From Rozella allomycis CSF55 (lineage: Eukaryota), in contig KE561068.1 of assembly GCA_000442015.1 (NCBI GenBank), forward strand, positions 1 through 64,000: a DNA stretch of 64,000 nucleotides, written 5' to 3'. A program made the translations under genes and the position numbers. Under the pieces are notes generated by a model that did not search any database, was not told the DNA's origin, and saw nothing but the letters and a program-made list of their open reading frames with translations. This document shows, one piece after another, positions 1 through 64,000 of the stretch (positions are counted from its first letter, which is position 1; every line of letters begins with the position of its first letter).

Positions 1-36
1 CCTCCCCGTCCAGTTAACGAGCACTGCGAGACTTGT

Positions 37-531
37 TTAATTAATATTAGAGAAATCTTCTATCTTCTTGAAAGATTGTTTGAAGATGAATATGATCCAG
101 TAATCTATGGCCGATAGGTTATCTGGATATCTATCGCGAAGAAAGTCTATCGAATAAAGAGCAAAATTCTTCAAATGAGCAAAGAGGTGTTGAAAAGGAT
201 AAAAGAAGAAGATTTCTCCAGCATCGTCAATCCATAATCCAGGGATATATCTTCTAAGTAATTCATGAATTAGTTGCCAAAATTGCCTTATTCCAACTTG
301 ACATTCGAAAAATCCGTGAAAAGGAGTGCCATTGAATTGATGACATCTCTGACAAATTCTTGATTGGTCTAATTCAAAATGAAAAATGATAATATAGACC
401 CCGTTTTTATACCTATTAGCTACAATTATCCAATATAGAACTTGATGTTTAACTGGTCTCTTCTTATCCCAAATCTCTATATGTTGATTGTCAAAAATAA
501 GAGATATAGTAGAATTTTGACTTTTCTCCAA
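37..531 (-). CDS. hypothetical ORF (no ATG, possibly a fragment)
   Basis: 164-codon open frame in AT-rich DNA; no recognised motif. Confidence 0.25.
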   Translation of the reverse strand: MEKSQNSTISLIFDNQHIEIWDKKRPVKHQVLYWIIVANRYKNGVYIIIFHFELDQSRICQRCHQFNGTPFHGFFECQVGIRQFWQLIHELLRRYIPGLWIDDAGEIFFFYPFQHLFAHLKNFALYSIDFLRDRYPDNLSAIDYWIIFIFKQSFKKIEDFSNIN

Positions 532-536
532 AAGGA

Positions 537-610
537 TGCTCCCAGCAGGGGTCGAACCTGCGGCCTTCGCGTTATTAGCACGACGCTCTAACCAACTGAG
601 CTATGGGAGC
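537..610 (-). tRNA. tRNA-Ile(AAU), copy 1
   Basis: Reverse complement GCTCCCATAGCTCAGTTGGTTAGAGCGTCGTGCT-AAT-AACGCGAAGGCCGCAGGTTCGACCCCTGCTGGGAGCA folds as a cloverleaf with A and B boxes and is followed by TTTT. Confidence 0.97.
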
Positions 611-654
611 TGCTGCCACATTTTTGGTGGCATAGTTAAATTGATAACCACTGC

Positions 655-1817
655 ATGACAATACGTACCTTATCATGCACAATATTTTAGTTCCCGTTAA
701 AGTAGTTATAACTGGTGCTGCAGGGCAAATAGCTTACTCTCTTTTATTCCATGTTTGTTCGGGCCAAATCTTTGGAAATGACCAAGTAAGGTTCATGCGT
801 TTCTGATACTTGAAAATCGATTTATATTTGCTAGAAATACCTTCCATGATCAGCCAGTTAGAAGGAGTTAGAATGGAACTAGAAGACTGTGCATTTCCTT
901 TACTTAACCGTATTGATAAATAATGACATTTTTTCAGAACTATCGATAACGGATAATCTTGAAGAAGCGTTTAAAGATGCAGATTATGCCTTTTTAATTG
1001 GAGCTCTACCGAGAAAGCAGTAACAATTAGCAGCGACCAAGATTTCTTAGAGGTATGGAGAGAAAAGACTTGCTAAAATCAAATGCTTCAATTTTCCGTA
1101 ATCAAGGTCTTGTCATAGATAATGTGGCCAAAAAATCTATTAAGGTATTAAAAAAACCCATGATTTGTAGATTTTGGTAGTAGGTAATCCCGCCAATACA
1201 AATGCGTATATTTTGAACAAGTCAACGCCTTCAATACCGTCTAAAAATATATCTGCCTTAACCCGCCTAGATCAGAATCGTGCCACGTTCCAAATAAGCA
1301 AGACTTTAGGTGTTCCGGTAAGTAAGATTCAGAATGTCGTGGTCTGGGGAAACCACTCTAATACCCAATTCCCGGATCCGAAACACGCCCTTTTTGATGA
1401 TGGCCGCCAAGTTTGGCCTATTTTAAAAGCAAAATTTGACGAGCCGAATTTTATTGAAACTGTACAGAACCGTGGAACGGATGTTATCAAAGCCAGAAAA
1501 TTGTCATCTGCCATGAGTGCCGCCAAAGCTTGCGCAGATCATATGAGGGACTGGTGCTTAGGAACAAAACAGGTACCAAAAGTAAAATCGTCTGTCCAAC
1601 TTAGGGTGAAATAGTATCAATGGCTGTAGTGTCCAATGGAAACATGTATGGTATACCTAAAGATATCGTATTTTCTGTTCCAGTAACTTGCAATAATGGA
1701 GAATGGAAACTTGTTGAAGGGATTGAACTAGATTTTAGTTCAAAAAAGTACTTTGAAAGTACTTTGAACGAGCTAAAACAGGAAGCGTTAGATGCAGAGT
1801 TTGTGTTTCAAGAATGA
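655..1817 (+). CDS. MDH1: cytosolic-type malate dehydrogenase, 6 micro-introns
   Basis: Spliced product contains [53 protein letters not shown] and [13 protein letters not shown]. Introns are 26-32 nt; intron 786-812 reads GT..TG. Confidence 0.95.
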
Positions 1818-1903
1818 TTGCTTAATTAAAGATTGGTTTTTATGCTTATTGATTTTTGTCCGTCTTTATCATTTTATCTTTNTTTCTAAAACGGGAATTT
1901 TCG

Positions 1904-3403
1904 ATGCGCGCAATCCTAAATGCCCGACAATTAAAAAATCAAAGTAAAAATTCATTTACAATATAATTAAAAGTATACTTACCTTCTCTAAACGAAGGGC
2001 CTTATTTGCAATTTGGTTTGGATAAGGTTCTCTTCACAAAGGGAGTCCATAAATTGAAAGAGAAGGGTGAATATAGGTTTCCACAATACCTAGAAAAACT
2101 ACCTCCAAGAGATAATATTAATATTGAAAACTTCAGCCATTTTGTTCACAGTTCGAATGATTCGGTATAAAGATTATTAAAGATACGATCTAGAAGTTGC
2201 ATGGAATTGCGAGAAAACTTGAGACCGAATATGTTACTTCAACATCTTCAATAACTTCAGCATTATCAATATTATATCTCGCCATTTCTATGCGAAGGAA
2301 GCCTGACATGTTGTACCTTTCCAAAGACTATACTTTTGAACCTAGACGATATACTAACAGAGTATTCTCACCAATAAGCATTATTGTAAATCCCTTACAA
2401 GGAGGTTTGACTAACATTCAATGTGAAAGGACATTTTCTAATAACATTTTGACCGATATGGGACACGTGTTTGAAAAACTAGTCGTTACAACCGAAGAAG
2501 AGTTTTCCAAAATATTGAATTTTAAAGAAGAACCGAAATCTAACCATAATTATGTTTATAATCAAGTAGGTCTTAGATTTATCAATTGTCAGGCGGGTTC
2601 GTTTCTGATACGGTCACAAATTGATTGTCAACACGAGAAATTGCAATATCACCGATTTGATATCAAATCAAGGGCCACATTTCCAATTAGATTTGACAAG
2701 GAAAACTATTCAGTACATTAAAGATTCCATAAATGATAGAAATATTTCGGTTATGAATTAAGGAAGGATAAGGGATTATATAATTCGTTTGAAAAAGAAT
2801 ATTACGACATGCATAGATCAGCTATGCTTAAATATTAGTAAGGATGTCTCACTATCCGTTATTAGTTTTCAGGTTAGATTGGGCCATATGGATGGAATAT
2901 TTGTTATCTATCACAGTGTTCGAAATATATTTGGATTCCAATATATATCTCGAAATGAAATGGAAAAAAGACTATTCGGATCGTCAAAAATTGCGCAAGC
3001 TTATTACTCTTTGACTATTCTGGCTCTGGAGAACATTTTCAACACGTTAAATTTAAACAGCGGTAAAAAGAGAAGAGTAATATTTGCTCTTGATGACTGT
3101 GTTTTGAAAATAATCGAAGAACAAGTCGATACTGAAACTAATCTTCCCATCGGTACTACAAACGTACATTCTGTTAACTTTACAACCTTCAATCAATTAA
3201 CGAAAATCGACGAAGCTTCAAGTATTATGAAAATTAGAAATGTTAATGACATTTCTATTGAATGTAATATTACAAAAAATGTGGAATCAAATACTTCCGT
3301 GAACTATGACGCAACAAGAAGACTTGCAGTTGACGGTAAACCTTCTTATATTAATGCTTCATTTTTAAACAAGTTGGAAAAATTATCAAGATTTTCACAA
3401 TAA
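1904..3403 (+). CDS. PET127: mitochondrial RNA-processing exonuclease Pet127-like, 5 introns
   Basis: GLDKVLF, STSSIT, FLIRSQIDC..FDIKSRA..IRFD, SFEKEYYDM.RSA.LKY, QVRLGHMDGIFV.YH...IFGFQYI match Pet127 motifs. Confidence 0.85.
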
Positions 3404-3456
3404 ACATACTTTCATATTACAATAAAAATATTTCATGTAAAAATATATCATAAAGT

Positions 3457-3530
3457 TGCTCCCAGCAGGGGTCGAACCTGCGGCCTTCGCGTTATTAGCA
3501 CGACGCTCTAACCAACTGAGCTATGGGAGC
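3457..3530 (-). tRNA. tRNA-Ile(AAU), copy 2
   Basis: Identical 74-nt sequence to 537-610. Confidence 0.97.
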
Positions 3531-3616
3531 TGTTGTGGAAAATTCAAGGCAGCGCTAATGAATACGACAAGATAATGACATATTGTGGAGTATAATAGAA
3601 ATTTATTTAGTGGTAT

Positions 3617-4199
3617 TCATTTCAATAAAGACCTAGCTAATTGTTCTTTAGCCATTGCTAAAGCTCTCGAGATTGACTCTTCCGTTAAACTGATTTCAAT
3701 AGATGAGTCGCGTCCTTTAATAAGTTGGCTAACGGTATCATATAGAACATTTGGATTTCCCTCCAACAAAATACCATCGTCTATCAACTCATCCAAAACC
3801 AGCAGCACCAGATCTAATTGATCGACTATTGATTTCTTTGAAAATTGATTTCTTGTTATTTGAATCAAAATACATTACTTTATCAATTTTTGAAGGACGT
3901 TTGTTAGACAGACAATGATATTTTCCAGCAATAGTTCGTTTTCATCAGCTGCACCAACGACGTATACAAAAACGTCTCCAATATTTCTGTATATCACGAT
4001 TCTGTTATCCAAAAACAAAACATCTTCTACCGATGACTATAATAGCGTTCTAGTTACCAAAAACTTTGCGAGACTTTGCAAAGAGAGACTTTTCAAATTC
4101 TACGGTTACCGAATCAGAGTAGTATTTGGATAGAATTCTTTTGCCGTCTTCATCAAGAAAGATTATTGCTTGGACGGAATATAGAGATAGGGGTGACAT
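3617..4199 (-). CDS. RET3: coatomer zeta subunit, 2 introns
   Basis: MSPLSLYSVQAIIFLDEDGKRILSKYY ... LVLDELIDDGILLE ... AKEQLARSLLK. Confidence 0.92.
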
Positions 4200-4359
4200 T
4201 TTGGAAAATTGGCAATTGAAGTTATCGTGTTATCGAATTATAAATATCACGGAACATCACGAAAATAGACAATTTATATGCTTTTAAATTACTAAAGTTA
4301 TCTGATTTGATATTTTAATTTTGCATTTTTTGTCTCCCTTAGTTTTGCAAAGCCACAAA

Positions 4360-6352
4360 ATGGAAAATTTTGACAAGACTGTTGAGTACCCTGACCTTGA
4401 AGAGAAATATAAAGTTGAACAAGAGACTGGTTATGATAACTATGTTGTTGTGATTGGACTTCCTATTGTTGAACCAGCGAAAAAGGATAAGTTGTTTGCT
4501 TACATCAAAGCAAAAGTGTCGCCCGTATTCGCTGAAGCCAAGGATGCGTTAATGCCATTTACTGATGGAAAGTCTCACGGTGCGTTGTTTGTGGAATTTG
4601 AAACGGCCGAATTAGCGAACAAGTTTAGCAAGGCTGCTGATAATTTTCGTTTTGACAAAAACCATACTTTGACTGCAAACGTTATGACTGAGGTGGATAG
4701 AATTATGAACATGGAAGAAGAATTCAAAGAGCCGGAAATGCCAGAGTATGAAGAAAAGGGAAACATGAAGGAATGGCTTCTTGATGAGTTGTCTCGCGAA
4801 CAGTTTTCTTTTGTCAGTGGGAATAAGCTTAATGTAAAGTGGTACATTGGAGATCAAGCTGAGATTGCCTTTGAACAAAAAGTAAGTCAGTTAAGTTTAG
4901 TGAAATAGAATGTTGACAAGTATGTTTGGAGTCCCCTTGGAACGTATTTGGCAGGAAGAACCCAAACTCATGTTGTGATGTGTGGTGGAAGTGGATTTAA
5001 ACCTGTGTTGACATTCCATCATCCAAAGGTTGTTTCCTTTGAGTTTTCACCAATGGAGAATTATTTGATAACATATTCTAATTCAGAGTCTGAAGAGTAT
5101 CAAACTTTTGTTTGGGATGTGAGAACTGGACAGAAGATTAGAGGATTTAAGGGGGCAACAAGTTTCAAGTTTTCATATAACGATGAATATGTCGCCAAAG
5201 TTCATGACAAGGCTGTGTTTGTTTATAAGACTGAGACTATGGAGTTGCTTGAAAAGAAGAGTATTAGAATGGGAGAAATAGCTGATTTTGAATGGTCGCC
5301 TGTCGCTAACATTATTGCGTTTTGGTCTAGAGTTGAACCAAACGTGCCTGCTCGTATTGTTTTAATGAAGATTCCTACAAGAGAAATAATTCGTTCAAAG
5401 AATTTATTTAACGTTGAAAAAGTAAGCATTTGTATTAAGAATTATAAAGTGTTCAATCTATTGGCAAAACAAGGGTGAATTTGTAGCATTTAAAGTTGAT
5501 AAACTTCAAAAGAAATTGACTACTTTTAATCTTGAAATATTTAAAATTACCGAGAAAGATTGTCCAGTAGAGATGATTGATCTTTCTTCAGATATTTCTG
5601 ATCTAGCATGGGAGCCTGAAAGAAGTCGATTTGTAACTTCTACAATCGTTGGAAGAAAAACAAATCTCTCTCTTTATGAGTTACAAAATGGTTCATTTAA
5701 ATTGATTAGAACTTTTGAAAGAGGCTTAATTCATAGAGTGTTTTGGTCACCAAAAGGAAGGTTTTGCATCTTTGCAGGCCATGAAGATTACGATGCCATC
5801 ACTGAATTTTGGGATCTCAATACTGATAAATCAAAAATTAAAATGTTAATATCCCTTGCATGTCCTTCTTCTGGTATCCTTTGGGAAGCGTCTGGTAGAT
5901 TCATTGTATCTTATTGCTCATCTGCTAAACTTAAAGGAAGCATGGGTTTTAAAATTTATGATTTCAAAGGATCTTTGCTCTATCAAGAAGGCGTTACTGA
6001 ATTTTCTTCTTTTGCTTGGCGTCCTCGCCCACCAACAACTCTACCTGAAGATCAAATAAAAGAAATCAAAAAGAATCTCAAAACCTACTCTGATAAATTT
6101 GAAGAAGAAGATAGACTTCGTTCTGATAAAGCTTATCGCGAAGTGGTTGAAAGACGCTCTAGACTTAAAAATGAATGGTTCTCATGGTTCAATGCCGCCA
6201 AAAAACTTTGGGATGAAAGCAAATCTGAAAGGATTGCTTTGTTTGATGGAATTGATTTCGATGAAGCTGCTTCTAATGACAGTGTTTTAGAAGATTGGAA
6301 TGAAGTAGTTATCAAAGAAACTATTGAACCATATCAACCTCCAAATCAATAA
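4360..6352 (+). CDS. PRT1: translation initiation factor eIF3 subunit B, 2 introns
   Basis: N-terminal RRM (VVIGLPIV, FDKNHTL), WD-like WSP repeats, RSKNLFNV, FAWRPRPPT, IKKNLKTYS. Confidence 0.93.
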
Positions 6353-6444
6353 ATTTAATTCAGTTATTTATATATTTTAATTCAATTCAAGACTTTTTTT
6401 GCTTTTAAAATCTCTAGGGGAAATCTTCATGTGAAATTTCTGGA

Positions 6445-8282
6445 ATGTCAGACGTGGACGTGGACGAGATATTAAAGAAATTAGACATTGATGACGGCAC
6501 TAACATCGACTGGGATGACGAAAAAGATGGAAAAGACCCAGAATTATTGGCTGAATTGAAAGAACTTCTTGGTAAGGAACCAGTAGTTCCTGAGCTGCAG
6601 TTAAGTGATAGTATTGATATATCTGGTGAAAATTTAAATCTTGAAGGACAAATAGTCGACGAAGAAGAAAACACTATTTCAGAGGGGGTAGACTTTAAGA
6701 TTGAAACGTCGACTCAAGAACAAACGATTCGTTTGGAGACTTCATCTGAGACTAGAATTACAGAGTCCGCTGATTCCAATTATCTTCCTATCGAAGAAAA
6801 ACTTAAATGCACGGACAAACAGATATTGGAAAAATATATTCGATTGGAGCAAGTCAAAGCAGTGCAATTTAAACAAGCTGGTAATAAACAAAACGCTATA
6901 GAATGTCTTAAAAACTCTAAACTATTAAAAAGCCGTTTGATTGAGATACAATCAAATATGGCTGAAAGTTTGCCGGCGCCGCAACAAAGGAAGAGCAGCT
7001 CAGATGAAAAGAATAACGTTGCAGAAACCAAATTGAAATCATCGCAGCCGTCAACCTCTCCAGTATTTGATCAGATCAAAGACATTTTAAAGTCGCAGAT
7101 TTCTTTTTGTAAAGAAAACACCAACCCTAAATTTGGAGAGCTGATATTGCTATTTCAAAAAGACTTAACACGAATTCTTGGACTTGAAAGAAATGGGTTG
7201 TCATTACCTCCATTCCTGTACAAGGACGTGGATGTGACATATGAACAATGTTACACGGACATGCCCTTAAATGAACTGAAGCTAGAAATTCGTAGTGTTT
7301 CCGGTCTCTATTTTAAGGATAATGGAAGCGTCATACCAGCATGTCCGTATTTTAACGTGGAATTTCCCTATCCTGAATCTCAAAAGGCATCATCTCCCGT
7401 GTTTAAACAAAGTAGTTCATTTGGTAATAAAATAACATGGAATTTATTGAATAGAACCCAATTATTCCAAGACTTTTGTGATTGATAGATCTAAGGCATT
7501 TAAGAGGTTCACAGAACGAAAAAAGTTGACTGTTGAGTTTTTCCATTACAGAGGATTTTTTAGAAAATCTGTTTCTATTGGCAAAGTGGTTATTCCCTTG
7601 AACACTTTGAACAAGAAAGCCTTAATTCACGAAGCGTTTCAAGTATGTATGCTTCTTTTTCGTATTGCTAGTTAATTGGTGCTGATAGAAAACCAACTGG
7701 AGCGATTATTGACATTATAATAAAAATACGCGAACCATTAGATGGAAATGTAGCAATTAATGAAACAAAACGATTTCTTTTTCTGCAGGAAAACGATCCT
7801 ATCAATTTGCCGAATTTTGCTTTGAATAGCAAACCTGAAATTATCCGACAGAAAAGCGGCAAGGAAGATAAGAAAAAACAAGTGAATGCATCTTGGGATA
7901 TCGAGATGGATGAACAACTCTTTGAGTAAGGTGCAATTAATCAAGATATTTTAGCATTGGTCGTTTTGAAAGCAATTTATTAATGGAAAAAGAAATTGAA
8001 AGAATTGATGCCTTAATAATAAACAATCGTGGAACTGCACCAGAATGTCTGGAGGATCGCAAGCAGCAACTTCAGATTAAGATAAACATGCTTGTTCTTC
8101 AAGTTCAAACTGGTAGCTTAACCTTGGACGAGTATATGAAAAGAGTTAACAGACAAATAGAGATAGAAAAACGGTGTGCTTTGGAATACAAGAAGGCTAA
8201 CAAAATTCAGCATGCCACGATGTGCATGTGGAGAATAAAAATAATGAAGGGTGAAATTGATGAGGTAGTGTCGCAACAATAA
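6445..8282 (+). CDS. coiled-coil and C2 domain protein (CC2D1/Lgd-like), 3 introns
   Basis: DPELLAEL, DM14-like AVQFKQAGNKQNAIECLK, C2 domain (FPYP, KKLTVEFFHYRGFFRK, DRKPTG..IKIREPL), C-terminal LQVQTGSLTLDEY. Confidence 0.7.
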
Positions 8283-8321
8283 TAAATAAAACATATTTAA
8301 CTCATCCAAATGTTTGATTTA

Positions 8322-8720
8322 TTAAAGGTTGTTTTTAATTGTTTCTTCGAGCTTTTTAACATCTGCACCTACAACTTCTGCTACCTTGGCTCCTTTCTTA
8401 TAAAATTGAAATGTTGGCATTCTATTTAAGATTTTTGATCACAATTACGCTCTGATTCCACATGAAGCAGCAACATCCTAACATTACTATAACAAAACAT
8501 TTTTACAGCTACTTGATCTACATCAACTTTGATGAAAGTAGCAGCGCTATAATCATCCGAAAACTTTTGGAATTTAGGTGCGATAATTTTACATGGACCT
8601 AGCTCAACAAGTTATCTGTTTTATACCACACCATTCTGCAAAAAAGTCGACAACGACTAAATTGTCCTTTTTAATAAAGGATTCGAATTCGCTAGTGTTG
8701 GTAACGTGATGTACTGGCAT
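8322..8720 (-). CDS. TRX1: thioredoxin, 3 introns (absent from the ORF track)
   Basis: Spliced VVVDFFAEWCGPC ... KVDVD ... AMPTFQFYK ... VVGAD. Confidence 0.93.
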
Positions 8721-8970
8721 TTTCTTTAACAAGGGTTACCAGAAAATTGGCAAAGTGTATTTTATTTCTTTTTTAATTCAAATTATTACATATTGCTGAT
8801 TGTAGATCGGGAAAGAGATGGAGTCATTGAGATTCAATATTATTCGAAGGTGATGGGCTCGGCAAAGTATTCTGTTCTTACCCTAAATGGATGATTTCAA
8901 TTTTTTATAAAATATTTTATTAAGTAAAATACTTCATTCACAAAGCCATAAACCCAACAACAATTTCCCT

Positions 8971-9283
8971 CTACGAGTAATTTTCCGCTTCTCTCCTAGT
9001 TGCATCTTGTAACAACTCTGTGTCCACTGCTTCAACAGGAAGGGCGACATATCTAACTACTGATCCACGAATAAATATATTTCGCACACTCCAAAGGTGT
9101 GGATACTTTTCCTTTTCTAGAACTTCTATATCATCAAGTTTTAGGTTTAAAAATTGATCAACAGAGTTAAGTACACCCTTTATCGCGATATCATTCTTTA
9201 GTTCGATCGTAATTTTCTTTCCTATTAATGTTTTGAAGAAACTGTAGAATAACTAGTGAAGGCGAACAAAGTGAGATTACCAT
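8971..9283 (-). CDS. LSM2: Sm-like protein Lsm2, intron directly after ATG
   Basis: M|LFYSFFKTLIGKKITIELKNDIAIKGVLNSVDQFLNLKL ... FIRGSVVRYV ... LLQDATRRE. Confidence 0.95.
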
Positions 9284-9427
9284 AGGATTTGGAATTTTCC
9301 TCAATCGAAAAATTGGCTATCAAAAGTTGCGCCCAAATAAACTTGATATTTTCGTATTTAATTAAATAAAGTCTCTTTATTTCGAATGTAAACAACCACC
9401 AGAATGAACAGAATGTATTCTTCAATT

Positions 9428-9815
9428 TCAATCATCTAATTCGTTCTCTGATGAACTTGTGCTAATATCCTCGTCAACCATTAATGGCATCCCTTTTTGT
9501 TGCTTAATTTTGTCGCGCACGTAATCACGTATTACGTTCATAGTTTCTTTTTCCAAAATTTTCATTCGTGATTGAATGTCTCTCTCTAAATCCCAAGTAA
9601 CTTTTTTTGGGGCTAGCTGGGTTAGATCAACCTCATTTAGTAATTGTTTTCCTTTTATTTCAGCTTCCTTCAAGATTTCTTCTGCAACGTCTTGAACTGT
9701 CTCACTAGTATTGAAATTTTCGGATGTATTAGCACTATATTCAATATATTTTAATTATTTACTTTCCTTTTATTCTTGAAAGGCGCTTTAAGGCCTCTTC
9801 TTCCAGAGAATTCAT
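9428..9815 (-). CDS. spliceosome-associated CCDC12/Cwf18-like protein, 1 intron
   Basis: MNSLEEEALKR ... EVDLTQLAPKKVTWDLERDI resembles the cwf18 motif DL.NLAPKKP.WDLKRD. Confidence 0.8.
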
Positions 9816-10224
9816 TCAGAGATTACAAGGGTTGCGCTCTATGTCTGTATCCATACAAGATATACTTTGAATGCAATGAATAGATCTTAATAAATTTATT
9901 TAGGGTTATTTATGCAAGTCTCCTCAGAATAATTGACGAATTTCGTTTTGCGACACTTAGTTTTATGGATAACTTTTATATTGATATTATATACATTGGA
10001 TACTGCATGTGCCATGCGATACTTTAAGAAAAGCCGTAAAATCATCCATATCCCCAGTTGATTTCACACAGAAAGGGGAAATTACAAACTTTTGTTCTCC
10101 TTCAAAAAGGGATAAACCAATGGCCATGGTCTCTATTACAGACATTATACCATGCAAAGAAAAAACAACAAAAAAATTCAATATATATTCTGAATGCTGG
10201 TTTTAATGAATGAATAAAGTTTAT

Positions 10225-11293
10225 TTAATCAAAGAGGCCAAATCCCATATCTTCATCACTCTCTTCCTTTTCTTCGACTTTTTCTTCAACCTTGGTTTCA
10301 GCGGCAGCAACTGGAGCAGCTGCAACAGCGAATTTAGATGGATCAGCTAAGTATTCTTTCATCTAAAGGTTAGAAACTGAATTCAAAACAATTGTTGAAT
10401 AAAAATGTGTTCAGTAAAAAATTAGAGTATTTGAGTTATCATGGACTCTCACTTTAATTTTTTCATCACAACAAATATATAGAAAAATAAAAAATGCCTA
10501 CCTTCTCAGCTAATGGGAATGAATAATCAGTGACAGCAGCGATGGCAAGAATGTTCTTGTATGCATTGATAATGTGGTGAGGAACGGAAGCAACACTTGG
10601 AACCTTCAATTGCATAGAAAGAGCAGCGATGTTTCTAATAGCAGATGTGAGATACTCCAACAAAGTTTCATCAGTAATATCAAGGATATCTGCTCCAAAG
10701 ACGGCACCATGGTCATAAACTTGAACAACTTCCAAACCATAAGTGAATGGAGACACATTCATCATGTTAAGAAGAGTTGCTTCGGAAGCTCCAACTTTAG
10801 TTCCGGCTTGAATCAAGTTGACTTCACTGATAATTTCAATAAGACCTTTGGTAATCTTGGTTGGAATTCCGAGTGCTTGAAAGAAAGAAGTCTTTCCAGG
10901 TTCCATTCCAGTGTTACCTGCAGGAATCTTGACATTGCAGGGAGCGACAGCTCCTGCCTTAGCCGGAGCTTTAATACGATAAGAAATAACTTTATCGCGA
11001 ACTTCCTTCAAATCCCCGTTGGTAAAAACAAAACCAACATTTCCCTTGATAAAAGGAAGGAGTTTTTCAAGTGCTGGGTTTTCAACCATCAAACCACGAA
11101 TAGCTTTGCGGACCATGGTATTTTTTCCCATAAGAACAATGGCTTCACCACGGACAGACTTTCTAATCAAGTGCATTTGGTTGGATCCAACATTATCAAC
11201 GCTGACAACAAGGACACGAGAATAATCTTGAAAAAGATTGTTCAACTTTAGAAAATATTCGGCTTTGCGTGAATGACTATCTCCCTTTGACAT
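10225..11293 (-). CDS. RPP0: 60S acidic ribosomal protein P0 (uL10), one 139-nt intron (10363-10501)
   Basis: [40 protein letters not shown]-terminal [12 protein letters not shown]. Confidence 0.97.
10406..10473 (-). ncRNA. candidate intronic box C/D snoRNA
   Basis: C box GTGATGA (10463-10469), D box CTGA (10411-10414) and short terminal stem TGTT/AACA. The guide before the D box is complementary to the conserved 18S segment AAAAAAUUAGAGUGUU. Confidence 0.8.
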
Positions 11294-11415
11294 CTTATTT
11301 TTCAGTGGCAAGGGGCTGCTAAGAGTTTAAAGAATAGTCTAGAGTAAAGAGTATTTAGCATTCGTACCAAAAATGACAAGGGTCTTTCTCTTGAAAAAAA
11401 AATTTAACGAAGCGT

Positions 11416-11431
11416 TTGTGAAATTTCACAA
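11416..11431. promoter_or_regulatory. 16-bp palindrome TTGTGAAATTTCACAA between divergent RPP0 and Rab5
   Basis: Perfect palindrome containing the GAAATTTC core that recurs near many start codons. Confidence 0.45.
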
Positions 11432-11680
11432 TGGTTGATTAATGTATTTGAATACATTCTTTTGAAAGATAATAGTTGATAATATTACATGCACTTATTG
11501 CATCTTAAAATTTGAAAACAATTACGAACTTGATATTCGCTACTAAAGAATTGGATAGAGATATCATCACAATTCTTGAAAAACGCATACCATTTTTATA
11601 TGAAAATTTGTCTTTTTAAATAAATCTATTTTTGATAGTCACATTTTTAGTCCAAGATTGAATATTCAAGCTGCGCCACA

Positions 11681-12478
<798 letters not shown>

Positions 12479-12628
12479 ACCTAATAAAGGATGGAATATC
12501 AAATTATTATTATATTTTTAGACCCCCTTTTAGTTTTATTTTTTCTCTTATAACTTCTTCAAAATTTCTTTTAGCTTAGATATCAACTTGTTTACTTATC
12601 ATCACCCCTGCAATTGGAGCACTAACCA

Positions 12629-13201
<573 letters not shown>

Positions 13202-13307
13202 AAGTTTACATTTGGTTGCCAAAAATTATGAATATATATTCCATTAAGGTTCTTAAAAATGATATGATCGGATTTAATGTTAAAGTTTACCCAATTGCTC
13301 AAAAGAT

Positions 13308-13380
13308 CGCCCCGCCTGGGGATCGAACCCAGAACCTTGCGGTTAAAAGCCGCACGCTCTACCGATTGAGCTAACAGGGC
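13308..13380 (-). tRNA. tRNA-Lys(UUU)
   Basis: Reverse complement GCCCTGTTAGCTCAATCGGTAGAGCGTGCGGCT-TTT-AACCGCAAGGTTCTGGGTTCGATCCCCAGGCGGGGCG. Confidence 0.96.
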
Positions 13381-13557
13381 TGAGACGTGGAATATAAAGC
13401 TAGACTATGACCATACATGTCTTTATGCTTAACCAATTAAACTATCCTACACTATCATATAAATATTGCCAAAGTTTGAATATTGATTGTTTCTACATAT
13501 TATGATCTACTTAAATCATAACGATACCCAATACCCCTGTCTACCGATTCATCAACA

Positions 13558-14396
13558 ATGTGGCCATTTCTTCGAGACATTGATGGAAAAAGGGTATTTG
13601 CACCTTTACGAAGCATTATGGTCTTTCATTTAAGATGGAAAGACAAGTTGTTGACGAGTATTGATACGTTATATCTTTAATCGAGAATATTTTCGTGATC
13701 TCAGCACTCATTCTGACCTTGCCCATAAAGTTCCACCTCACCTCTATCCCACACCAAAATGGATGGATGCACATCATCATTATGATCCATACACGGATAC
13801 AAGAACCCATGAACCAATTTTAGGCCCAGGTGATGATTTTGTGATAGAGTAATTAGAAAGAAAATTTTATTTGGGCACAACTAGAAGACTTGGAGGGCTT
13901 CTATCATCAGGTACTTTTACTCCGCGATACACTCATCCTTATTTGCAATTGTCAAAAGGGGCTTCAAGATTAGAATATCTTGGTCGTAAATATATACACA
14001 ATATGCGAAAAAGGTTTACTCGGGAAGCCTGTTGTCCTAAATTATCCCCTTGTCATGGAAAAGAAGGGGACAATGGATGACCCAATCATTGTTGACACGA
14101 TTATGGGCATTCGTACTGTAGGTTGCACCGGTAATTTAGATACTTGACATTGAACAGGATATCCAAAGTATTCACATGAACAAGTGTACTTTCGAATGAA
14201 AGCTGGAGAGACAACCCGCTGCCCTGATTGCTGCCAGGCATTTCATTTGCGATACATTGTTGATCCAGATGACATTTCCAGAGATTCCGAAAGATTCTGG
14301 AAAACACACGTTGATCCAAACGCAGTCTTTCCGGAAAAGAGTCATGGACATGAAGACCACGGCCATCATGGCGGAAATACTGCTCATCAACATTAA
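13558..14396 (+). CDS. COX4: cytochrome c oxidase subunit Vb (yeast Cox4)-like; 5' exon structure uncertain
   Basis: GASRLEYLG, KGTMDDPIIV, VGCTG|YP..SH and RCPDCCQAF (Zn ligands) match the COX5B family. Confidence 0.8.
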
Positions 14397-14560
14397 TAAA
14401 GATAACGCCTTGATATTGATACTTGCCAATTTACACATGATTTATATATTGATGAGCAACGATGCCGATGGTAAGAGAGATTTTACGAGTATCAATTGTT
14501 GTACAGGTACTGCTGCTGTTCATCAAGACTTTAGGGTTCTTTAAAAAGAACAAAAAAAGA

Positions 14561-14642
14561 TGATTGAAGAGGGGTTAGAACCCTCGCCTCCGAAGAGATC
14601 AGGGCCTAAACCTGACGCCTTAGACCACTCGGCCATTCAACC
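14561..14642 (-). tRNA. tRNA-Leu(UAG), atypical T-loop TTCTAA
   Basis: Reverse complement GGTTGAATGGCCGAGTGGTCTAAGGCGTCAGGTT-TAG-GCCCTGATCTCTTCGGAGGCGAGGGTTCTAACCCCTCTTCAATCA, with a long variable arm. Confidence 0.92.
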
Positions 14643-14799
14643 ATGTCTATTTTTAACCAAAATTATTCATATTTTTATTATCTTTGGGCCGTCTGAGATT
14701 TGATTCAGTTTTGCTATTCCATTGTTATATTTAATATTAATATTACAAAATTACAAATTAATCATGAATAATATTATATATTACTATATTTTATTAGGG

Positions 14800-15165
14800 T
14801 CAGTTTATATTCCCAGGCATGTTTGGAATGTGTGCTCCTCGGCCAGCAGGGGCATCAGATAGTCTTCTACACTTTTTGCCATCATATCTTTTGCCCCGAC
14901 CACAGACTGTGCAACCGTCGCCACCATCCGGAAGCTTAAATGATCGCCCATCTCTGTCGTAGATCCAATGCCTTAATGTTCTTTGAACATCTGGTGCATC
15001 GCATGAACCTTTGGTATAGCAAGAAACATCGTATTCGTTAAACATAGGAATTACATCTTTTGCTAATTGCCAATCTCCGCCTCTTGGACAAGGATTTTTG
15101 ACCTCATTGGATATAACGTACCCCGTAGCTATAGGAGTTAAGAGTACAAGTCCCCAAATATACAT
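14800..15165 (-). CDS. small secreted cysteine-rich protein (121 aa)
   Basis: Signal-peptide-like MYIWGLVLLTPIATG, 6 Cys, intronless. Confidence 0.7.
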   Translation of the reverse strand: MYIWGLVLLTPIATGYVISNEVKNPCPRGGDWQLAKDVIPMFNEYDVSCYTKGSCDAPDVQRTLRHWIYDRDGRSFKLPDGGDGCTVCGRGKRYDGKKCRRLSDAPAGRGAHIPNMPGNIN

Positions 15166-15390
15166 TTACCTTGATCTTGACTCCCCGAAATTCTGTTGCA
15201 TATATACTCTGAAACACCAATTATTTATTGTCGCATCTATATATAAACAAATTTGCTATAAATGGTAATATTATTTCCTGCTTTATTGCCTAATGACATT
15301 TCATATAAAAAATTTCCTTTTTTATCATATATTCTGGAAAATTCCCCTGCCTATATTGGCAGAGCGAGCACCCCTGTATCGACGAGAGAA

Positions 15391-17165
15391 ATGTTTCGAC
15401 TTGCCGCAAAGAATACACTTTCAACTCTTAAGAAGCCACTTGCTTTTTCACCAAGATTATATTCTCAAGCTAAAGAAATCCGATTTGGGGATGACGGACG
15501 CAGTGCCATGGGCAGAGGAGTCAATATTTTGGCAAATGCAGTAATTATATTGAATATCTTTGAAAGGTTGCTGTTACCCTTGGCCCAAAAGGAAGAAATG
15601 TTATTATTGAGCAATCATATGGTCCTCCAAAAATTACCAAAGATGGAGTAACAGTTGCAAAGGCAATCACTTTGGAAGATAAGTTTGAAAACTTGGGTGC
15701 TCGTGTAGTTCAAGATGTCGCTCATAGAACAAATGAAGAAGCTGGAGATGGAACAACTACAGCTACCGTTCTTGCCAGAGCTATATTCACCGAAGGATTA
15801 AAGAGCATTGCCGCAGGAGTCAATCCAATGGATTTGAGAAGAGGTGTGACTTTGGCAGTTAACACTACAATTGATTTTTTGAAATCAAATGCTACAACGT
15901 AAGAACTTCTAGCGATTTTCAAAAGTGTTACAACACCTGAACAAATCAAACAAGTCGCAACAATTTCCGCTAACGGAGATGAACATGTAGGACAACTTAT
16001 TGCTGATGCTATGGTTAAAGTTACTAAGGAAGGTGTCATCACTGTCCAAGATGGAAAAACTTTGAATGATGAATTGGAAGTTACTGAAGGAATGAAATTT
16101 GATCGTGGTTTCATTTCGCCATATTTTGTCACCGACGCCAAGTCCCAAAAAGTTGAATATGAAAATGCACTTATTTTGCTTTCTGAAAAGAAAATCTCTA
16201 ACGTTCACGATATCATTCCAGCTCTTGAAATCGCCGCTACAACAAGACAACCTTTGTTGGTTGTTGCTGAAGATGTTGACGGAGAAGCTTTGGCAGCCAT
16301 GTTGGTTAACAAATTAAGGGGACAAGTTTCTTGCTGTGCAATTAAAGCTCCAGGCTTTGGTGATAACAGAAAGAACATTCTCGAAGATATTGCTATTGTT
16401 TCTGGAGCCAAAGTATTCAATGATGAAGTTAATACCAAGTTGGACAAACTCACTCGTGATCAATTGGGAGTTATTGCCAACGCTGTTATTACCAAAGATG
16501 ATACAATTTTTATGAATCTTAAGACTGACGCTACTTTGGTTCATGAACGTTGTGAAGCTATTCGTCAATCAATCAGTGAAACTACTTCAGAATATGAAAA
16601 AGAAAAACTTCAAGAACGTTTGGCCAAACTTCGTGGAGGAGTTGCTGTTATCAAGGTTGGTGGTGTTTCAGAAGTAGAAGTTGGTGAAAAGAAAGACAGA
16701 TTCGTTGATGCATTGAATGCTACCCGTGCTGCTGTTGAAGAAGGTATTATTCCTGGAGGTGCTTCTGCTTTGGTCAAGGCTGTTCCAATCATAAATGAAA
16801 TGGCTTCTAAAGAACAAAACTTTGATGTTAAATTAGGACTTCAAATTGTAGCTAAAGCTATTCAAGCACCACTAAAGACTATTGTTGACAATGCTGGACA
16901 AGAAGGTGCAGTTGTTGTAGGACAAGTTTTATCTAACCACAAAAACTTCCCATACGGATACAATGCTGCCATTGGTGAATATTGCAATATGATTGAATCT
17001 GGAATTGTTGATCCCTTGAAAGTTGTTCGCACCGCATTGAATGATGCATCTGCTATTGCTTCTTTATTGTCTACATCTGAAGCTGGAATCGTCTCTGTTG
17101 AAAAGAAGGAATCAGGATCCGCACCAGGAATGGGAGGTATGGGTGGAATGGACGGTATGATGTAA
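15391..17165 (+). CDS. HSP60: mitochondrial chaperonin Hsp60, 2 introns
   Basis: Presequence [47 protein letters not shown] tail. Confidence 0.98.
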
Positions 17166-17247
17166 AATTATTTCATAAATCATTTTATTTTGATATATTT
17201 ATAGACATTATTTAAAATTGATTGCTTTATTTTGTCTTTTTTAAAAT

Positions 17248-18539
17248 CTATAGTATGTTTTGGGATTCCACCCATTCACAGAATATACATGCGCATTTCT
17301 TACCATCTTTTCTGGATGTTATTTCCACTAAATTTAGAAATTCATTCAGCTGATCTTCAAAACTACCATTTTCTTTTCTCTTCTTTGTCTTTTTCTCCTC
17401 CACTAACGTGTCATATGGTGATTGGATTTTCTCCTTTTCTTTGCTTTCAGGACCATTCAATTTGTCAATAAAAGTATTCCGCATCAAATGTTTTTTGCCA
17501 TCTTCTTTAACTGCACATTTTGGTGGAGAAATATTTTCAATTGTTAAGTTTGGTATTAATGATTCCGATACTATATTGTCACTTTTAGCATCTTGAACAA
17601 TCAAAGTCTTTTTGACCTCCGCTTTATTAGAAACTTTAGGCTTTCGACTTTTCCTTGGTTTCGTTTTCACATTCACTTCTGGAAGAGAAGTAATAATATT
17701 AGGTGTGACAAAGGCTTTGTTTGAAAATAGTTCTTGCTGTGGACGAAATGGTGACTGCAAATTCAAATACACAGGAGGCAAAGAAAATCCACTCGGGCAA
17801 AACTGCGAATTCAAACCGGGTTGAAATTGAGAATAGGCCGATATGTAAGGTAATGAAGGGAGAACAGAATGTGAAAGTGCAAACGGGTTTAATGCGGGTA
17901 ATGAATACGGAGTATTAGGAATAGGTAATGTGTTGCGATATTGAATTTCTTTAAACCCATTGGGATGTAAATTGGTGGATGGGGTATTCGTTGGAATGAT
18001 TTGATTGTCAACGTTTGTCCCTAACTGTGTCGATCTCCGCTCTAGATGTTGTGGTATTTGAGATTGTGTCATTATGGAATTAGTTCTTAATCTCTTTCTT
18101 ATCGGTGGCAACCTAACTGCCATTTTCCTATCTTGCAATGTTAGCTGATCATCATTCAATCCATTGGCCGGTAAAAGATCAGGCGTGGAGCAATCCGCAT
18201 TTAATTCTACAGGTGTGACTTTTGGCAAGGCTTGATGAATATCTTTCAATGGACTTTTTCCAAGTCTGTCATGAATCTTCTCTGCATCATTCTGATTGGT
18301 GAATTCAAGTTGTATTTTTATTCCAGAACCAAGCTTAAATGCAATTATTTTGTCTTTCCTCGCAATTTTGTCTATCATTGTTGGTGTCACTCTCAACTCG
18401 ATCAATATTATATTCAACCCTCATCTCTTACCTTTTCTATCAATATACTGTTCGAAGATTCAAAAAATATTAGTGAGCACATGTTGTAATGTTCCCATGA
18501 AGTTCGAAATACCGATGCTTTCTTTAGCGAATATTCCAT
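17248..18539 (-). CDS. hypothetical protein, possible REC114-like N-terminal PH domain
   Basis: First exon MEYSLKKASVFRTSWEHY joins the 389-aa ORF through a GTAAG intron; long low-complexity middle. Confidence 0.55.
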
Positions 18540-18743
18540 TACTGACCCCTGTAAAATAGAAAGACTTCGATGGCAAAATTTGAAAATCTAGGTATGCAGG
18601 TCAATTGAAAGCATGAAATATATGAAGCAATATTCCAAAATCTGATCATAATACCAAATAAAGCATCAAGCCCCATTAAACCTCGTTTATTAGTTAAAGA
18701 AGTTAAAAATTATTGTTTATGCTAAATATGCCTTAAATTAATC

Positions 18744-19911
18744 TTACTTAATCGTTTTACTCATAAATTCTTGATATTGTTTTTCTAATTGGTCATTCCA
18801 AAATGCACCATTGTCTTTATTCCAGTGTAAACTAGAGAAAATAGCCTGAATTGACACAGATGGCCGAATTTGTTTCAGTGCGTTTTCAAAATCGCTTAAT
18901 TTTAGTGGCCTCAGTGGCCCTTTTATCATTTGTATTGATTTAAACTCTCTAATCGGTGCTATGTTAAAAGCACACTGTCATATTACCCTTTGCAGCCTCG
19001 CGACAAACATTAGCTAAATCAGATCCTGAATAACCGTCTGTTAGATTGACAAGAGTTTCAAAATCTTTCTCACTCAATTCATAAGGCGTTTCTTTCAGTA
19101 GATTTTTCACAAGCTGCTCCCTTCCTGATCTTGATGGCAGCGGAATGTATATTTTCTTTTGAAAACGACGAAGAACTGCCTCGTCAATGTCATCCGGTCG
19201 GTTAGTTGCGGCAATAAATGTAATGCGGTCAGTGGATGACGATCCTACACCATCCTATCAACAATCAACAAAAAATATTACCATTTGAATGAGAAATTCT
19301 GTCTTGATCTTTCTTGAAATCTCGTGCTCGTTGCTATTTCTTTTACCTAGCACAGAGTCAATTTCATCAAAAAATATAATTGATGGTTGACGCCTTTTCG
19401 CCAGTCTAAACAGTGCACTAACCAGTTTTTCAGAATCTCCATAGTATTTTGATGCCAAGTCGGACGCGCTTATCGAAATAAATGTGCTCTTGAGCTGACT
19501 CGCTATACATTTGGCTATCATAGTTTTTCCTGTTCCTGGCGGACCAAACAACAAAAATCCCTTTTCTGGAGTCATAATTCCAGTAAAAAGCTCTGGTCGG
19601 AGCGAGGGCCATACAACCATTTCTTGAATAGCTTTCTTTTCCTCTTCCAAACCAGCGATATCATCCCAAGTGAGCTTTGAGACATTTTCAATTACTCTCT
19701 GTTCTAAGATTCTATCGTAATCAGGAGGCGCATCAAAATTATTCGGATTTTGGTTTTGGAACATATTTTGTTGTTGATTTTTTAAATACGTTTTGGAATC
19801 ATAGATCTTTGCATCATTCTTGTCTTTGTTTCCGAGTAGAACGGACATGACAATTATAGCCATGACTAGAATGCATATAATAACATGCGTCGATTTTATC
19901 TTGTCGCTCAT
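18744..19911 (-). CDS. fidgetin/spastin-like AAA ATPase with N-terminal hydrophobic helix, 2 introns
   Basis: WDDIAGL, GPPGTGKT, IIFFDEIDS, IAATNRP.DIDEA..RRF.KKIYIPLP, GYSGSD, IRPSVS. Confidence 0.9.
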
Positions 19912-20021
19912 TAAATATATTTGTATTTTGTAGCAGTGGCTTGGAAAGTTTGGAAATATTTTCAATCTAAAATTAGAAATTACAATTAAAAATTATGCAT
20001 TAATACATTATAAACAATTTA

Positions 20022-23000
20022 TTAACGCCTTTCTTTAACAAATACTTTCAGAAGTGCAAACGCAAGGATTAAAAGAGAACAGAACATCACCGACAAAATT
20101 ACAATGTTGCGCCAGTAGCTTTTAATGTTAAATCCAAACTGATTTAGAATAATAGTTCCGGGTATCTTTTAATGTTGTATAATATCTTTACCTCTATTTC
20201 TACAACGTCCGTATCGTGAAGGTTAATTTTGACGAGTTCATTAACGATCATAGCTTCGTAACCATAATTAAAGACACTCAAGTATTTTAGCCACGAAAAC
20301 ACTCCAATGATTTTATCTTTGTTTAATAAAAATCCAGAAAATAACATTGAGAATAGCATTGTCAAAGTTGCAACAAGGTTTCCAACAGCAGCGTGTTTGA
20401 AAATAAGTGCGATTACAAGGCATATAGCAGCGCAACATAAATTGAACAACACCAGTGCTAATAAGAATTTGGGCATTGCGTTATCCAATGGATACAATCC
20501 AACCATGTAATATACAATGGAGCCGAACAGCAAAGGAGGTACAGTTCTTAGTGGAATGATATCGAAAAGAATTTTTGTTACAAAATATGCCGATGGAGAA
20601 TAGAAGCCATTCGATCTTTCTCGAGTAAACAACAATCTCTCTGGCGCAAATAGTTCTAGACTTGTTAAACTACTTAAACCAAAAAATGCACAAATAAAGA
20701 ATAAACATCCGAGTCTATTTTGTACTCCTGGCAGATCATTCGATACCTGCCAGAACAAGAAACCAGTAAAGACAGCTAAAACCATGCTAATTAAATAATG
20801 AGAGAATAATAGGAATGGATTCCTGTAAAGATTTAAAAGAGTGCGGCCTGAAAGAATAGAAATCTGAGTGAAATAGGAAGCTCCTTTCAACTTGTCTCTA
20901 GAGTGCATTGTATCAAGGAATAAAGCAGAACTTGTTTGATCTAAATTGTTTTTCAAAGAGTGCATTAAAGTCTCCCCTGCCGAGGTTTGATAAAAGGAAG
21001 AAGAAAACTTTTGAATTCTTTTTTCAATATCAGTTAGGTCATTATCACTGGGTATAACGGATATTGTATTTGCGGACTTTTGGCGATGATGATTTTGACG
21101 ATGGTGGGGCTTCTTAAAAAATGAAGAAAGAAAAGATTTCTTTTTAGGTGAGTATTGAGTTGTTGGAATCTCAGTAGATAATAGCTGTTTTCTTTCTGGA
21201 GATCTTGTTGGCGACCTTTCGGGGGAAATGTCTCTTACAGGAGAATTGTCTTCGGATGAAAATGATTTCGATGATGTTTCTGAAGCTAGCATATCTTCAC
21301 TCTTCAATGTTAAATCTATTAAGAAATCAGCTGTATTGTATCCCAGAGGACATGGGTATCCAAATGTTTCAAAATGATTGCCCGCAGCATTTGCTACTCC
21401 ACTATAAACCTGTGATAGTAAATATATGAAAATACCATTTGTCCATTAGCTAGCAATAACAATTTATCAAACTTTGTATAAATATTTGATCTAGGCTGAT
21501 GAATCGTAAAGATTATAGTTCTATTGTAATCAATAGCCAGACGTGATAATGTTTCAATCACTACAAAGGCATTATAAGCATCCAAACCAGAAGTTGGTTC
21601 ATCCAAAAACAAAATGGGCGGAGAAGTAACCAATTCTTGTGCGATGCTAACACGTCGTTTCTCACCACCCGAAATTCCTCTTTTTCCAGGGGCTCCAATC
21701 TTTCTATCAGCGATGTGAGATATCCCTAATTCATCCATAGTTTGTTGAACTCGATGCTTTTTGGCTTTCAATGACATCTCTCGAGGTAATCTCAACATGG
21801 CCGAGTACATTAAAGTTTCTCTCACAGTCAAAGTACCCAACAAAGTATCTTCTTGGTCTACAAATCTTTTAAATTCTACTTTGATATATTACCCTATAAC
21901 TTTCTTAAAATCTTTGGGGTTTATTTCAGTCCCATTAACACTAATTGTTCCACTACATGTTCCCATCTTGGATTTTCCAGCCAATATATCAAGACAAGTA
22001 CTTTTTCCAGCCCCTTTGATAAGCAAAATAGGTGTTAGTTACCAGATCCACCCATAATCGCTAATAGTTCTCCAGGTTTAACAATGCCAGATACTTTATC
22101 TAAAATCTGCCTATCACCTTTATTAAACATGAATAAAAACAATACCTATCTTATAACCAATGTTTTCAAAGGCAAAGCAAGCTGGAATATGTGATGCAAT
22201 CAGCTTTTCACTCTCATCTGCTACATCTCCATCATCTCTGCCCAATAGTCTTTTCTGTCGTTTCACATAAATCTTAAATGCTTTTATTTCTTTAGCAATT
22301 TTTTACCCATCCCCAAAAAGGCTACAAAAACGATTGCAGAAAAGCCAATCCCGACAATTAAAGTTGAATCAACAGTTTTGATCGGTGGCTTTTTCATTTG
22401 AATTTTATTCTTACTTCATATCCTGGAATTTGACTAGGGAGTAGACATTCACCAGTCTTGCATTTCAATTCAACACCATTACTAAAATAAACATCCAATA
22501 CAGGCTCTAAGTAATAATTACTCACTATGAAAAATACCGCTAAACAAGCAGTTGGTACTGTTCATGCACTTTAAACTTCCAGGGCCTTGCACAGCGTCTA
22601 GAGCATCTGTAATGTCTATACCATCCGGATCACACAATAATGTTCCAGGCGCACATTTACAACTCGCTTTGGGACAATAATATTCAGTTTCATTATTTGG
22701 CTCTAATCAAATACAAAATATTCAACTACTCTTTCGCAAATTACAATTTTCTAAATTGCAATAAAAGTTCTCTTCGTTCATCACAAAAACTATCGTATAT
22801 TTTTTAGATATTTACATTGAATGGAACATGTAGACTGCTCATAAGCACTAGGCGCTGTACACTGAGTTGTAACATATGGCTTTTTGTCTCCCAACCCCAT
22901 TTGCAAAAGCGGTGGCAACTTGACATCACATGATCTAAACTGTTTGTTAACCACAATGCCTTCTTTGTAACATGTAGCATTAGTCCCAGGACCAAAAAAC

Positions 23001-23415
23001 GCGACGCAGGCATCGTCCGTTAAACATACTAATTCCAAACTTTCGATTTCAATTACCATTACAGTTTACACCTGTCCACCCATCATCGCATTCACATAAA
23101 TCATCTCCATTAGGTGGTTTTCGTTTTTTATTTACAGGTGACTGACACACTAATTTTACAAACAAATAAACCCGTACGTGGGGTACCGCACGCATCTCCT
23201 CCAAAACCCATAGGACAATCCGTGCATTTACCATTATTTGTGCTACACGTACTATTGTTTAAACAAATTCCGTCTTTTAAACAGTCGAAACATGTGGGAC
23301 ATTGTGGACAGTCTGCGACCAAGCGTTGCATTCTAGATAATCGGTCGATAAATGGTTTCTGAGAAGACACGTGTGATATAATCATTGCAGTGCAGAGTAA
23401 AATTAAAAACATCAT
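20022..23415 (-). CDS. ADP1: ABCG half-transporter with Cys-rich EGF-like N-terminus (ADP1-like), about 12 introns
   Basis: Signal peptide, [43 protein letters not shown] domain, ends FVKERR. Confidence 0.92.
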
Positions 23416-23786
23416 GCGGGGTAACCTGGTTGTAACCAAGCGAAATTTACTAATTAAAGGTGCTGGAAAAAATTCTTCTCCTTTATAGGACGAAAATCAC
23501 TTTACTAATTTTAGTATAATCTGAGTCGACTTTAGAAACGTTTATTGGAAAATCAGTTAATACCATTTTCACTTTGAGGTTTTCCCCTTTAATGTATGGT
23601 GAAAACCGTTGCGTCAAGAAATTAAGCTCTTAGAAGTAAAATTTATTTAAGGTGAAGGTTTGTTGCATTACCAAATCTAAAGTTAGTAACTACAAGCCAG
23701 AAATAGATTCTGTTCGCAGTCCAACCAATAGAAATCATCATTCATCGGAGCAAACTATAAAAGAAACAGCATCTCCTTTTTACGTC

Positions 23787-24680
23787 ATGGATAAGTGCAC
23801 CCACCCCTGCATGACTTTTGATCTTGATAAGAAATATACACTCCAAGAATTCATAGCTTTGAACGAACAAACTGATTTTCCTATTGAAATAGATGGAGAA
23901 ATAGTGTCGGGGTTTGAGTTGCTTGAAGACGGAAGATTATTACCTACACCTCAAACACCGCCTTTCAAAGAATGGGCAGTCTTAGAAATTGGTGCTATTC
24001 TGCGCGATTATGCGAAATCAAAGATTTGTCCTGGCAACGTTACATCTTCTCAGGGTGGTTACAAGTTTGCACAATACAACCTTGAAGTGAATGACGGGCA
24101 TGGGCACATAAGAACCATCATTAGAGCGCCCGATATCGCATTTGTCCCAAGAAATGTTGCTCGTAACCTTGATGCAAATCAACTCTTTACCTTCAAGGGT
24201 GAACCGTTTACACCTACTTTTGTAATAGAAGTTGAAGATATATCCACAACAAGCAGGTACGAAAAGATAAAAAAGAAGATCTGTGAAGAATATTTTTCTG
24301 TCAACTCGTCGATTCGCCTTGCTTGGCTTATCGATCCGCAGAATAAAATAGCAGTGGAATTTTATAGAAACGCTCTTGGAAAACTTGTATGGAAATACCA
24401 TAATCCCTGGGTTAATCTTTCTGGAAGGGACACGCTGCCTCAGTTTACATTGCGAGTGAAGAGTCTGAAGTATGACCTAGAGAGGAACCTTATTTCTACC
24501 AGTGACGAAGAAGATGATATAGATATAAAATGCCCAACATGTGAATTTTCATACAACAATTATGAAGATTTCATTTGGCATTTCCAAGATCAGCATGTTG
24601 GTCCAAGTAAAGAAGCCAAAGAAGATAGAAAACGGGTAAGACAGAGGAGTCTTTCCCCGCGCAAGAAAATGAGACAATAA
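23787..24680 (+). CDS. Uma2 (DUF820)-family PD-(D/E)XK endonuclease with C-terminal C2H2 finger
   Basis: FELLEDGRL, RAPDIAFV, PTFVIEV, EYF..IRLAWLIDP, then CPTC-x12-H-x4-H and a basic tail. Intronless; first ATG at 23787. Confidence 0.8.
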   Translation: MDKCTHPCMTFDLDKKYTLQEFIALNEQTDFPIEIDGEIVSGFELLEDGRLLPTPQTPPFKEWAVLEIGAILRDYAKSKICPGNVTSSQGGYKFAQYNLEVNDGHGHIRTIIRAPDIAFVPRNVARNLDANQLFTFKGEPFTPTFVIEVEDISTTSRYEKIKKKICEEYFSVNSSIRLAWLIDPQNKIAVEFYRNALGKLVWKYHNPWVNLSGRDTLPQFTLRVKSLKYDLERNLISTSDEEDDIDIKCPTCEFSYNNYEDFIWHFQDQHVGPSKEAKEDRKRVRQRSLSPRKKMRQ

Positions 24681-24747
24681 AACTTTCATTCATATTTCAA
24701 ATTGTCAATTCTTTTTTAAATATATTAATTTTTTTATCTTTTACGGC

Positions 24748-25020
24748 CCAGACGTTAGAAAGGTTTATTGGCGTGATCATTTTGATCTCGAATACACTTG
24801 AGACTCACTTTAGGACCTGGTCAAAAAGGAAGATCTAATATTCTTCTACATCACGAGGACTACAACAATAGATCTAATGCTCTATTGAGTTTTGCAAGCA
24901 CATAGGATCGAAAGGCTAAAGCGAATTTGTTTATTCATCCACATCAACTCATTGTGTAGGACGACGACGAAAGATGTACTTTCGGTGGATTCTAGAGTTG
25001 TTGAAACTTGAATATATTTA
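24748..25020 (+). pseudogene. possible decayed DOPA 4,5-dioxygenase-like gene
   Basis: Interrupted frames read VYWRD.., RG.., CSIEF.., LFIHPHQLIV*DDDERCTFGG..LNI, loosely echoing the family's VYW/GPH/LIHP..DH motifs. Confidence 0.25.
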
Positions 25021-25099
25021 TTTAATTAATAAATAAATCTTTACTTCATACATTTTAATTCATATTTTCCAAAACACTTCGACTATAACCCTTGCAATT

Positions 25100-26532
25100 A
25101 TGGCATCGACTTCAGCTACAAAGCCTATCTGGGAGGACACTCAAGCCCTCGAAGACTTGGGCCAAGAAATATTAAGAGCATCCACTGAGGACATTATGAA
25201 TCGCACTCGTTTGCTCGAAAATGAAATCAAGGTAAGGAGTTTCATAAGGATCAATAGATTATGAGAAGTGAATTAATGAGACTTCAACATGAACAAGCAA
25301 CTATGGAAGACAGCATAAAAAGCAACAAAGAAAAAATTAAGGTGAACAAGCAAATGCCATACATTGTGTCAAACGTTGTCGAAGTACGTGTCTTATTTGT
25401 TTATAAAAAGGTACTGGATGTCAATCCAGAAGATGAAGAAGAGGAAGAAGGTGCTAACGTGGACTTGCACTCCAAGATTAAGGGTAAATGTGCAGTAATC
25501 AAAACCTCCACTCGTCAAGTAAAACTAAAATTTCAAACTTTATTAGACTATTTTCTTACCAATGATCGGTTTAGTCGATCCTGACAATCTTAAGCCCGGT
25601 GATTTGATTGGTGTTAACAAAGACAGCTATTTGATTTTGGAGGCGTTACCAACCGAATTTGATTCGAGAGTTAAAGCTATGGAAGTTGATGAGAAACCCA
25701 CTGAGGATTACAATGATGTTGGTGGTTTAGATAAACAAATAGAAGAGTTGGTTGAAGCTGTTGTTTTACCGATGACACACAAGGAAAGGTTTCAAAAGCT
25801 TGGAATTAAACCTCCAAAAGGAGTTTTAATGTATGGTCCCCCAGGAACAGGTAAATAAATACAGTGGGAATTATTAGGAAAAACTTTGTTGGCAAGAGCT
25901 TGTGCTGCACAAACCAATGCCACTTTTTTGAAATTGGCAGGACCTCAACTTGTTCAAATGTTTATTGGTGATGGAGCCAAAATAGTTAGGGATGCGTTCC
26001 AATTGGCGAAAGAAAAGGCACCTGCAATTATTTTTATTGATGAATTGGATGCTATCGGAACGAAGAGATTCGATAGCGATAAAACTGGTGATCGTGAAGT
26101 TCAAAGGACAATGTTGGAATTATTAAACCAACTTGATGGTTTTAGCTCCGATGACCGTATAAAGGTGATTGCTGCAACCAACAGAATTGACACACTTGAC
26201 CCAGCTTTGTTACGTTCTGGTCGTTTGGATCGAAAAATTGAATTTCCCCATCCGAATGAAGAAGCTAGAGCAAGAATCATTCAAATCCATTCCCGTAAAA
26301 TGACATTGGAACCGGATGTCAACTTTGACGAGTTGTCCCGTTGTTGTGAAGACTTTAATGGAGCTCAATGTAAAGCTATTTGTGTGGAAGCCGGAATGAT
26401 TGCCTTGCGCAGAGGTGCGGTTAGTGTTTGCCATGAGGATTTTATGGAAGGTAAGTTTGTTTCTCATTCGTGACCAAAGGTATACAGGAAGTTCAAGCAA
26501 AGAAAAAGACTGCCTTGCAATACTATGCTTAA
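25100..26532 (+). CDS. RPT5: 26S proteasome AAA ATPase Rpt5, 5 introns
   Basis: [48 protein letters not shown], ends KKTALQYYA. Confidence 0.98.
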
Positions 26533-26763
26533 TAAAAAATGACTTTCAAGTATCAACTAACCATATCTTTTTTGTTTTTGAATTCATAAGTAATACTGTT
26601 GCTGTCGACTTCTTTTTAGACCAGGATTACTCGAAATTTAGAAGTTTAGTAATAAACTGAAGATGAGATTCGATTATGTCTTTTAAACTGTAGGATTTCT
26701 GTTATGGAAAAGTCTTCAACTTGTTAATAAGGATTTGAAAATGTGTTTCACAATTTTCTATAA

Positions 26764-27003
26764 ATGTCAGAACAGATTTTGGAAGGTGAAGGTGCTCAAG
26801 TAGATCAACTATTGGCTACATTTTCCTTACTAACAGATATTTCCGACAAATGCTTTAAAAAATGTGTACCGAAAATACAAAATAAGTTGGAAAAGCAAGA
26901 GGAAACCTGTTTAGCATATTGTACGGCTAGGTACTTTGACGTCAAGTTACTTGTTGCTAAGCGACTTCAAAGCAATAGTATTGAACTATCACAGAGAGAA
27001 TAG
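26764..27003 (+). CDS. small Tim chaperone (Tim8/9/10/13 family)
   Basis: Twin CX3C motif CFKKC...CLAYC in a 79-aa protein. Confidence 0.85.
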   Translation: MSEQILEGEGAQVDQLLATFSLLTDISDKCFKKCVPKIQNKLEKQEETCLAYCTARYFDVKLLVAKRLQSNSIELSQRE

Positions 27004-27144
27004 ATGATATCATGGTAGGGTGAAGAAATAAATATTGAAAACTGATTACTGAATCGTCATATCTTATTCCCACTTTCATGAGTAAAAAATTCAACTTTAT
27101 TAATCTTTGTTTACATTGATACCCCTGTCCAATTTCGTCGCACA

Positions 27145-30100
27145 ATGGCAGACGTAGCAAGCAAAGCTAATGCTCCCCCTAGTGATCCTAAAAAGAAACC
27201 CGCTCAAACTGCAAGTCTAAACTTGGAGAAGAAGAGGGCGTTGCTGGATCAACGCCATCGCTACCTTCTTGAAAGATTTGCTGAGCAAATTAATGAAAAG
27301 CCCGCCGACTTGGAGAATTCCTTGCTCTACGGGAATAAGATTGAGATACTTAATGAGTTTTTTGCCGCTAATGGGCCCAAAAAAGTGATTTTCTTTTGGC
27401 AACCCCATAAGGTAAACAAACTTTGATGTTGGTATTTTAGGATGAGTGTCAAAAGTCAGGTGCAAAGAATTGTTTGATAGTAACTGATGGTCTTAGAGAT
27501 GGTATGGAAGGTCCCGCTGCTTACTATTTGCGTTTGAACACCAAAGCAATAACTACTGCCAATCTTTATACGGATATCATATATGGTGTCATAAATGAAC
27601 TGCTCCCATCTCTTCGTGATAGTATTAAGAATCTTATTATACCTGCTTTGAATGCTCAAGTAATCCATTTCAAACTATAAGATAGGAAAATTGGGGTGTC
27701 TTGGTTAAGAAGAAAAACGGTCCCATTGAAGAGTTCATGGAGGCTTTGAATAAGTTTGTTGAAACTGTGGATGTTGGTCTTAATAGTCTTAAAGACAACA
27801 TAAGATTGAATTCATCGCCAGTTGACCTTAGTCCATATCGTGCCGCCTCGCAGGTCTTGGTAGGCTCGAATAATCCTGAATTGGTGGGAACACTTGAAGG
27901 TAAACTACTAAAACTAGCGATATCAGGTCTTGTTGGTGAATGGTGTAAGCAGATTGAACAGGTATTGGCTGAAAGTGAGCAAATGAGAAAAGAAGCGGAT
28001 GACATTGGCCCTTACGCAGAATTGTCTCACTGGAAGTCGCGTATGGCAAAATTCAACAGTATCACGGACCAACTGAAGAGTCCTGATTGCAAAACGGTTA
28101 TCAATGTGCTTCATGGTGCAAAGTCTCGTGTGTTGAAGCAGTGGAAAGATTTGGACAACCGTGTTACTGATGCTGCAAATGAATCCAAGGACAATGTAAA
28201 ATATCTTTATACATTGGAAAAATTCTGTGAGCCCCTTTATCGTAGTGATCCCCTTGCAATGCAGCCTTCTCTTCCTGGTCTTATCAATGCTATCAAAATG
28301 ATCTATTCAATTTCAAGATACTACAATACCTCAGAAAGAATGACGTCTTTGTTTGTTAAGATAACTAATCAAATGATTACAAGTTGCAAGGAGTATGTGA
28401 ATGAGGATGGTTCCAAATTGTGGGAACATGACCGGGCCAAGTTAATGAGCAAGTTAAATGACTGTTTGAAACTTAATGAAGCTTACCAACGTATATTTCA
28501 TGAAACAAAAGTAAAACAAGTCTTTTATTAGCATAGAAAAAATTACAAGAAAAACCTGAAGAAAAACAATTCGATTTCAGTGAAATGTACATATTTGGAA
28601 AGTTTGATGCCTTTTGTAAAAGAATCCAGAAAGTTGTTGATATGTTTGATGTTATTGAGAAGTTCTCATCTTTGTCAACTCTCGGGGTTGAGGGAATGGA
28701 TTCATTGAATAAGAGATTTGATGGTATCATGAATCAAATTAAAAGAAAGCCTTATGATATGTTGGATCACAGAAAAATGGTAAGCATTGACTTTGATTCA
28801 CAACCATAGGAATTTGATACGGATTATGCAACATTTAAAAAGCAAATAGCTGATCTTGAAAGTGGTTTACAGCAATTTGTTGATGGTCTTTTCTCTAATA
28901 TTTCTAGCACTGAACGTTCATTGGAGCTCTTGCAAAAGTTTTCAAAGATTCAAGGCTTACAAATTGATTTGGAATCTAAATATCAAGCAATATTTGTCTA
29001 TTATACAAAACGTGATCTTGAAGCGTGCAGAAAGGCGTATCAAAAGTATAAAGAGAGTCCACCAATTGCCAGGAATACACCCCCTGTAGCTGGAAGTATT
29101 TCATGGGCACGTCAGTTGTTCAGAAGGATCGACCGCCCTATGCAAATGTTTAAGAATTGCCCATCCGTTTTGTCTTCTTCAGATGCAAAGAAACATATCA
29201 GAAATTTTAACATGCTAGCTTCTGCGTTGATTGAATTTGAGTTGTTGTGGCATAGAAGCTGGTTGAAGGCCGTGGACTTGGCTAAAATTGGGCTTCAAGC
29301 AACCGTGCTGGTTATCGATGCTGATACGTCCAAGGTGTATGTGAACTTTGATCCGCAAATATTGCAGTTGATTCGTGAGACTAAATGTATTCAGAGAATG
29401 GGACTTGAAATACCTGAAATGGCTAAATTGATGTGTTTGAAAGAAGCCGACTTGAAGGAAACCTACATGATGCTTCATCAAATATTGCGCAAAAAGTCTT
29501 CCTTGATATCCCGAATTCCACAAGTGTTAATTAAAGCTATGACGCCTCATATTGAAGAGTTGGATAAGGCTATTCAACCAGGATTGACATCCATCACGTG
29601 GACATCATTGAATTTGAAGAATTACATTTTAAATGTTCAAAAGAATCTTGAAAGACTAGAAGAGCTGACTGATAAAGTGCTTGATGTTAATGATTGTAGA
29701 ATTAATTCTGGACTGCAAAGAATTGCTGAAACTTGCTTGTGTGATGTTCCTTCTGAACATGAGCAATGGACTATTGAAGAGTTGGTGCAACGTTCTGAGA
29801 AGTGTTGTTCTCAAGTAGCAGAAGTGATTAATAGGAAGAGTGCGATGATTGAAATTGCATGTAATGATCTTATAAATATCCTGAAAACCAATTTGAGTGA
29901 GCAGAAAAAGGTTGAAATGAGTTCGGTTTATGAAGACGTGTTTAATTATTTCAATCATAAGATGGCTGACTCTCTTGTTCAAAGCACTAGAGGTTCGTTA
30001 GATTTGATAAAGACCAGGCTCGGAAGTGTGTCTAGTCAGTACGGAAAGGCTTTCAACCAAAAACCATTCTTCAAGGCAGAATTAATCTTGTCTATACCCA

Positions 30101-33100
30101 ATGTTGTAGTTTCTCCTAAATTGGAAGATATTCAAATGGCTTTGAATAAGACGTCGACGATGATTCTTGAAATTTCCAAAAAGATAACTGTATGGGGCCA
30201 AAGTTCACAAGGCGAGAGAAACTATTTCAGTGAAGTCTCTAATAATAAGGATGTTGTGAAAGTTATAATTGCACTGAATTCTACTATAAATACGACCAAG
30301 AAGGATGTTGAAACGCATCGTGAGCAGTTTGGAAAATTGGACAATCTTTGGAAAGAGGATCGTAATGAGAGTATTAAAAAGTTTTTGGAGACGAATCCTA
30401 CGCATCATGATTTTGAGAATGAAATTAACAGATATGAGATTGCCGAGAAGGAAGTTATGGAGATTATGCCAACGACGCAAATCAGTTCTGTGTTGATATC
30501 AGCTGAGCCGTTGAAGATTGCATTGTTGACTGAGACAAAGGCGTGGAAGCAGGCGTATGGATTTAATTTGAATGCCAAGGTGAAAAAGGATATGGAAGAG
30601 TTGATTGAATATATGGATAATAAAACTGTTAGATTGAATAGGAAGATTGTGGATATTGATGATATTAGACAAGCATGTCAGACACTTGCTGAGATAAGAG
30701 AGGCTGAAGTGAATATTGATATGAAGATATTGCCTATTGAAGAGTCTTATCATTTGTTGACAAAACATGGCATATCGGTGTCAAGGGAAGAAACCGAAAT
30801 GGTGGATTCGTTGAGATATAGTTGGAAAAAGTTGAAACAGTTGGTGATTGATGTTCAGGCGCATTTGACCAAAGTTCAGCCGACATTTAAGAATGATTTA
30901 GTACAAACTGTTCAAAAGTTTGCAGTTGAAGTTGATGAATTTTCAAAGGAATACAATGAGAAAGGACCGATGGTTTCCACTATAACACCAAAGACTGCAA
31001 GTGAGAGGTTGATTGTGTTTCAAAGATCTTTTGATGAAATTAATAGAAAATGGGAAACTTATTCAGCTGGAGAAGAATTATTTGGATTGTCTGTTACTCC
31101 ATTCCCATCGCTGGTTAAAATGAAGAAAGAATTAAAGTTGTTGCAAAATTTGTATGGATTGTATAACGCAGTGTTGGAGAAAGTTAGAGTTTGGCATGAA
31201 ATGTTGTGGACTGAAGCAGAATTTGAGCCAATAATGAACCAGCTGAATGACTTTGCAGCGCGTTGTAGAAAGCTTCCAAAGGCAATTAAAGATTGGGATG
31301 CATTTCAAACTTTGAATAATTTGATTAATGATTTTCTGGCGACTGTTCCATTGTTGGAATTGATGTCACATAAAGCTATCCAGCAACGTCATTGGGATGC
31401 GATCATGGAAGTGACAAAAACAACATTCAATTTAGACCCAGATGTTTTTTGCTTGAAGAATTTGATGGATGCGCCTTTATTGAAGTCATCTGAAGAAATT
31501 GAAGAAATTTGTACGTCTGCAGTTAAGGAAGCTGATATTGAGATTAAATTGAAAGCGATCGTTAATGAATGGACAGATAAAGAGTTTACATTTGCTCCAT
31601 TTAAGAGCAGAGGGTATTTGGTGTTGAAGCCGGCAGCTATATTGGAGATTATAACACAAGTTGAAGACAGTTTGATGGGACTTGGATCTTTAATGAGCAA
31701 CCGTTATAATGCCCCTTTTAAGAAGGATATTCAATCGTGGGTAGCTAAACTTTCAACTTGCAGTGAAATTATTGAGAATTGGTTGGCTGTCCAGAATTTG
31801 TGGATATATTTGGAAGCGGTGTTTGTTGGTGGTGATATTGCTAAACAGATGCCAAAAGAAGCAAAAAGATTTCAAAATATTGATAAAAGTTGGTGTAAAA
31901 TTATGGCTAGAGCGTTAGAGAATCCAAATGTGATTACATGTACAGTTGTTGATGATACCCTTGCCAATTTGTTGCCAAGTTTAACTGAGCAATTAGAGTT
32001 ATGTCAAAAGTCACTTTCAGGATATTTGGAGTCTAAAAGAAGTTTGTTTCCTAGATTCTATTTTGTTTCTGATCCAGCCTTGTTGGAAATTCTTGGACAG
32101 GCCAGTGATTCACATACAATCCAGGCGCATTTGAAGTCTGTGTTTGATAATGTTCAAACGGTGCAATTTCATGATAAAGAATATGATAAAATATTGGCAT
32201 TGGAATCTAGTGAAGGAGAAAGACTTCCATTGAGCAAGCCAGTAATGGCACAGGGGAATGTTGAAACATGGTTGGGTAATTTATTGCAGTGGATGCAGAT
32301 TACTGTTAATGATGTGATTAGAGAAGCTGTTGTTAGAATGAATGAAATGACATTACAATCTTTTCTTAATGAATATCCAGCGCAGATAGGTCTTTTATGT
32401 TTACAAATTCAATACACTACTATTTGTGAAGATGCATTGACAGCCTCTAAAAGTGATAAAAAAGCAATGGCGAATGCTAACCAAAAAGTGTCAGAAATAT
32501 TGAGCACATTGATTGAATTTACTACACAAGATTTGAATAAGATGGATAGAGTCAAGTATGAAACGTTGATTACAATTCAAGTGCATCATAAAGATGTTTT
32601 TGAAAAACTGTTCAAGACGCATATTAAATCACCGTTGGATTTTGAATGGTTGAAACAGTGTAGATTTTATTGGAGAGATGTTCTTGATTGCTGTATTGTT
32701 TCTATTACTAATTTTGACTTTAAATATAACTGTGAATATTTGGGATGTACTGATAGATTGGTTATAACTCCATTGACTGATAGATGTTATATTACATTGG
32801 CACAGGCACTTGGCATGTCACTTGGTGGTTCACCTGCAGGTAACTATATTGCTCATATTTTATAAAGGACCTGCTGGAACAGGTAAAACAGAAACCGTCA
32901 AGGATATGGGCAAAGCGCTTGGAAAATGGGTTGTCGTGTTCAACTGTTCAGATCAAATGGACTATAGAGGTCTTGGTAGAATATTTAAAGGTTTGGCGCA
33001 ATCTGGCTCATGGGGATGTTTTGATGAGTTTAATAGAATTGAATTACCAGTCTTGTCGGTAGCTGCGCAGCAGGTTGGTTGTGTGTTGGCTGCTAGAAGG

Positions 33101-36100
33101 GAAAGAAAGAAACAGTTTGTGTTTACTGATGGAGAGACTGTTGATTTGAACCCTGAAGTTGGATACTTCATTACAATGAATCCTGGGTACGCTGGGCGTG
33201 TAGCGTTACCAGAGAATTTGAAGACACATTTCAGATATGTAGCAATGGTAATACTTAATGTCAATTTTTATTAAAGATGGTGCCAGATAGACAGATTATT
33301 ATAAGAGTAAAGTTGGCTGGCTGTGGTTTCCAAAACAATGTTATTCTAGCTAGAAAGTTTTTCGTATTGTACAGATTGTGTGAAGAACAATTATCAAAGC
33401 AAGTCCATTATGACTTTGGGTTGAGAAACATTTTATCGGTGTTGAGAACATCAGGTGCTGTGAAGAGGGCGAGTCCCGAAGATTCAGAGAATTTGATTAT
33501 TATGAGAGTATTGAGAGACATGAATTTGTCTAAACTGGTTGATGAAGATGAGAATTTGTTTTTGAGTTTGGTGAATGATTTGTTTCCAGGGCTTGTTGCA
33601 AAGAAGGCTTCGTATCCTGAAGTTGAAAAAGCTATTGAGCAGCAGCTGGTTGAAATGAATCTGGTTAATCATCCACCGTGGGTGTTGAAAGTTATACAGT
33701 TCTATGAAACGTGCAAAGTGAGGCATGGAATTATGATATTGGGGCCAACTGGAGCTGGAAAGACCAAGTGTATTAATGTGTTGTTGAAAGCGATGACTGC
33801 AGTTGCTGAACCACACAAAGAGATTAGAATGAACCCCAAGGCTATCACTGATTACCAAATGTTTGGCAGGTTGGATGTTACTACTAATGATTGGACTGAT
33901 GGAATCTTTTCTGCCATCTGGCGAAAGACAATAAAAAAGAAGGGAGAGTTTATTTGGATTGTGTTGGATGGACCGGTTGATGCTGTGTGGATTGAAAATT
34001 TGAATTCAGTGTTAGATGATAATAGATGTTTGACGTTGGCTAATGGTGATAGAATACCAATGTCGTCTACGAGCAAATTAATGTTTGAAGTGCATAGTTT
34101 AGATAATGCATCGCCAGCTACTGTGTCTCGATGCGGGATGATTTATATTGGCATTGTGGCAATGACTTGGGATATTGTGATTCAGTCTTGGCTTAAAACG
34201 AGACCGAAGAATGAAGCTGAAATATTTGAACCTTTATTTAAAGATACTTTTGGTAAACAGCGTTTTATTTAGTTACAAAGGTGTTGCTGATCAGTTTGTT
34301 AATTTGGAGCTGCATCAAAAGATGGATGTTCCTGCTAATAATTCTATTGTTACTGTAGCTAACTTGTTGGATGGATTGATACCTGCGCAAGAGCAAGGAA
34401 AGGCTATTGATAGAGATCATATGCAAAGACTTTACATTTTTGCATTCTTTTGGTAACTATCCATGATTTGAAATATGACAGGGGTGTTGGAGCGTTGTTA
34501 GAATTAGATGAAAGAAAGAAATTGCAGAGTTTGATATTTGAAAAGTTTCCAGATCTATTGTATCCAAAGATGGAAGATCCAAATGATACAATTTATGAAT
34601 ATTATGTAACAGAGCAAGGAGAATGGAAGCATTGGAAAGAGAGAGTTCCTAATTGGGAGTATCCAACTGATTCTACTCCAGAGTTTTCATCTATTATAGT
34701 TCCTACAGTAGACAATGTGCGTGTTGAATTTTTAATTTCAACGTTATCAAAGCTGGGCAAGAGTGTTTTGCTTATTGGTGAGCCTGGAACAGCCAAGACA
34801 GTTACAATTCAAAGATTTTTAGCTAAATTGGATTCAGATGTTCATTTGAAGAAGAGTTTGAATTTTTCATCAGCAACAACGCCTATGATATTCCAGAGAA
34901 CTGTTGAATCATTTTTGGATAAGAGATTGGGATCAACGTATGGTCCGCCAGCTGGAAAGAAGATGACACTGTTTATTGATGATATATCAGCGCCCGAGAT
35001 CAATGTATGGTTGGATCAACCTACAGCTGAAATTCTGCGCCAGCTGGTTGAATACCAAGGAGTTTACAATTTAGATAAGCCTGGTGACTGGACATCCATT
35101 GTAGATTTGCAATTTCTGGGAGCCATGATGCACCCCGGTGGTGGCAGAAACAATATTCCAATGCGACTGAAGCGACATTTTAATATTTTTAACTGCACGA
35201 TTCCATCTGATGTGTCTGTTGACAAAATCTTTGGAACAATGCTGAGTGGCCATTTTCATGAAAAGCGAGGATTTCCTGAAGATGTTAGACAACTAGTTAC
35301 AAAGATTCCGAGTCTGACGCGTAAATTGTGGCAAGCAACCAAGACTAAAATGCTCCCGACGCCTGCTAAATTCCATTATATTTTCAATTTAAGAGATTTG
35401 AGTAGAATTGTAGAAGGGATGTTGTATTCCACAAGTGAAGTTGTGAACACTGCAAAGACATTAATGCTGTTGTGGGAGCACGAGTGTTCGAGGGTTTTGC
35501 CTGATAGATTTACAACGAATGAAGATATTGAATGGTTTAATAAGACTGTGTTGAGTGTTGTTAATAAGGATTTGGGGCTGGAATATTCAAAGTATATTCA
35601 GCAGAGAGCTTATTGGGTTGATTTTCTTAGAGATGCGCCTGAAGTTGAAGAGGGATCGGAGGAGGAGCCTGAAATGCCTAAAGTTTATGAAATGATTCCG
35701 TCGTTTGATCATTTGAGGGATAGATTGCAGTTTTTTATGAGACAGTATAATGAAACTGTAAGAGGAGGGAAAATGGTAAATTTATTTGTGTAATGTTAAT
35801 TATAGGTAAATTAATTCAGTGATTTTGATTGTAGGATTTAGTGTTGTTTGAAGATGCAATGAAACATATTGTAAAGATTAGTAGAATTATAAGAACACCA
35901 AGAGGTAATGCTCTGTTGGTTGGTGTTGGTGGAAGTGGAAAACAATCATTGACTAAATTAGCTTCTTACATTGCAAGAAACCAAATCTTCCAAATAACAA
36001 TTTCAAAGAACTACAATGCATCAAATTTAATGGATGATTTAAAGTTTATGTACAAGCTAGCAGGGTTACAAGGAAAGCCAGTTACATTTATATTCACTGA

Positions 36101-39100
36101 TAATGAAATCAAGGAAGAAACATTTTTAGAATTTATTAATAACATGTTAACATCAGGAGAAGTATCAAACTTGTTTCCAAAAGACGAAGTTATCATGATT
36201 TCATCCGACATGAGACCGATAATGAAGAAAGTCAGACCCCAAACAATTGATACAAATGAAAATTTATGGCAATTCTTTATTGACAGAGTCAAGAGCAATC
36301 TACACATAGTTTTATCATTCTCGCCTGTTGGAGACAAGTTTAGAAACAGAGCATTGAAGTTCCCTGGACTGATTAGTGGTTGTACAATGGACTGGTTTAC
36401 TAGATGGCCAAGTGAAGCGTTGAGAGCTGTTTCAGAGAAATTCTTGCAAGAATTTGACATTACATGTTCAGAGCAAGTCAAGATGGAAGTTGTTAACCAT
36501 ATGGCCTTTGTGCATGATTCTGTCACTGATATGTGTCAGCAATACTTTTTGCAGTTTAGAAGAAGCACCCATGTCACTCCAAAATCGTATCTAAGTTTTA
36601 TTAATTCTTACATGTCATTGTATAGCAAGAAGAGGAGAGAAGTTGGCGAGTTGAGTGACAGAATGAATATGGGGCTGTCTAAACTATTGGAAGCTACTAA
36701 ATCTGTTGCTGTGTTGAAAGAACAGTTGATTGTTAAAGAAAAGGATCTTGTTGTCGCCAGCAAGGAAGCCGATATTGTTCTAGTTGATGTGTCTGCTGCC
36801 ACTGCCGATGCTGAAAAGGTTAAAGAGGCAGTTTTAAAAGTCAAATTGAAGTCTGAGAGTATTGCGAATGCTATCAAAAAGGATAAAGAAGAAGCCGAAG
36901 GACAATTGGAAGCAGCCAGACCAGCGTTGGAGGAAGCAACAAAGGCATTGAATTCTATTCAGCCAGCGCATATTTCAACAATAAGAAAACTAGCTAAACC
37001 TCCACATCTGATTATGAGGATTATGGATGCTGTGCTGATTTTGCAAAAGAGGAGAATTGATGCTGTTATTCCTGATCCTGAGAGACCCTGTGTTAAACCT
37101 TGCTGGAGTGAATCTTTGAGATTAATGTCGCAGAGTGATTTCTTGTCTTCTTTAATCAACTTTCCATGTGATGAAATTAATGCAGAGACTGTGGAGCTGT
37201 TGGATCCTTACCTTGAAATGCCAGATTTTAATTTGGAAGGTGCAAAGAAGGTGTCGGCTGATGTTGCAGGTAACTTTTAATGTTGAAATTCACATTTAGG
37301 TTTAGCATCGTGGGTTAGAGCAATGTCATTCTATTACACTATCAATAAAAAGGTTATTCCGTTGAAAATGAATTTAGCAGTGCAAGAAAAGAAGTTGGAG
37401 ATTGCGATGGCTGATTTGAACAAGGCTCAAAAGACTTTGGATGAGAAGCAAGCTGAATTGGATGTGTTTAAACAGAAATACAATGCTGCTATAACAAATA
37501 AACAGGCGTTGCAAGATGATGCTGATTCTTGCAAGAGAAAGATGACTGCTGCAACTGCGTTGATTAATGGATTGAAGGGAGAGAAAGATAGATGGACATT
37601 GCAAAGCAAAGAGTTTGCAGAGCAGATTGGAAGACTTGTTGGTGATGTTATTCTGGCTACAGCATTCTTGTCGTATTCTGGGCCGTTTAATCAGACGTTT
37701 AGAACCCAGTTGCTGTCTATTTGGAAGGAAGATTTGAAAAAGAGAAAGATTCCGTTTTCTGCTGATGTTGATATTATCTCACTGCTTGTGGATGGCACTA
37801 CTATTGGAGAATGGAATATACAGGGACTGCCGACTGATGAGTTGTCTATACAGAATGGAATTATTGTTACGCAGGGAACGAGGTATCCACTGTTGATTGA
37901 TCCACAGGGACAGGCGAGATCATGGATCAGGAAGAGAGAAGAGAGCAGAGGGTTGATTGTTACGACATTGGGCAACAAGTATTTCAGACAGCATATTGAA
38001 GATTGTGTGTCGCAAGGGAAGCCATTGCTGATTGAAGATGTGGAAGAATCACTGGATCCAACATTGGACAATATTCTGGAAAAGAATTTGATAAAATCAG
38101 GGAAATCGTTTAAAGTTATTTTTGGAGAAAAGGAATTAGATTTTACTGAAGGATTTTGTTTATTCATTACAACAAAGTTGGCTAATCCGAGATATTCGCC
38201 TGAAATTTATGCAAAGACTTCTATTATTGATTTCACTGTGACGCAAAAGGGATTGGAAGATCAATTGTTGGGAAGAGTTATAATGAAGGAGAAGCAGGAA
38301 TTGGAAACGGAGAGATCCAAGTTGCTGGAAGAGGTTAATTCTAATAAGAAAAAGATGAAAGAATTGGAAGATAATTTACTGCAGAGATTAACTTCAACGC
38401 AAGGGTCGCTAGTAGATGATGAAAGTTTGATTGAAGTGTTAGCCGTTACTAAAACAACTGCAGAGGAAGTGTCTGAAAAGTTGGTGATTGCAGCAAGCTG
38501 AAACGCAAAAGAAAATAACGATTGCGAGAGAAGAATACAGACCAGTGGCTACTAGAGGATCTGTTTTGTATTTTCTTATTGCTGAAATGTCAATGATTAA
38601 TATAATGTACCAAACTTCATTGAGACAGTTTTTGAAGCTGTTTGATGAATCAATGTCGAAATCTAATCCGTCGCCTATTCCTTCAAAGAGAATTCAGAAT
38701 ATTATAGAGTATTGCACGTTGAGAACGTTCAAGTATATGGCTAGATCATTGTATGAAGAACACAAGCTGTTGTTTACATTGTTGTTGGCTTTAAAGATTG
38801 ATATGTTGGCTGGAAAGATTCCGTTTGATGATTTTAGATGTTTTATTAAAGGAGGAGCAGCGTTAGATATTAATGCAGTGATGAAGAAGCCATTTAATTG
38901 GATCTCTGATATGACTTGGCTGAATCTAGTTGCTTTGAGTAAAATTAATTCGTTCCAGGATATTCTCAATCAAGTTGGAAAGAATGAAAAAGCTTGGAAG
39001 AGTTGGTATGAAAAAGATTCGCCTGAAAATGAGCCGTTGCCTGGTGGATATTCAAACACTCTGGATTCATTTAGAAAATTAATGTTGATTCGTTCTTGGT

Positions 39101-41028
39101 GTTTAGACAGAACTATTGTATCTTCTAAACAGTATATTGCTGATTCTCTGGGACAAGTTTATGCTGAATCTCAGGTGCTTGATTTGGATGCAATGTTGGA
39201 AGAGAGTGACAATAGAACTCCTTTGATTTGTTTATTGTCAACTGGTGCTGATCCAACGGCTGATATTGAAAGTTTATCCAAACGACATAAAATTGATATG
39301 AAAGCAATCTCGATGGGTCAAGGACAAGAAGTTCATGCTAGAAAGTTAATGACGAATTACATGACGAATGGTGGTTGGGCTCTACTACAAAATTGTCATT
39401 TGGGTATTCCTTTTCTTGAAGAATTATTGGTAATGATTCTGGAAACTGAACAAATTCACGAGAAATTTAGATGTTGGATTACTACTGATGTGAATGAAAA
39501 ATTTCCTATAAATTTATTGCAAGTTTCTATCAAATTTACGAATGAACCACCTAGAGGTATTAGAGCTGGATTAAAGAGAACTTATGGTTGGTTAACTCAA
39601 GATATGTTGGGTAAAATATATTCCTTCAAGTTTATTCTTAGATATTTCTGCTAGACCTCAGTACAAACCATTGATTTATGCTATTGGATTCTTACATACT
39701 ACTGTTCAAGAAAGAAGAAAGTTTGGTCCTTTAGGTATCCATTATTATCAATTTCAATTCTAGGTTGGAATATTCCATATGAATTCAATCAATCTGATTT
39801 AGCTGCCTCAATCCAATTCTCTCAAAACCATCTTGATGAATTACAACCAAAGGCTCCTATTTCCTGGACTACCGTTAGATACATGTTCTGTGAAGTTCAC
39901 TACGGAGGACGTGTTACAGATGACTATGACAGAAGACTACTAGTCACTTACGGAAAGACTTGGTTTGGTGATCACATGTTTGCTGACAACTTTCAATTCT
40001 ACAAAAATTACACAATCCCTCATCTCAAATCAATCGACGAGTACAGAAAAGTTATTGAAGAAGTTCCCCTGGTTGATTCTCCCGAAGTTTTCGGTCTCCA
40101 TCCTAATGCTGATATCTCCTGTCAAACTAAAGAGTCTAATTTGATGCTGGATAATATTCTGTCGATTCAACCAAAAGATTCGGGATCTGGGACTGGTGAA
40201 ACTAGAGAAGATGTTGTAAAGAGAATCGCTAATGATCTTTTAAGCAAACTACCTGAAGATTTTAACAAGCATAAAGTTAAACAAGCTATCGTCAAGCTTG
40301 GTGGTCCAAAACCTTTGAACATCTTTCTTGGTCAAGAAGTTGATAGAATGCAGACAGTCATTATTAAAACAAGATCGATTCTACAAGATTTGAAACTAGC
40401 TATTGACGGTACAATTATCATGAGTCCCCAGTTACAACAATCTCTCGATGCTCTCTATGATGCACGTGTTCCTCTTGCATGGGAAAAAGTTTCTTGGAAA
40501 TCATCAACTCTTGGCTTATGGTTCGCTGAACTCGTCCAAAGAACGCTGCAATTCCAATCATGGCTCTTTGAAGGCAAACCAAACGTATTCTGGCTGTCCG
40601 GCTTCTTCAATCCCCAAGGGTTCCTCACCGCCATGCGCCAGGAAATCACAAGAGCGCATCAAGGATGGGCATTGGATAACGTCAAACTACACACAGAAGT
40701 TTTGCGCCAGATGAAAGAAGATATCACTCAGCCGCCAGCCGAAGGCGTGTACATCCACGGTCTGTTTATTGAAGGTGCTGGCTGGGACAGGAAGAATACA
40801 CGGCTGGTTGATTCGCAGCCCAAAGTCATTTACATGCAGATGCCCATTGTTCATGTGTCCGCTATCAACTCGACGGAAGACCGCGATCCCAGGTTCTATC
40901 AATGTCCGGTTTACAGGAGACCTAATAGGACAGATCTCAATTATGTGTTTGATGTGGAATTGAAGACTCAGCAGAATCCTGATTATTGGATTTTGAGAGG
41001 AGTTGCGATGCTGTGTTCTACAACTTAA
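27145..41028 (+). CDS. DNAH5: axonemal outer-arm dynein heavy chain (DNAH5/8, gamma-type), 13 introns and one apparent frameshift near 38495
   Basis: P-loops [26 protein letters not shown] and [24 protein letters not shown]; ends [11 protein letters not shown]. Confidence 0.95.
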
Positions 41029-41163
41029 TAAATGGATTTTTAGTGATGAATTGTTTATTTCTTTTTGTGATAATGTAGATTATAATTTATAGTTGTCAAT
41101 TGAGTGGTTCTCCGTTCTTGCCTCTTGGTCAGTTAGCCTCGGAGTTTAAGATTTGGAGATGTG

Positions 41164-41198
41164 CTCCAACTTCCAAGTTCCAACCTCCAAATTCCAAT
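41164..41198. repeat. 5 tandem heptamers YTCCAAN
   Basis: ctccaac ttccaag ttccaac ctccaaa ttccaat, preceded by an inverted copy ATTTGGAG. Confidence 0.8.
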
Positions 41199-41326
41199 AT
41201 AAAAAGTCAAGGTGCTTTAAATTTAATATGAGGACAATCACATTGAGATCAAAACTAGCTAATGAGAAATAATGCTAATATCAATGATACATATGTGCTC
41301 AATGCCTTGAATTTTATCTCAGCCAC

Positions 41327-42501
41327 ATGCCACGCAAACAAACGGACTATTATGATATTGCAGAGATATCATCAGATACTTTGTTAAGAGAATTTGAAAA
41401 GAAGTATCAGGAGTGCAACGAAAATGCTGAACCAACTGAACACGAAAAGGTGTAAACTATTTTGCTCTCACAAAAAATAGTGTCAAAAAGTGGGAACAAT
41501 GGTGTGAAGAGCATGAACATGATCCAAAAGAAATTTCAACAGAAACAGTTTTGCAAATCAAAGATTTTTTACATCATGAATGTGGCAAAGTGGTAGTGTG
41601 GAATTCGGTAATTTCACAAATCTAAAGTTGAAAAGTTCAATAAAGCAAAGAAGATAAAGTCTGACATAGGAAAATATTTGAAATATGAGAATCCCGAAAT
41701 GATTATTAAGGGACCTTGGAATACAGATACGAACACAGGAAATCCGGCGTTGTCAAAAATGTTGACTGTGGAACTTCAAAAAATTAAACGTCTGGTTCAA
41801 AATCGAAAAAGCGTTGTAAGCACTAAACGTGCAATTGATGAATTGGAAATGAAAGCATTGTTTTCGCATTTGACAAAACTGGAAGATACAAAACCAAACA
41901 CCGCATGCATGTTCAAATGCATGTACATCTTAATGTTTATGTGTATGTTGGATTTCGATGATGTAACCCGTATTATGATAGAATGGTTCAAAATACCTGG
42001 AGATGATAAAAATAGTTTGATTATGGAATTTCCTTTAAGGCAACATGTCCAAAATAGTGATGGTAATGACATAAGTTGATGCAAATAGTATTACATGGTT
42101 TTTCCTTATACAGGGCAGACAAAAAGAATATCCATCTTTGTCCAATTACTTGGGTTAACATTTGGTTAGCAACAATTAGAAAGCTTAAAGGTCCTTTGTT
42201 TGTGAATATATCTGAGAATGATGAAGTTATACGAGAATCTCCAATAACCAGAGATTTCTTTGTGACGCAGTTTAATCATCATTTGCAAGCAATAGGCCTA
42301 GATGCCGTTTGGTTTGACACAAAATCCTTTAGCAAGGGTAGCGTTCAATTTTTTTATAGAAAGGGTTTTGAAATCGTTGAAATACTGCATTGGTCGGGGC
42401 AATCAAAATCATTTAATGAAAATGTTATTGCGGAATATATTAGAGGCCAGAAACGAATTAGTGGCGAAGCCTTAATGAGACAATTGGGCCTTGGCCCGTA
42501 A
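41327..42501 (+). CDS. Crypton-like tyrosine-recombinase-fold protein with degenerate catalytic residues, 3 introns
   Basis: KKWEQWC, GNPALS, LDFDDV (cf. LRFDE), LCPITW, GPLFV, TKSFSKGSVQ (cf. THSFRRGG.Q), HWSGQS (cf. WGGWS), IAEYI. Confidence 0.7.
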
Positions 42502-42748
42502 TAAAATTTTTATTATCTAAGTTTGGTCATTCATTACACGATGTCTAAAATATTTTCAATTAAGATCAATTATGCCGTGCGCGTAATCCTGGTCTTCATC
42601 TGCAAAATTTTACGGTTGATATATTAAAAAAATTAAAGAGTCCATTAACTGTGAATAATAGATATCGAAAGAAATTTGAGTTTATGTCGTATTGAGACTA
42701 GAAGAACATGAAAAGCAAAACACGGCTACTTTTATAAAACGCATAGCA

Positions 42749-43729
42749 TTATCTATTTATTAGTTCCTCTGCTCCTAGACTGGCGGTAACATTAGTTACA
42801 GTAACTTGTCTAATGGAGTCAATTTCCGCCATCACGGCCTTATCCTCGAATAACTTAGGTATAACTGAAGTCTCTGCCTTGGATGATAAAGCGAGCATCC
42901 CAGTACTCCAGGAGATACAGTCGTATGTAATAAGACCTATCTGTACACCTAAATTGTCTCGATAAACTGCCTCCAAAATTATGGGAATGCAGGCAGTTAT
43001 TGTATTTACTATTAATGAGATCATGCTAATTTTCCCAAACTTGAGCATTCTCTTAAATATTTGCAATACTTGAGAGTTGGCGCCTTTTGACATGTCTTGA
43101 ACAATTTTCTCTAGTTTCGATAGTTCCTTCAAAATCAGTACATATGTAAAAATATATCCCGCAACCAATAAAGTACAGCATAATCTTCTTCCTTGTCTTA
43201 GCATCAAGTATTCATTCAAATCTGTCTTTTGACACATTAAGCATAGTAAAATAAAATCTAGTACAAACACAAATAACAGATAAACAATGCCCTTCAGCTT
43301 AATTGACCTGGCTGCATTTCGATTGCTCGTCACTAAGAAGCTTGTTTTTTCGTACAAGTTGAAGAACAGCCAGGAGCCCGAAAGAGGCAGGAGATAGTAT
43401 ATTACGCTTGACACAACAAAGAATATATACTCAGTATTCATCTTATCGGTTGCCGTCTTTGGAGTTGCTACATCGAACGCCATAAGAATAGGCATAATTG
43501 AACCAAAGAGGTACATAGCGGCAGCTGTGAATAAGCTGTAGTCAAAGGCAGTGAGTTTTTTAAAGTTAATTTTTGTTATAATCATAGCACGAACTACAAA
43601 CATGAAATTGATGAAAAAGATTCCGCTATAAACTAGAGTTGCAATCTGTACAGAGTAGGAGTTAAAACAAGCAATTGGAGATGTGTTTACATGCCTATTG
43701 CAAAATTGATATGTGTACTCGTCTCTCAT
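42749..43729 (-). CDS. orphan 7-TM membrane protein (start uncertain)
   Basis: Seven hydrophobic segments in an intronless ORF of about 326 aa. Confidence 0.7.
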   Translation of the reverse strand: MRDEYTYQFCNRHVNTSPIACFNSYSVQIATLVYSGIFFINFMFVVRAMIITKINFKKLTAFDYSLFTAAAMYLFGSIMPILMAFDVATPKTATDKMNTEYIFFVVSSVIYYLLPLSGSWLFFNLYEKTSFLVTSNRNAARSIKLKGIVYLLFVFVLDFILLCLMCQKTDLNEYLMLRQGRRLCCTLLVAGYIFTYVLILKELSKLEKIVQDMSKGANSQVLQIFKRMLKFGKISMISLIVNTITACIPIILEAVYRDNLGVQIGLITYDCISWSTGMLALSSKAETSVIPKLFEDKAVMAEIDSIRQVTVTNVTASLGAEELINR

Positions 43730-43937
43730 GAGCAATTGGTATCTAAGGGGCACCTCCTCTCCGTTTTTCTATAGCCGACCACTAAGTTGCCAAGGTAATG
43801 ATATTGAAAGGTCTTTGTAGATGAAATTAAATGTTAGAATCGGTTTCTGTGAAGTACCCTTAAAATGTCTAACTTTGATGGGTAAAAGTAACCTTTAAAA
43901 AAGATTATGAAATTAAAGAATTTTATTAATGAAAAAA

Positions 43938-46173
43938 TCACATTCTCTCTAAAGGAACAAGACCGAGCAATTTCAGACCGTTGCTTAAGCATTGCTTGGC
44001 AGAAACAAGAAGAGCAAGACGTGCTTGGGCAAGATTTAATTCCCTATCTTTGACAAAAAGAACATCCAATGCCGATGAAATGGATCTACACAATTGCATA
44101 AGGTAAGAAACGACAACACAAGGCTCGTGAGTTTTAGAAGCTAAAACAACAATTTCAGGGAATTGAGAAATCAAATCAACGAGAGGAAACACACATGGTT
44201 CTACGAGAAGATCAAGATTTAATGTTGAAATGTCTTTTGGTAGAGAAATACCAGCTCTTCTTTCAATGGAGCAGAGACGAGCATGAGCGTATTGAACATA
44301 TGGGCCAGTGTCTCCTTCAAAGGCAAAGAAACGCTTGGGATCAAAGTTGTAATTTTTGATTCTTTTAGCAGACATGTCTTGGATCATAATAGCACTTAAT
44401 CCAAGAACATCAGCAACGTATTCAGGATTTTCAATTTGAGCATATTTTTCAGGGGTTGATTTCATAACTTCGTGCATAATATCTTTGGCTTCTTCTAAGA
44501 TTTGTTCTAGAAAGACTACTGTTCCTGCTCTAGTAGACATCCCCATTACAAGACCAAAGTTGATGTGATGGCATTTTGAATGCCAATCAAAGTTTGCCTT
44601 TTCAAGTATTTTGAACAATTGTTGCAAATGAAGATCTTGTTGAGAAGCAACAACATAAAACATTTGATCAAAGTTGAATGTTTTTTGGCGATCAATAGCG
44701 GCTGCAACATCTCTTGTCAAGTAAAGAGTCGTTCCATTGGACTTTTGCAGAACTGCAACGCCTAATTTATCTTCATTTAAATCTGCAATCAAAGCACCAT
44801 TATCTTCTTTAACTAGTTTTTTCTCCTTTAATATTTTCAATGCATCTTTCATTCCTTGTTCGTACAATGATTCTCCTGAATAGATATCAAATTCAACATT
44901 CAATCTAGAATAAAGTTCTTTATACTTTTCAATGCTGAGATCTCTAAACCTTTGCCATAACGATAAAGCCTCTTCATCACCCTTTTCCATCCTTGCAAAA
45001 TAATCACGTGCTAGGTCATGAATAGTTTCATCTTCCTTTGCCAATTTCTAATTTTATCGTGAATTTAAATTTACATTAATTTCAACATAAACATTGTACA
45101 AATGTTTAATTGGATCTTTTTGAAGTTCTTCCTCACTTCCAAATCTCTCAAAGCCAATCGCTAACAATCCGTATTGCTTTCCCCAATCACCAAGATAATT
45201 CATTCCAACAACTTTATAACCATTAAATATAAAAACTTGTTTCAAAAAGTTTCCAATAATGGTAGATCTTAAATGTCCTACATGAAATGGTTTAGCAATA
45301 TTTGGTGAAGAGTACTCAACAACAATTGTTTTCCCTTCACCCCCTTTGTTCTTTCCATATTCAGAATTCTTGGTCAAAGCTTCCATTATCACCTTGTTTC
45401 TAAAATCATCCTTATTGGCGCGAAAATTGATGAATGTTCCAATTACATTGCATTCCACAATCAAATCATCAGTAATGTACTTTAAAATCACAAATAAATC
45501 AATTTACCTTTTCTTTGATAAATTTAGCCAACTCATTTGGCTTTTCTTTCAACTTCAACTTGAAGGAATTCAATGAAATATCACCATGATCAGCTTGCTT
45601 GGGTTTCTCTAATGATTCAAACACAACAGTAGGATCAATCTTTAAAAGAATTCCAACTTTCATTGCAACAGCATACTTAAACTCATCAAACACAGATTTC
45701 GTTGCTGTTGGAACTTGGAGCCTCAAAGTTTGTCTGATTATAGGATGCTTATGCAAATCCTTCCAGTACGCGCAAAGAGAACCACCCAACTCAAAAGATT
45801 TCAAAGTCATAGTCTCATAAATAAAATAATCTAAAAACGTCGGTGACTTTGAATTCAAATGTTTCGCATTAGAACTTAACACCGATGCAAAATCACTCGC
45901 ACTGGCATTTTTTCCTGACATTTCAACAGTCTTAAGCAACACACTAAGCTTTTCCTGTCCCAAAGAGTAATCTCCACCAAGAATATACGCTGCGACACCT
46001 AGAGATGAACTCAAGTATTCAGTATTTCCACACTCATCCTTGACTTGGAACTGGTTCTTCTTGCAAGAAAAATCTAATTCGTGTGAAAACAAAGATGGCT
46101 TCTCACAGAACAGACAAAGTGCAGCAAGAGGAGCTTGTAGTCGATTAACGTACCATTTCGAAAGGCTTGTCAT
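43938..46173 (-). CDS. RARS1: arginyl-tRNA synthetase with N-terminal extension, 2 introns
   Basis: VEYSSPNIAKPFHVGHLRSTIIG, NYLGDWGKQYG, GMSTRAG, GDTGPYVQYAHARL, ends LERM. Confidence 0.97.
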
Positions 46174-46842
46174 TTCTTTTCGTGGCGCAGATGCCTTTTT
46201 CGATTTTCGATCAGCAATGCGACACACATTTTTATCGCTATATATCGACTAACTCTTATATTTTCAAAATATGTCATCTGAGATTATGCTACTATTACGG
46301 ATAACGGAAGACAAATGAGTAAAACCTCCAGCTTCCGCTAACCCAAAAATCGAACATATGCATACAAAGTGAAATAAATAGATATATCGAAAACCATCCC
46401 ATTGCTAATGTTTAACTTTGATTTTTATAGTCTCTCATATTGCCGATTTGCAATTTTGACGAGTAACACCATAACCGCATAATCCAAAACTATATCATTT
46501 CTTATATCGAGAGTTTCCAATATACTTTGGCATAAATGGGTATGAATAGTTGCTTATTGATTTTTTTAAACAATTTTTGCAGCTTTCACATTCACAATAT
46601 TCGTTAACATTTGGCGCGACCTCCAGTAATACTTGTATCACAAATGTAAAATATGAACAGAATGATTGAATTTGAAAAAGTTATAGTGTATGGATGTCTT
46701 TGTTATTCCACACTCATTCTGCAGCGACGTCTCGCGTATTTTAATTCAACAATTAACAATACATTTAATGAATTTAGTTTTATTTATTATTCAAATCAAA
46801 CTTATCAAAATGTATTTATCTATTTTAAATTTGAAATACTTG

Positions 46843-47279
46843 CTAATAACAACATTTGCAGTCAAAAGGGCAAAGAGGTGTATCTATCACGATATATAAT
46901 TAATCTTACTGCCTCCCATGCCAATTTTTAAGTCCTTCGCGTCAAACAACGGCAAGCCATCGTCCATAAATTCTATTTATCACTAATTTAAATACTTACT
47001 CTTCGGTTTTAATCCTCTTGCGTCAAAAAAGTCATCTTCAAGTTGTTTTTTCTTTATTTCTTTTTTATTCGGAATTCCTGACACTAGTTTTGAACCAGTA
47101 TCAGCATCTGACGATTCTTTTGGTCCCTTTTTCTTTTTGGCGCAAGAGAATATATCATCAATTTCACTACTCACTTTGGCTTTAGTACTAACATCACAAG
47201 ATTCAGCATTTTCAGTGACTTTCCAAACTGATGTCGCAGTCATAAAAACTATTGTGGCGAAGTAAACGGAATCAATCAT
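46843..47279 (-). CDS. DUF1764-family eukaryotic protein, 2 introns (start may be 47243)
   Basis: EIDDIF, DDFFDARG, DGLPLF, GGNTPLCPFDCKCCY*. Confidence 0.88.
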
Positions 47280-47505
47280 CTCAAAAGAGATATTCGCATG
47301 TACTACATTATTAAGTTATTAAAAAATAAAAAGATACATCATCATAAAAATTTATTCTCGTATTAGAAACTGTTATTTAAGCTAATATGATGACTATATG
47401 GGCGTGAGAAATTCTTCATAAATGCAATAGATTTATTTCAAATTTTTGCAAGCCTTTCTTGCGCCTGAAAATTATTTGCGAAATTTCTTCCTCTCTGAAT
47501 AAAAA

Positions 47506-48970
47506 ATGTCTGATATAAAGCAGGTTCAGCGAGTTGTAGAGGCTTTCAATACTAAACTAAAAAGACGAGAAATTAAAGGGTCTTGGAATTGTGGTGTAGA
47601 AACAGCAAAACTACTGAGGCTAGTTGTGTCAATAACACGTTGGAATAATGCATCGACACTTATGCAAATAATCAAAGATGTTGTAATTTTATTTGCGCTA
47701 CGTAAAATAGGGAAAAGAATTAGTAAAGGCTCAGCCAACCGAAATCGTCGTAGGCAACATCGTGCGTCGAGTTTTGCATATTATCCGTGAAGAATATTTA
47801 GATGATGGGGAAGAAGACGAGTTTATGGCGTATGGAGATAATCTTTTGGACGAAACTCCTTCAGAAATGTCTTTAAAAAGTCCTCCACCTGGGGATTCAT
47901 TGCCTCCAGTTTCATTGACATCGTCGCCTTCGCAAGGAAGTAATATGTCTCTTTCCAACGTATTCTCATCACAACCAGGTAAATACATTTAGTTAGATGT
48001 AGATTAGTTGGCCAGGCGTCTTTGTTAAGGACGAATTCTTTGCGTCGAACTGATTCTCTTGGATCAGCCTCTATGAAACGAGTCGATTCATTTAGAGGAC
48101 AACAGCCCCAAAGTCTTTTACCTAGCAGAGCTTCATTTCTTGCTGATTCATCCATGATCAACCTCCTGACTGAAGTGAACCAGTCTGAAATAGATTATAG
48201 CATTCCAAAGTGTTCTTTGAAAACACTCGTCATCCAACAAATAAAAGATTTAATAGAAGAAATGGAAGACTTACAGTCGAATATTGCCCTTCAGGCATTA
48301 GAACATATTCATACAAATGAAATTATTATGACGATTGGACGCTCACGAACTGTCGAGCAATTTTTGTTATCTGCGGCAAAGAAGCGAAAGTTTTCCGTAA
48401 TCGTTGCAGAAACAGCGCCATTGTAAGTATTTTGTATTTTTAGTGTTTCAGGTATAGCGGCCAGGAACTTGCAGTTTCATTGGCAAAAGAAGGCTTGGAT
48501 GTGACACTTATTCCGGATTCCGCAATATATGCGATGATGGGACGGGTCAACAAAGTGATTTTAGGATGTCATGCGGGTATTTTAAATTTTCATTAATAAT
48601 GGCAGTAATGGCTGATGGTGGATTAATGTCTGTTGCGGGAAGTCAGCAATTGGCTGTGGCTGCTAAACATCATTCGACGCCTGTAGTTGTTTGCACAGGA
48701 TTATTTAAGTTAGCCCCTGTTCATCCTCACGATCACGACGCTTTCAATTTGTTCTTGTCGCCGTCATCGGCGCTCCCTTTGAAAAATAACGATGGCAAGG
48801 TTGATGTTCTTCAGCCTTCTTTTGACTATGTGGATGCCGGACTTGTTACTTTATTTATTACCAACACGTAATAATTAGAATTGTTGTTTATTATTAGTGG
48901 CGGACATCCACCCTCTTACATTTATAGATTACTAGGTGAAATGTACGATCCAAGGGACTACTGTCTTTAA
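47506..48970 (+). CDS. GCD7: eIF2B beta subunit, 5 introns
   Basis: AQPTEIVVGNIVRRVL, QALEHIHTNEIIMTIG, VAETAP, PDSAIYAMMGRVNKV, GGHPPSYIYRL. Confidence 0.95.
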
Positions 48971-49049
48971 ATAATCTCGCAGCTGCATTGCTATAATAAT
49001 TCATTGAATAAAAAATCTAATTAAATGAAAAATTGATTAGTCGGTCATT

Positions 49050-50340
49050 TTAGTTGTTTATTCTTAAATTAGCTTTTCTTTTGGCCATGAAGTTGTCTAG
49101 AGTTTCCCAAAATTTGAAGACCAAAGTCGCATCAAGATGACGTTTGTTTTCACTTAGAGCCAAAACTGAAACATCCCACTTCAAAATATTCGGGTCTGGT
49201 CGCACATGATCAAAACATAAATGAAATCCTTTAAGATGAGTAAATATTTCAACAGGATTCTCCCATTTCCAACCCTTAAATTGCCAACCTGCTCCAGTTA
49301 CAAAAGCGGCTACAACTCTATCCCTTTAACTCATTTACATTCTTTAAATTTACCAATCTGAAGGTTTGAAGCGATTTACAGAATCTGTAATTTCATATTT
49401 CAATATTTTTCCATTAACATTCCTTTCGATAATTAACTTTGAGTGTTTCCTATTTTCGGTGGATTTTTTCTGTACGTAGCTAATTAAGTCATATTGTTTT
49501 CATTACCTTTCATGTTGTAAAAATTCCTTTGCATTGTGAAGATTGATGAGGGATGTCACAGCACTGGGAACTAAAATAATTGGTAAAACAGAGCCTTTTA
49601 ATGAATTATTAAGTTCCTACTTGCAGGTAACTTCGATGCGGTTGCATCGTCGATTTTCATTTGGGTTTCTTTCCTCTCAGGTCTTGATGCTTGTTTCACA
49701 ATACTCAAAACCGGAGTGAAGTCCTGTCAGAATAAAAATAAATAATTACAGTTTTTGAAAGTAAAAGGGATTCTCTAGTAAAAACAGGCTTTTCGTATTG
49801 CAAAATATCGTGGACTTTCAACCTGAAAGTTATTTCATTATCGGTGGTTTCAAAATTACTATCTGCATCCATAGCGTTTCCATCTGTCCTGTTTTCATTC
49901 AGCTTGATCTTTTTCGAACTTGGTTCATTAATGTTTTCCAAAGAGACCCATTGAAAATGAGGAACCTCTTCAAATTTTATATGTGGTACTTTTTTCATAT
50001 CTATATTTGATTCCGTTAAATATTCAAGCAATGGCTACTCTAAAAATTATAATGTCATTACTTTTCTATCTGGCAGGGAAACATTTGGGACTCCGATACG
50101 TTTGCACTCTTGCAAGTAGGCCCCATATTGACTGATTTCTCGATGTAAATATGCGAAATAGACAGCATCTATTGGGTACGCTGTTCCTTTTCCTCTTTGC
50201 CGAAAAAATGCTGTTAGAGTATCTCTATGAACCAGGTCGTTTCCAAATTGAATATGAGTAAAGTTTTCTTTGTTTGGATACAAGGAAATGGTTTGTTTCG
50301 AAATTAAATACTCTTTTAAAGTTGTTAAAGGATCATTCAT
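49050..50340 (-). CDS. CDC73: Paf1 complex subunit Cdc73, 5 introns
   Basis: [46 protein letters not shown]. Confidence 0.92.
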
Positions 50341-50613
50341 TGATATTGGAAATTTCGAACGAAAGCTCTTGTATTGGAAACTAGTAGAATCTATTCAACT
50401 TAAAACAATATCACACGGGTTATCCAATCAAGCTAATTTATCAATACTCATTTGATCAAATTTCTGTGCTGCCTCTCCGTTGGAAATCTTGCGGTGGTGT
50501 AGGGAGACCTTAAAGAAGACGTTAACAATCGACACTGAGAGTCATTAATAATCAATAAAGAAATTGAAATAAAACAAATACAATTCTGTAAATTAAATTA
50601 ATTTATTATGTCA

Positions 50614-51606
50614 TTAATTGAAAATTTCTGCCTTGAGGAGTTCCTGCATATAATTTGTGAGATACTCAATAGATATTTTATTGCTCTCCTTGCAACACTT
50701 GTGCAGTTGACTTTCATTCGATTGATGAATATCTTCCTTTCTAACCTTTGGTTTTCCAAACGTTGGATCAAAGTTTTGATCTATTTTCTTCAATTTACTG
50801 GCAAGGTCCGATATTCTCTTTGATAAAAATTCTTCAGTTCCTAATATAGGTGATGATGACAAATTATTCATCCAATATTGGCTCCAAAGAATTTCCAGAA
50901 ATCTTTCGTCAAACGATGATTTAAAATAGGAAACTGGAAGGGAATAGTATCTGTTGGAATGAACCCCGAAGTCTTCAATTTTATCCATAGGAATTTGTTG
51001 AAACTCATCATTAGAACTACTTGGCGCCTTGTAATCTTCAGGAAATGTTCGAAAGGCACCTAAATCAACTTTTCCGGTAGAAGATGTCCTTTTAGGGTCG
51101 ATAACAACAGCAAGAAATGGTTCTTGAAATTGCTGATTTAAATGTTGAGTACTAACATCAATACCTGATAGCCAGCATCCGTATCCCGGATGAGAGTGAT
51201 ACCAACCAATAACGTTTTCTTGTTTACCAGCTTGCTTAATAACTGTCATGTAGTCCACCATGTATTCATAGCCTTCTGCTGCTGCATTTACTCGTGTTTC
51301 AGTCCCTTCAACTGGAAGTGCAAACGCGTCCATAACAATCATACTTTGTCCTTTGATCTTTCCTTGCATCAAGCCCATGACTTCTATATCTCCTCCTGAT
51401 TTTGCATGAAGAACCATTTTCATTAGTGCCATAGACGATATCTTGACATTTGTAAAGTATTTAGGATCCGTGGTCCAAGGTTTCTCATTTAATATCTTTT
51501 TTTGTTCTTCAGCATCAAAGTTATACATTTCATCGTTATTTATTAGCGGCTTAATCTCATTTTCAAGTTCAAATGTTTTTCGTGCAAGTTTCTCATCGGT
51601 GTCCAT
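50614..51606 (-). CDS. CSN5: COP9 signalosome subunit 5
   Basis: JAMM motif [38 protein letters not shown]. Confidence 0.97.
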
Positions 51607-51650
51607 TTTGGAATTTCGGGAATACCTTAAACATATTTCAACCAAAGATA

Positions 51651-54049
51651 ATGAATCAAAGTTCAAAATCCGATAAAAGGAAAGAAAAGGAACCAGCTTA
51701 TGAATCTTATGATCAGTATTTCCAGGAAAAGAAGCGCAAGTTGGAACAACAAAACTCGTGTACTCTAAAAAGCAATATTTTCTATGGTTTAGTGTTCCAT
51801 GTCAATGGATACACTAATCCTCCACTAACTACAATTAGAGATCTAGTTTGTGAGCATGGAGGTCGGTATGCACAGTATCTATCAAGGGAAGTTACTCACA
51901 TCGTGTGTACAAATCTGCCCATGGCAAAGCTGAAATTGCTAAAGCAAAGTGATGTTATAATAAAACCTGAATGGATTCTGGATTGCATTAAAAAGGGTGG
52001 ACTTGTTGATGAGAAGCCTTACCGAGTCTATGAACATAATAGCCTGAACAATCAAAAGACACTAGTATTACCTACGGCCAGCCGCACTCCGGTGGCACAT
52101 GCTGAAAGAGAATCGCGGATTGATGCGTCTGATCCTAATTTTGTAGCCCAGTTCTATCAAAACTCAAGGCTGCATTTTCTTTCCTTGTGGAAAAACGAAT
52201 TGAAAGAATTTACAGCTGAATTTTTAAAGAACAAAAAGGATAACATTCACGGCGCCTATAAAGTAATATTGCATGTAGATATGGACTCATTTTTTGTTTC
52301 AGTGGCATTAAAGGATCGCCAGAATCTGATTGATAAACCTGTCGCTGTTGGGCATTCGACTCGAGATGGGAAAGAATCTAATAAATTAGATTCTTCTAGC
52401 GATTTAGCGTCTTGTAATTACGTGGCTAGACAGTTTGGAGTTAGGAATGGAATGATGTAAGAATTTTGGTTGATCGTTTTAGGCTGCAGAAAGCGCTAAA
52501 GCTTTGCCCAGGTCTTATCGTTCTTCCTTATGAGTTTGAAAAGTATCGCGAGATTTCTAGAAAGTTTTACACTGTTTTATTCAAATATGCAGATAACATC
52601 CAAGCTGTTAGTTGTGATGAGGCATTTCTTGAAATAAATTCCAAATTAAATGATGATAGCAAAGAAACAGTCTATGATATTTGTGAAAATATAAGAAAAG
52701 ATATTAGAGATATTTGTGAAGTAAATGCTTCTATTGGAGCGGGCCCCAATATGTTAATTGCAAGATTGGCTACTAAAAAGGCCAAACCAAATGGCCAACA
52801 TTATGTTACAAAGGAAGAAATAAAAGACTTTATCAAAGACATTAATGTTAAAGATTTGCCATCCGTGGGATACGCCCACGGATCACAATTTGAAACTATG
52901 GGTATTGAAACATGCTCACAACTTGAACAATTAACCATCAGCGAATTACAAAAAATATTTGGAATCAAACAAGGGGAATTGTTTTATAATTATTGTAGAG
53001 GAATTGATTCAAGAGAATTGATTAATACGCATGAAAGAAAATCTATTGGAGCTGAAATAAACTGGGGGATTAGATTAAATGAAAAATCTAAAGTTGAATC
53101 ATTTTTTCGTAATTTGTCTAAAGAAGTCTCTGAAAGATTAATTTCGTCTTCACTTTCTGGCAAATTATTGACTTTAAAGGTTAAATGTAGAAAAAGGGAT
53201 GCTGAACAGCCAAGGAAGCATATGGGTCACGGCTGGTGTGATGATATTTCAAAATCCCATGAATTTTCTAGGCCTGTTTTTGAAGAGAATGTTATTTTCA
53301 CTCAGGTGATTAAGATGTATAATGGATTGCATTTGGCGCCTGAAGATTTAAGAGGTGCTGGAATTCATTTTCAAAAACTAGTCGATATAAAGAATGCAAA
53401 AGGTAAGAATCACATGCGGTTTTGTTTAGATCAAAAAAAGTTGGACTTTTCAAATATGAAAAAGAGAGAAATCAATAACATCAAGAAGAATAATAAAAAT
53501 GAAGTGGAAATTATTTCCTCATCTGATATACCTAAGCATTCTCCTGAAAAGAATCCATCAAAGCAAAAAGCATTTCAAAAATTGAGTCCTAAAGGGAAAC
53601 CTCCATTTAAACCTTTAATTACTCTCACACAAAAATTTAAACCCAGAAAGTTATTTTCTGACGTAATTGAACTTTCAGATAGCGATGATACAATTAATCT
53701 GAATATTGATATTTTGTCTTCCCAATCTCACACGCAAACTCAAAATTATTTAATTTATCCAGACTTGGATGGTTTCGTTGACGAGAGCGAAATAAAGAGT
53801 AGATTGAAACAATGGGTGGATTATTTCAAAGATGAAGGACCCTTGGACATTGATAAGCGGACAATCTTTACATATTTTAGTGAATTATTTGATTCCAAAA
53901 ATCTGGATCTTGTAAGAAAGTATTTCTGTTATTTGAAACGTTTGATAAATGAAATTGAAAGTGAAAAATGGCCTTCATTTTTGACTGAGTTAGAGAATCA
54001 ATTGCAATTGATGTCAATCAACAATTATGGATCTAAATTATTACTGTAA
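51651..54049 (+). CDS. REV1: translesion polymerase Rev1, 2 introns
   Basis: BRCT (VNGYT.P), [42 protein letters not shown]. Confidence 0.95.
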
Positions 54050-54175
54050 ATTATAAAAGAAGTAATCCTTAAACGGTTAAGGCATAAACATAAAGCACGA
54101 ACTTGGAATTGGGATCAGGTAGCAACAGCTGTATGTGCACAACAAATAAAAGAACTATATTTTATTTAATACATT

Positions 54176-55106
54176 TTATAATTCATCCTGCACATTTAAT
54201 TGGGATAGAGAATTCTGGATTGAAACCATCTGGTTCCCTCCTAACCCATACAGATACCCCATAAATTTTGAATCGTCAATAGCATTATCAAAATACGTCT
54301 GTCTCATCCGGAAGAAAACATCTGCCGTTAATAATGAATCAGATCCTGCTTGGTGTTGAATTCCCACTCTTTCAATTTGCAAGTCATCAGCAACATCTAA
54401 CAATCAACTCACTCAACTATCAGTACCCTGCAATCCTCCTTTAAGGCTCTTACAGCTCTTCATTAAAAATTTAATATCATATATGCATGGAAAAAATATA
54501 TTTAATCTTTCAAAAAACTCATTTTCACCATTTGGAAGCACATCGCAGGTCAAAATTTTCATAAAATATCCAAAATCATACCCACTGTGGAATGATATCC
54601 ATTTCACATTCGAATTCAGAATCATCCCACTGGTCATCATCCAATCTCCAAATTCTTCAACATCAATACCTTGGTTCTCAAGTCTCGAAAAATCTATCCC
54701 GCTTTTCGTCAAAAGTTCAATAGAATCTTGTGCATACATTTGATCACTATTTTAACACTAAATTATCATTACTTTAAACTAAATCTGAAATTAAACTGCC
54801 ATGAACAAACACCAGGCGGTGTGTTTCCGTTTTCATCACAAAGCGTGATCCCCAGTTGTATAATATTCAGCAAATCAACGTTGCATCTAAGAGTCTGGAA
54901 ATGATAGTCTGCAGAATTTTTGAAATTGCCCATTGGCCTTGCTACCACACCTTAATTTTTGAAGTGCAACAAAAAATACCTGGGAATTCAGTGTCCATTG
55001 CTATATAGTTGTAGGTATCTAATAAATTTCTTATATTTTCCATTTCCAACTCCAAGTTTGAAGCCCATACATCTCGTATCCGTGGATGCTGAATAGAAAT
55101 AAGCAT
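54176..55106 (-). CDS. CAF1: CCR4-NOT deadenylase Caf1/Pop2, 3 introns
   Basis: [39 protein letters not shown]. Confidence 0.97.
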
Positions 55107-55204
55107 TTGTGAAATTTCGATAATCCAAGACAATACAATTCTTATCGATATCTTATGCTAGTTTATAATTTTTATAAAGACAAGAAATAGATTTAGATGA
55201 TTTA

Positions 55205-56429
55205 TTATTGTGATTTTCCAATCTCAGCCTTGGCGGCCAAGTTTCTCTCTGCGCTGTATAAGACTCGGTCTAAAAATCCAGCTGCGGCGAAAATGCCTCC
55301 GACAATTGCACAGACTCTTGTTAAAAATGACGAAAAAGATCTAGACTGTTCTACATATATGATATTCATTGGCGATATATCAAAATTGAAAAATATGCCT
55401 ATTAAAGTTACATCTTAAGCTTACCGACTTTTTCCGATGGTCTTTTTGCGGTTGTTACAGCGAATTGATTCGTATGTACCTTTTTGCCGTTTGCGTATTC
55501 GATGTTTGTTGAAACCACGTTAATAAAGTACTGAAACATGTATTCTGTACTAGCGGCCTTTTCAGAATGATTATCAAGAGGATTTAGAACGAATGTTCCT
55601 TCAGGTTTACCAAAAGACAGCGAATTAATAGTATGGCTCAAATCATACGTCACATCACTAAATGGATTTAGGTCATGAATATGCATATCTTGATAATGGA
55701 AACTTAGACCGGGTGCGATGTGAAATTCAGCAGCAACCTTTTTAACCTCAAAGTAGCCTTCAATACGACAACCCTCACCTCTTTCGTTTTTTATGCGATC
55801 AGCATAGCCTTCTTCAACACACTATCTATTCGATATATAAATATTACTTGTGCGAATTTGGAAACATCCTTGGCGGACCAACCTCTGTTCTCGTATGCTC
55901 TGATTACCTCGTTACAGGTATTGCAACATTGATTGGGTTCAATTTCTGCATTGTAACATGAACCGCATTTTGCCTTTCCATCTTTTGTCTTAATGCTAGT
56001 TCCGTTGATGTTTATACCTATGTTTCAATTTACAATCTCTTACGAAAAGCCTCGGTAGATACAAGTTCACCATTTTTGGTAAGTCTATGTTTCTCAAGAG
56101 TATGTTTTATGTCATCTTTAAACTCCCCTGATGCATCCATAATATCAACCGAAAGCACTAACTAATAAGAATTTGTTTTTCACATTACAGAAACATGGCG
56201 CTTTTGGGAGTGTTATATTTAGATAAACCGGCATCAAATCTCTCCTCGATGTGTCAACATTTAATTGAGTATCGAAAGAAGTAGAAAAATATGACACACA
56301 CTCTGCAATGAACAGATAAATGATCAACACATAGCTGAAAACGGTTATTACACCACCTGTGCTTGTCTTGGTTTTAAAATCGTCTAGAGTTTTAGCATAT
56401 GCATCAAATTTTTGCAAGTTGGATAGCAT
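55205..56429 (-). CDS. ERV46: ER-Golgi vesicle protein Erv46/ERGIC3, 4 introns
   Basis: FDAYAKTLDDF, CGSCY, CCNTC, SHTINSLSFG, FQYFINVV, CAIVGG, ends EIGKSQ. Confidence 0.93.
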
Positions 56430-56483
56430 ATAAACAAACAAATAAAATTCAGAAAAATACTAAAACTGACTAACAATTTGAAT

Positions 56484-58249
56484 TTATGCAAGCACATTTC
56501 TCATCAGATAACTCTGTAATCTGTTGGAAGACTCGACCTTGATTTCTTCTAAAGCGTCTGGGAACTTTTGCAAGCAGGATACTAGGTTGTTTCTAGTAAG
56601 AACGTGTGCGACACAATCAGTCTTAGCTCTGACTGTCGCTATTCTGGGAAGATTATGAAGTATTCCAACCTCTCCGAAAAATGATCCTGTACCACTGGTA
56701 TCAATTATATCTCCAAACTCACTAATAATATCCGCCTCTCCGTGTGTTAAGAAGAACATTTCTTCTGCTTTTTGTCCACAATGCACAATATTTTCACCTT
56801 TCTTAAACTTTGTTGTAGTCATCACACTAGCAATGGCATTAAGGACTTCTCTGTCACACTTGGCAAATATTGCAACTTTGCTGAGATTTTGCTGGTTAAC
56901 TTCAAATTCAAATTCATTTTGAGGACTTGTGCGAAGTTTGAACAAGTTGTATCTTTCTTCTGCAGCAACTTTTAAATCATTTTCAATCTTTGGAAACTTC
57001 TTTGTTACTGTTTGCAAGTCATCTCTTGTAAGCTTTAGCAAAGTAACACTTCCTTTAGCTCTTACAGATGCTGAAAAATAAATTTAAATGCGCTATTACC
57101 TGTTCTTGTCGTCTTCAATAAAATTCCGACTTCTCCAAAGAAACTACCTTGGGTGATCGTCGCGTAAACACTTTTCAAATCATCACTGACAACCTCTACT
57201 GCACCGGTTAAGATCAGGTACATTTCATTAGCCATTTCACCTCGTTTAACTACTAATTGACCATCGTGATATATTTCGGGAAGCAACTTTCTTGACAGTT
57301 CATCTAAAAAGTCTGTGTCCGCATTTTCAAATAGCAGAATCTAATAAAAATAACTAAACTTAATCAACCTTATGTAAGTCCATTCTTCCAACATCTGCAA
57401 CAAATTCTCCGCCGAATTCTACTGCACTAGTGTCAAGAATATATTTCAGTTTTTGAAGCCATGCATTTCTATCAGTAGCAGCTTCTTTAATCCTCAGCAT
57501 CAAATCCGGATACTATGTAAACATGTAACAACAATTACTTTCTCCAATGAACGCTCCATTGCTTTTCTGGTTAACATTAATAGTGTGCACTCCTCAGACA
57601 TTACTTTAACAGTCGCAGTTCTTTTTTCATTGAATAAAACACCGATTTCCCCGAAGAACGAATCTTCCTCCAAAGTGGCTATCAAATCTCCATTGTCTTT
57701 GCAAACACCGACCTAGTTCCACTATCATCTGAATTTTACCGATCCACGAAAAATGAAAAACATTTCCATTGCTGCATCTCCCTTTTTGACGACAACGGAT
57801 TCTTTGACTTTGGTGATCTGGGCAAGATTTGAGGCAAGTTTTTCCAATGCCTCTTGAGGGAAATCTTGAAATAATGGAAACCGTGTGAAGGCCTCCAGTG
57901 CAACTGCCTTAAGCATTTCTTGGTTATTTAAAACCTTGACATCTGGAGGAATATCAACAAGTGGCCTCCTGACCGCCCTTGTAGTAGGCTGATCTCCCGC
58001 ACTTCTATTTACTAATGCCCGTATTTGATTTTCGTAATCCATGCAAAGCTTCCCGAGTAATTCTATTCTTTGCAATAATTGTTCCCGTGTCGCCAAAGTT
58101 AGGTCAAGTTTCGGCATATCATTCATTGATCTAGGCAACTGAGGAGAGGATGCATCAATTGAAGACGCTCTTGTACGTCTTCTTATTATTTCTCTAGGTG
58201 TGGCGCCTCCATTAGTCTTTCCGATATCAAAGTCATTGGATGAAGGCAT
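56484..58249 (-). CDS. soluble protein with four cyclic-nucleotide-binding domains, 4 introns
   Basis: Repeated G.AxEMF..., FFGE(I/V)G(I/V)L...RTA(T/S)V motifs; no TM segments seen. Confidence 0.85.
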
Positions 58250-58790
58250 TGGAAACAGAAACAGCGTTTCCAGGTCAAATATTCGAATATCTAATTGCTA
58301 GATTTTCTGATATAATATTTGGAATAAAAAAGCAATAAAAATTTAAAAATATGTCTTTTCGGCAACTCTGCTACTGCTAATGGTTGGTCGTTGGATATTA
58401 AACTTTCATATATACTAAAGTCTAAAGTTACTAAAAATATTAGATACTAAAGAAATAGATGGGATTTATATGAGGAGTTAAAAACAAAAGGGATAAGTGA
58501 TATAATAGATAGATAAAGTTATAAACCCAGTCAAGATTTCTTCCAGATTGATCAGATAAGATTAAACAAGTATTTTGATTTTCGCGTTTCATTTTACAAA
58601 ATAGAAATAAATTTACACCGATGAATATCTGTGCTAAATTAGATTTTGATAACATGCAATAATTATGGTGCCTAAGGTAAATTCAAGTGTCAAAGAACCC
58701 CATTCTTTTTTTATTACATCTTTCATTAATGCTCCCTCTTATCTTTGTATCGGGCATGGGTCATTAATGCTCAAATTTCCAAAATCACAT

Positions 58791-58806
58791 TTAGGAAATT
58801 TCCTAA
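58791..58806. promoter_or_regulatory. 16-bp palindrome TTAGGAAATTTCCTAA upstream of the ADP/ATP carrier
   Basis: Perfect palindrome with GAAATTTC core, 60 bp before the ATG at 58867. Confidence 0.5.
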
Positions 58807-58866
58807 TACGGGACGATAAATAGGGAAACCAGGGTTACACAATCTAGCAACCACCTTGTCCATCGA

Positions 58867-59907
58867 ATGTCTACAACAACCAAAGCCGACAAACCTGATC
58901 CAATCATGAGCTTTGCAAGAGATTTCCTTGCCGGAGGTATCTCTGCAGGAGTGAGCAAGACGATTGTAGCTCCGATCGAAAGAGTTAAAATTCTATTGCA
59001 ACTTCAAGATATCAGCAAGCAATTAAGCCCTGATAAGCGCTACAATGGAATCATGGATGTCATTAGAAGAGTCCCTAAGGAACAAGGAGTTTCTGCCTTC
59101 TGGTAACCACCGTTGATAAACAACAATAGGCGAGGAAATTTGGCCAACGTCATTCGTTACTTTCCAACACAAGCACTTAATTTCGCTTTCAAGGACAAAT
59201 ATAAGAAGCTCTTTAATCCATATAAGAAGGATAAGGAGTTTGGCAAATGGTTCGTCGGAAACTTGGCCGCCGGTGGTGCTGCAGGTAGTTAAAACTTTTT
59301 AAAGTAACTCAGGTGCCACATCTTTATTGTTTGTATATCCTTTGGACTTTGCTCGTACCCGTCTTGCTGCCGATGTCGGTAAAGGCGCCAACCGTGAGTT
59401 TAACGGTTTGGTAGATTGTCTTGGAAAGATATTTAAAGCTGTATGATAGATGCATTCAATTAATATAGGATGGTATGAAAGGATTGTACCAAGGATTTAA
59501 TGTATCTGTCGTTGGAATCATTGTATACAGAGCTTGCTACTTTGGTGGATACGATACCATGAAATCGTATTTGCCAAAAGATGCACCTCTTTGGCAAAAC
59601 TGGGTTGTTGCCCAAACTGTAACCACCTTGGCTGGGTTAGCATCTTATCCATTTGATACCATCCGTCGTCGTATGATGGTAAGTTTATATTTTCAGCCTT
59701 TAAAAGATGCAATCTGGCCGTGGTGAAGTTTTATACAAATCAACCATTGATTGTTGGAGAAAGACTGTTGTAACTGAAGGGCCAAAGGCATTGTTCAAAG
59801 GATCCTTGACTAACATTATTCGTGGATCTGGAGGTGCTTTGGTTTTAGTCTTTTATGAAGCCATTCAACGTTCCTTGGGAATTGAGGCATCTGGAAGCTC
59901 AGAATAA
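58867..59907 (+). CDS. AAC: mitochondrial ADP/ATP carrier, 4 introns
   Basis: [51 protein letters not shown] signature. Confidence 0.98.
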
Positions 59908-60018
59908 TTTGAAGTTGACCTTTAAATAAAAACTTGATACATTCATTGATTTTTTGATTTGATTCCAGATATTGCTATCCCTTTGAATTGATCTATTAAG
60001 AATTTCCGAAATTTCGTA

Positions 60019-60607
60019 ATGCCGTATAGTCGCCACATTCCCTCGACCCGTGAATACTCGAACAATTACATAAATGACGAGCATAGTGACAACAGCAATG
60101 AAAATTACTGTGAAAGCGAGGATGAGCTGTTTTCTAGAGATACATGGAGGTCGATTATTAATTTTTTCCCCAACGTCGACGAAGAGGAGGAAGGCAGCGA
60201 CGAGGAAGCTTCCAGTTCCGATGAGAGTGAAAGCCCGTTGCAAGACATTGCGCATTTATTAAGAGTGAACGATCGCCGCGACTATGGGATGCTCATGCAC
60301 AAGTTCCAGGTAACCAAAGCAATTAGGCTCTATAAAACAGGAGCTTCGACAAAGCCAAGATTCGCAATGGTTTGCAGATTTGATATCAACGTTAGAAGAT
60401 GCTATGGATTCCATTGAGAGAACCGAGGAGCGGCTTGACAAGAAGGTCGAGGAGATTATTAGAAAGAAGAGGGAATTGAAGGAACAGAAAGAGATTGTAG
60501 ACGGTTTGAGTAGAGAAATTAGGGATACTGGATATCCGTTATTTTCGGCTAGACCAAGGAAGAAAATTAAGAGGGAGCATTTAGATACGAAACTATTGAA
60601 TAGATAA
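60019..60607 (+). CDS. hypothetical acidic/coiled-coil protein, one 31-nt intron
   Basis: A GT-AG intron joins the ORF starting at 60019 to the coiled-coil ORF ending at 60607; GAAATTTC lies just before the ATG. Confidence 0.65.
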
Positions 60608-60849
60608 ATCAAAGTTTCTTTCCTTTATTAATAAATTAGTTGCCTAGTTTATTTTTCACCACTGTCACCAACTAGTTCATTGTTTACTGGTAATCCATTG
60701 GCTAGTTTGAATTCAATGCTACAACATATAATACATTTATGTAAAAATGGATGTAACTTTTCGATGGTATCAAAACCATCTTTTACAGTACTGTCGTTGT
60801 ATTCAAATATTACATCAAGAAAAATTTATTTAATTATTATAATCTGAAA

Positions 60850-63800
60850 TCACCAAAACGGACACCAACCAATATAGCACTGACACAAATTCTCCACCGC
60901 CGTCGCCTGCTGAATGAGCTTATCAACCTGCGCGTGTATATCCAGCGTAACACTAGTCTTAAAATCGCGACCTACATAACCACTACAACATCACCCAACC
61001 TGTAAGTTTATTCGACACTCTGGTAATAACAGCAACGGCTTTAGAATTCAAGACTTCGCCAAACGAGTCTTCATTCTGCAAATCACTTGATTTCTTGACC
61101 AGATCTTTTTTTGGCTCGTTATTTGATAGGATGCGCCAGTTGATTAGTGGATCGTAGACGAATGCTTCGAGGACGGCCATGAGACTGTCCTTGTTGGAGC
61201 GCAGGACTCGCATGACGTTTTCGCAGGTGATGCGGAAACTGCCTTCGATGCCACTGACCTAGCATGCATAAGATTAAAAGGGGTTACTTCCATTGCGTTT
61301 GAAAGCATGCGTGTTAATCTGAATGGAATCTTTTCAGGAAATTTGTCTCTGTGCATTGCAACTTCAAAGCAGTCGCCAAAGTCAATGTGGATTATTTTTC
61401 CAGAGATTCTGTCGAGCATTAAATTTGAAGGGTGTCGGTCGCCAAGCCCTGTTGAAATTACATGTAAATGGGATACCTAGAATGTAGCCGACCATTGACA
61501 TGACAGCCAGCGATCGCGTGTAATTTGTTCTTCTTTCAAGCCAAGCCTTGAAAATTATTACTGAATTAATTTACTTCAGAGTTTTTAGATTTGAGCCATA
61601 AAACGTTATACAAATCTTGACCATTAGTGTTATTCAAAGCGGTTTGGAACACTTCAATCTTTTGCAGCAATGTCAAATTATCATAATCGGGTGCCATCTA
61701 TTAATCAATGATCACTCTTATTACTTGGAGCATCATTCGGTGTTCAACATTCAACAACACTTTTCTTCCTTCTCTGTATTCCCTAATAAGTGCATGCAGC
61801 GTATCGCAATGAGGAACCCATCCTATTAAGAACAAACATCAATTAATACCTAGCAGCCCAGAGTTTTGAGAAAGAGGAATAGCAGGATACCTCTGAATGG
61901 ACAAATGCCGTTTAAACGTTTCAGGATCAGACGCCAAAATATTATTAACGAGCCCAAACAACTGCATAACTCGCTCATCCTGTCTCAAATCTTCGTGTCC
62001 TTTTAACAAGTATTGATATATTTTCCCATCAGTCCCTTTAATTGAACATTTACGCGGTCTCTGCTTTGAAGTAATAACAGTCAACGTTGGATGGAACATT
62101 TGGATTCTGATTATCTGTGAATTGGATTTATAAGTGCCTGGAACAGCCAATTCCAAATCTTTCGCGTTTAATAGTTTAGGTGAAATGTATTGTAGATCTA
62201 AACTAGTCATTTGAGATAGTTGCTTGGTGATTCTCTTAAACACGTGGTAATACAGATCCCATGCCATATTCAAATCATTAACGTTGTTTGATTTCTTGTA
62301 TTTTTTACACCAATCATTCGCTTCTTGTAAATCTCTTCCATACGCTTGCGTAAATGAAATCTCTCTCAACGTCTCTGCACCCCTTTCCATCATCAAATGC
62401 AGCGGTTCCAAAACACCAAGCATCCCTCATCTCCTATAAACTAAATGTTTACCTTCAATATTATGATCACTAAAGTACAATCTTGACGCTTCTTCCAACC
62501 CCTCATGCCAAACTTCCTGCCACAAAATAGCGACTCTAATCAGCTCTTGACTTACAAGCAAAACCTAAAACAAATCAACTAAAATCATACCTGCTCAACT
62601 AGATGTAACGAATGCGACTTCATCTTTTCAATAATAGCCAACGCCGACGTCTTTCTAGAATACGACGTAGATTTCGAAGCAACAGTCAGAGAATACACAA
62701 GCGCCTGCGGATGCTCCTTCCCAACATCATTCAACACACAATGAATCAATCTCCTAACCTGCGGCGTCGGCGCATGAATCCTCGCAATCAACTGCGGAAT
62801 AACTTGCAGCCAAGTGTCAATCCTCACCGAATTGAATCCCTAGCTGATCGCCATATTGACTTCAGGATGGTATCCGTATTTAAACATCAGCGTCAATAAC
62901 CTCAACGTATCTTGCAGCGAATTTTCAAATGACAGTGAAATCGATTTAAAGAATCCTTGCACAGCCGGCACTACAAATGAAACGATCGTTTGCTTGTTGC
63001 CCTGCCCACTCTTTTCCATATCAGACACAACCTATAATAACATTGTCAATTCATTACCTGGAAATTAGCCAACGCCCATGAATGCCACGCCTTGTACCAT
63101 TCAGGATTAAATCTAGTCGCCTCCAAAAACGCATGAATTATACTAGAATGCGAATCATCAGACAACAACGACTATTCACCCATACAACATTTAATTACTT
63201 TTTGGTATTGACCCAATTTATGGTAACATTTAGCCAACAATTTTGAATGCTCATTGATTGAAAATGTTTCTGAATTTGATTCTGAATTTTTCCTAATTTC
63301 CAAATCACCCGCCAAATTCAAAGTAAAATCGTACAAACTCTTCAATGTCTCCACCTTGTCTCTAGTCTCCCACGAATATTTCAAAAACGAATAAATTATC
63401 AGTGGCGGCGACTGGTCAAAAGAAATCAAATTCAATGGAATAGAATTCAGCAGCCCAGAGCCCAGTGATTTACTTGCTTTCAACGAAGAACCCTTCAACG
63501 AAGATTCTTTCAACGCCAACACTTTATCCACCTCGGCGTTTTTAAACACAAAATTGTTTTTAAACAAATCCAGAAATATTTTATTACAAATGCTAAACCT
63601 CCCAGCTTTCCTGCACAGATTAGCAAACTTTATCCACATTTCAATATTCTCTTCAGGCTCCATTACAAGCGATCGTATTTTTAAAATTCTCTGCCAAACT
63701 TCCACATTCCTTTGACAGCCACTCAATCTTTTCATCCAGCATTCTTTGATAATTGGCTGCTTTTCAGGATACTTTTTAAATGAAATAATCTCTTCCAACT

Positions 63801-64000
63801 CTACAATCATCTGAATTCTAACAAGAACACTTTAAATGAAACTTTATAATTAACTTTACTTGTAGGCTCTGTTGTAGCTTTCACCAATCAATGCAGTCAA
63901 TTCAGTATCCAGTAAATCCCTCGTCTTTTCAATCAAACCCTGCGCCAAACTAAAATCATTTTTATTCAACGCCGAAATAGCTCTAAAGAAAGATCCATCA
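60850..64000 (-). CDS. TOR: TOR kinase, 3' part (FAT-FRB-kinase-FATC), in-frame TAG at 62840-62842
   Basis: [56 protein letters not shown], ends YIGWCPFW. Confidence 0.97.

Follow-up and report, generated by a model that had tools for sequence, protein, structure and literature searches.

The window, that is, the whole 64-kb stretch of DNA analysed here (positions 655..64000 shown, both strands covered), is a gene-dense part of a Rozella-like fungal genome and holds genes for malate dehydrogenase, Pet127, ribosomal protein P0, Rab5, calmodulin, Rpt5, dynein, a recombinase, CDC73, Rev1, CAF1, an ERGIC3-like protein and TOR, all of them with predicted introns, nearly all very small. The curated set for the whole window, in which Pet127 and a few N-termini are left without a model, contains 101 introns, or ~1.6 per kb of genome (101 introns/64 kb). 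Of these, 99 measure 26-32 nt, following a curation that favoured the pattern, since it swapped one 17-nt call for an alternative of 26 nt and left out one unresolved call of 40 nt; the two long introns measure 71 and 139 nt. A sequence-only reading of the same DNA had counted about 110-120 introns, nearly all of 26-32 nt, and while its size range holds, the number recovered is somewhat lower. The tiny introns are distributed as 22 of 26 nt, 26 of 27 nt, 19 of 28 nt, 18 of 29 nt, 7 of 30 nt, 6 of 31 nt and 1 of 32 nt, with none of 24 or 25 nt in the curated set, so that one narrow length window holds 99/101 introns, with the mode below ~30 nt by which a tiny-intron genome is recognised. We see the same peak among ORF-bridging GTA..AG candidates, which number 65 at 26-32 nt vs 9 at 19-25 nt and 21 at 33-39 nt, and no length peak arises when control dinucleotide pairs are put through the same ORF-bridging count. 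When a gene finder was run with equal prior weight on all lengths from 15 to 80 nt, 79 of its 96 introns were 26-31 nt long. Individual introns are listed here with the evidence for each; positions within an intron are counted from the donor, and A23 is an adenine at position 23.

1573..1604, + strand: malate dehydrogenase intron of 32 nt without A23, GTACCA..TTAG, substituted for the gene finder's 23-nt call; against cytoplasmic MDH chains, residue 134 of the upstream exon falls on chain residue 263 and residue 1 of the downstream exon on 264
10363..10501, - strand: long intron of ribosomal protein P0, 139 nt, CTAAC 8 nt before AG, C/D-box-like insert; putative junction, read against the P0 sequence
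12632..12702, + strand: calmodulin intron, 71 nt, right after ATG, CTGAT 6 nt before AG; sole frame-compatible solution
27660..27685, + strand: dynein intron, 26 nt, AG at 22 skipped; gap-free junction
28511..28536, + strand: dynein intron, 26 nt, AG at 21 skipped; homology
28780..28809, + strand: dynein intron, 30 nt; homology
32840..32867, + strand: dynein intron, 28 nt; homology
33248..33276, + strand: dynein intron, 29 nt; homology
34253..34280, + strand: dynein intron, 28 nt, AG at 20 skipped; homology
34453..34481, + strand: dynein intron, 29 nt; homology
37270..37299, + strand: dynein intron, 30 nt; homology
39611..39641, + strand: dynein intron, 31 nt, with A24 in place of A23; homology
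39735..39763, + strand: dynein intron, 29 nt; homology
41608..41635, + strand: recombinase-gene intron, 28 nt, AAG at 20 skipped; frame only
50035..50061, - strand: CDC73 intron 1, 27 nt, AGs at 22 and 24 skipped; public model P0241, homologue P0245
54951..54979, - strand: CAF1 intron, 29 nt; 1-nt deletion at 54971 in a second haplotype
56158..56188, - strand: ERGIC3-like gene intron, 31 nt, AG at 27 skipped; P0247 is identical to the model built here, and P0248 is gap-free at PCFLLSIDVMD
61698..61724, - strand: TOR intron, 27 nt; homology
61823..61849, - strand: TOR intron, 27 nt; homology
62426..62452, - strand: TOR intron, 27 nt, GAG acceptor, AGs at 12, 19 and 22 skipped; gap-free against the 9 homologues listed
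62565..62590, - strand: TOR intron, 26 nt, no A23; homology
63032..63057, - strand: TOR intron, 26 nt; homology
63172..63198, - strand: TOR intron, 27 nt; homology
63830..63859, - strand: TOR intron, 30 nt; homology

GT opens all 99 tiny introns (GTAA in 75, GTAT in 15, another form in 9) and AG closes 98 of them, with TG in one; the acceptor trinucleotides are TAG (61), AAG (24), CAG (12), GAG (1) and TTG (1). The interiors are 77% A+T (T 42%, A ~34-35%, C 10%), and introns of this size leave no space for a pyrimidine tract, in keeping with an earlier description of weak tracts and frequent AAG acceptors. The host is a cryptomycete fungus, closest among named relatives to Rozella allomycis CSF55, and its tiny introns are probably U2-type (GT-AG) spliceosomal introns of the ordinary kind, reduced to a minimal architecture. 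In all, 28 junctions could be fixed precisely via homology to other species, and from these gap-free junctions we infer that the introns are removed from mature mRNA; in the one RNA run checked for the locus, only spurious 35-53 nt pieces matched. Both 1-nt indels between haplotypes that fall within gene models sit in predicted introns, and exonic haplotype indels are multiples of 3, among 12 of 19 indels listed. Lengths divisible by three are not depleted (33/99), and stop-free sequences make up 3 of 33 introns of such length vs 24 of 65 of other lengths, a comparison in which detection is biased against the former. Paramecium-type translational control (NMD) of intron retention would be expected to deplete such stop-free introns.

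Counting from the donor, 79/99 tiny introns have A at position 23 irrespective of their length (binomial p ~1e-20 vs the 34% A of the interior), compared with 107/340 decoy GTA..first-AG sites. By length class, A23 occurs in 19/22 introns of 26 nt, 23/26 of 27 nt, 12/19 of 28 nt, 14/18 of 29 nt, 7/7 of 30 nt and 4/6 of 31 nt. Counted from the 3' end, the conserved A runs along a diagonal from -4 to -9 as length goes from 26 to 31, meaning that it is 5'-anchored; counted from the 3' end, even the most favourable position, -4, has A in 57% of all introns (33% to 86% depending on length), so there is no fixed 3' distance. The tail from A to AG varies over 3-8 nt while the donor-to-A distance is nearly invariant, and in 18 introns A23 lies 3 nt from the 3' junction. 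Around it, T is found at 21 in 62/99 introns and a pyrimidine at 24 in 65/99, and the resulting T-N-A-T context, in which position 23 carries ~0.7 bit and its neighbours no more than 0.1 bit, resembles a branch site. A23 is absent from 20/99 introns, 9 of which have A24 and several of which carry just a T-run ahead of AG. In the homology-verified subset (n=28, lengths 26-32) A23 is present in 23/28. We take A23 to be a putative branch point, and the fixed distance seems to be that from donor to putative branch point, not from donor to acceptor. The +23 A, the main signal in these introns, had been overlooked in the sequence-only reading.

The A23 could be some other signal, because a 3-nt tail is shorter than both the 5 nt proposed for Stentor and the minimal branch-to-junction distances known from yeast and human; set against spliceosome structures, such a tail seems sterically extreme. 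On this account A23 would be a real positional signal contacted by an early-complex or second-step factor, with the branch point at ~+15 to +20, where some introns without A23 have A's, at 18-20, ahead of a T-run. We find this improbable: each of positions 8-22 is A in 23-44% of introns, with no second conserved A seen among them, and the T-N-A-T context matches the yUnAy branch consensus. The Stentor tail, as proposed in the accessible part of PMC9505925, is itself only 5 nt.

Internal AGs are common, with 94 in total spread over 57/99 tiny introns. In a 78-intron set, 43 of them would give a length of at least 12 nt, and 40 of these cause a frameshift or in-frame stop while 3 leave the frame open, which bears out the earlier view that frame conservation forces the skipping of nearer AGs. 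The cases cited for that view hold as well: CDC73 intron 1 bypasses both its nearer AGs for 27, on which P0241 and P0245 agree; the TOR intron at 62426-62452 reaches past three AGs to a GAG at 27; and the recombinase intron uses 28, on the basis of frame only. The rule 'first AG at least 25 nt from the donor' picks the assigned acceptor in 97/99 tiny introns and in 26/28 of the homology-verified subset. AGs occupy 1/180 positions between 25 and the used acceptor vs 34/768 in the zone 17-24 (Fisher p 0.008); four introns have an unused AG at positions 23-24, and none of the tiny introns has one at 24-25.

These figures can be read, as they were in the sequence-only reading, as a direct donor-to-acceptor ruler that cuts at the first usable dinucleotide at least 26 nt from the donor, with no reference to a branch site. 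The 97/99 acceptors are compatible with a 25-26 nt threshold, and the GT-TG intron described below is cut at 27 nt although AG is absent. However, such a ruler leaves the A at position 23 in 80% of introns unexplained, cannot accommodate the introns of 71 and 139 nt, and fails on the homology-verified intron at 56158-56188, which has A23 yet passes over an AG at 27 and uses 31. A waiting-time rule alone would also predict a long tail of lengths because AG makes up ~4% of positions, yet the lengths end at 32. We therefore judge a direct ruler very improbable: distance describes the choice of acceptor, but a pure donor-to-acceptor measure does not account for it. When scanning is set against fixed distance, the distance rule fits, but the acceptor is the first AG past A23. 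Acceptor choice appears to follow the classical first-AG-after-branch-point rule, with the putative branch point itself tied to the donor. It is this outcome that the earlier reading had named as refuting its ruler.

We consider a three-part minimal architecture the probable explanation of these data. A GTAA-type donor would be its first part, the branch point would be an adenine that sits, within a weak T-N-A-T context, exactly 23 nt from the donor, and the acceptor would be the first AG that begins at least 2 nt past A23, leaving a 3-8 nt tail, so that intron length would equal 23 plus a short tail. Nearer AGs would be skipped because those upstream of that point are invisible to the second step, even an AG whose A is A23. 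What places A23 may be a limit on its distance from the 5' splice site, either steric or imposed by an early complex. Against this account, which draws on 64 kb of sequence, the homology-verified intron at 56158-56188 breaks the first-AG rule although it has A23, and the 71-nt and 139-nt introns have a branch-like motif 6-8 nt before AG, which shows that the machinery is not confined to one distance.

Those two long introns, with CTGAT or CTAAC before AG and +23 unused, also favour evolutionary minimisation without a measuring device, whereby the branch site is read by sequence, introns have been deleted down to a steric minimum (A at 23 nt), and plain first-AG scanning follows. Compact genomes generally show narrow length peaks near a minimum, and Paramecium bursaria splices 23-26 nt introns best, according to the accessible part of PMC12862383. 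We nevertheless think minimisation rather unlikely to be the full account. T-N-A-T is too weak to single out one A in an intron of 77% A+T, and a nearly invariant donor-to-A distance with a variable tail is the opposite of what would be expected had introns shrunk evenly. Decoys matching the intron pattern are common (108 non-intron matches vs 75 introns), and therefore position must add information.

The proposed donor-A23-acceptor architecture also bears on the Rab5 gene and on two cases of twin introns, in which one intron follows directly on another without an intervening exon.

11930..11956, + strand: Rab5 GT-TG intron, 27 nt, in-frame TGA, A at 24; exact 9-residue gap vs Rab5C/Rab5A PDB chains
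12056..12083, + strand: Rab5 intron, 28 nt, AG at 23 skipped; chain numbering contiguous from 90/91 to 92 in Rab5A
12171..12197, + strand: Rab5 twin, first half, 27 nt, GTGAAA donor, A23; 56 nt removed in total, chain residues 120 to 121 contiguous
12198..12226, + strand: Rab5 twin, second half, 29 nt, A23, zero-length exon before; same 56-nt removal
35776..35805, + strand: dynein twin, first half, 30 nt, A23; exactly 59 nt removed
35806..35834, + strand: dynein twin, second half, 29 nt, A23, zero-length exon before; same 59-nt removal

The GT-TG intron and both twins are confirmed as real at the level of DNA and homology, and they fit the ruler that had been invoked to explain them, a ruler that is itself partly supported. 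TG is rarely used instead of AG as a 3' splice site in human, and the region of the Rab5 GT-TG intron has no AG from position 8 to ~49; TG may be able to act as acceptor if the window lacks AG. In the haplotype with the GT-TG site, TOR is interrupted by an in-frame TAG and dynein by a frameshift, and the GT-TG site could therefore be a damaged allele, not a working splice site. All four twin halves are 27-30 nt with A23, and in each twin the halves meet at an AG|GT junction flanked by a full set of signals on either side, as expected of recursive splicing. Recursive splicing at zero-length exons, in Drosophila and vertebrates, uses an AG|GT junction inside the intervening sequence, and the known sites subdivide very long introns. 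Unlike these, two complete ~28-nt introns adjoin here, with stepwise removal putative; the 56-59 nt intervening sequence may be taken out as two tandem tiny introns.

Stop-free introns of 27 nt had also been described as hidden inside called ORFs. Homology supports those in Rpt5 and dynein and a haplotype deletion supports that in Rev1, where PDB homology was uninformative at the site; that in Pet127 is a candidate.

2566..2592, + strand: Pet127 candidate hidden stop-free intron, 27 nt, no A23
25384..25410, + strand: Rpt5 hidden stop-free intron, 27 nt, A23; exact 9-residue gap vs human Rpt5
27900..27926, + strand: dynein hidden stop-free intron, 27 nt, in-frame AG at 18 skipped; gap-free vs homologues
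53403..53429, + strand: Rev1 hidden stop-free intron, 27 nt, no A23; the X5 haplotype lacks 1 nt at 53425

The succession of a +23 A and the next AG suggests how minimal introns are recognised. A bolder reading, which we hold as a tentative possibility, is that the branch A is chosen not by sequence but by where it lies, 23 nt from the 5' splice site, that the second step occurs at the first G-ending dinucleotide 3-8 nt on (TG if there is no AG), and that intervening sequences longer than ~32 nt without a strong distal CTAAC-type branch site are built from abutting tiny introns removed successively across zero-length exons. If true, no shorter spacing between branch and acceptor would be known, and 3' splice-site choice would be largely AG-independent and ruler-based.

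Set beside the accessible parts of earlier studies, the intron architecture here looks like a variant within known tiny-intron systems, and the ruler idea is partly supported. The introns of myxozoans and Dicyema (~20-27 nt) likewise lack a pyrimidine tract, have otherwise conventional U2-type signals and share a 5'-anchored putative branch site (PMC13644364), in the sense of the -4 to -9 diagonal found here. Those hosts are animals, whereas ours is a fungus; they show a stretch of 2-3 weakly conserved A's, which lie farther from AG as introns lengthen (PMC13644364, 2026), in place of one sharp position (+23, 80%), and the accessible text makes no mention of twin or GT-TG introns. With the 15-16 nt introns of Stentor coeruleus our set shares GT-AG ends, AT-richness, a single putative branch A (near-invariant in Stentor) and a very short 3' tail; the Stentor A is at position 10 (15 nt) or 11 (16 nt) with a fixed 5-nt tail and so is 3'-anchored, unlike the A here, which keeps a fixed donor distance and has a tail of 3-8 nt (PMC9505925). 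Paramecium and Nyctotherus, ciliates unrelated to fungi, have in common with our set the 20-33 nt range and GTA..TAG ends, and may share the scarcity of stop-free multiple-of-three introns, for which the count here is biased; their tiny introns have an optimum length window for splicing (PMC2633312, PMC12862383); for Nyctotherus, the accessible part of PMC2633312 reports that no branch motif was found. Within R. allomycis, the S23 gene has two introns of ~30 nt without the microsporidian 5' splice-site and branch-point motifs, and the accessible part of that study gives no analysis of their lengths or positions (PMC6349667). Microsporidia, a sister lineage, also have short introns (PMC6349667), but very few of them, against the density of ~1.6 per kb in the window.

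This window is nuclear DNA of 36% G+C that uses the standard code and carries four tRNA genes, with a gene content of about 32 genes in 64 kb. Among these are genes for malate dehydrogenase, eIF3b, thioredoxin, ribosomal protein P0, Rab5, calmodulin, HSP60, an ABCG transporter, Rpt5, an outer-arm axonemal dynein heavy chain of 4,485 residues (its best homologues are in chytrid fungi, at 60-67% identity), arginyl-tRNA synthetase, CDC73, Rpn11, Rev1, CAF1, an ADP/ATP carrier and TOR. Near-identity to CDC73 protein P0241 and agreement with ERGIC3-like protein P0247 point to Rozella allomycis, or a very close relative, as the organism. The narrow peak of tiny introns at 26-32 nt, as described in the sequence-only reading, was borne out by three tests that assume no intron length. 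In the first, GTA..AG pairs were counted where they bridge two open frames of at least 40 codons, neither frame continuing. Lengths of 26 to 32 nt gave 15, 12, 13, 12, 5, 5 and 3 such pairs, with 0-5 at adjacent lengths, and the peak was absent for six control dinucleotide pairs in the same count. Run with a flat prior of 15-150 nt but no splice-site model, a gene finder based on dynamic programming called 76 introns, 41 of them at 25-31 nt; once a weak splice-site matrix was added and the flat prior set to 15-80 nt, it called 96, of which 79 lie at 26-31 nt. For most of the longer calls a frame-compatible alternative of 25-32 nt exists.

The curated set comprises 101 introns in 64 kb, of which 99 are tiny, the other two being single introns of 71 nt and 139 nt. 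Two tiny introns, 5422-5449 and 25519-25546, were placed tentatively by comparison with the human eIF3b and Rpt5 sequences.

Curated tiny introns by length, with the number that have A at position 23 from the donor (A23) and the distance of that position from the 3' end
26 nt: 22 introns; A23 in 19; distance -4
27 nt: 26 introns; A23 in 23; distance -5
28 nt: 19 introns; A23 in 12; distance -6
29 nt: 18 introns; A23 in 14; distance -7
30 nt: 7 introns; A23 in 7; distance -8
31 nt: 6 introns; A23 in 4; distance -9
32 nt: 1 intron

During curation six introns were added and ten gene-finder calls removed: six refuted by homology, two gene fusions, one 17-nt call that gave way to a 26-nt alternative compatible with the frame, and a 40-nt call that was dropped. 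The swap and the 40-nt removal both lean toward the pattern.

Gene-finder calls rejected or dropped, with coordinates
1582-1604: 23 nt, contradicted by malate dehydrogenase homology
6305-6417: joins neighbouring genes
11780-11812, 11918-11937 and 12032-12078: Rab5, contradicted by homology
22482-22521: the 40-nt call
38469-38493: 25 nt, dynein, contradicted by homology
near 56460-56495: 36 nt, joins neighbouring genes
62840-62860: 21 nt, TOR, contradicted by homology

Proteins of other species place 28 junctions exactly, and all of these introns are 26-32 nt. Thirteen clean junctions come from dynein (MAFFT alignment with 20 of the 120 listed homologues, 8 shown), seven from TOR (16 of 120 homologues, 9 shown), four from Rab5, one each from Rpt5 and malate dehydrogenase, one from an ERGIC3-like gene (10 of 150 homologues) and one from CDC73, its intron 1 (3 of 6 homologues). 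None of the 15 introns of the window's dynein is found in a related outer-arm dynein heavy chain on a metagenome contig of 32% G+C (L001:369-9932), where 3,189 aligned residues are read in a single unbroken frame. When the RNA run X11 was compared at 85% likeness, the 13 pieces recovered showed no joints at introns; the 8 listed of these 13 are 35-53 nt long, and every one runs on into unlike sequence.

When the tiny introns are aligned at their 5' ends, we see a feature that the sequence-only reading did not notice: 79 of 99 introns (78 of 95 in an earlier set) have A at position 23, against an interior A content of 34% (binomial p ~1e-20) and 23-44% A at each of the other positions from 8 to 25. 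In the homology-verified subset the proportion is 23/28, and at 340 decoy sites, which are non-intron sites in the window where GTA is followed by its first AG at 26-31 nt, it is 107 (31%). Position 21 is T in 62/99 and position 24 a pyrimidine in 65/99, a T-N-A-T context that resembles yUnAy, the branch consensus, and would suit a putative branch point. Nine of the 20 introns that lack A23 have A at position 24, and several have only a T-run preceding the AG.

Acceptor choice was then considered in relation to this adenine. Internal AGs number 94, spread over 57 of the 99 tiny introns, and their use would give lengths of at most 24 nt, except for one at 27. In the first set of 78 introns, 43 internal AGs lie at least 12 nt from the donor; use of 40 of these would shift the frame or introduce an in-frame stop. 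Three stay open, and one of the three (dynein 27900-27926) is settled in favour of the distal AG by homology. Three introns, in CDC73, TOR and a recombinase gene, had been named as passing over a nearer AG, and all three proved to be as described, two with homology backing. In 10 cases the skipped AG is only 3-6 nt upstream of the used acceptor, so there is no AG-free zone counted from the 3' end. The rule of taking the first AG whose G is at least 25 nt from the donor is correct for 97/99 introns; in the earlier set, a threshold of 24 was correct for 91/96 and one of 27 for 74/96. AG occurs at 1/180 positions between 25 and the used acceptor, versus 34/768 in positions 17-24 (Fisher p 0.008). 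Four introns have an unused AG at 23-24, none has AG at 24-25, and the set holds no 24-nt or 25-nt introns, indicating a minimal layout of A23, one spacer base and AG. The tail behind the A is 3-8 nt long. Since AG makes up about 4% of positions, a pure waiting-time rule would give much longer tails, and selection must therefore keep an AG near the A.

The intron at 56158-56188 has A23, passes over an AG at 26-27 and uses the one at 30-31. Its junction, PCF|LLS, is the same in P0247, an ERGIC3-like homologue of 371 residues that has 100% identity to the query exon and matches our model along the whole alignment, and is gap-free against a second homologue (P0248) and others. A ruler from donor to acceptor does not explain this intron; a branch at A26 would. 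The proposal that the acceptor is chosen by its fixed distance from the donor holds in part: the fixed distance seems to run from the donor to the putative branch A, and the acceptor itself would need no ruler, with 56158-56188 contradicting one that runs from donor to acceptor.

There are further exceptions. The Rab5 intron at 11930-11956 starts with GTAAGT, includes an in-frame TGA and is free of AG from position 8 to about 49, so it must close with TG at 27 nt, yielding '[12 protein letters not shown]'; at this place the alignment with Rab5C and Rab5A chains has a gap of exactly 9 residues. Its A is at position 24, and the tail is again 3 nt. Both of the intervening sequences of 56-59 nt take the form of twin introns, two abutting tiny introns with a zero-length exon between them. 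In dynein, the 59 nt to be removed between GGKM and DLVLFEDAM divide into units of 30 and 29 nt (joint ..TATAG|GTAAAT..), and in Rab5 the 56 nt between chain residues 120 and 121 divide into units of 27 and 29 nt (joint ..TTAG|GTATAA..), with A23 in all four units. The twin form is not seen in the two long introns. The 71-nt calmodulin intron has CTGAT 6 nt before its AG, and the 139-nt P0 intron (10363-10501, - strand), the junction of which is a tentative reading against the P0 sequence, has CTAAC 8 nt before its AG. The latter also has C-/D-box-like motifs (TGATGA and CTGA) and a full-length SNORD36-like match at 10406-10474, which is sub-threshold (20.7 bits, E 0.36; gathering score 30). 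It probably hosts a C/D snoRNA, which would account for its unusual length.

The most economical reading would be conventional U2-type splicing, in which the branch A is kept 23 nt from the donor and the second step falls at the first AG; as the measured distance would run from donor to branch, acceptor choice would require no ruler of its own. The near-invariant first segment, set against a variable tail and a weak motif, favours a positional component, while the long introns favour recognition by sequence. The +23 position may be a measuring constraint that acts on both sides, or else just the steric minimum to which deletion has led. The earlier interpretation is partly supported, and the architecture, judged from 64 kb of DNA plus homology, is a variant of known tiny-intron systems. 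The pattern of myxozoans and Dicyema is likewise 5'-anchored (reported in 2026, PMC13644364), that of Stentor is 3'-anchored, unlike the A seen here (PMC9505925), and Nyctotherus shows no branch motif (PMC2633312). Two further sources give a splicing optimum of 23-26 nt in Paramecium bursaria (PMC12862383) and remark on two introns of about 30 nt in the S23 gene of Rozella (PMC6349667). Rozella intron density is put at 2.5 per kb (PMC8476143), and PMC11649378 does not mention Rozella. Our literature search, with supplements and the James et al. 2013 genome paper outside its scope, found no analysis of intron length or branch position in Rozella. The question addressed is how a spliceosome locates both ends of a near-signal-free 26-nt intron, in the sister lineage of the microsporidia, a group that is in the course of losing splicing. 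The donor-anchored A, the 3-8 nt tail, the distance-matched TG acceptor and the abutting twins all give concrete, testable predictions.

For annotation, the stop-free 27-nt introns matter in that they escape notice inside long open reading frames. Such hidden introns had been proposed, and are upheld for three genes.

25384-25410: Rpt5, by homology
27900-27926: dynein, by homology
53403-53429: Rev1, by a 1-nt haplotype deletion; PDB homology stops just upstream

The corrected dynein model shows no more insertions of at least 6 residues against its homologues. Introns are stop-free in 3/33 cases at multiple-of-three lengths versus 24/65 at other lengths, with detection biased against the former. 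The opposite error appears in the public CDC73 model P0241 (labelled Rozella allomycis CSF55), which is otherwise about identical to ours. It excises 49275-49301 (- strand), which has a high splice-site score yet is conserved coding sequence: it codes for VTGAGWQFK, which is kept in two homologues (P0243 and P0245). By this comparison the stretch is a predicted 27-nt stop-free intron too many. It has T at position 23, so that in the few examples seen the +23 A tells hidden introns from a falsely excised coding stretch. P0241 also excises a 45-nt stop-free stretch within a non-conserved linker, which could be either intronic or coding.

Comparison of DNA contigs revealed a second haplotype on 44001-64000, about 2% apart from the first; it is the minor form in run X1, at about one third of depth, and the sole form in run X5. 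Over 47605-57547 the haplotypes differ by 193 letters and 43 gap letters. The comparison covers the 12 of 19 indels and 40 of 248 substitutions listed. A 1-nt deletion at 53425 shortens the stop-free Rev1 intron from 27 to 26 nt, and another at 54971 shortens a CAF1 intron from 29 to 28 nt; exonic indels among the 12 add up to 9 nt and 6 nt, and the remainder are found between genes or at the end of one. These indels lend independent support to the predicted introns.

Two long genes have an interrupted reading frame. TOR has an in-frame TAG at 62840-62842 (- strand), where 9/9 homologues shown have, gap-free, an acidic residue (8 Glu, 1 Asp). Since contig 25 of run X6 matches the window letter for letter over 58519-64000, this TAG belongs to the DNA itself; a null allele of one haplotype is one possible explanation, read-through another. 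In dynein (~38488-38501, + strand) the conserved stretch 'EEVNEKLVVAAETQKK' is broken in its middle by a +1 frame shift at ..GCA AGC TGA AAC... The shift amounts to one or four extra bases and has no intron solution. Possible causes are a mistake in the assembly, damage confined to one allele, or +1 frameshifting at a stop. TOR also has a specific serine/leucine-rich insertion of 36 residues, '[36 protein letters not shown]' (63400-63510, - strand), which we take as coding and not intronic.

A Blastocystis-type polyadenylation motif, TGTTTGTT, gave 9 matches versus 6.9 expected, and the idea was abandoned. Some minor observations concern the remaining DNA.

537-610 and 3457-3530, - strand: two tRNA-Ile(AAT) genes of equal score, on either side of the malate dehydrogenase-Pet127 pair
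1882: one N in the assembly, directly 5' of the Pet127 gene
23640-24680, + strand: an open reading frame without introns that matches Pfam Uma2 (putative restriction endonuclease, PF05685; E 1.5e-8), a family typical of bacteria; horizontal transfer is possible

Follow-up and report, generated by a model that had tools for sequence, protein, structure and literature searches.

A 27-nt intron ending in TG in the cytosolic-type malate dehydrogenase gene of Rozella allomycis CSF55

Judging from its sequence, a 27-nt insert in the malate dehydrogenase (MDH) gene of Rozella allomycis CSF55 is a genuine intron whose acceptor is either mutated or non-canonical. This insert, MDH intron 1, occupies positions 786 to 812 (+ strand) of the window, by which we mean the whole 64,000-nt stretch of DNA analysed here. 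It reads GTAAGGTTCATGCGTTTCTGATACTTG, opens with a GTAAGG donor and ends in CTTG. The terminal TG lies at 811 to 812 (+), and T811 is the base at issue. An in-frame TGA at 804 to 806 (+) would interrupt the frame of the preceding exon (675 to 785), and that frame resumes unchanged from 813. Sequence and translation therefore agree with the first-pass annotation, which had described a 27-nt insert carrying an in-frame TGA.

No usable AG was said to be present, and this also holds. The only AGs within or after the insert are located at 789 to 790, inside the GTAAG, and at 833 to 834, and neither closes an intron of 24, 27, or 30 nt. The latter, which is the first downstream AG (+ strand; the nearest beyond the donor), lies 22 nt past the TG, would give an intron of 49 nt, and would shift the frame if used. 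We also tried other closures, either by moving the 27-nt interval by −2 to +1 nt or by setting its length to 24 or 30 nt, and none of them gave a GT-AG, GC-AG, or AT-AC pair. U12-type (minor) introns have the donor motif [AG]TATCCTT; the donor found here, GTAAGGTT, rules out this class.

The gene and its best-fitting model

The host window is eukaryotic, with a G+C content of about 36% and very short introns. Its + strand gene at 675 to 1817 encodes a cytosolic-type MDH. The top protein match of this gene is malate dehydrogenase from R. allomycis CSF55 (P0001), and another gene in the window is a 100% match to an R. allomycis CSF55 protein (P0241). In the protein search, exon 5 shows 55 to 62% identity to animal cytosolic MDHs; the same search returned no MDH at an identity between 62% and 96%, and its matches include no transcript-derived MDH from R. 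allomycis. A search of sequencing runs likewise turned up no RNA run containing the gene, and the one RNA run labelled as this species gave no contig over 1 to 10000, an outcome that carries no information on expression. Scanning metagenomes with exon 5 yielded 80 loci, all of them 50 to 55% identical, and no close relative. Exons 5 and 6 match Pfam Ldh_1_C, and the profile alignment covers the catalytic motifs, including WGNHS. The predicted product has the features of the NAD-dependent cytosolic type, namely, the Ldh_1_N/Ldh_1_C domains and the catalytic R, D, and H motifs.

Exon 1 (675 to 785, +) runs from the ATG to ...GNDQ and contains the Rossmann motif TGAAGQIAY, as seen in its translation and in a gapless profile alignment. 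Exon 2 (813 to 909, +) encodes strand beta-2, including the acidic residue in LLEI, as placed by structure-sequence and profile alignments. The rest of the gene is undamaged. Four canonical GT-AG introns follow on the + strand, at 910 to 937 (intron 2, 28 nt), 1020 to 1050 (intron 3, 31 nt, in which earlier AGs with their ends at nt 11, 14, and 22 are passed over), 1145 to 1170 (intron 4, 26 nt), and 1573 to 1604 (intron 5, 32 nt), and the frame is open to the TGA stop codon at 1815 to 1817 (+).

Alternative gene models were spliced by coordinates with a script and scored against a profile of 93 homologues. The model in which the 27 nt are removed (785^813) reached 474.4 bits and aligned gaplessly across the junction. 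Leaving the insert unspliced, with the stop written as X, gave 460.0 bits; a 36-nt GT-AG alternative (799 to 834), with the other junctions as in the best model, scored 458.5 bits; and the deposited protein P0001 scored 433.6 bits. Among the models scored, only the removal of 786 to 812 restores a gapless fit to the homologues, which upholds the earlier claim that excision of the insert recovers the conserved spacing.

Two kinds of element were observed around the gene. A reverse-transcriptase element fragment (zf-RVT match on 40 to 600, − strand) adjoins a tRNA-Ile(AAT) at 537 to 610. Word depth over positions 1 to 334 is approximately 12,700 to 15,600 in two of the DNA runs discussed below (X1 and X3), compared with about 300 in the gene region; the element is therefore high-copy. 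The depth is also raised at a second tRNA-Ile(AAT), located at 3457 to 3530.

Introns of the window and the base at 811

Our census comprises the 51 other introns in the window, 28 of which are backed by homology, while 23 are junctions between adjacent coding reading frames. The homology-backed junctions were obtained by comparing the genes of the window with homologues from other species, with intron ends mostly left free as any dinucleotide. Each of the 23 reading-frame junctions is represented by a typical GT-AG solution, from a search that covered GT-AG alone. Reading frames were classed by codon usage, a moderately discriminating measure that served just to list junctions. The dynein heavy chain gene contributes 11 introns to the census, TOR contributes 9 (26 to 30 nt, with the interval from 63565 to 63252, which has 114 extra bases, left out), MDH contributes 4, ERGIC3 contributes 3, and a proteasome ATPase contributes 1, located by visual comparison with the Walker A motif. 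For all 28 homology-backed introns, there is a GT-AG solution at the best alignment score or at most 6 points from it.

Every one of the 51 introns ends in AG. Lengths fall between 26 and 32 nt in 50 of them; none is shorter than 26 nt, none measures 33 to 58 nt, and a single one has 59 nt. The 42 tabulated introns are distributed as follows: 26 nt (12 introns), 27 nt (7), 28 nt (7), 29 nt (7), 30 nt (3), 31 nt (4), 32 nt (1), and 59 nt (1). GTA donors, with A at +3, are found in 50 of the 51, and among the tabulated introns A is present at +4 in 33/42 and T at −3 in 29/42, the candidate likewise having T at −3. Internal AGs are skipped in 24 of the 42 tabulated introns, and the skipped ones end as far as nt 22. 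Of the 42 introns tested, 40 are closed by whichever AG is the earliest to end 26 nt or more from their donor. This acceptor rule needs an AG; it is no pure distance rule. It can be used to re-annotate the genome, by taking a GTA donor and closing the intron at the earliest AG found 26 nt or farther on.

MDH intron 1 is typical of this local type in its GTAAGG donor, its 27-nt length, its T at −3, and its in-frame stop. Accordingly, the GTAAG donor that the first-pass annotation had stressed is of the local kind. The intron departs from the first-AG rule, as it ends in TG and the first AG at 26 nt or more is found at nt 49. The CTGAT that had been read as a branch-like motif does not stand out as a signal: YTRAY, with its A located 3 to 16 nt from the intron end, is present in 12 of 50 introns, against a shuffle mean of 12.1, and 282 of 500 shuffles reach that count, so this search shows no branch consensus.

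The sole long intron of the census, at 35776 to 35834 (+, 59 nt), consists of a 30-nt and a 29-nt mini-intron placed back to back, with an internal ...TATAG followed directly by GTAAAT. It could contain a zero-length exon or be spliced in two steps.

Of 19 terminal reading frames examined in the window, 12 are followed by TAA, 5 by TGA, and 2 by TAG. Stop-codon reassignment is rejected, since all three stops end frames and one open frame extends for 1,351 codons under the standard code.

The possibility of an assembly error at 811, raised in the first-pass annotation, was addressed with DNA runs from three studies, separately assembled and covering the site in one contig each. T811 shows no difference in any of the three. 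The X1 contig spans 584 to 3485 and the X3 contig spans 583 to 1866, both with no other letters, and the X6 contig spans 583 to 3485 and departs from the window at three positions (619, 651, and 3418). The word depths of the three runs are 312, 263, and 174, and the contig is unbroken. The 4,630-base X6 piece at 3505 to 8137 carries 58 differences from the window; X6 thus represents another genotype, not the source of the window, and is an independent witness. From these contigs, which as a type of evidence can drop minority variants, an error at 811 is very unlikely.

Contig diversity is uneven in this region, with X6 having 3 differences over 583 to 3485 and 58 over 3505 to 8137. In the latter interval, the second genotype combines the 58 substitutions with several small indels around 4228 to 4265. 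Downstream of the MDH stop, a single N at 1883 corresponds to 19 bases present in the X1 and X6 contigs.

Splicing at TG and competing explanations

We take 786 to 812 to be an ordinary spliceosomal mini-intron with an acceptor that reads TTG where the local consensus is TAG. The ancestral TAG may have become TTG, most simply through one A-to-T change. A normal MDH would be encoded solely by a transcript joining 785 to 813, with exon ligation at the TG, and this junction would arise at least as a leaky product. The introns of the window are apparently defined by the GTA donor together with a narrow range of 26 to 32 nt, with no branch or pyrimidine-tract consensus. Given the lack of such a consensus, it is probably not until the second catalytic step that the 3′ end is selected, and UG would there be a poor but usable replacement for AG. 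The sole AG in reach, at nt 49, falls beyond the observed length range. We consider it a good possibility, if not quite a probable outcome, that the 785^813 junction is formed, perhaps with low efficiency, and yields a functional enzyme.

Several observations on the sequence favor the use of TG: the gene is otherwise intact, T811 is present in all three runs, and the 49-nt alternative is atypical. Others point the opposite way. All 51 other introns end in AG, and the acceptor rule depends on AG (40/42). In humans, TG is never the only acceptor, and AG>TG mutations in patients activate a neighboring AG rather than the TG (PMC2374985). In addition, the reading-frame lesions in the TOR and dynein genes indicate that disabling changes occur in this assembly or strain.

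These opposing observations would fit a dead or dying allele, in which the acceptor mutation abolishes correct splicing and no active cytosolic MDH is made, a reading to which we give appreciable but lesser weight. Its transcripts would either keep the intron, with the TGA at 804 to 806, or use the AG at 833 to 834, resulting in a 49-nt intron, a frameshift, and an early stop. The gene would then have become a pseudogene only very recently, in a parasite of reduced type, and the locus, if TG is unused, would represent a recent loss of cytosolic MDH. The first-AG rule, followed by 40 of 42 introns, predicts the AG at nt 49, and human AG>TG mutations behave alike (PMC2374985). Yet the MDH gene has no other damage, and introns of 33 to 58 nt are absent from the 51 in the census. 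T811 is also common to two genotypes that differ next door at 58 of 4,630 positions, although this argument is weak, as they differ at only 3 positions over 583 to 3485.

Lesions of a similar kind are found in two other genes of the window. The TOR kinase gene has an in-frame TAG at 62840 to 62842 (− strand), inside an ungapped alignment (...EVNMAIS[TAG]...), at a position occupied by E, Q, D, or K in 10/10 homologues. The sole GT-AG option for an intron around this TAG would measure 21 nt, under the 26-nt minimum, and would delete conserved residues. The TAG could be a nonsense mutation, a heterozygous allele, a read-through codon, or an error. In the axonemal dynein heavy chain gene, 4 extra bases (AGCT or GCAA) near 38493 to 38497 (+) shift the frame between ...EKLVIAA and ETQKKI..., two stretches that directly adjoin each other in the three chytrid homologues covering the site (P0122 to P0124). 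The zero frame at the extra bases reads AGC TGA, and the frame would likewise be mended by a +1 shift past the stop. The in-frame TAG and the +4-nt frameshift show that this assembly contains changes that disable genes, or else errors, and they keep the dead-allele reading of MDH alive.

Returning to splicing at TG, a stronger form of the proposal would have a spliceosome that measures 26 to 32 nt from the donor, as with a ruler, and ligates at YTG if that interval has no AG. MDH intron 1 would then be a constitutive GT-TG intron with TG as its sole productive acceptor, which we regard as unlikely. If this were true, the intron would be of a kind that the human survey did not find (PMC2374985). 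Should the TG junction be the main product, it would provide a natural sole non-AG acceptor in a U2-type intron, in a host genome that seems to define introns almost solely by donor and length window, and thus a simple system for studying how the second splicing step finds its site.

According to a further explanation, the public protein model would be right, and a weak donor at 799 (GTTTCT) would be joined to the AG ending at 834, taking out 36 nt (799 to 834, +) and giving a shortened enzyme. This intron, used by P0001, is the sole in-frame GT-AG solution and obeys the first-AG rule with its 26-nt floor. However, it scores 16 bits under the GT-TG model, its donor carries a T at +3, a position held by A in 50 of 51 introns, and its 36 nt fall outside the observed 26 to 32 nt. 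It also deletes KIDLYLLE, an NAD-binding strand. Residues 3 to 31 of exon 2 align with residues 37 to 65 of solved MDHs, e.g., 1bdm_A, so that the public model loses both a strand and an acidic residue that these structures align. NAD is bound through its adenosine ribose by the acidic residue in LLEI/LLDI; this residue, at the end of beta-2, is present as LLEI only with 785^813 and is replaced by Q in the public model.

P0001 makes two further choices of its own. It drops 15 nt in exon 5 (1318 to 1332, VSKIQ) and takes a 22-nt version of intron 3, adding FLR. With the same first intron, these choices cut the fit to the homologues from 458.5 to 433.6 bits. Since they too run contrary to homology, P0001 does not amount to transcript evidence; it has the look of a gene model predicted ab initio. 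In all, the public MDH protein model contains three errors, and we find it improbable that its first intron is the one used.

Finally, an artefact or recoding, whereby 811 would be a consensus error or hide a minority variant, or read-through of the TGA would add a 9-residue loop insertion, is very hard to credit: contigs can lose rare variants and the unspliced model (X at the stop) still scores 460.0 bits, but three runs from three studies concur at word depths of 174 to 312 with no contig break, TGA ends 5 of the 19 terminal reading frames, and the insert bears every hallmark of an intron.

Relation to known TG acceptors and mini-introns

In yeast, low-level splicing persists in reporters whose 3′ splice site is UuG. 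Human TG acceptors have been verified in 36 genes (PMC2374985, PMC4176328). As described in the former, TG is always an alternative to an AG at most 28 nt away and never the sole acceptor, and AG>TG mutations in patients activate neighboring AGs (PMC2374985). Taken together, the human tandems and the weak splicing of yeast UuG reporters make a leaky TG junction plausible where the second step picks the 3′ site.

As in the human U2-type TG-AG tandems described by Szafranski et al. 2007 (PMC2374985), MDH intron 1 has a GT donor and a 3′ TG dinucleotide, with a pyrimidine at −3 (T810) and a purine at +1 (A813). The MDH AG (833 to 834) is 22 nt from the TG (811 to 812), inside the 28-nt limit. Unlike in those tandems, the product of the MDH AG is out of frame, so that TG would be the sole productive site, and the intron has only 27 nt, with no recognizable branch or pyrimidine tract. 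MDH intron 1 also resembles the AG>TG loss-of-function mutations covered there, as it departs by one base, from YAG to YTG, in an intron that is otherwise normal. It differs from them in that nearby AGs are activated in those cases, whereas the nearest AG in MDH lies at a length unseen in 51 introns (PMC2374985).

Among the papers listed by our literature search, we found none on splice-site usage, non-AG acceptors, or the transcriptome of R. allomycis. Like the length-constrained mini-introns of compact genomes, the introns of the window have a sharp lower length limit (26 nt), run from a GTA donor to a YAG acceptor, and often contain in-frame stops; ciliates and nucleomorphs are the comparison cases for such introns. 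Putative introns of about 30 nt, without conserved 5′ and branch motifs, have been described in R. allomycis S23, in agreement with our census (PMC6349667). Compared with cytosolic-type NAD MDHs (Pfam PF00056/PF02866), the protein would be ordinary throughout if the TG junction is used.

Follow-up and report, generated by a model that had tools for sequence, protein, structure and literature searches.

Should the 59-nt interruption of a dynein heavy chain gene in Rozella allomycis CSF55 be read as one intron or as two? It lies at positions 35776-35834 of the 64,000-nt stretch of DNA analysed here (contig KE561068.1, positions 1 to 64,000; hereafter the window), and was described in a first-pass annotation as two complete micro-introns of 30 and 29 nt abutting at AG|GT. 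Sequence and reading frame both confirm this description: a 30-nt unit and a 29-nt unit are arranged end to end, and the abutting micro-intron architecture is real and non-random. Here we describe the host gene and the intron rules of the window, a second pair of this kind, the ways in which the block may be removed, and its relation to known compound introns.

The interruption belongs to an outer-arm-type axonemal dynein heavy chain gene on the forward strand (27133-41028, about 4,500 codons), which contains 13 intervening sequences and ends in a TAA stop codon at 41026-41028. In tblastn comparison, positions 27133-41025 are co-linear with a 4,519-aa open reading frame on a 13.7-kb metagenome/metatranscriptome contig (L001), with identities per segment of 61-91% downstream of 28537 and of 30-65% over the three N-terminal segments (27133-28516). 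The named relatives are annotated as 'Dynein heavy chain 5/8, axonemal' (DNAH5/DNAH8, 55-61% identity), the longer protein search spanning 838-2,390 aa rather than a full-length dynein, and the precomputed Pfam matches on the relatives include PF12775, PF17857, PF12780 and PF12777. The similarity is co-linear over the full length and includes the AAA modules and the stalk, as in axonemal outer-arm dynein heavy chains. When the junctions are modelled one by one against L001, the intervening sequences measure, in order, 29, 26, 27, 26, 30, 28, 29, 28, 29, 59, 30, 31 and 29 nt. The 59-nt block is the sole length outlier (the other 12 range from 26 to 31 nt), and it equals 30+29. Long open reading frames free of both TAA and TAG indicate that the genetic code of the window is the standard one. 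A ciliate code was ruled out, since the standard code leaves 1,351 codons free of stops and the gene ends in TAA, and an apparent in-frame TAG at 39652 proved to be a misreading across a 31-nt intron.

A set of 42 confident introns from the window defines what an ordinary intron looks like in this genome. They measure 26-31 nt in 41 of 42 cases, with one of 34 nt (mean 28.1), and begin with GTA (41/42), carry A at position 4 in 34 cases and A or T there in 41, and end in AG (41/42), with interiors of 33% A and 42% T. In essence, an intron of the window consists of GTAA, about 21 AT-rich bases and (T/A)AG, with little further signal. Candidates obtained by linking open reading frames likewise cluster around 26-30 nt, on either strand, and stand out from a level background. 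The available text of PMC6349667 describes the S23 introns of R. allomycis as 'short (~30 nt)', and that of PMC8042348 gives median intron lengths that run from 29 to 197 bp among the fungi compared. Elsewhere in the window, the exon of an HSP60 gene at 15927-17165 shares 99% identity with 'Heat shock protein 60, mitochondrial [Rozella allomycis CSF55]', which assigns the window to R. allomycis or to a nearly identical strain.

The dynein site reads gggaaaatg|gtaaatttatttgtgtaatgttaattatag|gtaaattaattcagtgattttgattgtag|gatttagtgttgtttgaagatgcaatg, or, in codons, AAA ATG, the two units, and GAT TTA GTG. Unit 1 (GTAAATTTATTTGTGTAATGTTAATTATAG, GTAAAT..TATAG; 35776-35805, forward strand) is 30 nt long and 83% A+T, and unit 2 (GTAAATTAATTCAGTGATTTTGATTGTAG, GTAAAT..TGTAG; 35806-35834, forward strand) is 29 nt long and 76% A+T. 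The 3' splice site of the first abuts the second unit's 5' splice site at an AG|GT junction (35804-35807), a zero-length exon at which no exon bases are kept inside the block. Each unit taken alone has a GTA[AT] start, an AG end, an in-range length and an AT-rich composition, and is thus indistinguishable by any of these measures from the micro-introns of the window. The upstream exon (34482-35775) ends in ...NETVRGGKM in phase 0, and the downstream exon (35835-37269) includes ...GVGGSGKQS of an AAA module. Unit 1, if retained, would bring a TAA into frame at codon 6, and unit 2, if retained alone, would do so at codon 3; such stops are to be anticipated in sequence that has to be spliced out.

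Comparison with homologues shows how much has to be removed. The protein region around the site is without a gap in four relatives from the protein search (P0003, P0004, P0070 and P0113), and among 80 loci searched by tblastn, L001 and 13 others that cover the whole query are continuous across the same point. Removal must therefore extend to all 59 nt, and the M and the D of the flanking exons adjoin with no residue lost. A lost micro-exon between the units is ruled out by the same absence of a gap relative to homologues, both here and at the Rab5-like site described below. An alternative 47-nt intron (35788-35834) is also ruled out, since it would add the residues VNLF, which are absent from all relatives.

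At the level of DNA, the twin is bridged with 0 differences by contigs from two DNA runs (X1, 33686-37078; X2, 34311-37222), but the window may itself derive from either run, and the contigs do not amount to independent confirmation. A further DNA run (X6) gives little useful coverage of the site. Elsewhere in the dynein gene, both assemblies contain a second haplotype, visible as bubbles with synonymous-looking differences. At the twin there is no bubble, single contigs cross it, and the unitig depth is approximately the sum of both haplotypes, so both haplotypes probably carry the same dynein twin. The window copy of the gene has a 4-nt frameshifting insertion at 38492-38495, and a minority contig in the two runs is without those 4 nt. 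From an RNA run (X10) came no more than 10 short matching pieces, of 90-95% likeness, and the dynein intron is covered by none of them.

The first-pass annotation had called the 59-nt block a second independent twin micro-intron in the dynein gene. A second twin does exist in the window, but the dynein gene holds only one, its other 12 introns being single units, and the other twin lies in a Rab5-like GTPase gene on the forward strand (about 11681-12475). This Rab5 twin (56 nt) sits between ...VVALIANK and SDLNGKRC... and consists of a 27-nt unit (GTGAAAATATATATTTGTTTCAATTAG, 12171-12197, forward strand) followed by a 29-nt unit (GTATAATTTTTATTGAACCAATATTTCAG, 12198-12226, forward strand), the inner site being a complete AG|GTAT. 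The exon before it maps to residues 91-119 of a Rab-5A chain (7bl1_DDD), and the following exon matches residues 121-161 of the same chain with its own residues 2-42. Since the exons are contiguous on the solved Rab-5A, all 56 nt must be removed, and a stop codon comes into frame with either unit left in.

The only other long intron that was verified measures 139 nt and interrupts the gene for ribosomal protein P0 on the minus strand (10363-10501). It contains no internal AGGT, and gives a weak, sub-threshold full-length match to the C/D-box snoRNA model SNORD36 (20.7 bits, E = 0.8). It had been claimed that two of the few introns over 40 nt in the window share the twin architecture, and this is borne out: of the three verified introns longer than 34 nt, two are twins, and their totals of 56 and 59 nt are both twice the unit length. 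The three are those that could be verified, as screens of the window by linking of open reading frames and by codon usage (35-160 nt) are too noisy to give a clean denominator; from these same noisy screens, no verified intron of 35-55 nt emerged.

The arrangement suggests, from the splice-site and length rules followed by the other introns, that removal proceeds in two steps. We consider it reasonably probable that the 59 nt represent two U2-type micro-introns that are recognised separately and spliced out one after the other, whichever of them comes first. In such a mechanism, the partner of a 5' splice site would be the 3' splice site that lies 26-31 nt downstream of it, under intron definition with a tight length optimum; the donors at 35776 and 35806 would then use the acceptors at 35805 and 35834, respectively. 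If unit 1 were removed first, ...ATG would be joined to G35806, regenerating a donor of the form ATG|GTAAAT, and if unit 2 were removed first, ...TATAG would be joined to GAT, regenerating an acceptor. The AG|GT junction would thus serve once as acceptor and once as donor, in the manner of a recursive splice site. Because the units touch and two spliceosomes would hardly fit on them at once, removal would be expected to be consecutive. On the other side of the balance, only two twins were found in the 64 kb.

The principal rival explanation is that the block is a single 59-nt intron removed in one reaction from 35776 to 35834, the inner AG|GTAAAT being an undecayed relic of its origin, for example by duplication of a 30-nt intron. 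The interiors of the dynein units are indeed somewhat alike (their alignment score is reached by 153 of 5,000 shuffles, p=0.031), as might follow from a recent duplication whose inner sites have not yet mutated, and the 139-nt P0 intron indicates that length alone is no bar to splicing in this window. However, the inner acceptor stands at a distance used by all 42 confident introns (26-34 nt), and skipping it would make this site an exception to every one of them. In the Rab5 twin, the unit interiors are not alike (p=0.76, by the same kind of shuffling), yet an inner AG|GTAT and in-range unit lengths have been kept, which argues for maintenance rather than recency. A single reaction across the block might also be eased by an RNA fold, but folding revealed no structure that hides the inner sites or shortens the effective distance, and the folds are no better than those of shuffled sequences (z = -0.67 and -0.96). 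We regard removal in one step as the less likely course, although it deserves more weight than the explanations that follow.

A chance occurrence of AG|GT inside an ordinary long intron has also to be weighed, given that splice signals are short (GTA[AT] and AG). A plain scan of the window for GTA..AG|GTA..AG with units of 24-33 nt returns 9 places (11 rows), and this pattern alone is not diagnostic of a twin. At least 4 of the 9 unfiltered places are exon sequence, three of them (12332, 26451 and 62426) beside a single intron and one (35881) inside a dynein exon. As candidate twins, these were rejected individually: the first half of 12332-12383 is the Rab5 exon NVNEVFTQI, the second half of 26451-26508 is the C-terminal exon of an AAA ATPase, 35881-35935 lies wholly inside the dynein exon, and the first half of 62426-62478, in a gene that we take to be TOR, is the exon ...LYFSDHNIE. 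Candidates at 20507, 24160, 25384 and 55989 failed a filter for coding flanks. When coding flanks and at least 60% A+T in each unit are required, three places are left, namely the dynein twin, the Rab5 twin (12171-12226) and the false case at 62426-62478.

To estimate the frequency expected by chance, 400,000 introns of 59 nt were simulated, all with GTAA and TAG as their ends and with interiors drawn from a first-order Markov model of the 42 confident introns. A strict twin centre (AG|GTA[AT], both units 26-31 nt) arises in 450 of the 400,000 (0.11%), and in 0.14% at a length of 56 nt, while a loose centre (AG|GT, both units 24-34 nt) arises in 5,555 (1.4%), and in 1.3% at 56 nt. Against such rates per intron, the pattern is found in two-thirds of the verified introns longer than 34 nt, with totals at twice the unit length. 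The contention of the first-pass annotation that the architecture argues against chance is upheld by these frequencies and by the recurrence of the pattern in the window, and we consider a coincidental inner site very improbable. Weaker still is the idea of an artefact or a decaying gene, whether an assembly duplication or neutral mutation in a dead allele, which can point to the frameshift near 38495 of the window allele and to the minority contig of the two runs that is without it, but which is hardly credible in view of the contigs that cross the twin with 0 differences, no bubble and roughly the combined depth, the intact haplotype that appears to carry the twin, and the Rab5 twin in a different, unbroken gene.

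Several known systems invite comparison with two micro-introns that would be removed in succession. Dual-specificity splice sites are single AG|GT sequences that act as acceptor or as donor, and are used alternatively rather than consecutively; Euglena twintrons are nested introns of groups II and III, and are not spliceosomal. The likeness of the Rozella twin to the former lies in an AG|GT with two proposed roles, and to organellar twintrons in the compounding of introns. In Drosophila and vertebrates, recursive splice sites subdivide very long introns, which in Drosophila extend to tens of kb. The Rozella block is only 59 nt in all, far from a very long intron, and its parts are minimal introns of standard length. 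As far as can be judged from the available text of 10.1101/006163, the ratchet points of Drosophila resemble the twin in having an AG|GT inside the intervening sequence and no exon kept, and would also resemble it, under the proposed mechanism, in a regenerated site and removal in several steps. They differ in that stepwise removal is demonstrated in Drosophila, while in Rozella it is deduced from the sequence, and in that either of the Rozella units could be removed first.

A fungal parallel is provided by the stwintrons of filamentous fungi and yeasts, which the accessible parts of PMC9024468, PMC8469720 and PMC5639578 describe as fungal U2-type intervening sequences of two intron units that are excised consecutively, with a small duplication proposed as their origin. 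The Rozella twin likewise appears to be a fungal, U2-type intervening sequence of two units. In a stwintron, as defined in the accessible part of PMC8469720, the donor, branch point or acceptor of the external intron is split by the internal one, and the external intron can function only once the internal one has been excised. The Rozella units, in contrast, stand side by side with both donors and both acceptors intact, and are not nested. In Lipomyces starkeyi, according to the part of PMC7138796 available, one block can be removed in one or in two reactions, an ambiguity that is the same as that of the Rozella twin. With the micro-introns of Rozella and microsporidia, the likeness is at the level of the single unit, as each is an ordinary member of that class (GTAA...TAG, 29-30 nt, AT-rich). 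The available portions of PMC6349667 and PMC8042348 make no mention of two abutting micro-introns, and no description of abutting complete micro-introns, from Rozella or elsewhere, was found in a literature search outside which lay the Rozella genome paper (James et al. 2013) and supplements. Judged by its sequence, the twin would be a variant of recursive (zero-length-exon) or complex-intron splicing that is new relative to the known forms.

If the units are spliced separately, the twin would represent a minimal natural case of recursive splicing by way of a zero-length exon, set in a genome governed purely by intron definition. It would also imply that the pairing of sites is decided by the length optimum as well as by the splice-site sequences. 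A simple route of intron gain, by copying or insertion beside an existing intron, would then be on offer in the lineage from which the microsporidia, now almost intron-free, arose. For micro-intron genomes, concatenated introns would have to be allowed for both in gene prediction and in statistics of intron length. Should the block instead be removed in one step, the finding would shrink to an evolutionary footprint of intron doubling.

With regard to origin, the second unit may have been added beside a resident intron through tandem duplication, or else through gain of an intron at the AG|G of the resident intron's own 3' end, and for both of these the indications are weak. The likeness between the dynein units weakly suggests tandem duplication of a resident intron in that gene. 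A broader family of introns, or an introner-like spread, was prompted as an idea by unit 2 of the dynein twin, which shares its first 15 nt with a minus-strand intron at 61547-61574. In an all-versus-all comparison of introns, 6 real pairs reach a score of at least 6 where shuffled interiors give an expectation of 5.0, and 1 reaches at least 9 where 0.5 is expected; as high scores are no rarer with shuffled interiors than with the real introns, the idea of a family was rejected.

More tentatively, it is conceivable that the length measure of the spliceosome in this organism is so tight (about 26-31 nt) that introns without special content could grow only in whole units, and would be 'quantised' at about 28, about 56 and perhaps about 84 nt. 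Longer blocks would in that case be chains of micro-introns, removed recursively by way of zero-length exons, and new introns would be born beside old ones by duplication or by gain at AG|G. The few introns that are truly long might survive only through cargo such as a snoRNA.

The history of the dynein site can be followed in part among its relatives, although a first scan of metagenomes with the dynein exon as sole query found none. A single intron at the twin position of orthologues, as had been envisaged in the first-pass annotation, was encountered only in an approximate form: one relative has a single 31-nt intron there, but offset by 1 nt, and other relatives have no intron. The relative with the intron (L015) is a metagenome contig of 1.5 kb; its translation after splicing agrees with the window protein at 286 of 412 residues (69% identity). 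Its intron, AAA ATG G | GTATGAAATAACTATCACTCTAAAAACATAG | AT CTT GTA, is in phase 1, as opposed to phase 0 for the dynein twin, and given the 1-nt offset it may be non-orthologous to the twin. The open reading frame of P0034, which is 94% identical to L015, begins just past the twin point and stops at the next micro-intron of L015. P0113, which is 82% identical to L015 and derives from a 26-kb contig, has no intron at the twin site, and P0003, P0004 and P0070 are likewise uninterrupted; the 14-kb loci probably include many transcripts, which are uninformative about introns. Introns at or near the twin site thus appear to come and go among close relatives, with the doubled form seen only in the window. 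The single intron of L015 would fit a history in which one ancestral unit underwent doubling at a later time.

Next to the position of the dynein twin, the 59-nt block at 35776-35834 (+) in the dynein heavy chain gene in which a 30-nt unit abuts a 29-nt unit, a metagenome contig of a relative with 69% protein identity (L015) carries a single 31-nt micro-intron (L015 402-432), which is placed 1 base downstream of the twin position and is in phase 1, versus phase 0 for the twin. A second micro-intron of L015 follows ...ADVVLADVT, a site that is intronless in the window, and the first-site intron is absent from P0113, a relative retrieved by protein search that is 82% identical to L015.

The downstream half of the twin, the 29-nt unit at 35806-35834 (+), shares a long 5' stretch with two other introns in the window: GTAAATTAATTCAGT with the intron at 61547-61574 (-), at 15/16 bases, and GTAAATAAATACAGTG with the intron at 25851-25877 (+), at 14/16 bases. 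In a shuffle control, these two resemblances were no more than expected among AT-rich introns.

In the calmodulin gene, the 26-nt intron GTATTTGACGCGTGGCATGTAAATAG (12999-13024, +) resembles the exon stretch GTATTTGACAAAGATGGAAATGG directly 3' of it (13025-13050, +), and the first 9 nt of the two are identical. Their overall similarity was matched by 32/5,000 shuffles, a p-value that is generous because the pair was spotted post hoc. The intron looks like the product of a tandem duplication of exon sequence.

The Rab5-like GTPase gene contains a 27-nt in-frame insertion (11930-11956, +) flanked by ...VKFE and IWDTAGQE, which starts with a perfect GTAAGT, includes a TGA stop and ends in ...GATTG. 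Past the 8th base of the insertion, no AG acceptor occurs anywhere in the 27 nt; either the 3' splice site is non-canonical or the assembly has a base error here. The ribosomal protein P0 gene has a 139-nt intron (10363-10501, -), far above the norm in length, which contains TGATGA...CTGA motifs and no internal AGGT. Comparison with the C/D-box snoRNA model SNORD36 gave a full-length but weak, sub-threshold match (20.7 bits, E = 0.8, versus a gathering score of 30).

In the window's allele of the dynein gene, 4 extra bases at 38492-38495 (+) shift the reading frame (KLVIAA / AETQKK). These are missing from a minority contig (depth 104/307 in X1 and 264/607 in X2, two DNA sequencing runs, either of which may be the source of the window), whose reading frame would be preserved. 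Several further places in the gene also show a second haplotype, the intervals between its differences being multiples of three bases.

The window also includes a mitochondrial HSP60 gene (15564-17165, +), of which a 412-aa exon is 99% identical to a Rozella allomycis CSF55 NCBI protein, a match that identifies the source as this species or a nearly identical one, and four tRNA genes at 537-610, 3457-3530, 13308-13380 and 14561-14642 (all -), the first two having identical scores. The sequence has one N, at 1882.

What the first reader, a model, noticed from the sequence alone, without database searches (positions are those of the whole stretch)
41327..42501. Apparently domesticated, catalytically dead Crypton-like tyrosine recombinase
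Seen: an intact, intron-containing reading frame follows the motif order of fungal Crypton-type recombinases. The catalytic positions appear replaced (R to D in LDFDD; HxxR to KSFS; WGGW to WSGQ), while a C-terminal Tyr remains. No terminal repeats were seen. Established: Crypton domestication produced fungal DNA-binding proteins such as Ndc10/Cbf2 and Gcr1-family factors. Inference: an independent domestication into a DNA-binding protein.
Basis: partly seen in the sequence, partly recalled or inferred. Interest (0 to 1): 0.7.

Follow-up and report, generated by a model that had tools for sequence, protein, structure and literature searches.

The report
Dead Crypton-like recombinase gene in Rozella
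A single gene of the fungal parasite Rozella allomycis encodes a protein with the fold of a Cre-type tyrosine recombinase in which five of six catalytic residues are replaced, so it probably survives as a non-cutting, transposon-derived DNA-binding protein; this kind of domestication is already known in other lineages.

Summary
Window 41327-42501 (+) is Rozella allomycis CSF55 gene O9G_001603 (343 aa as annotated). Pfam and PDB sequence searches find nothing. Profile searches found three Rozella paralogue fragments and four intron-bearing metagenome relatives that carry the motifs LRFDE, RKTNQ, HSFRRGG, W(G/A)GW and a C-terminal Y. An AlphaFold model built with these relatives matches Cre at VIA Z 18.0. 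All 24 chains with Z>=8 are tyrosine recombinases or type IB topoisomerases. hhalign against P1 Cre pairs D180/Q210/K285/S288/Q311/Y323 with Cre R173/K201/H289/R292/W315/Y324. So five of six catalytic residues are lost and Tyr is kept. The reading frame is intact. I propose a better gene model of 363 aa with introns of 29, 28 and 26 nt, matching the 28- and 29-nt introns verified in the neighbouring dynein gene. The gene is single-copy in the window, sits between host genes and has no terminal repeats. "Domesticated DNA-binding protein" remains an inference, because no orthologue and no RNA data could be obtained. This is a new member of a known kind.

The parts
41327..41451 (+). Exon 1 in the revised model, starting at the ATG. 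The annotated model ends this exon at 41449.
   Evidence: The encoded N-terminal 72 residues carry a net charge of -12.
41452..41480 (+). Intron 1 in the revised model: 29 nt, GTAAAC...ATAG. The annotated intron is 41450-41490 (41 nt, GTGTAA). Both keep the reading frame.
   Evidence: Its size and donor resemble the verified 28- and 29-nt dynein introns.
41481..41607 (+). Exon 2 in the revised model, encoding the start of the N-terminal helical region (the part with WEQWC).
41608..41635 (+). Intron 2 in the revised model: 28 nt, GTAATT...AAAG. The annotated intron is 41582-41627 (46 nt, GTGGCA). This revision rests only on intron size and donor type.
   Evidence: No homologue covers this junction.
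41636..42062 (+). Exon 3. It encodes the rest of the N-terminal domain (GNPAL motif) and the first half of the catalytic domain. It contains the codons for D180 (41951-41953, in place of Arg I) and Q210 (42041-42043, in place of the beta-hairpin Lys).
42063..42088 (+). Intron 3 in the revised model: 26 nt, GTAATG...ATAG. The annotated intron, 42063-42118 (56 nt), removes 10 codons that resemble coding sequence of paralogue P0007.
   Evidence: In one search the relatives' profile matches from residue 5 of the ORF 42070-42498.
42089..42501 (+). Exon 4 plus the stop codon, encoding the second half of the catalytic domain. Codons: K285 at 42322-42324 (in place of His II), S288 at 42331-42333 (in place of Arg II), W308 at 42391-42393, Q311 at 42400-42402 (in place of Trp/His III) and Y323 at 42436-42438 (Tyr kept).
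41029..41326 (.). Upstream intergenic spacer of 298 nt between the dynein stop codon and the ATG. It is the presumed promoter region.
   Evidence: GC is 0.329. No repeat pair brackets the gene.
42502..42748 (.). Downstream spacer of 247 nt, reaching the 3' end of a convergent gene on the minus strand (42749-43768).
   Evidence: GC is 0.291.

Best explanation
The locus is a single-copy Rozella allomycis gene that descends from a Crypton-like tyrosine recombinase (a eukaryotic element encoding only the recombinase). Copies of that family with intact catalytic residues still exist in the same organism. The protein keeps the two-part recombinase architecture: a helical N-terminal part and a Cre-like catalytic domain. 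It has replaced Arg I, the beta-hairpin Lys, His II, Arg II and Trp III with Asp, Gln, Lys, Ser and Gln, and keeps only the Tyr. Without these residues it cannot activate the scissile phosphate, so it cannot cut or rejoin DNA.

Most likely role (inferred): it is kept by selection as a non-catalytic DNA-binding or DNA-architectural protein. This would parallel Ndc10, the DUF3504 proteins and the phage repressors MrpR and SroF. It may still recognise the recombination sites of its active paralogues.

Shown: fold, family, residue losses, intact spliced frame, local single copy. Inferred: selection, expression, DNA binding.
For: - Fold. An AF2 model built with 14 relative rows has pLDDT 80-90 over residues 140-200 and 240-310. 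In Foldseek against PDB, all 32 listed rows are tyrosine recombinases, with Cre first at E 6.1e-08. VIA-align against 48,161 chains puts Cre first at Z 18.0, rmsd 3.0, 190 residues aligned. All 24 chains with Z>=8 are tyrosine recombinases or type IB topoisomerases.
- Residue mapping. hhalign of A7 against P1 Cre pairs D180-R173, Q210-K201, K285-H289, S288-R292, Q311-W315 and Y323-Y324.
- Relatives keep the ancestral residues: R 6/6, K 7/7, H 5/6, R 6/6, W 5/5, Y 5/5 (alignments).
- The catalytic codons are strongly diverged. They need at least 9 nucleotide changes over 6 codons (1.5 per codon), against 0.60-1.09 per codon at the other aligned positions. Yet the 1,089-nt frame has no stop codon, and its three introns are of the local type. 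This argues for selection on the frame after catalysis was lost.
- Host-like setting. The gene lies 298 nt after an axonemal dynein gene and 247 nt before a convergent gene. It is single-copy in the 64-kb window and has no terminal repeats. Its GC (0.347) and GC3 (0.327) are close to its neighbours.
- P0001 is closer to the Rozella paralogues (30-52% identity) than to the metagenome relatives (20-25%), so it arose inside the lineage.
- Precedents. Non-recombining DNA-binding proteins with this fold appear among the structural hits: SroF Z 10.8, MrpR Z 10.3, QRICH1 Z 7.2, Ndc10 Z 7.1. Domesticated Crypton recombinases are described in passages of PMC3212892.
- Language-model neighbours (leads only) are eukaryotic proteins of about 350 aa carrying PF00589, ALOG, DUF3504 or the core-binding domain.
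Against: - No orthologue was found in any other organism, so purifying selection could not be measured.
- The whole genome is not held. Genome-wide copy number was therefore not tested.
- Only one of the five AF2 models reached mean pLDDT 56.9; the others were 38.8-42.8. The N-terminal 135 residues are below pLDDT 50.
- The hhalign probability is only 32.8% (E 4.6e-4).
- Neither Pfam nor PDB sequence profiles recognise the family.
- The whole revised protein is charge-neutral (pI 7.18), and the catalytic domain has net charge 0. The paralogue fragments are basic (pI 8.9-9.8). This is not what one expects of a strong DNA binder.
- Two of the three introns I propose are supported by intron size and donor type, and one of them (intron 3) also by homology. 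None is supported by RNA.
Confidence: 0.6

Rival explanations
1. The gene is an inactive relic of a Crypton-like element with no host function. Its frame is still open only because it died recently.
For: Paralogues with intact catalytic motifs exist in the same organism on short contigs of 1.2-2.6 kb, as expected of a repeat family. No orthologue and no expression evidence could be obtained. The gene is small and lies in an intergenic gap.
Against: The five catalytic replacements need at least 9 nucleotide changes in 15 nt, including W to Q with 3 changes. That points to a long time without catalytic constraint. Over the same time the 363-codon frame in 35%-GC DNA kept no stop codon and three spliceable introns. 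Structural-core motifs remain shared with the paralogues, up to 52% identity to P0007. No second copy is present in 64 kb.
Confidence: 0.22
2. The protein is a transposon-family regulator. As a catalytically dead subunit, it would bind the recombination sites of the active Rozella copies, or co-assemble with the active enzyme, and inhibit or modulate their transposition. This is a special case of domestication.
For: Active-looking paralogues coexist with it. Tyrosine recombinases act as multimers on paired sites (passage of PMC3212892). Phage regulators with this fold that repress without recombining are among the structural matches: MrpR Z 10.3 and SroF Z 10.8.
Against: The protein is only 30-52% identical to the known paralogues, so shared site specificity or co-assembly is uncertain. 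The ends and sites of the active elements are unknown, because no paralogue DNA was available. Nothing was tested directly.
Confidence: 0.13
3. The protein is not recombinase-derived. On this view it is an orphan helical protein, and the motif resemblance and fold match are artefacts of a shallow alignment and a weak model.
For: Pfam and PDB sequence searches are blank. The single-sequence AF2 model was unusable at pLDDT 38.8. hhalign probability is 32.8%.
Against: All 24 chains with VIA Z>=8, out of 48,161 aligned, belong to the recombinase / type IB topoisomerase superfamily, with Cre at Z 18.0. All 32 listed Foldseek rows are recombinases. In the relatives, all six catalytic positions align in the right order to Cre, and the Arg II to Trp III spacing of 23 residues is the same as in Cre.
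Confidence: 0.03

Closest known systems
Cre recombinase of phage P1 (active tyrosine recombinase)
   Same: Same catalytic-domain fold: VIA Z 18.0, rmsd 3.0 over 190 residues, and Foldseek E 6.1e-08. The order of active-site positions is the same, and the Arg II to Trp III spacing is 23 residues in both. Tyr is conserved.
   Different: Sequence identity is 14-17%. Five of the six catalytic residues are replaced (D, Q, K, S, Q in place of R, K, H, R, W). The gene is eukaryotic and has introns. No lox-like repeats were seen nearby.
Crypton DNA transposons (recombinase-only eukaryotic elements; Goodwin et al. 2003, recalled; Kojima and Jurka 2011, PMC3212892, passages read)
   Same: The relatives of this gene are eukaryotic, have introns and encode recombinase-only proteins of about 350 aa with intact catalytic residues. 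No reverse transcriptase or other Pfam domain was found in 0 of 19 flanking ORFs of the metagenome contigs.
   Different: This locus is single-copy in the window, catalytically dead and has no terminal direct repeats that I could recognise. It has no GCR1_C domain, the mark of the fungal CryptonF group. No named Crypton sequence could be compared, so its group (F, S, A or I) is undetermined.
Ndc10/Cbf2 and Gcr1 of budding yeasts (CryptonF-derived DNA-binding proteins)
   Same: They also have a recombinase-derived fold without a working active site and are used as DNA-binding host proteins (PMC3212892 passages). The structural match to Ndc10 is Z 7.1 (3sqi) and 6.5 (4aco).
   Different: The fold here is much closer to active recombinases (Z 18) than to Ndc10 (Z about 7). 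There is no GCR1_C domain. The protein is much smaller. The lineage is different (Cryptomycota), so this is an independent event. No evidence links it to centromeres.
DUF3504 proteins (KCTD1, KIAA1958, ZMYM2-4, QRICH1, WOC), which are CryptonA-derived
   Same: They are Crypton recombinase domains that lost most of the R-H-R-Y tetrad and are kept as host genes. QRICH1 in the Zincore complex on DNA matches at Z 7.2. Clusters carrying DUF3504 and PF00589 are among the language-model neighbours.
   Different: Pfam DUF3504 does not match. In the DUF3504 genes the Tyr is lost, whereas here it is kept. The protein is not fused to zinc fingers, BTB or other domains.
MrpR (SPbeta) and SroF (phi3T) phage regulators with a recombinase fold
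   Same: They are full-length proteins with this fold that act by binding DNA rather than recombining it. Structural matches are Z 10.3 and 10.8.
   Different: They are bacterial phage proteins with no detectable sequence relationship to this one. Their roles are recalled from the entry titles and my own knowledge, and were not tested here.

Membership tests
Tyrosine recombinase / type IB topoisomerase superfamily | Catalytic-domain fold | tested here: met
   VIA Z 18.0 to Cre. All 24 chains with Z>=8 belong to the superfamily. All 32 listed Foldseek rows are recombinases. The model is confident only over residues 140-200 and 240-310.
Tyrosine recombinase / type IB topoisomerase superfamily | Catalytic residues Arg I, Lys (beta-hairpin), His II, Arg II, His/Trp III and the Tyr nucleophile | tested here: not met
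   The residues here are D180, Q210, K285, S288, Q311 and Y323, aligned to Cre R173, K201, H289, R292, W315 and Y324. Only Tyr is kept. Relatives keep 5 or 6 of the 6.
Tyrosine recombinase / type IB topoisomerase superfamily | Pfam Phage_integrase (PF00589) match | tested here: not met
   No PF00589 match at E<=10 for P0001, its paralogues or the metagenome relatives.
Tyrosine recombinase / type IB topoisomerase superfamily | N-terminal core-binding (SAM-like) domain | tested here: inconclusive
   Residues 1-135 are modelled as helical but with pLDDT below 50. The structural alignments start near residue 135. Clusters carrying the core-binding domain appear only as language-model leads.
Crypton transposons | Element encodes a tyrosine recombinase without reverse transcriptase | tested here: inconclusive
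   At this locus only the recombinase-like gene fits in the 1.7-kb gap between host genes. In the metagenome relatives, 0 of 19 flanking ORFs had a Pfam hit at E<=0.01, but those contigs are only 1.6-3.9 kb. DNA of the Rozella paralogues was not available.
Crypton transposons | Multiple mobile copies bounded by short terminal direct repeats | tested here: not met
   There is one copy in the 64-kb window and no bracketing repeats. Genome-wide copy number could not be tested because no genome is held. This result is expected for a domesticated derivative.
Crypton transposons | Sequence kinship to named Crypton recombinases (groups F, S, A, I) | not testable with these tools
Only language-model neighbours were available.
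CryptonF and its derivatives (Gcr1, Ndc10/Cbf2) | GCR1_C DNA-binding domain | tested here: not met
   No GCR1_C match in Pfam at E<=10. The protein ends about 20 residues after the Tyr.
Domesticated Crypton genes (the DUF3504 type) | Pfam DUF3504 (PF12012) match | tested here: not met
   No match at E<=10.
Domesticated transposase or recombinase genes in general | Intact frame despite loss of catalytic residues | tested here: met
   Both the 343-aa and the 363-aa models are open. Five of six catalytic residues are replaced.
Domesticated transposase or recombinase genes in general | Orthologues at a fixed locus under purifying selection | not testable with these tools
   No orthologue was found outside Rozella allomycis CSF55. 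The second record, P0005, is the same strain.
Domesticated transposase or recombinase genes in general | Expression | not testable with these tools
   No RNA run holding the locus was listed. The one run with the same species label laid nothing.

The most novel reading that the evidence does not exclude
Rozella independently turned a Crypton-like recombinase into a sequence-specific DNA-binding protein. On this reading the protein still recognises the recombination sites of its active sister elements and acts as their repressor, or as a host chromosome-architecture factor comparable to Ndc10. It would be a eukaryotic counterpart of the phage repressors with a recombinase fold, caught at an early stage: a full-length, unfused protein that keeps the Tyr and is still Cre-like at Z 18.
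Probability: 0.15. Interest if true: 0.6.

Novelty: new member of a known kind. Interest (0 to 1): 0.42.

Why it matters
Domestication of Crypton recombinases is known from yeasts (Ndc10, Gcr1) and animals (DUF3504 genes), but those cases are old and heavily remodelled. Here the dead copy and active-looking paralogues coexist in one small genome, and the dead copy is still structurally very close to Cre. That makes it a tractable early-stage case for asking what a recombinase scaffold is kept for once it stops cutting.

It also shows that Pfam misses this whole eukaryotic recombinase family.

Finally, the public gene model at this locus probably uses the wrong splice sites, because Rozella introns can be as short as 28-29 nt.

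Tried and rejected
- Pfam on the four exon pieces and on P0001, P0002, P0006, P0007 and five relative ORFs gave only sub-threshold chance hits.
- PDB sequence searches gave no recombinase. P0001 alone gave 0 hits. Profile A1 gave 1 chance hit. Profile A2 gave 5 chance hits. One relative ORF gave 0 hits.
- Single-sequence AF2 was unusable, with pLDDT 38.8.
- The word-index search with P0001 alone found only P0001 itself.
- phmmer of exon 3 against 1.84 billion representatives gave 4 hits at E<=0.001. Two of them (P0003, P0004) are FN3-repeat proteins that match 24-25 query residues, and I dropped them as spurious.
- The search for related loci with A2 gave nothing: 0 of 155 pattern matches confirmed in metagenomes and 0 of 30 in viral contigs.
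- Alignments A5 and A6, which added N-terminal exon pieces of the relatives, were misaligned by MAFFT and discarded. A4 had a 10-residue misaligned tail. A7, without those pieces, was used.
- The whole genome is not held, so no genome-wide copy count was possible.
- RNA evidence: no RNA holder was listed. The one RNA run with the same species label laid 0 contigs.
- The search of earlier findings returned nothing, by place or by sequence.
The Crypton alignments in those files could therefore not be compared. PMC10799480 (a screen for transposon co-option in fungi) and PMC13465315 (Glomhopper) were seen only as a search listing and as an outline with abstract, respectively.
- I considered that the three "introns" might hide frameshifts of a pseudogene. 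I rejected this because all three can be drawn as 26-29-nt GTAA...AG introns of the type verified next door.

Full report
**What is at the locus.** The window comes from Rozella allomycis CSF55. A search with exon 4 returned one protein among 168 candidates: hypothetical protein O9G_001603, 343 aa, on a 113,517-nt contig (accessions). The annotated exons (41327-41449, 41491-41581, 41628-42062, 42119-42501) translate exactly to that protein, P0001.

The gene lies 298 nt downstream of the last exon of an axonemal dynein heavy chain, which carries Dynein_C and AAA_lid_11 and matches DNAH5-type chains best. It lies 247 nt upstream of the 3' end of a convergent 339-codon ORF. Beyond that ORF is an arginyl-tRNA synthetase gene.

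**Checking the observation.** On its own the protein is an orphan:
- Pfam gives only a sub-threshold chance hit.
- PDB sequences give nothing.
- The word-index search finds only the protein itself among 1,182 candidates.

An exhaustive phmmer of exon 3 against 1.84 billion representatives gave 4 hits at E<=0.001. These were the protein itself, a 145-aa partial Rozella protein P0002 (E 5.4e-21, 39% identity) and two FN3-repeat proteins that I set aside as spurious. A profile of P0001 and P0002 then found two more Rozella fragments among 3,583 candidates: P0006 (188 aa) and P0007 (103 aa). All three fragments come from the second (ROZALSC1) assembly of the same strain, on contigs of 1,220-2,627 nt.

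A metagenome scan seeded with P0006 and P0007 confirmed 4 of 226 pattern matches, giving loci L001-L004. These are eukaryote-like loci whose homologous pieces lie in different frames, separated by introns.

**The family and the residue losses.** In the alignments the paralogues and metagenome relatives carry LRFDE or LRVDE, LPFRKTNQ, (H/Q)SFRRGG, W(A/G)GW and a Tyr about 12 residues later. P0001 has D, Q, K, S and Q at the corresponding key positions and keeps the Tyr. Counting the rows that cover each column, the ancestral residue is present in R 6/6, K 7/7, H 5/6 (Q in P0006), R 6/6, W 5/5 and Y 5/5.

**Is it really a recombinase fold?**
- With alignment A7 (P0001, three paralogues and 11 exon pieces of L001-L004), AlphaFold gave mean pLDDT 56.9. 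The two halves of the catalytic domain scored 80-90 (residues 140-200 and 240-310). The N-terminal 135 residues were below 50, and the other four models scored 38.8-42.8.
- Foldseek against PDB gave 38 matches at E<=0.001. All 32 listed rows are tyrosine recombinases. Of these, 21 are Cre or its engineered derivative Tre (best E 6.1e-08). The rest are XerH, Tn1549 integrase, an MRSA integrase, XerA, another archaeal Xer, XerD and IntI.
- VIA-align against 48,161 representative chains put Cre first, at Z 18.0, rmsd 3.0 and 190 residues aligned (model 135-334). All 24 chains with Z>=8 are tyrosine recombinases or type IB topoisomerases. The DNA-binding regulators SroF (Z 10.8) and MrpR (Z 10.3), QRICH1 (Z 7.2) and Ndc10 (Z 7.1 and 6.5) follow.
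- hhalign of A7 against the Cre translation from phage P1 (locus L005) aligned columns 150-332 with Cre 142-326. Probability was 32.8% and E 4.6e-4. It pairs D180-R173, Q210-K201, K285-H289, S288-R292, Q311-W315 and Y323-Y324.
- The Arg II to Trp III spacing is 23 residues in both proteins.
- That these six Cre residues form the active site is established knowledge, recalled here. The R-H-R-Y tetrad itself is stated in PMC3212892 (passages).

**Gene structure.** The annotated introns are 41, 46 and 56 nt long, with donors GTGTAA, GTGGCA and GTAATG. The annotated third intron removes 10 codons that, in the frame of exon 4, resemble coding sequence of paralogue P0007 just upstream of its NIHLCP stretch.

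In the neighbouring dynein gene I verified two introns. Exon translations on either side match consecutive residues of solved dynein chains:
- 32840-32867 is 28 nt with donor GTAACT. Chain 9fqr_I3 residues 1986-2085 are followed by 2087-2212, with one split codon between them.
- 33248-33276 is 29 nt with donor GTAATA. Residues 2087-2212 are followed directly by 2213-2318.

Further junctions are compatible with introns of 25-30, 51 and 59 nt (inferred only).

If the recombinase-like gene is redrawn with introns 41452-41480 (29 nt, GTAAAC), 41608-41635 (28 nt, GTAATT) and 42063-42088 (26 nt, GTAATG), it gives an open 363-codon frame. Against a profile of the relatives that excludes P0001, this model scores 150.3 bits in one stretch. 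The annotated protein scores 138.7 bits in two stretches, with a gap at the beta-hairpin.

Each alternative splice differs from the annotated one by a multiple of three nucleotides, so the frame is intact under either model. The revision of intron 3 has homology support. Those of introns 1 and 2 rest on intron size and donor type only. No RNA evidence could be obtained.

**Mobile element or host gene?**
- Within 64 kb there is one copy. tblastn of P0001 gives only the locus itself, with the next hits at E>=2.3. The relatives' profile hits only the two ORFs of this gene, with the next hits at E>=0.42.
- No repeat pair brackets the gene.
- GC is 0.347 and GC3 0.327, close to the dynein gene (0.374; 0.345-0.387).
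- P0001 is nearer to the Rozella paralogues (38%, 30% and 52% identity) than to the metagenome relatives (20-25%), so it arose within the lineage.
- The six catalytic codons need at least 9 nucleotide changes from any codon of the ancestral residue (1.5 per codon). The remaining aligned codons need 0.60, 0.93 and 1.09 per codon against P0007, P0002 and P0006.

From this I infer that catalytic constraint was lost long ago, while the frame, the splice sites and the structural core were preserved. That is what selection for a non-catalytic role predicts. A neutral relic in 35%-GC DNA would not be expected to keep them. This is an argument, not a measurement. No orthologue was found with which to compute dN/dS, and the genome is not held, so no copy count was possible.

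**Mechanism.** Shown: a Cre-like scaffold without Arg I, Lys, His II, Arg II and Trp III. It follows from established enzymology of the family (recalled) that such a protein cannot cleave DNA even though the Tyr is present.

Inferred: it acts by binding, either to DNA or to other recombinase-fold subunits. Precedents with the same fold appear (Ndc10, QRICH1, MrpR, SroF) and in PMC3212892.

One point counts against a simple DNA-clamp picture. The catalytic domain has net charge 0 and the first 72 residues carry -12; only residues 73-135 are basic (+8). The paralogue fragments have pI 8.9-9.8. Most of the charge difference in the catalytic domain is explained by the catalytic substitutions themselves.

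**Comparison with known families.** The protein works like, and probably derives from, Crypton-type recombinases. The relatives are recombinase-only proteins of about 350 aa with introns, and no reverse transcriptase or other Pfam domain was found in 0 of 19 flanking ORFs. The language-model neighbours of P0001 are eukaryotic clusters of about 350 aa carrying PF00589, ALOG, DUF3504 or the core-binding domain (leads only).

Strict membership in a named Crypton group is not established:
- There is no GCR1_C, DUF3504 or PF00589 match.
- No reference Crypton sequences were at hand.
- Paper reading closed before the supplements of PMC3212892 could be read.

A DIRS- or Ngaro-type origin for the recombinase is not excluded.

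**Novelty.** Two literature searches found no report of this gene or of Crypton or tyrosine-recombinase domestication in Rozella or Cryptomycota. "Rozella" + "Crypton" gave 1 irrelevant paper. "Tyrosine recombinase" + "Cryptomycota" gave 2 papers, seen as listings only; one of them is a fungal screen for transposon co-option, PMC10799480, whose text I could not read. Catalytically dead, domesticated Crypton recombinases are an established kind, so I rate this a new member of that kind. Its distinctive features are that it is unfused, keeps the Tyr, is still Cre-like at Z 18 and coexists with intact paralogues.

**Verdict.** The "dead Crypton-like recombinase" reading is well supported, at about 0.9 for a recombinase-derived protein that is catalytically dead. 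The "domesticated DNA-binding protein" reading is plausible but untested, and I give the full statement about 0.6. Interest is moderate.

Noticed in passing
window 41450-41490, 41582-41627, 42063-42118: The public gene model (343 aa) probably uses the wrong splice sites. Introns of 29, 28 and 26 nt with GTAA donors give a 363-aa protein that fits the relatives better: 150.3 bits in one stretch against 138.7 in two.
   Followed up: yes
window 32840-32867 and 33248-33276: The axonemal dynein heavy-chain gene has introns of only 28 and 29 nt (GTAACT...AAAG and GTAATA...AAAG). They were verified because the flanking exon translations match consecutive residues of solved dynein chains. Other junctions of the gene suggest introns of 25-30, 51 and 59 nt.
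   Followed up: partly
window 28810-41028 (+), and probably further upstream: A large axonemal outer-arm-type dynein heavy-chain gene. Its best PDB matches are DNAH5-like chains, and it carries the Dynein_C and AAA_lid_11 domains. This fits the flagellated zoospore of Rozella.
   Followed up: partly
window 42749-43768 (-): A convergent 339-codon ORF that looks hydrophobic and multi-pass, with no Pfam match at E<=0.01.
   Followed up: no
window 43938-46248 (-): An arginyl-tRNA synthetase gene in at least two exons, carrying tRNA-synt_1d, DALR_1 and Arg_tRNA_synt_N.
   Followed up: no
P0001 versus P0005 (same locus in the second CSF55 assembly): The two assemblies of the same strain give the same 343-aa model with two amino-acid differences, N31I and S151L. 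The cause could be alleles or amplification and sequencing errors; I could not tell.
   Followed up: no
L001 1896-2240, L002 907-1251, L004 1133-1771: The metagenome relatives end in a short Cys-rich tail (C-x2-C...C-x-C) that the Rozella proteins lack. L003 has C instead of the second R of HSFRRGG. L001-L003 are near-identical copies on three contigs from different samples.
   Followed up: no
L001 3233-3497 and L002 2244-2495: Downstream of the recombinase gene, the metagenome contigs carry a Gly/Glu/Arg-rich repetitive ORF region with no Pfam match.
   Followed up: no
P0006 (Rozella paralogue): P0006 has Q instead of His II (QSFRRGG) but keeps R, K, R, W and Y. Not all Rozella paralogues may be fully active.
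   Followed up: no
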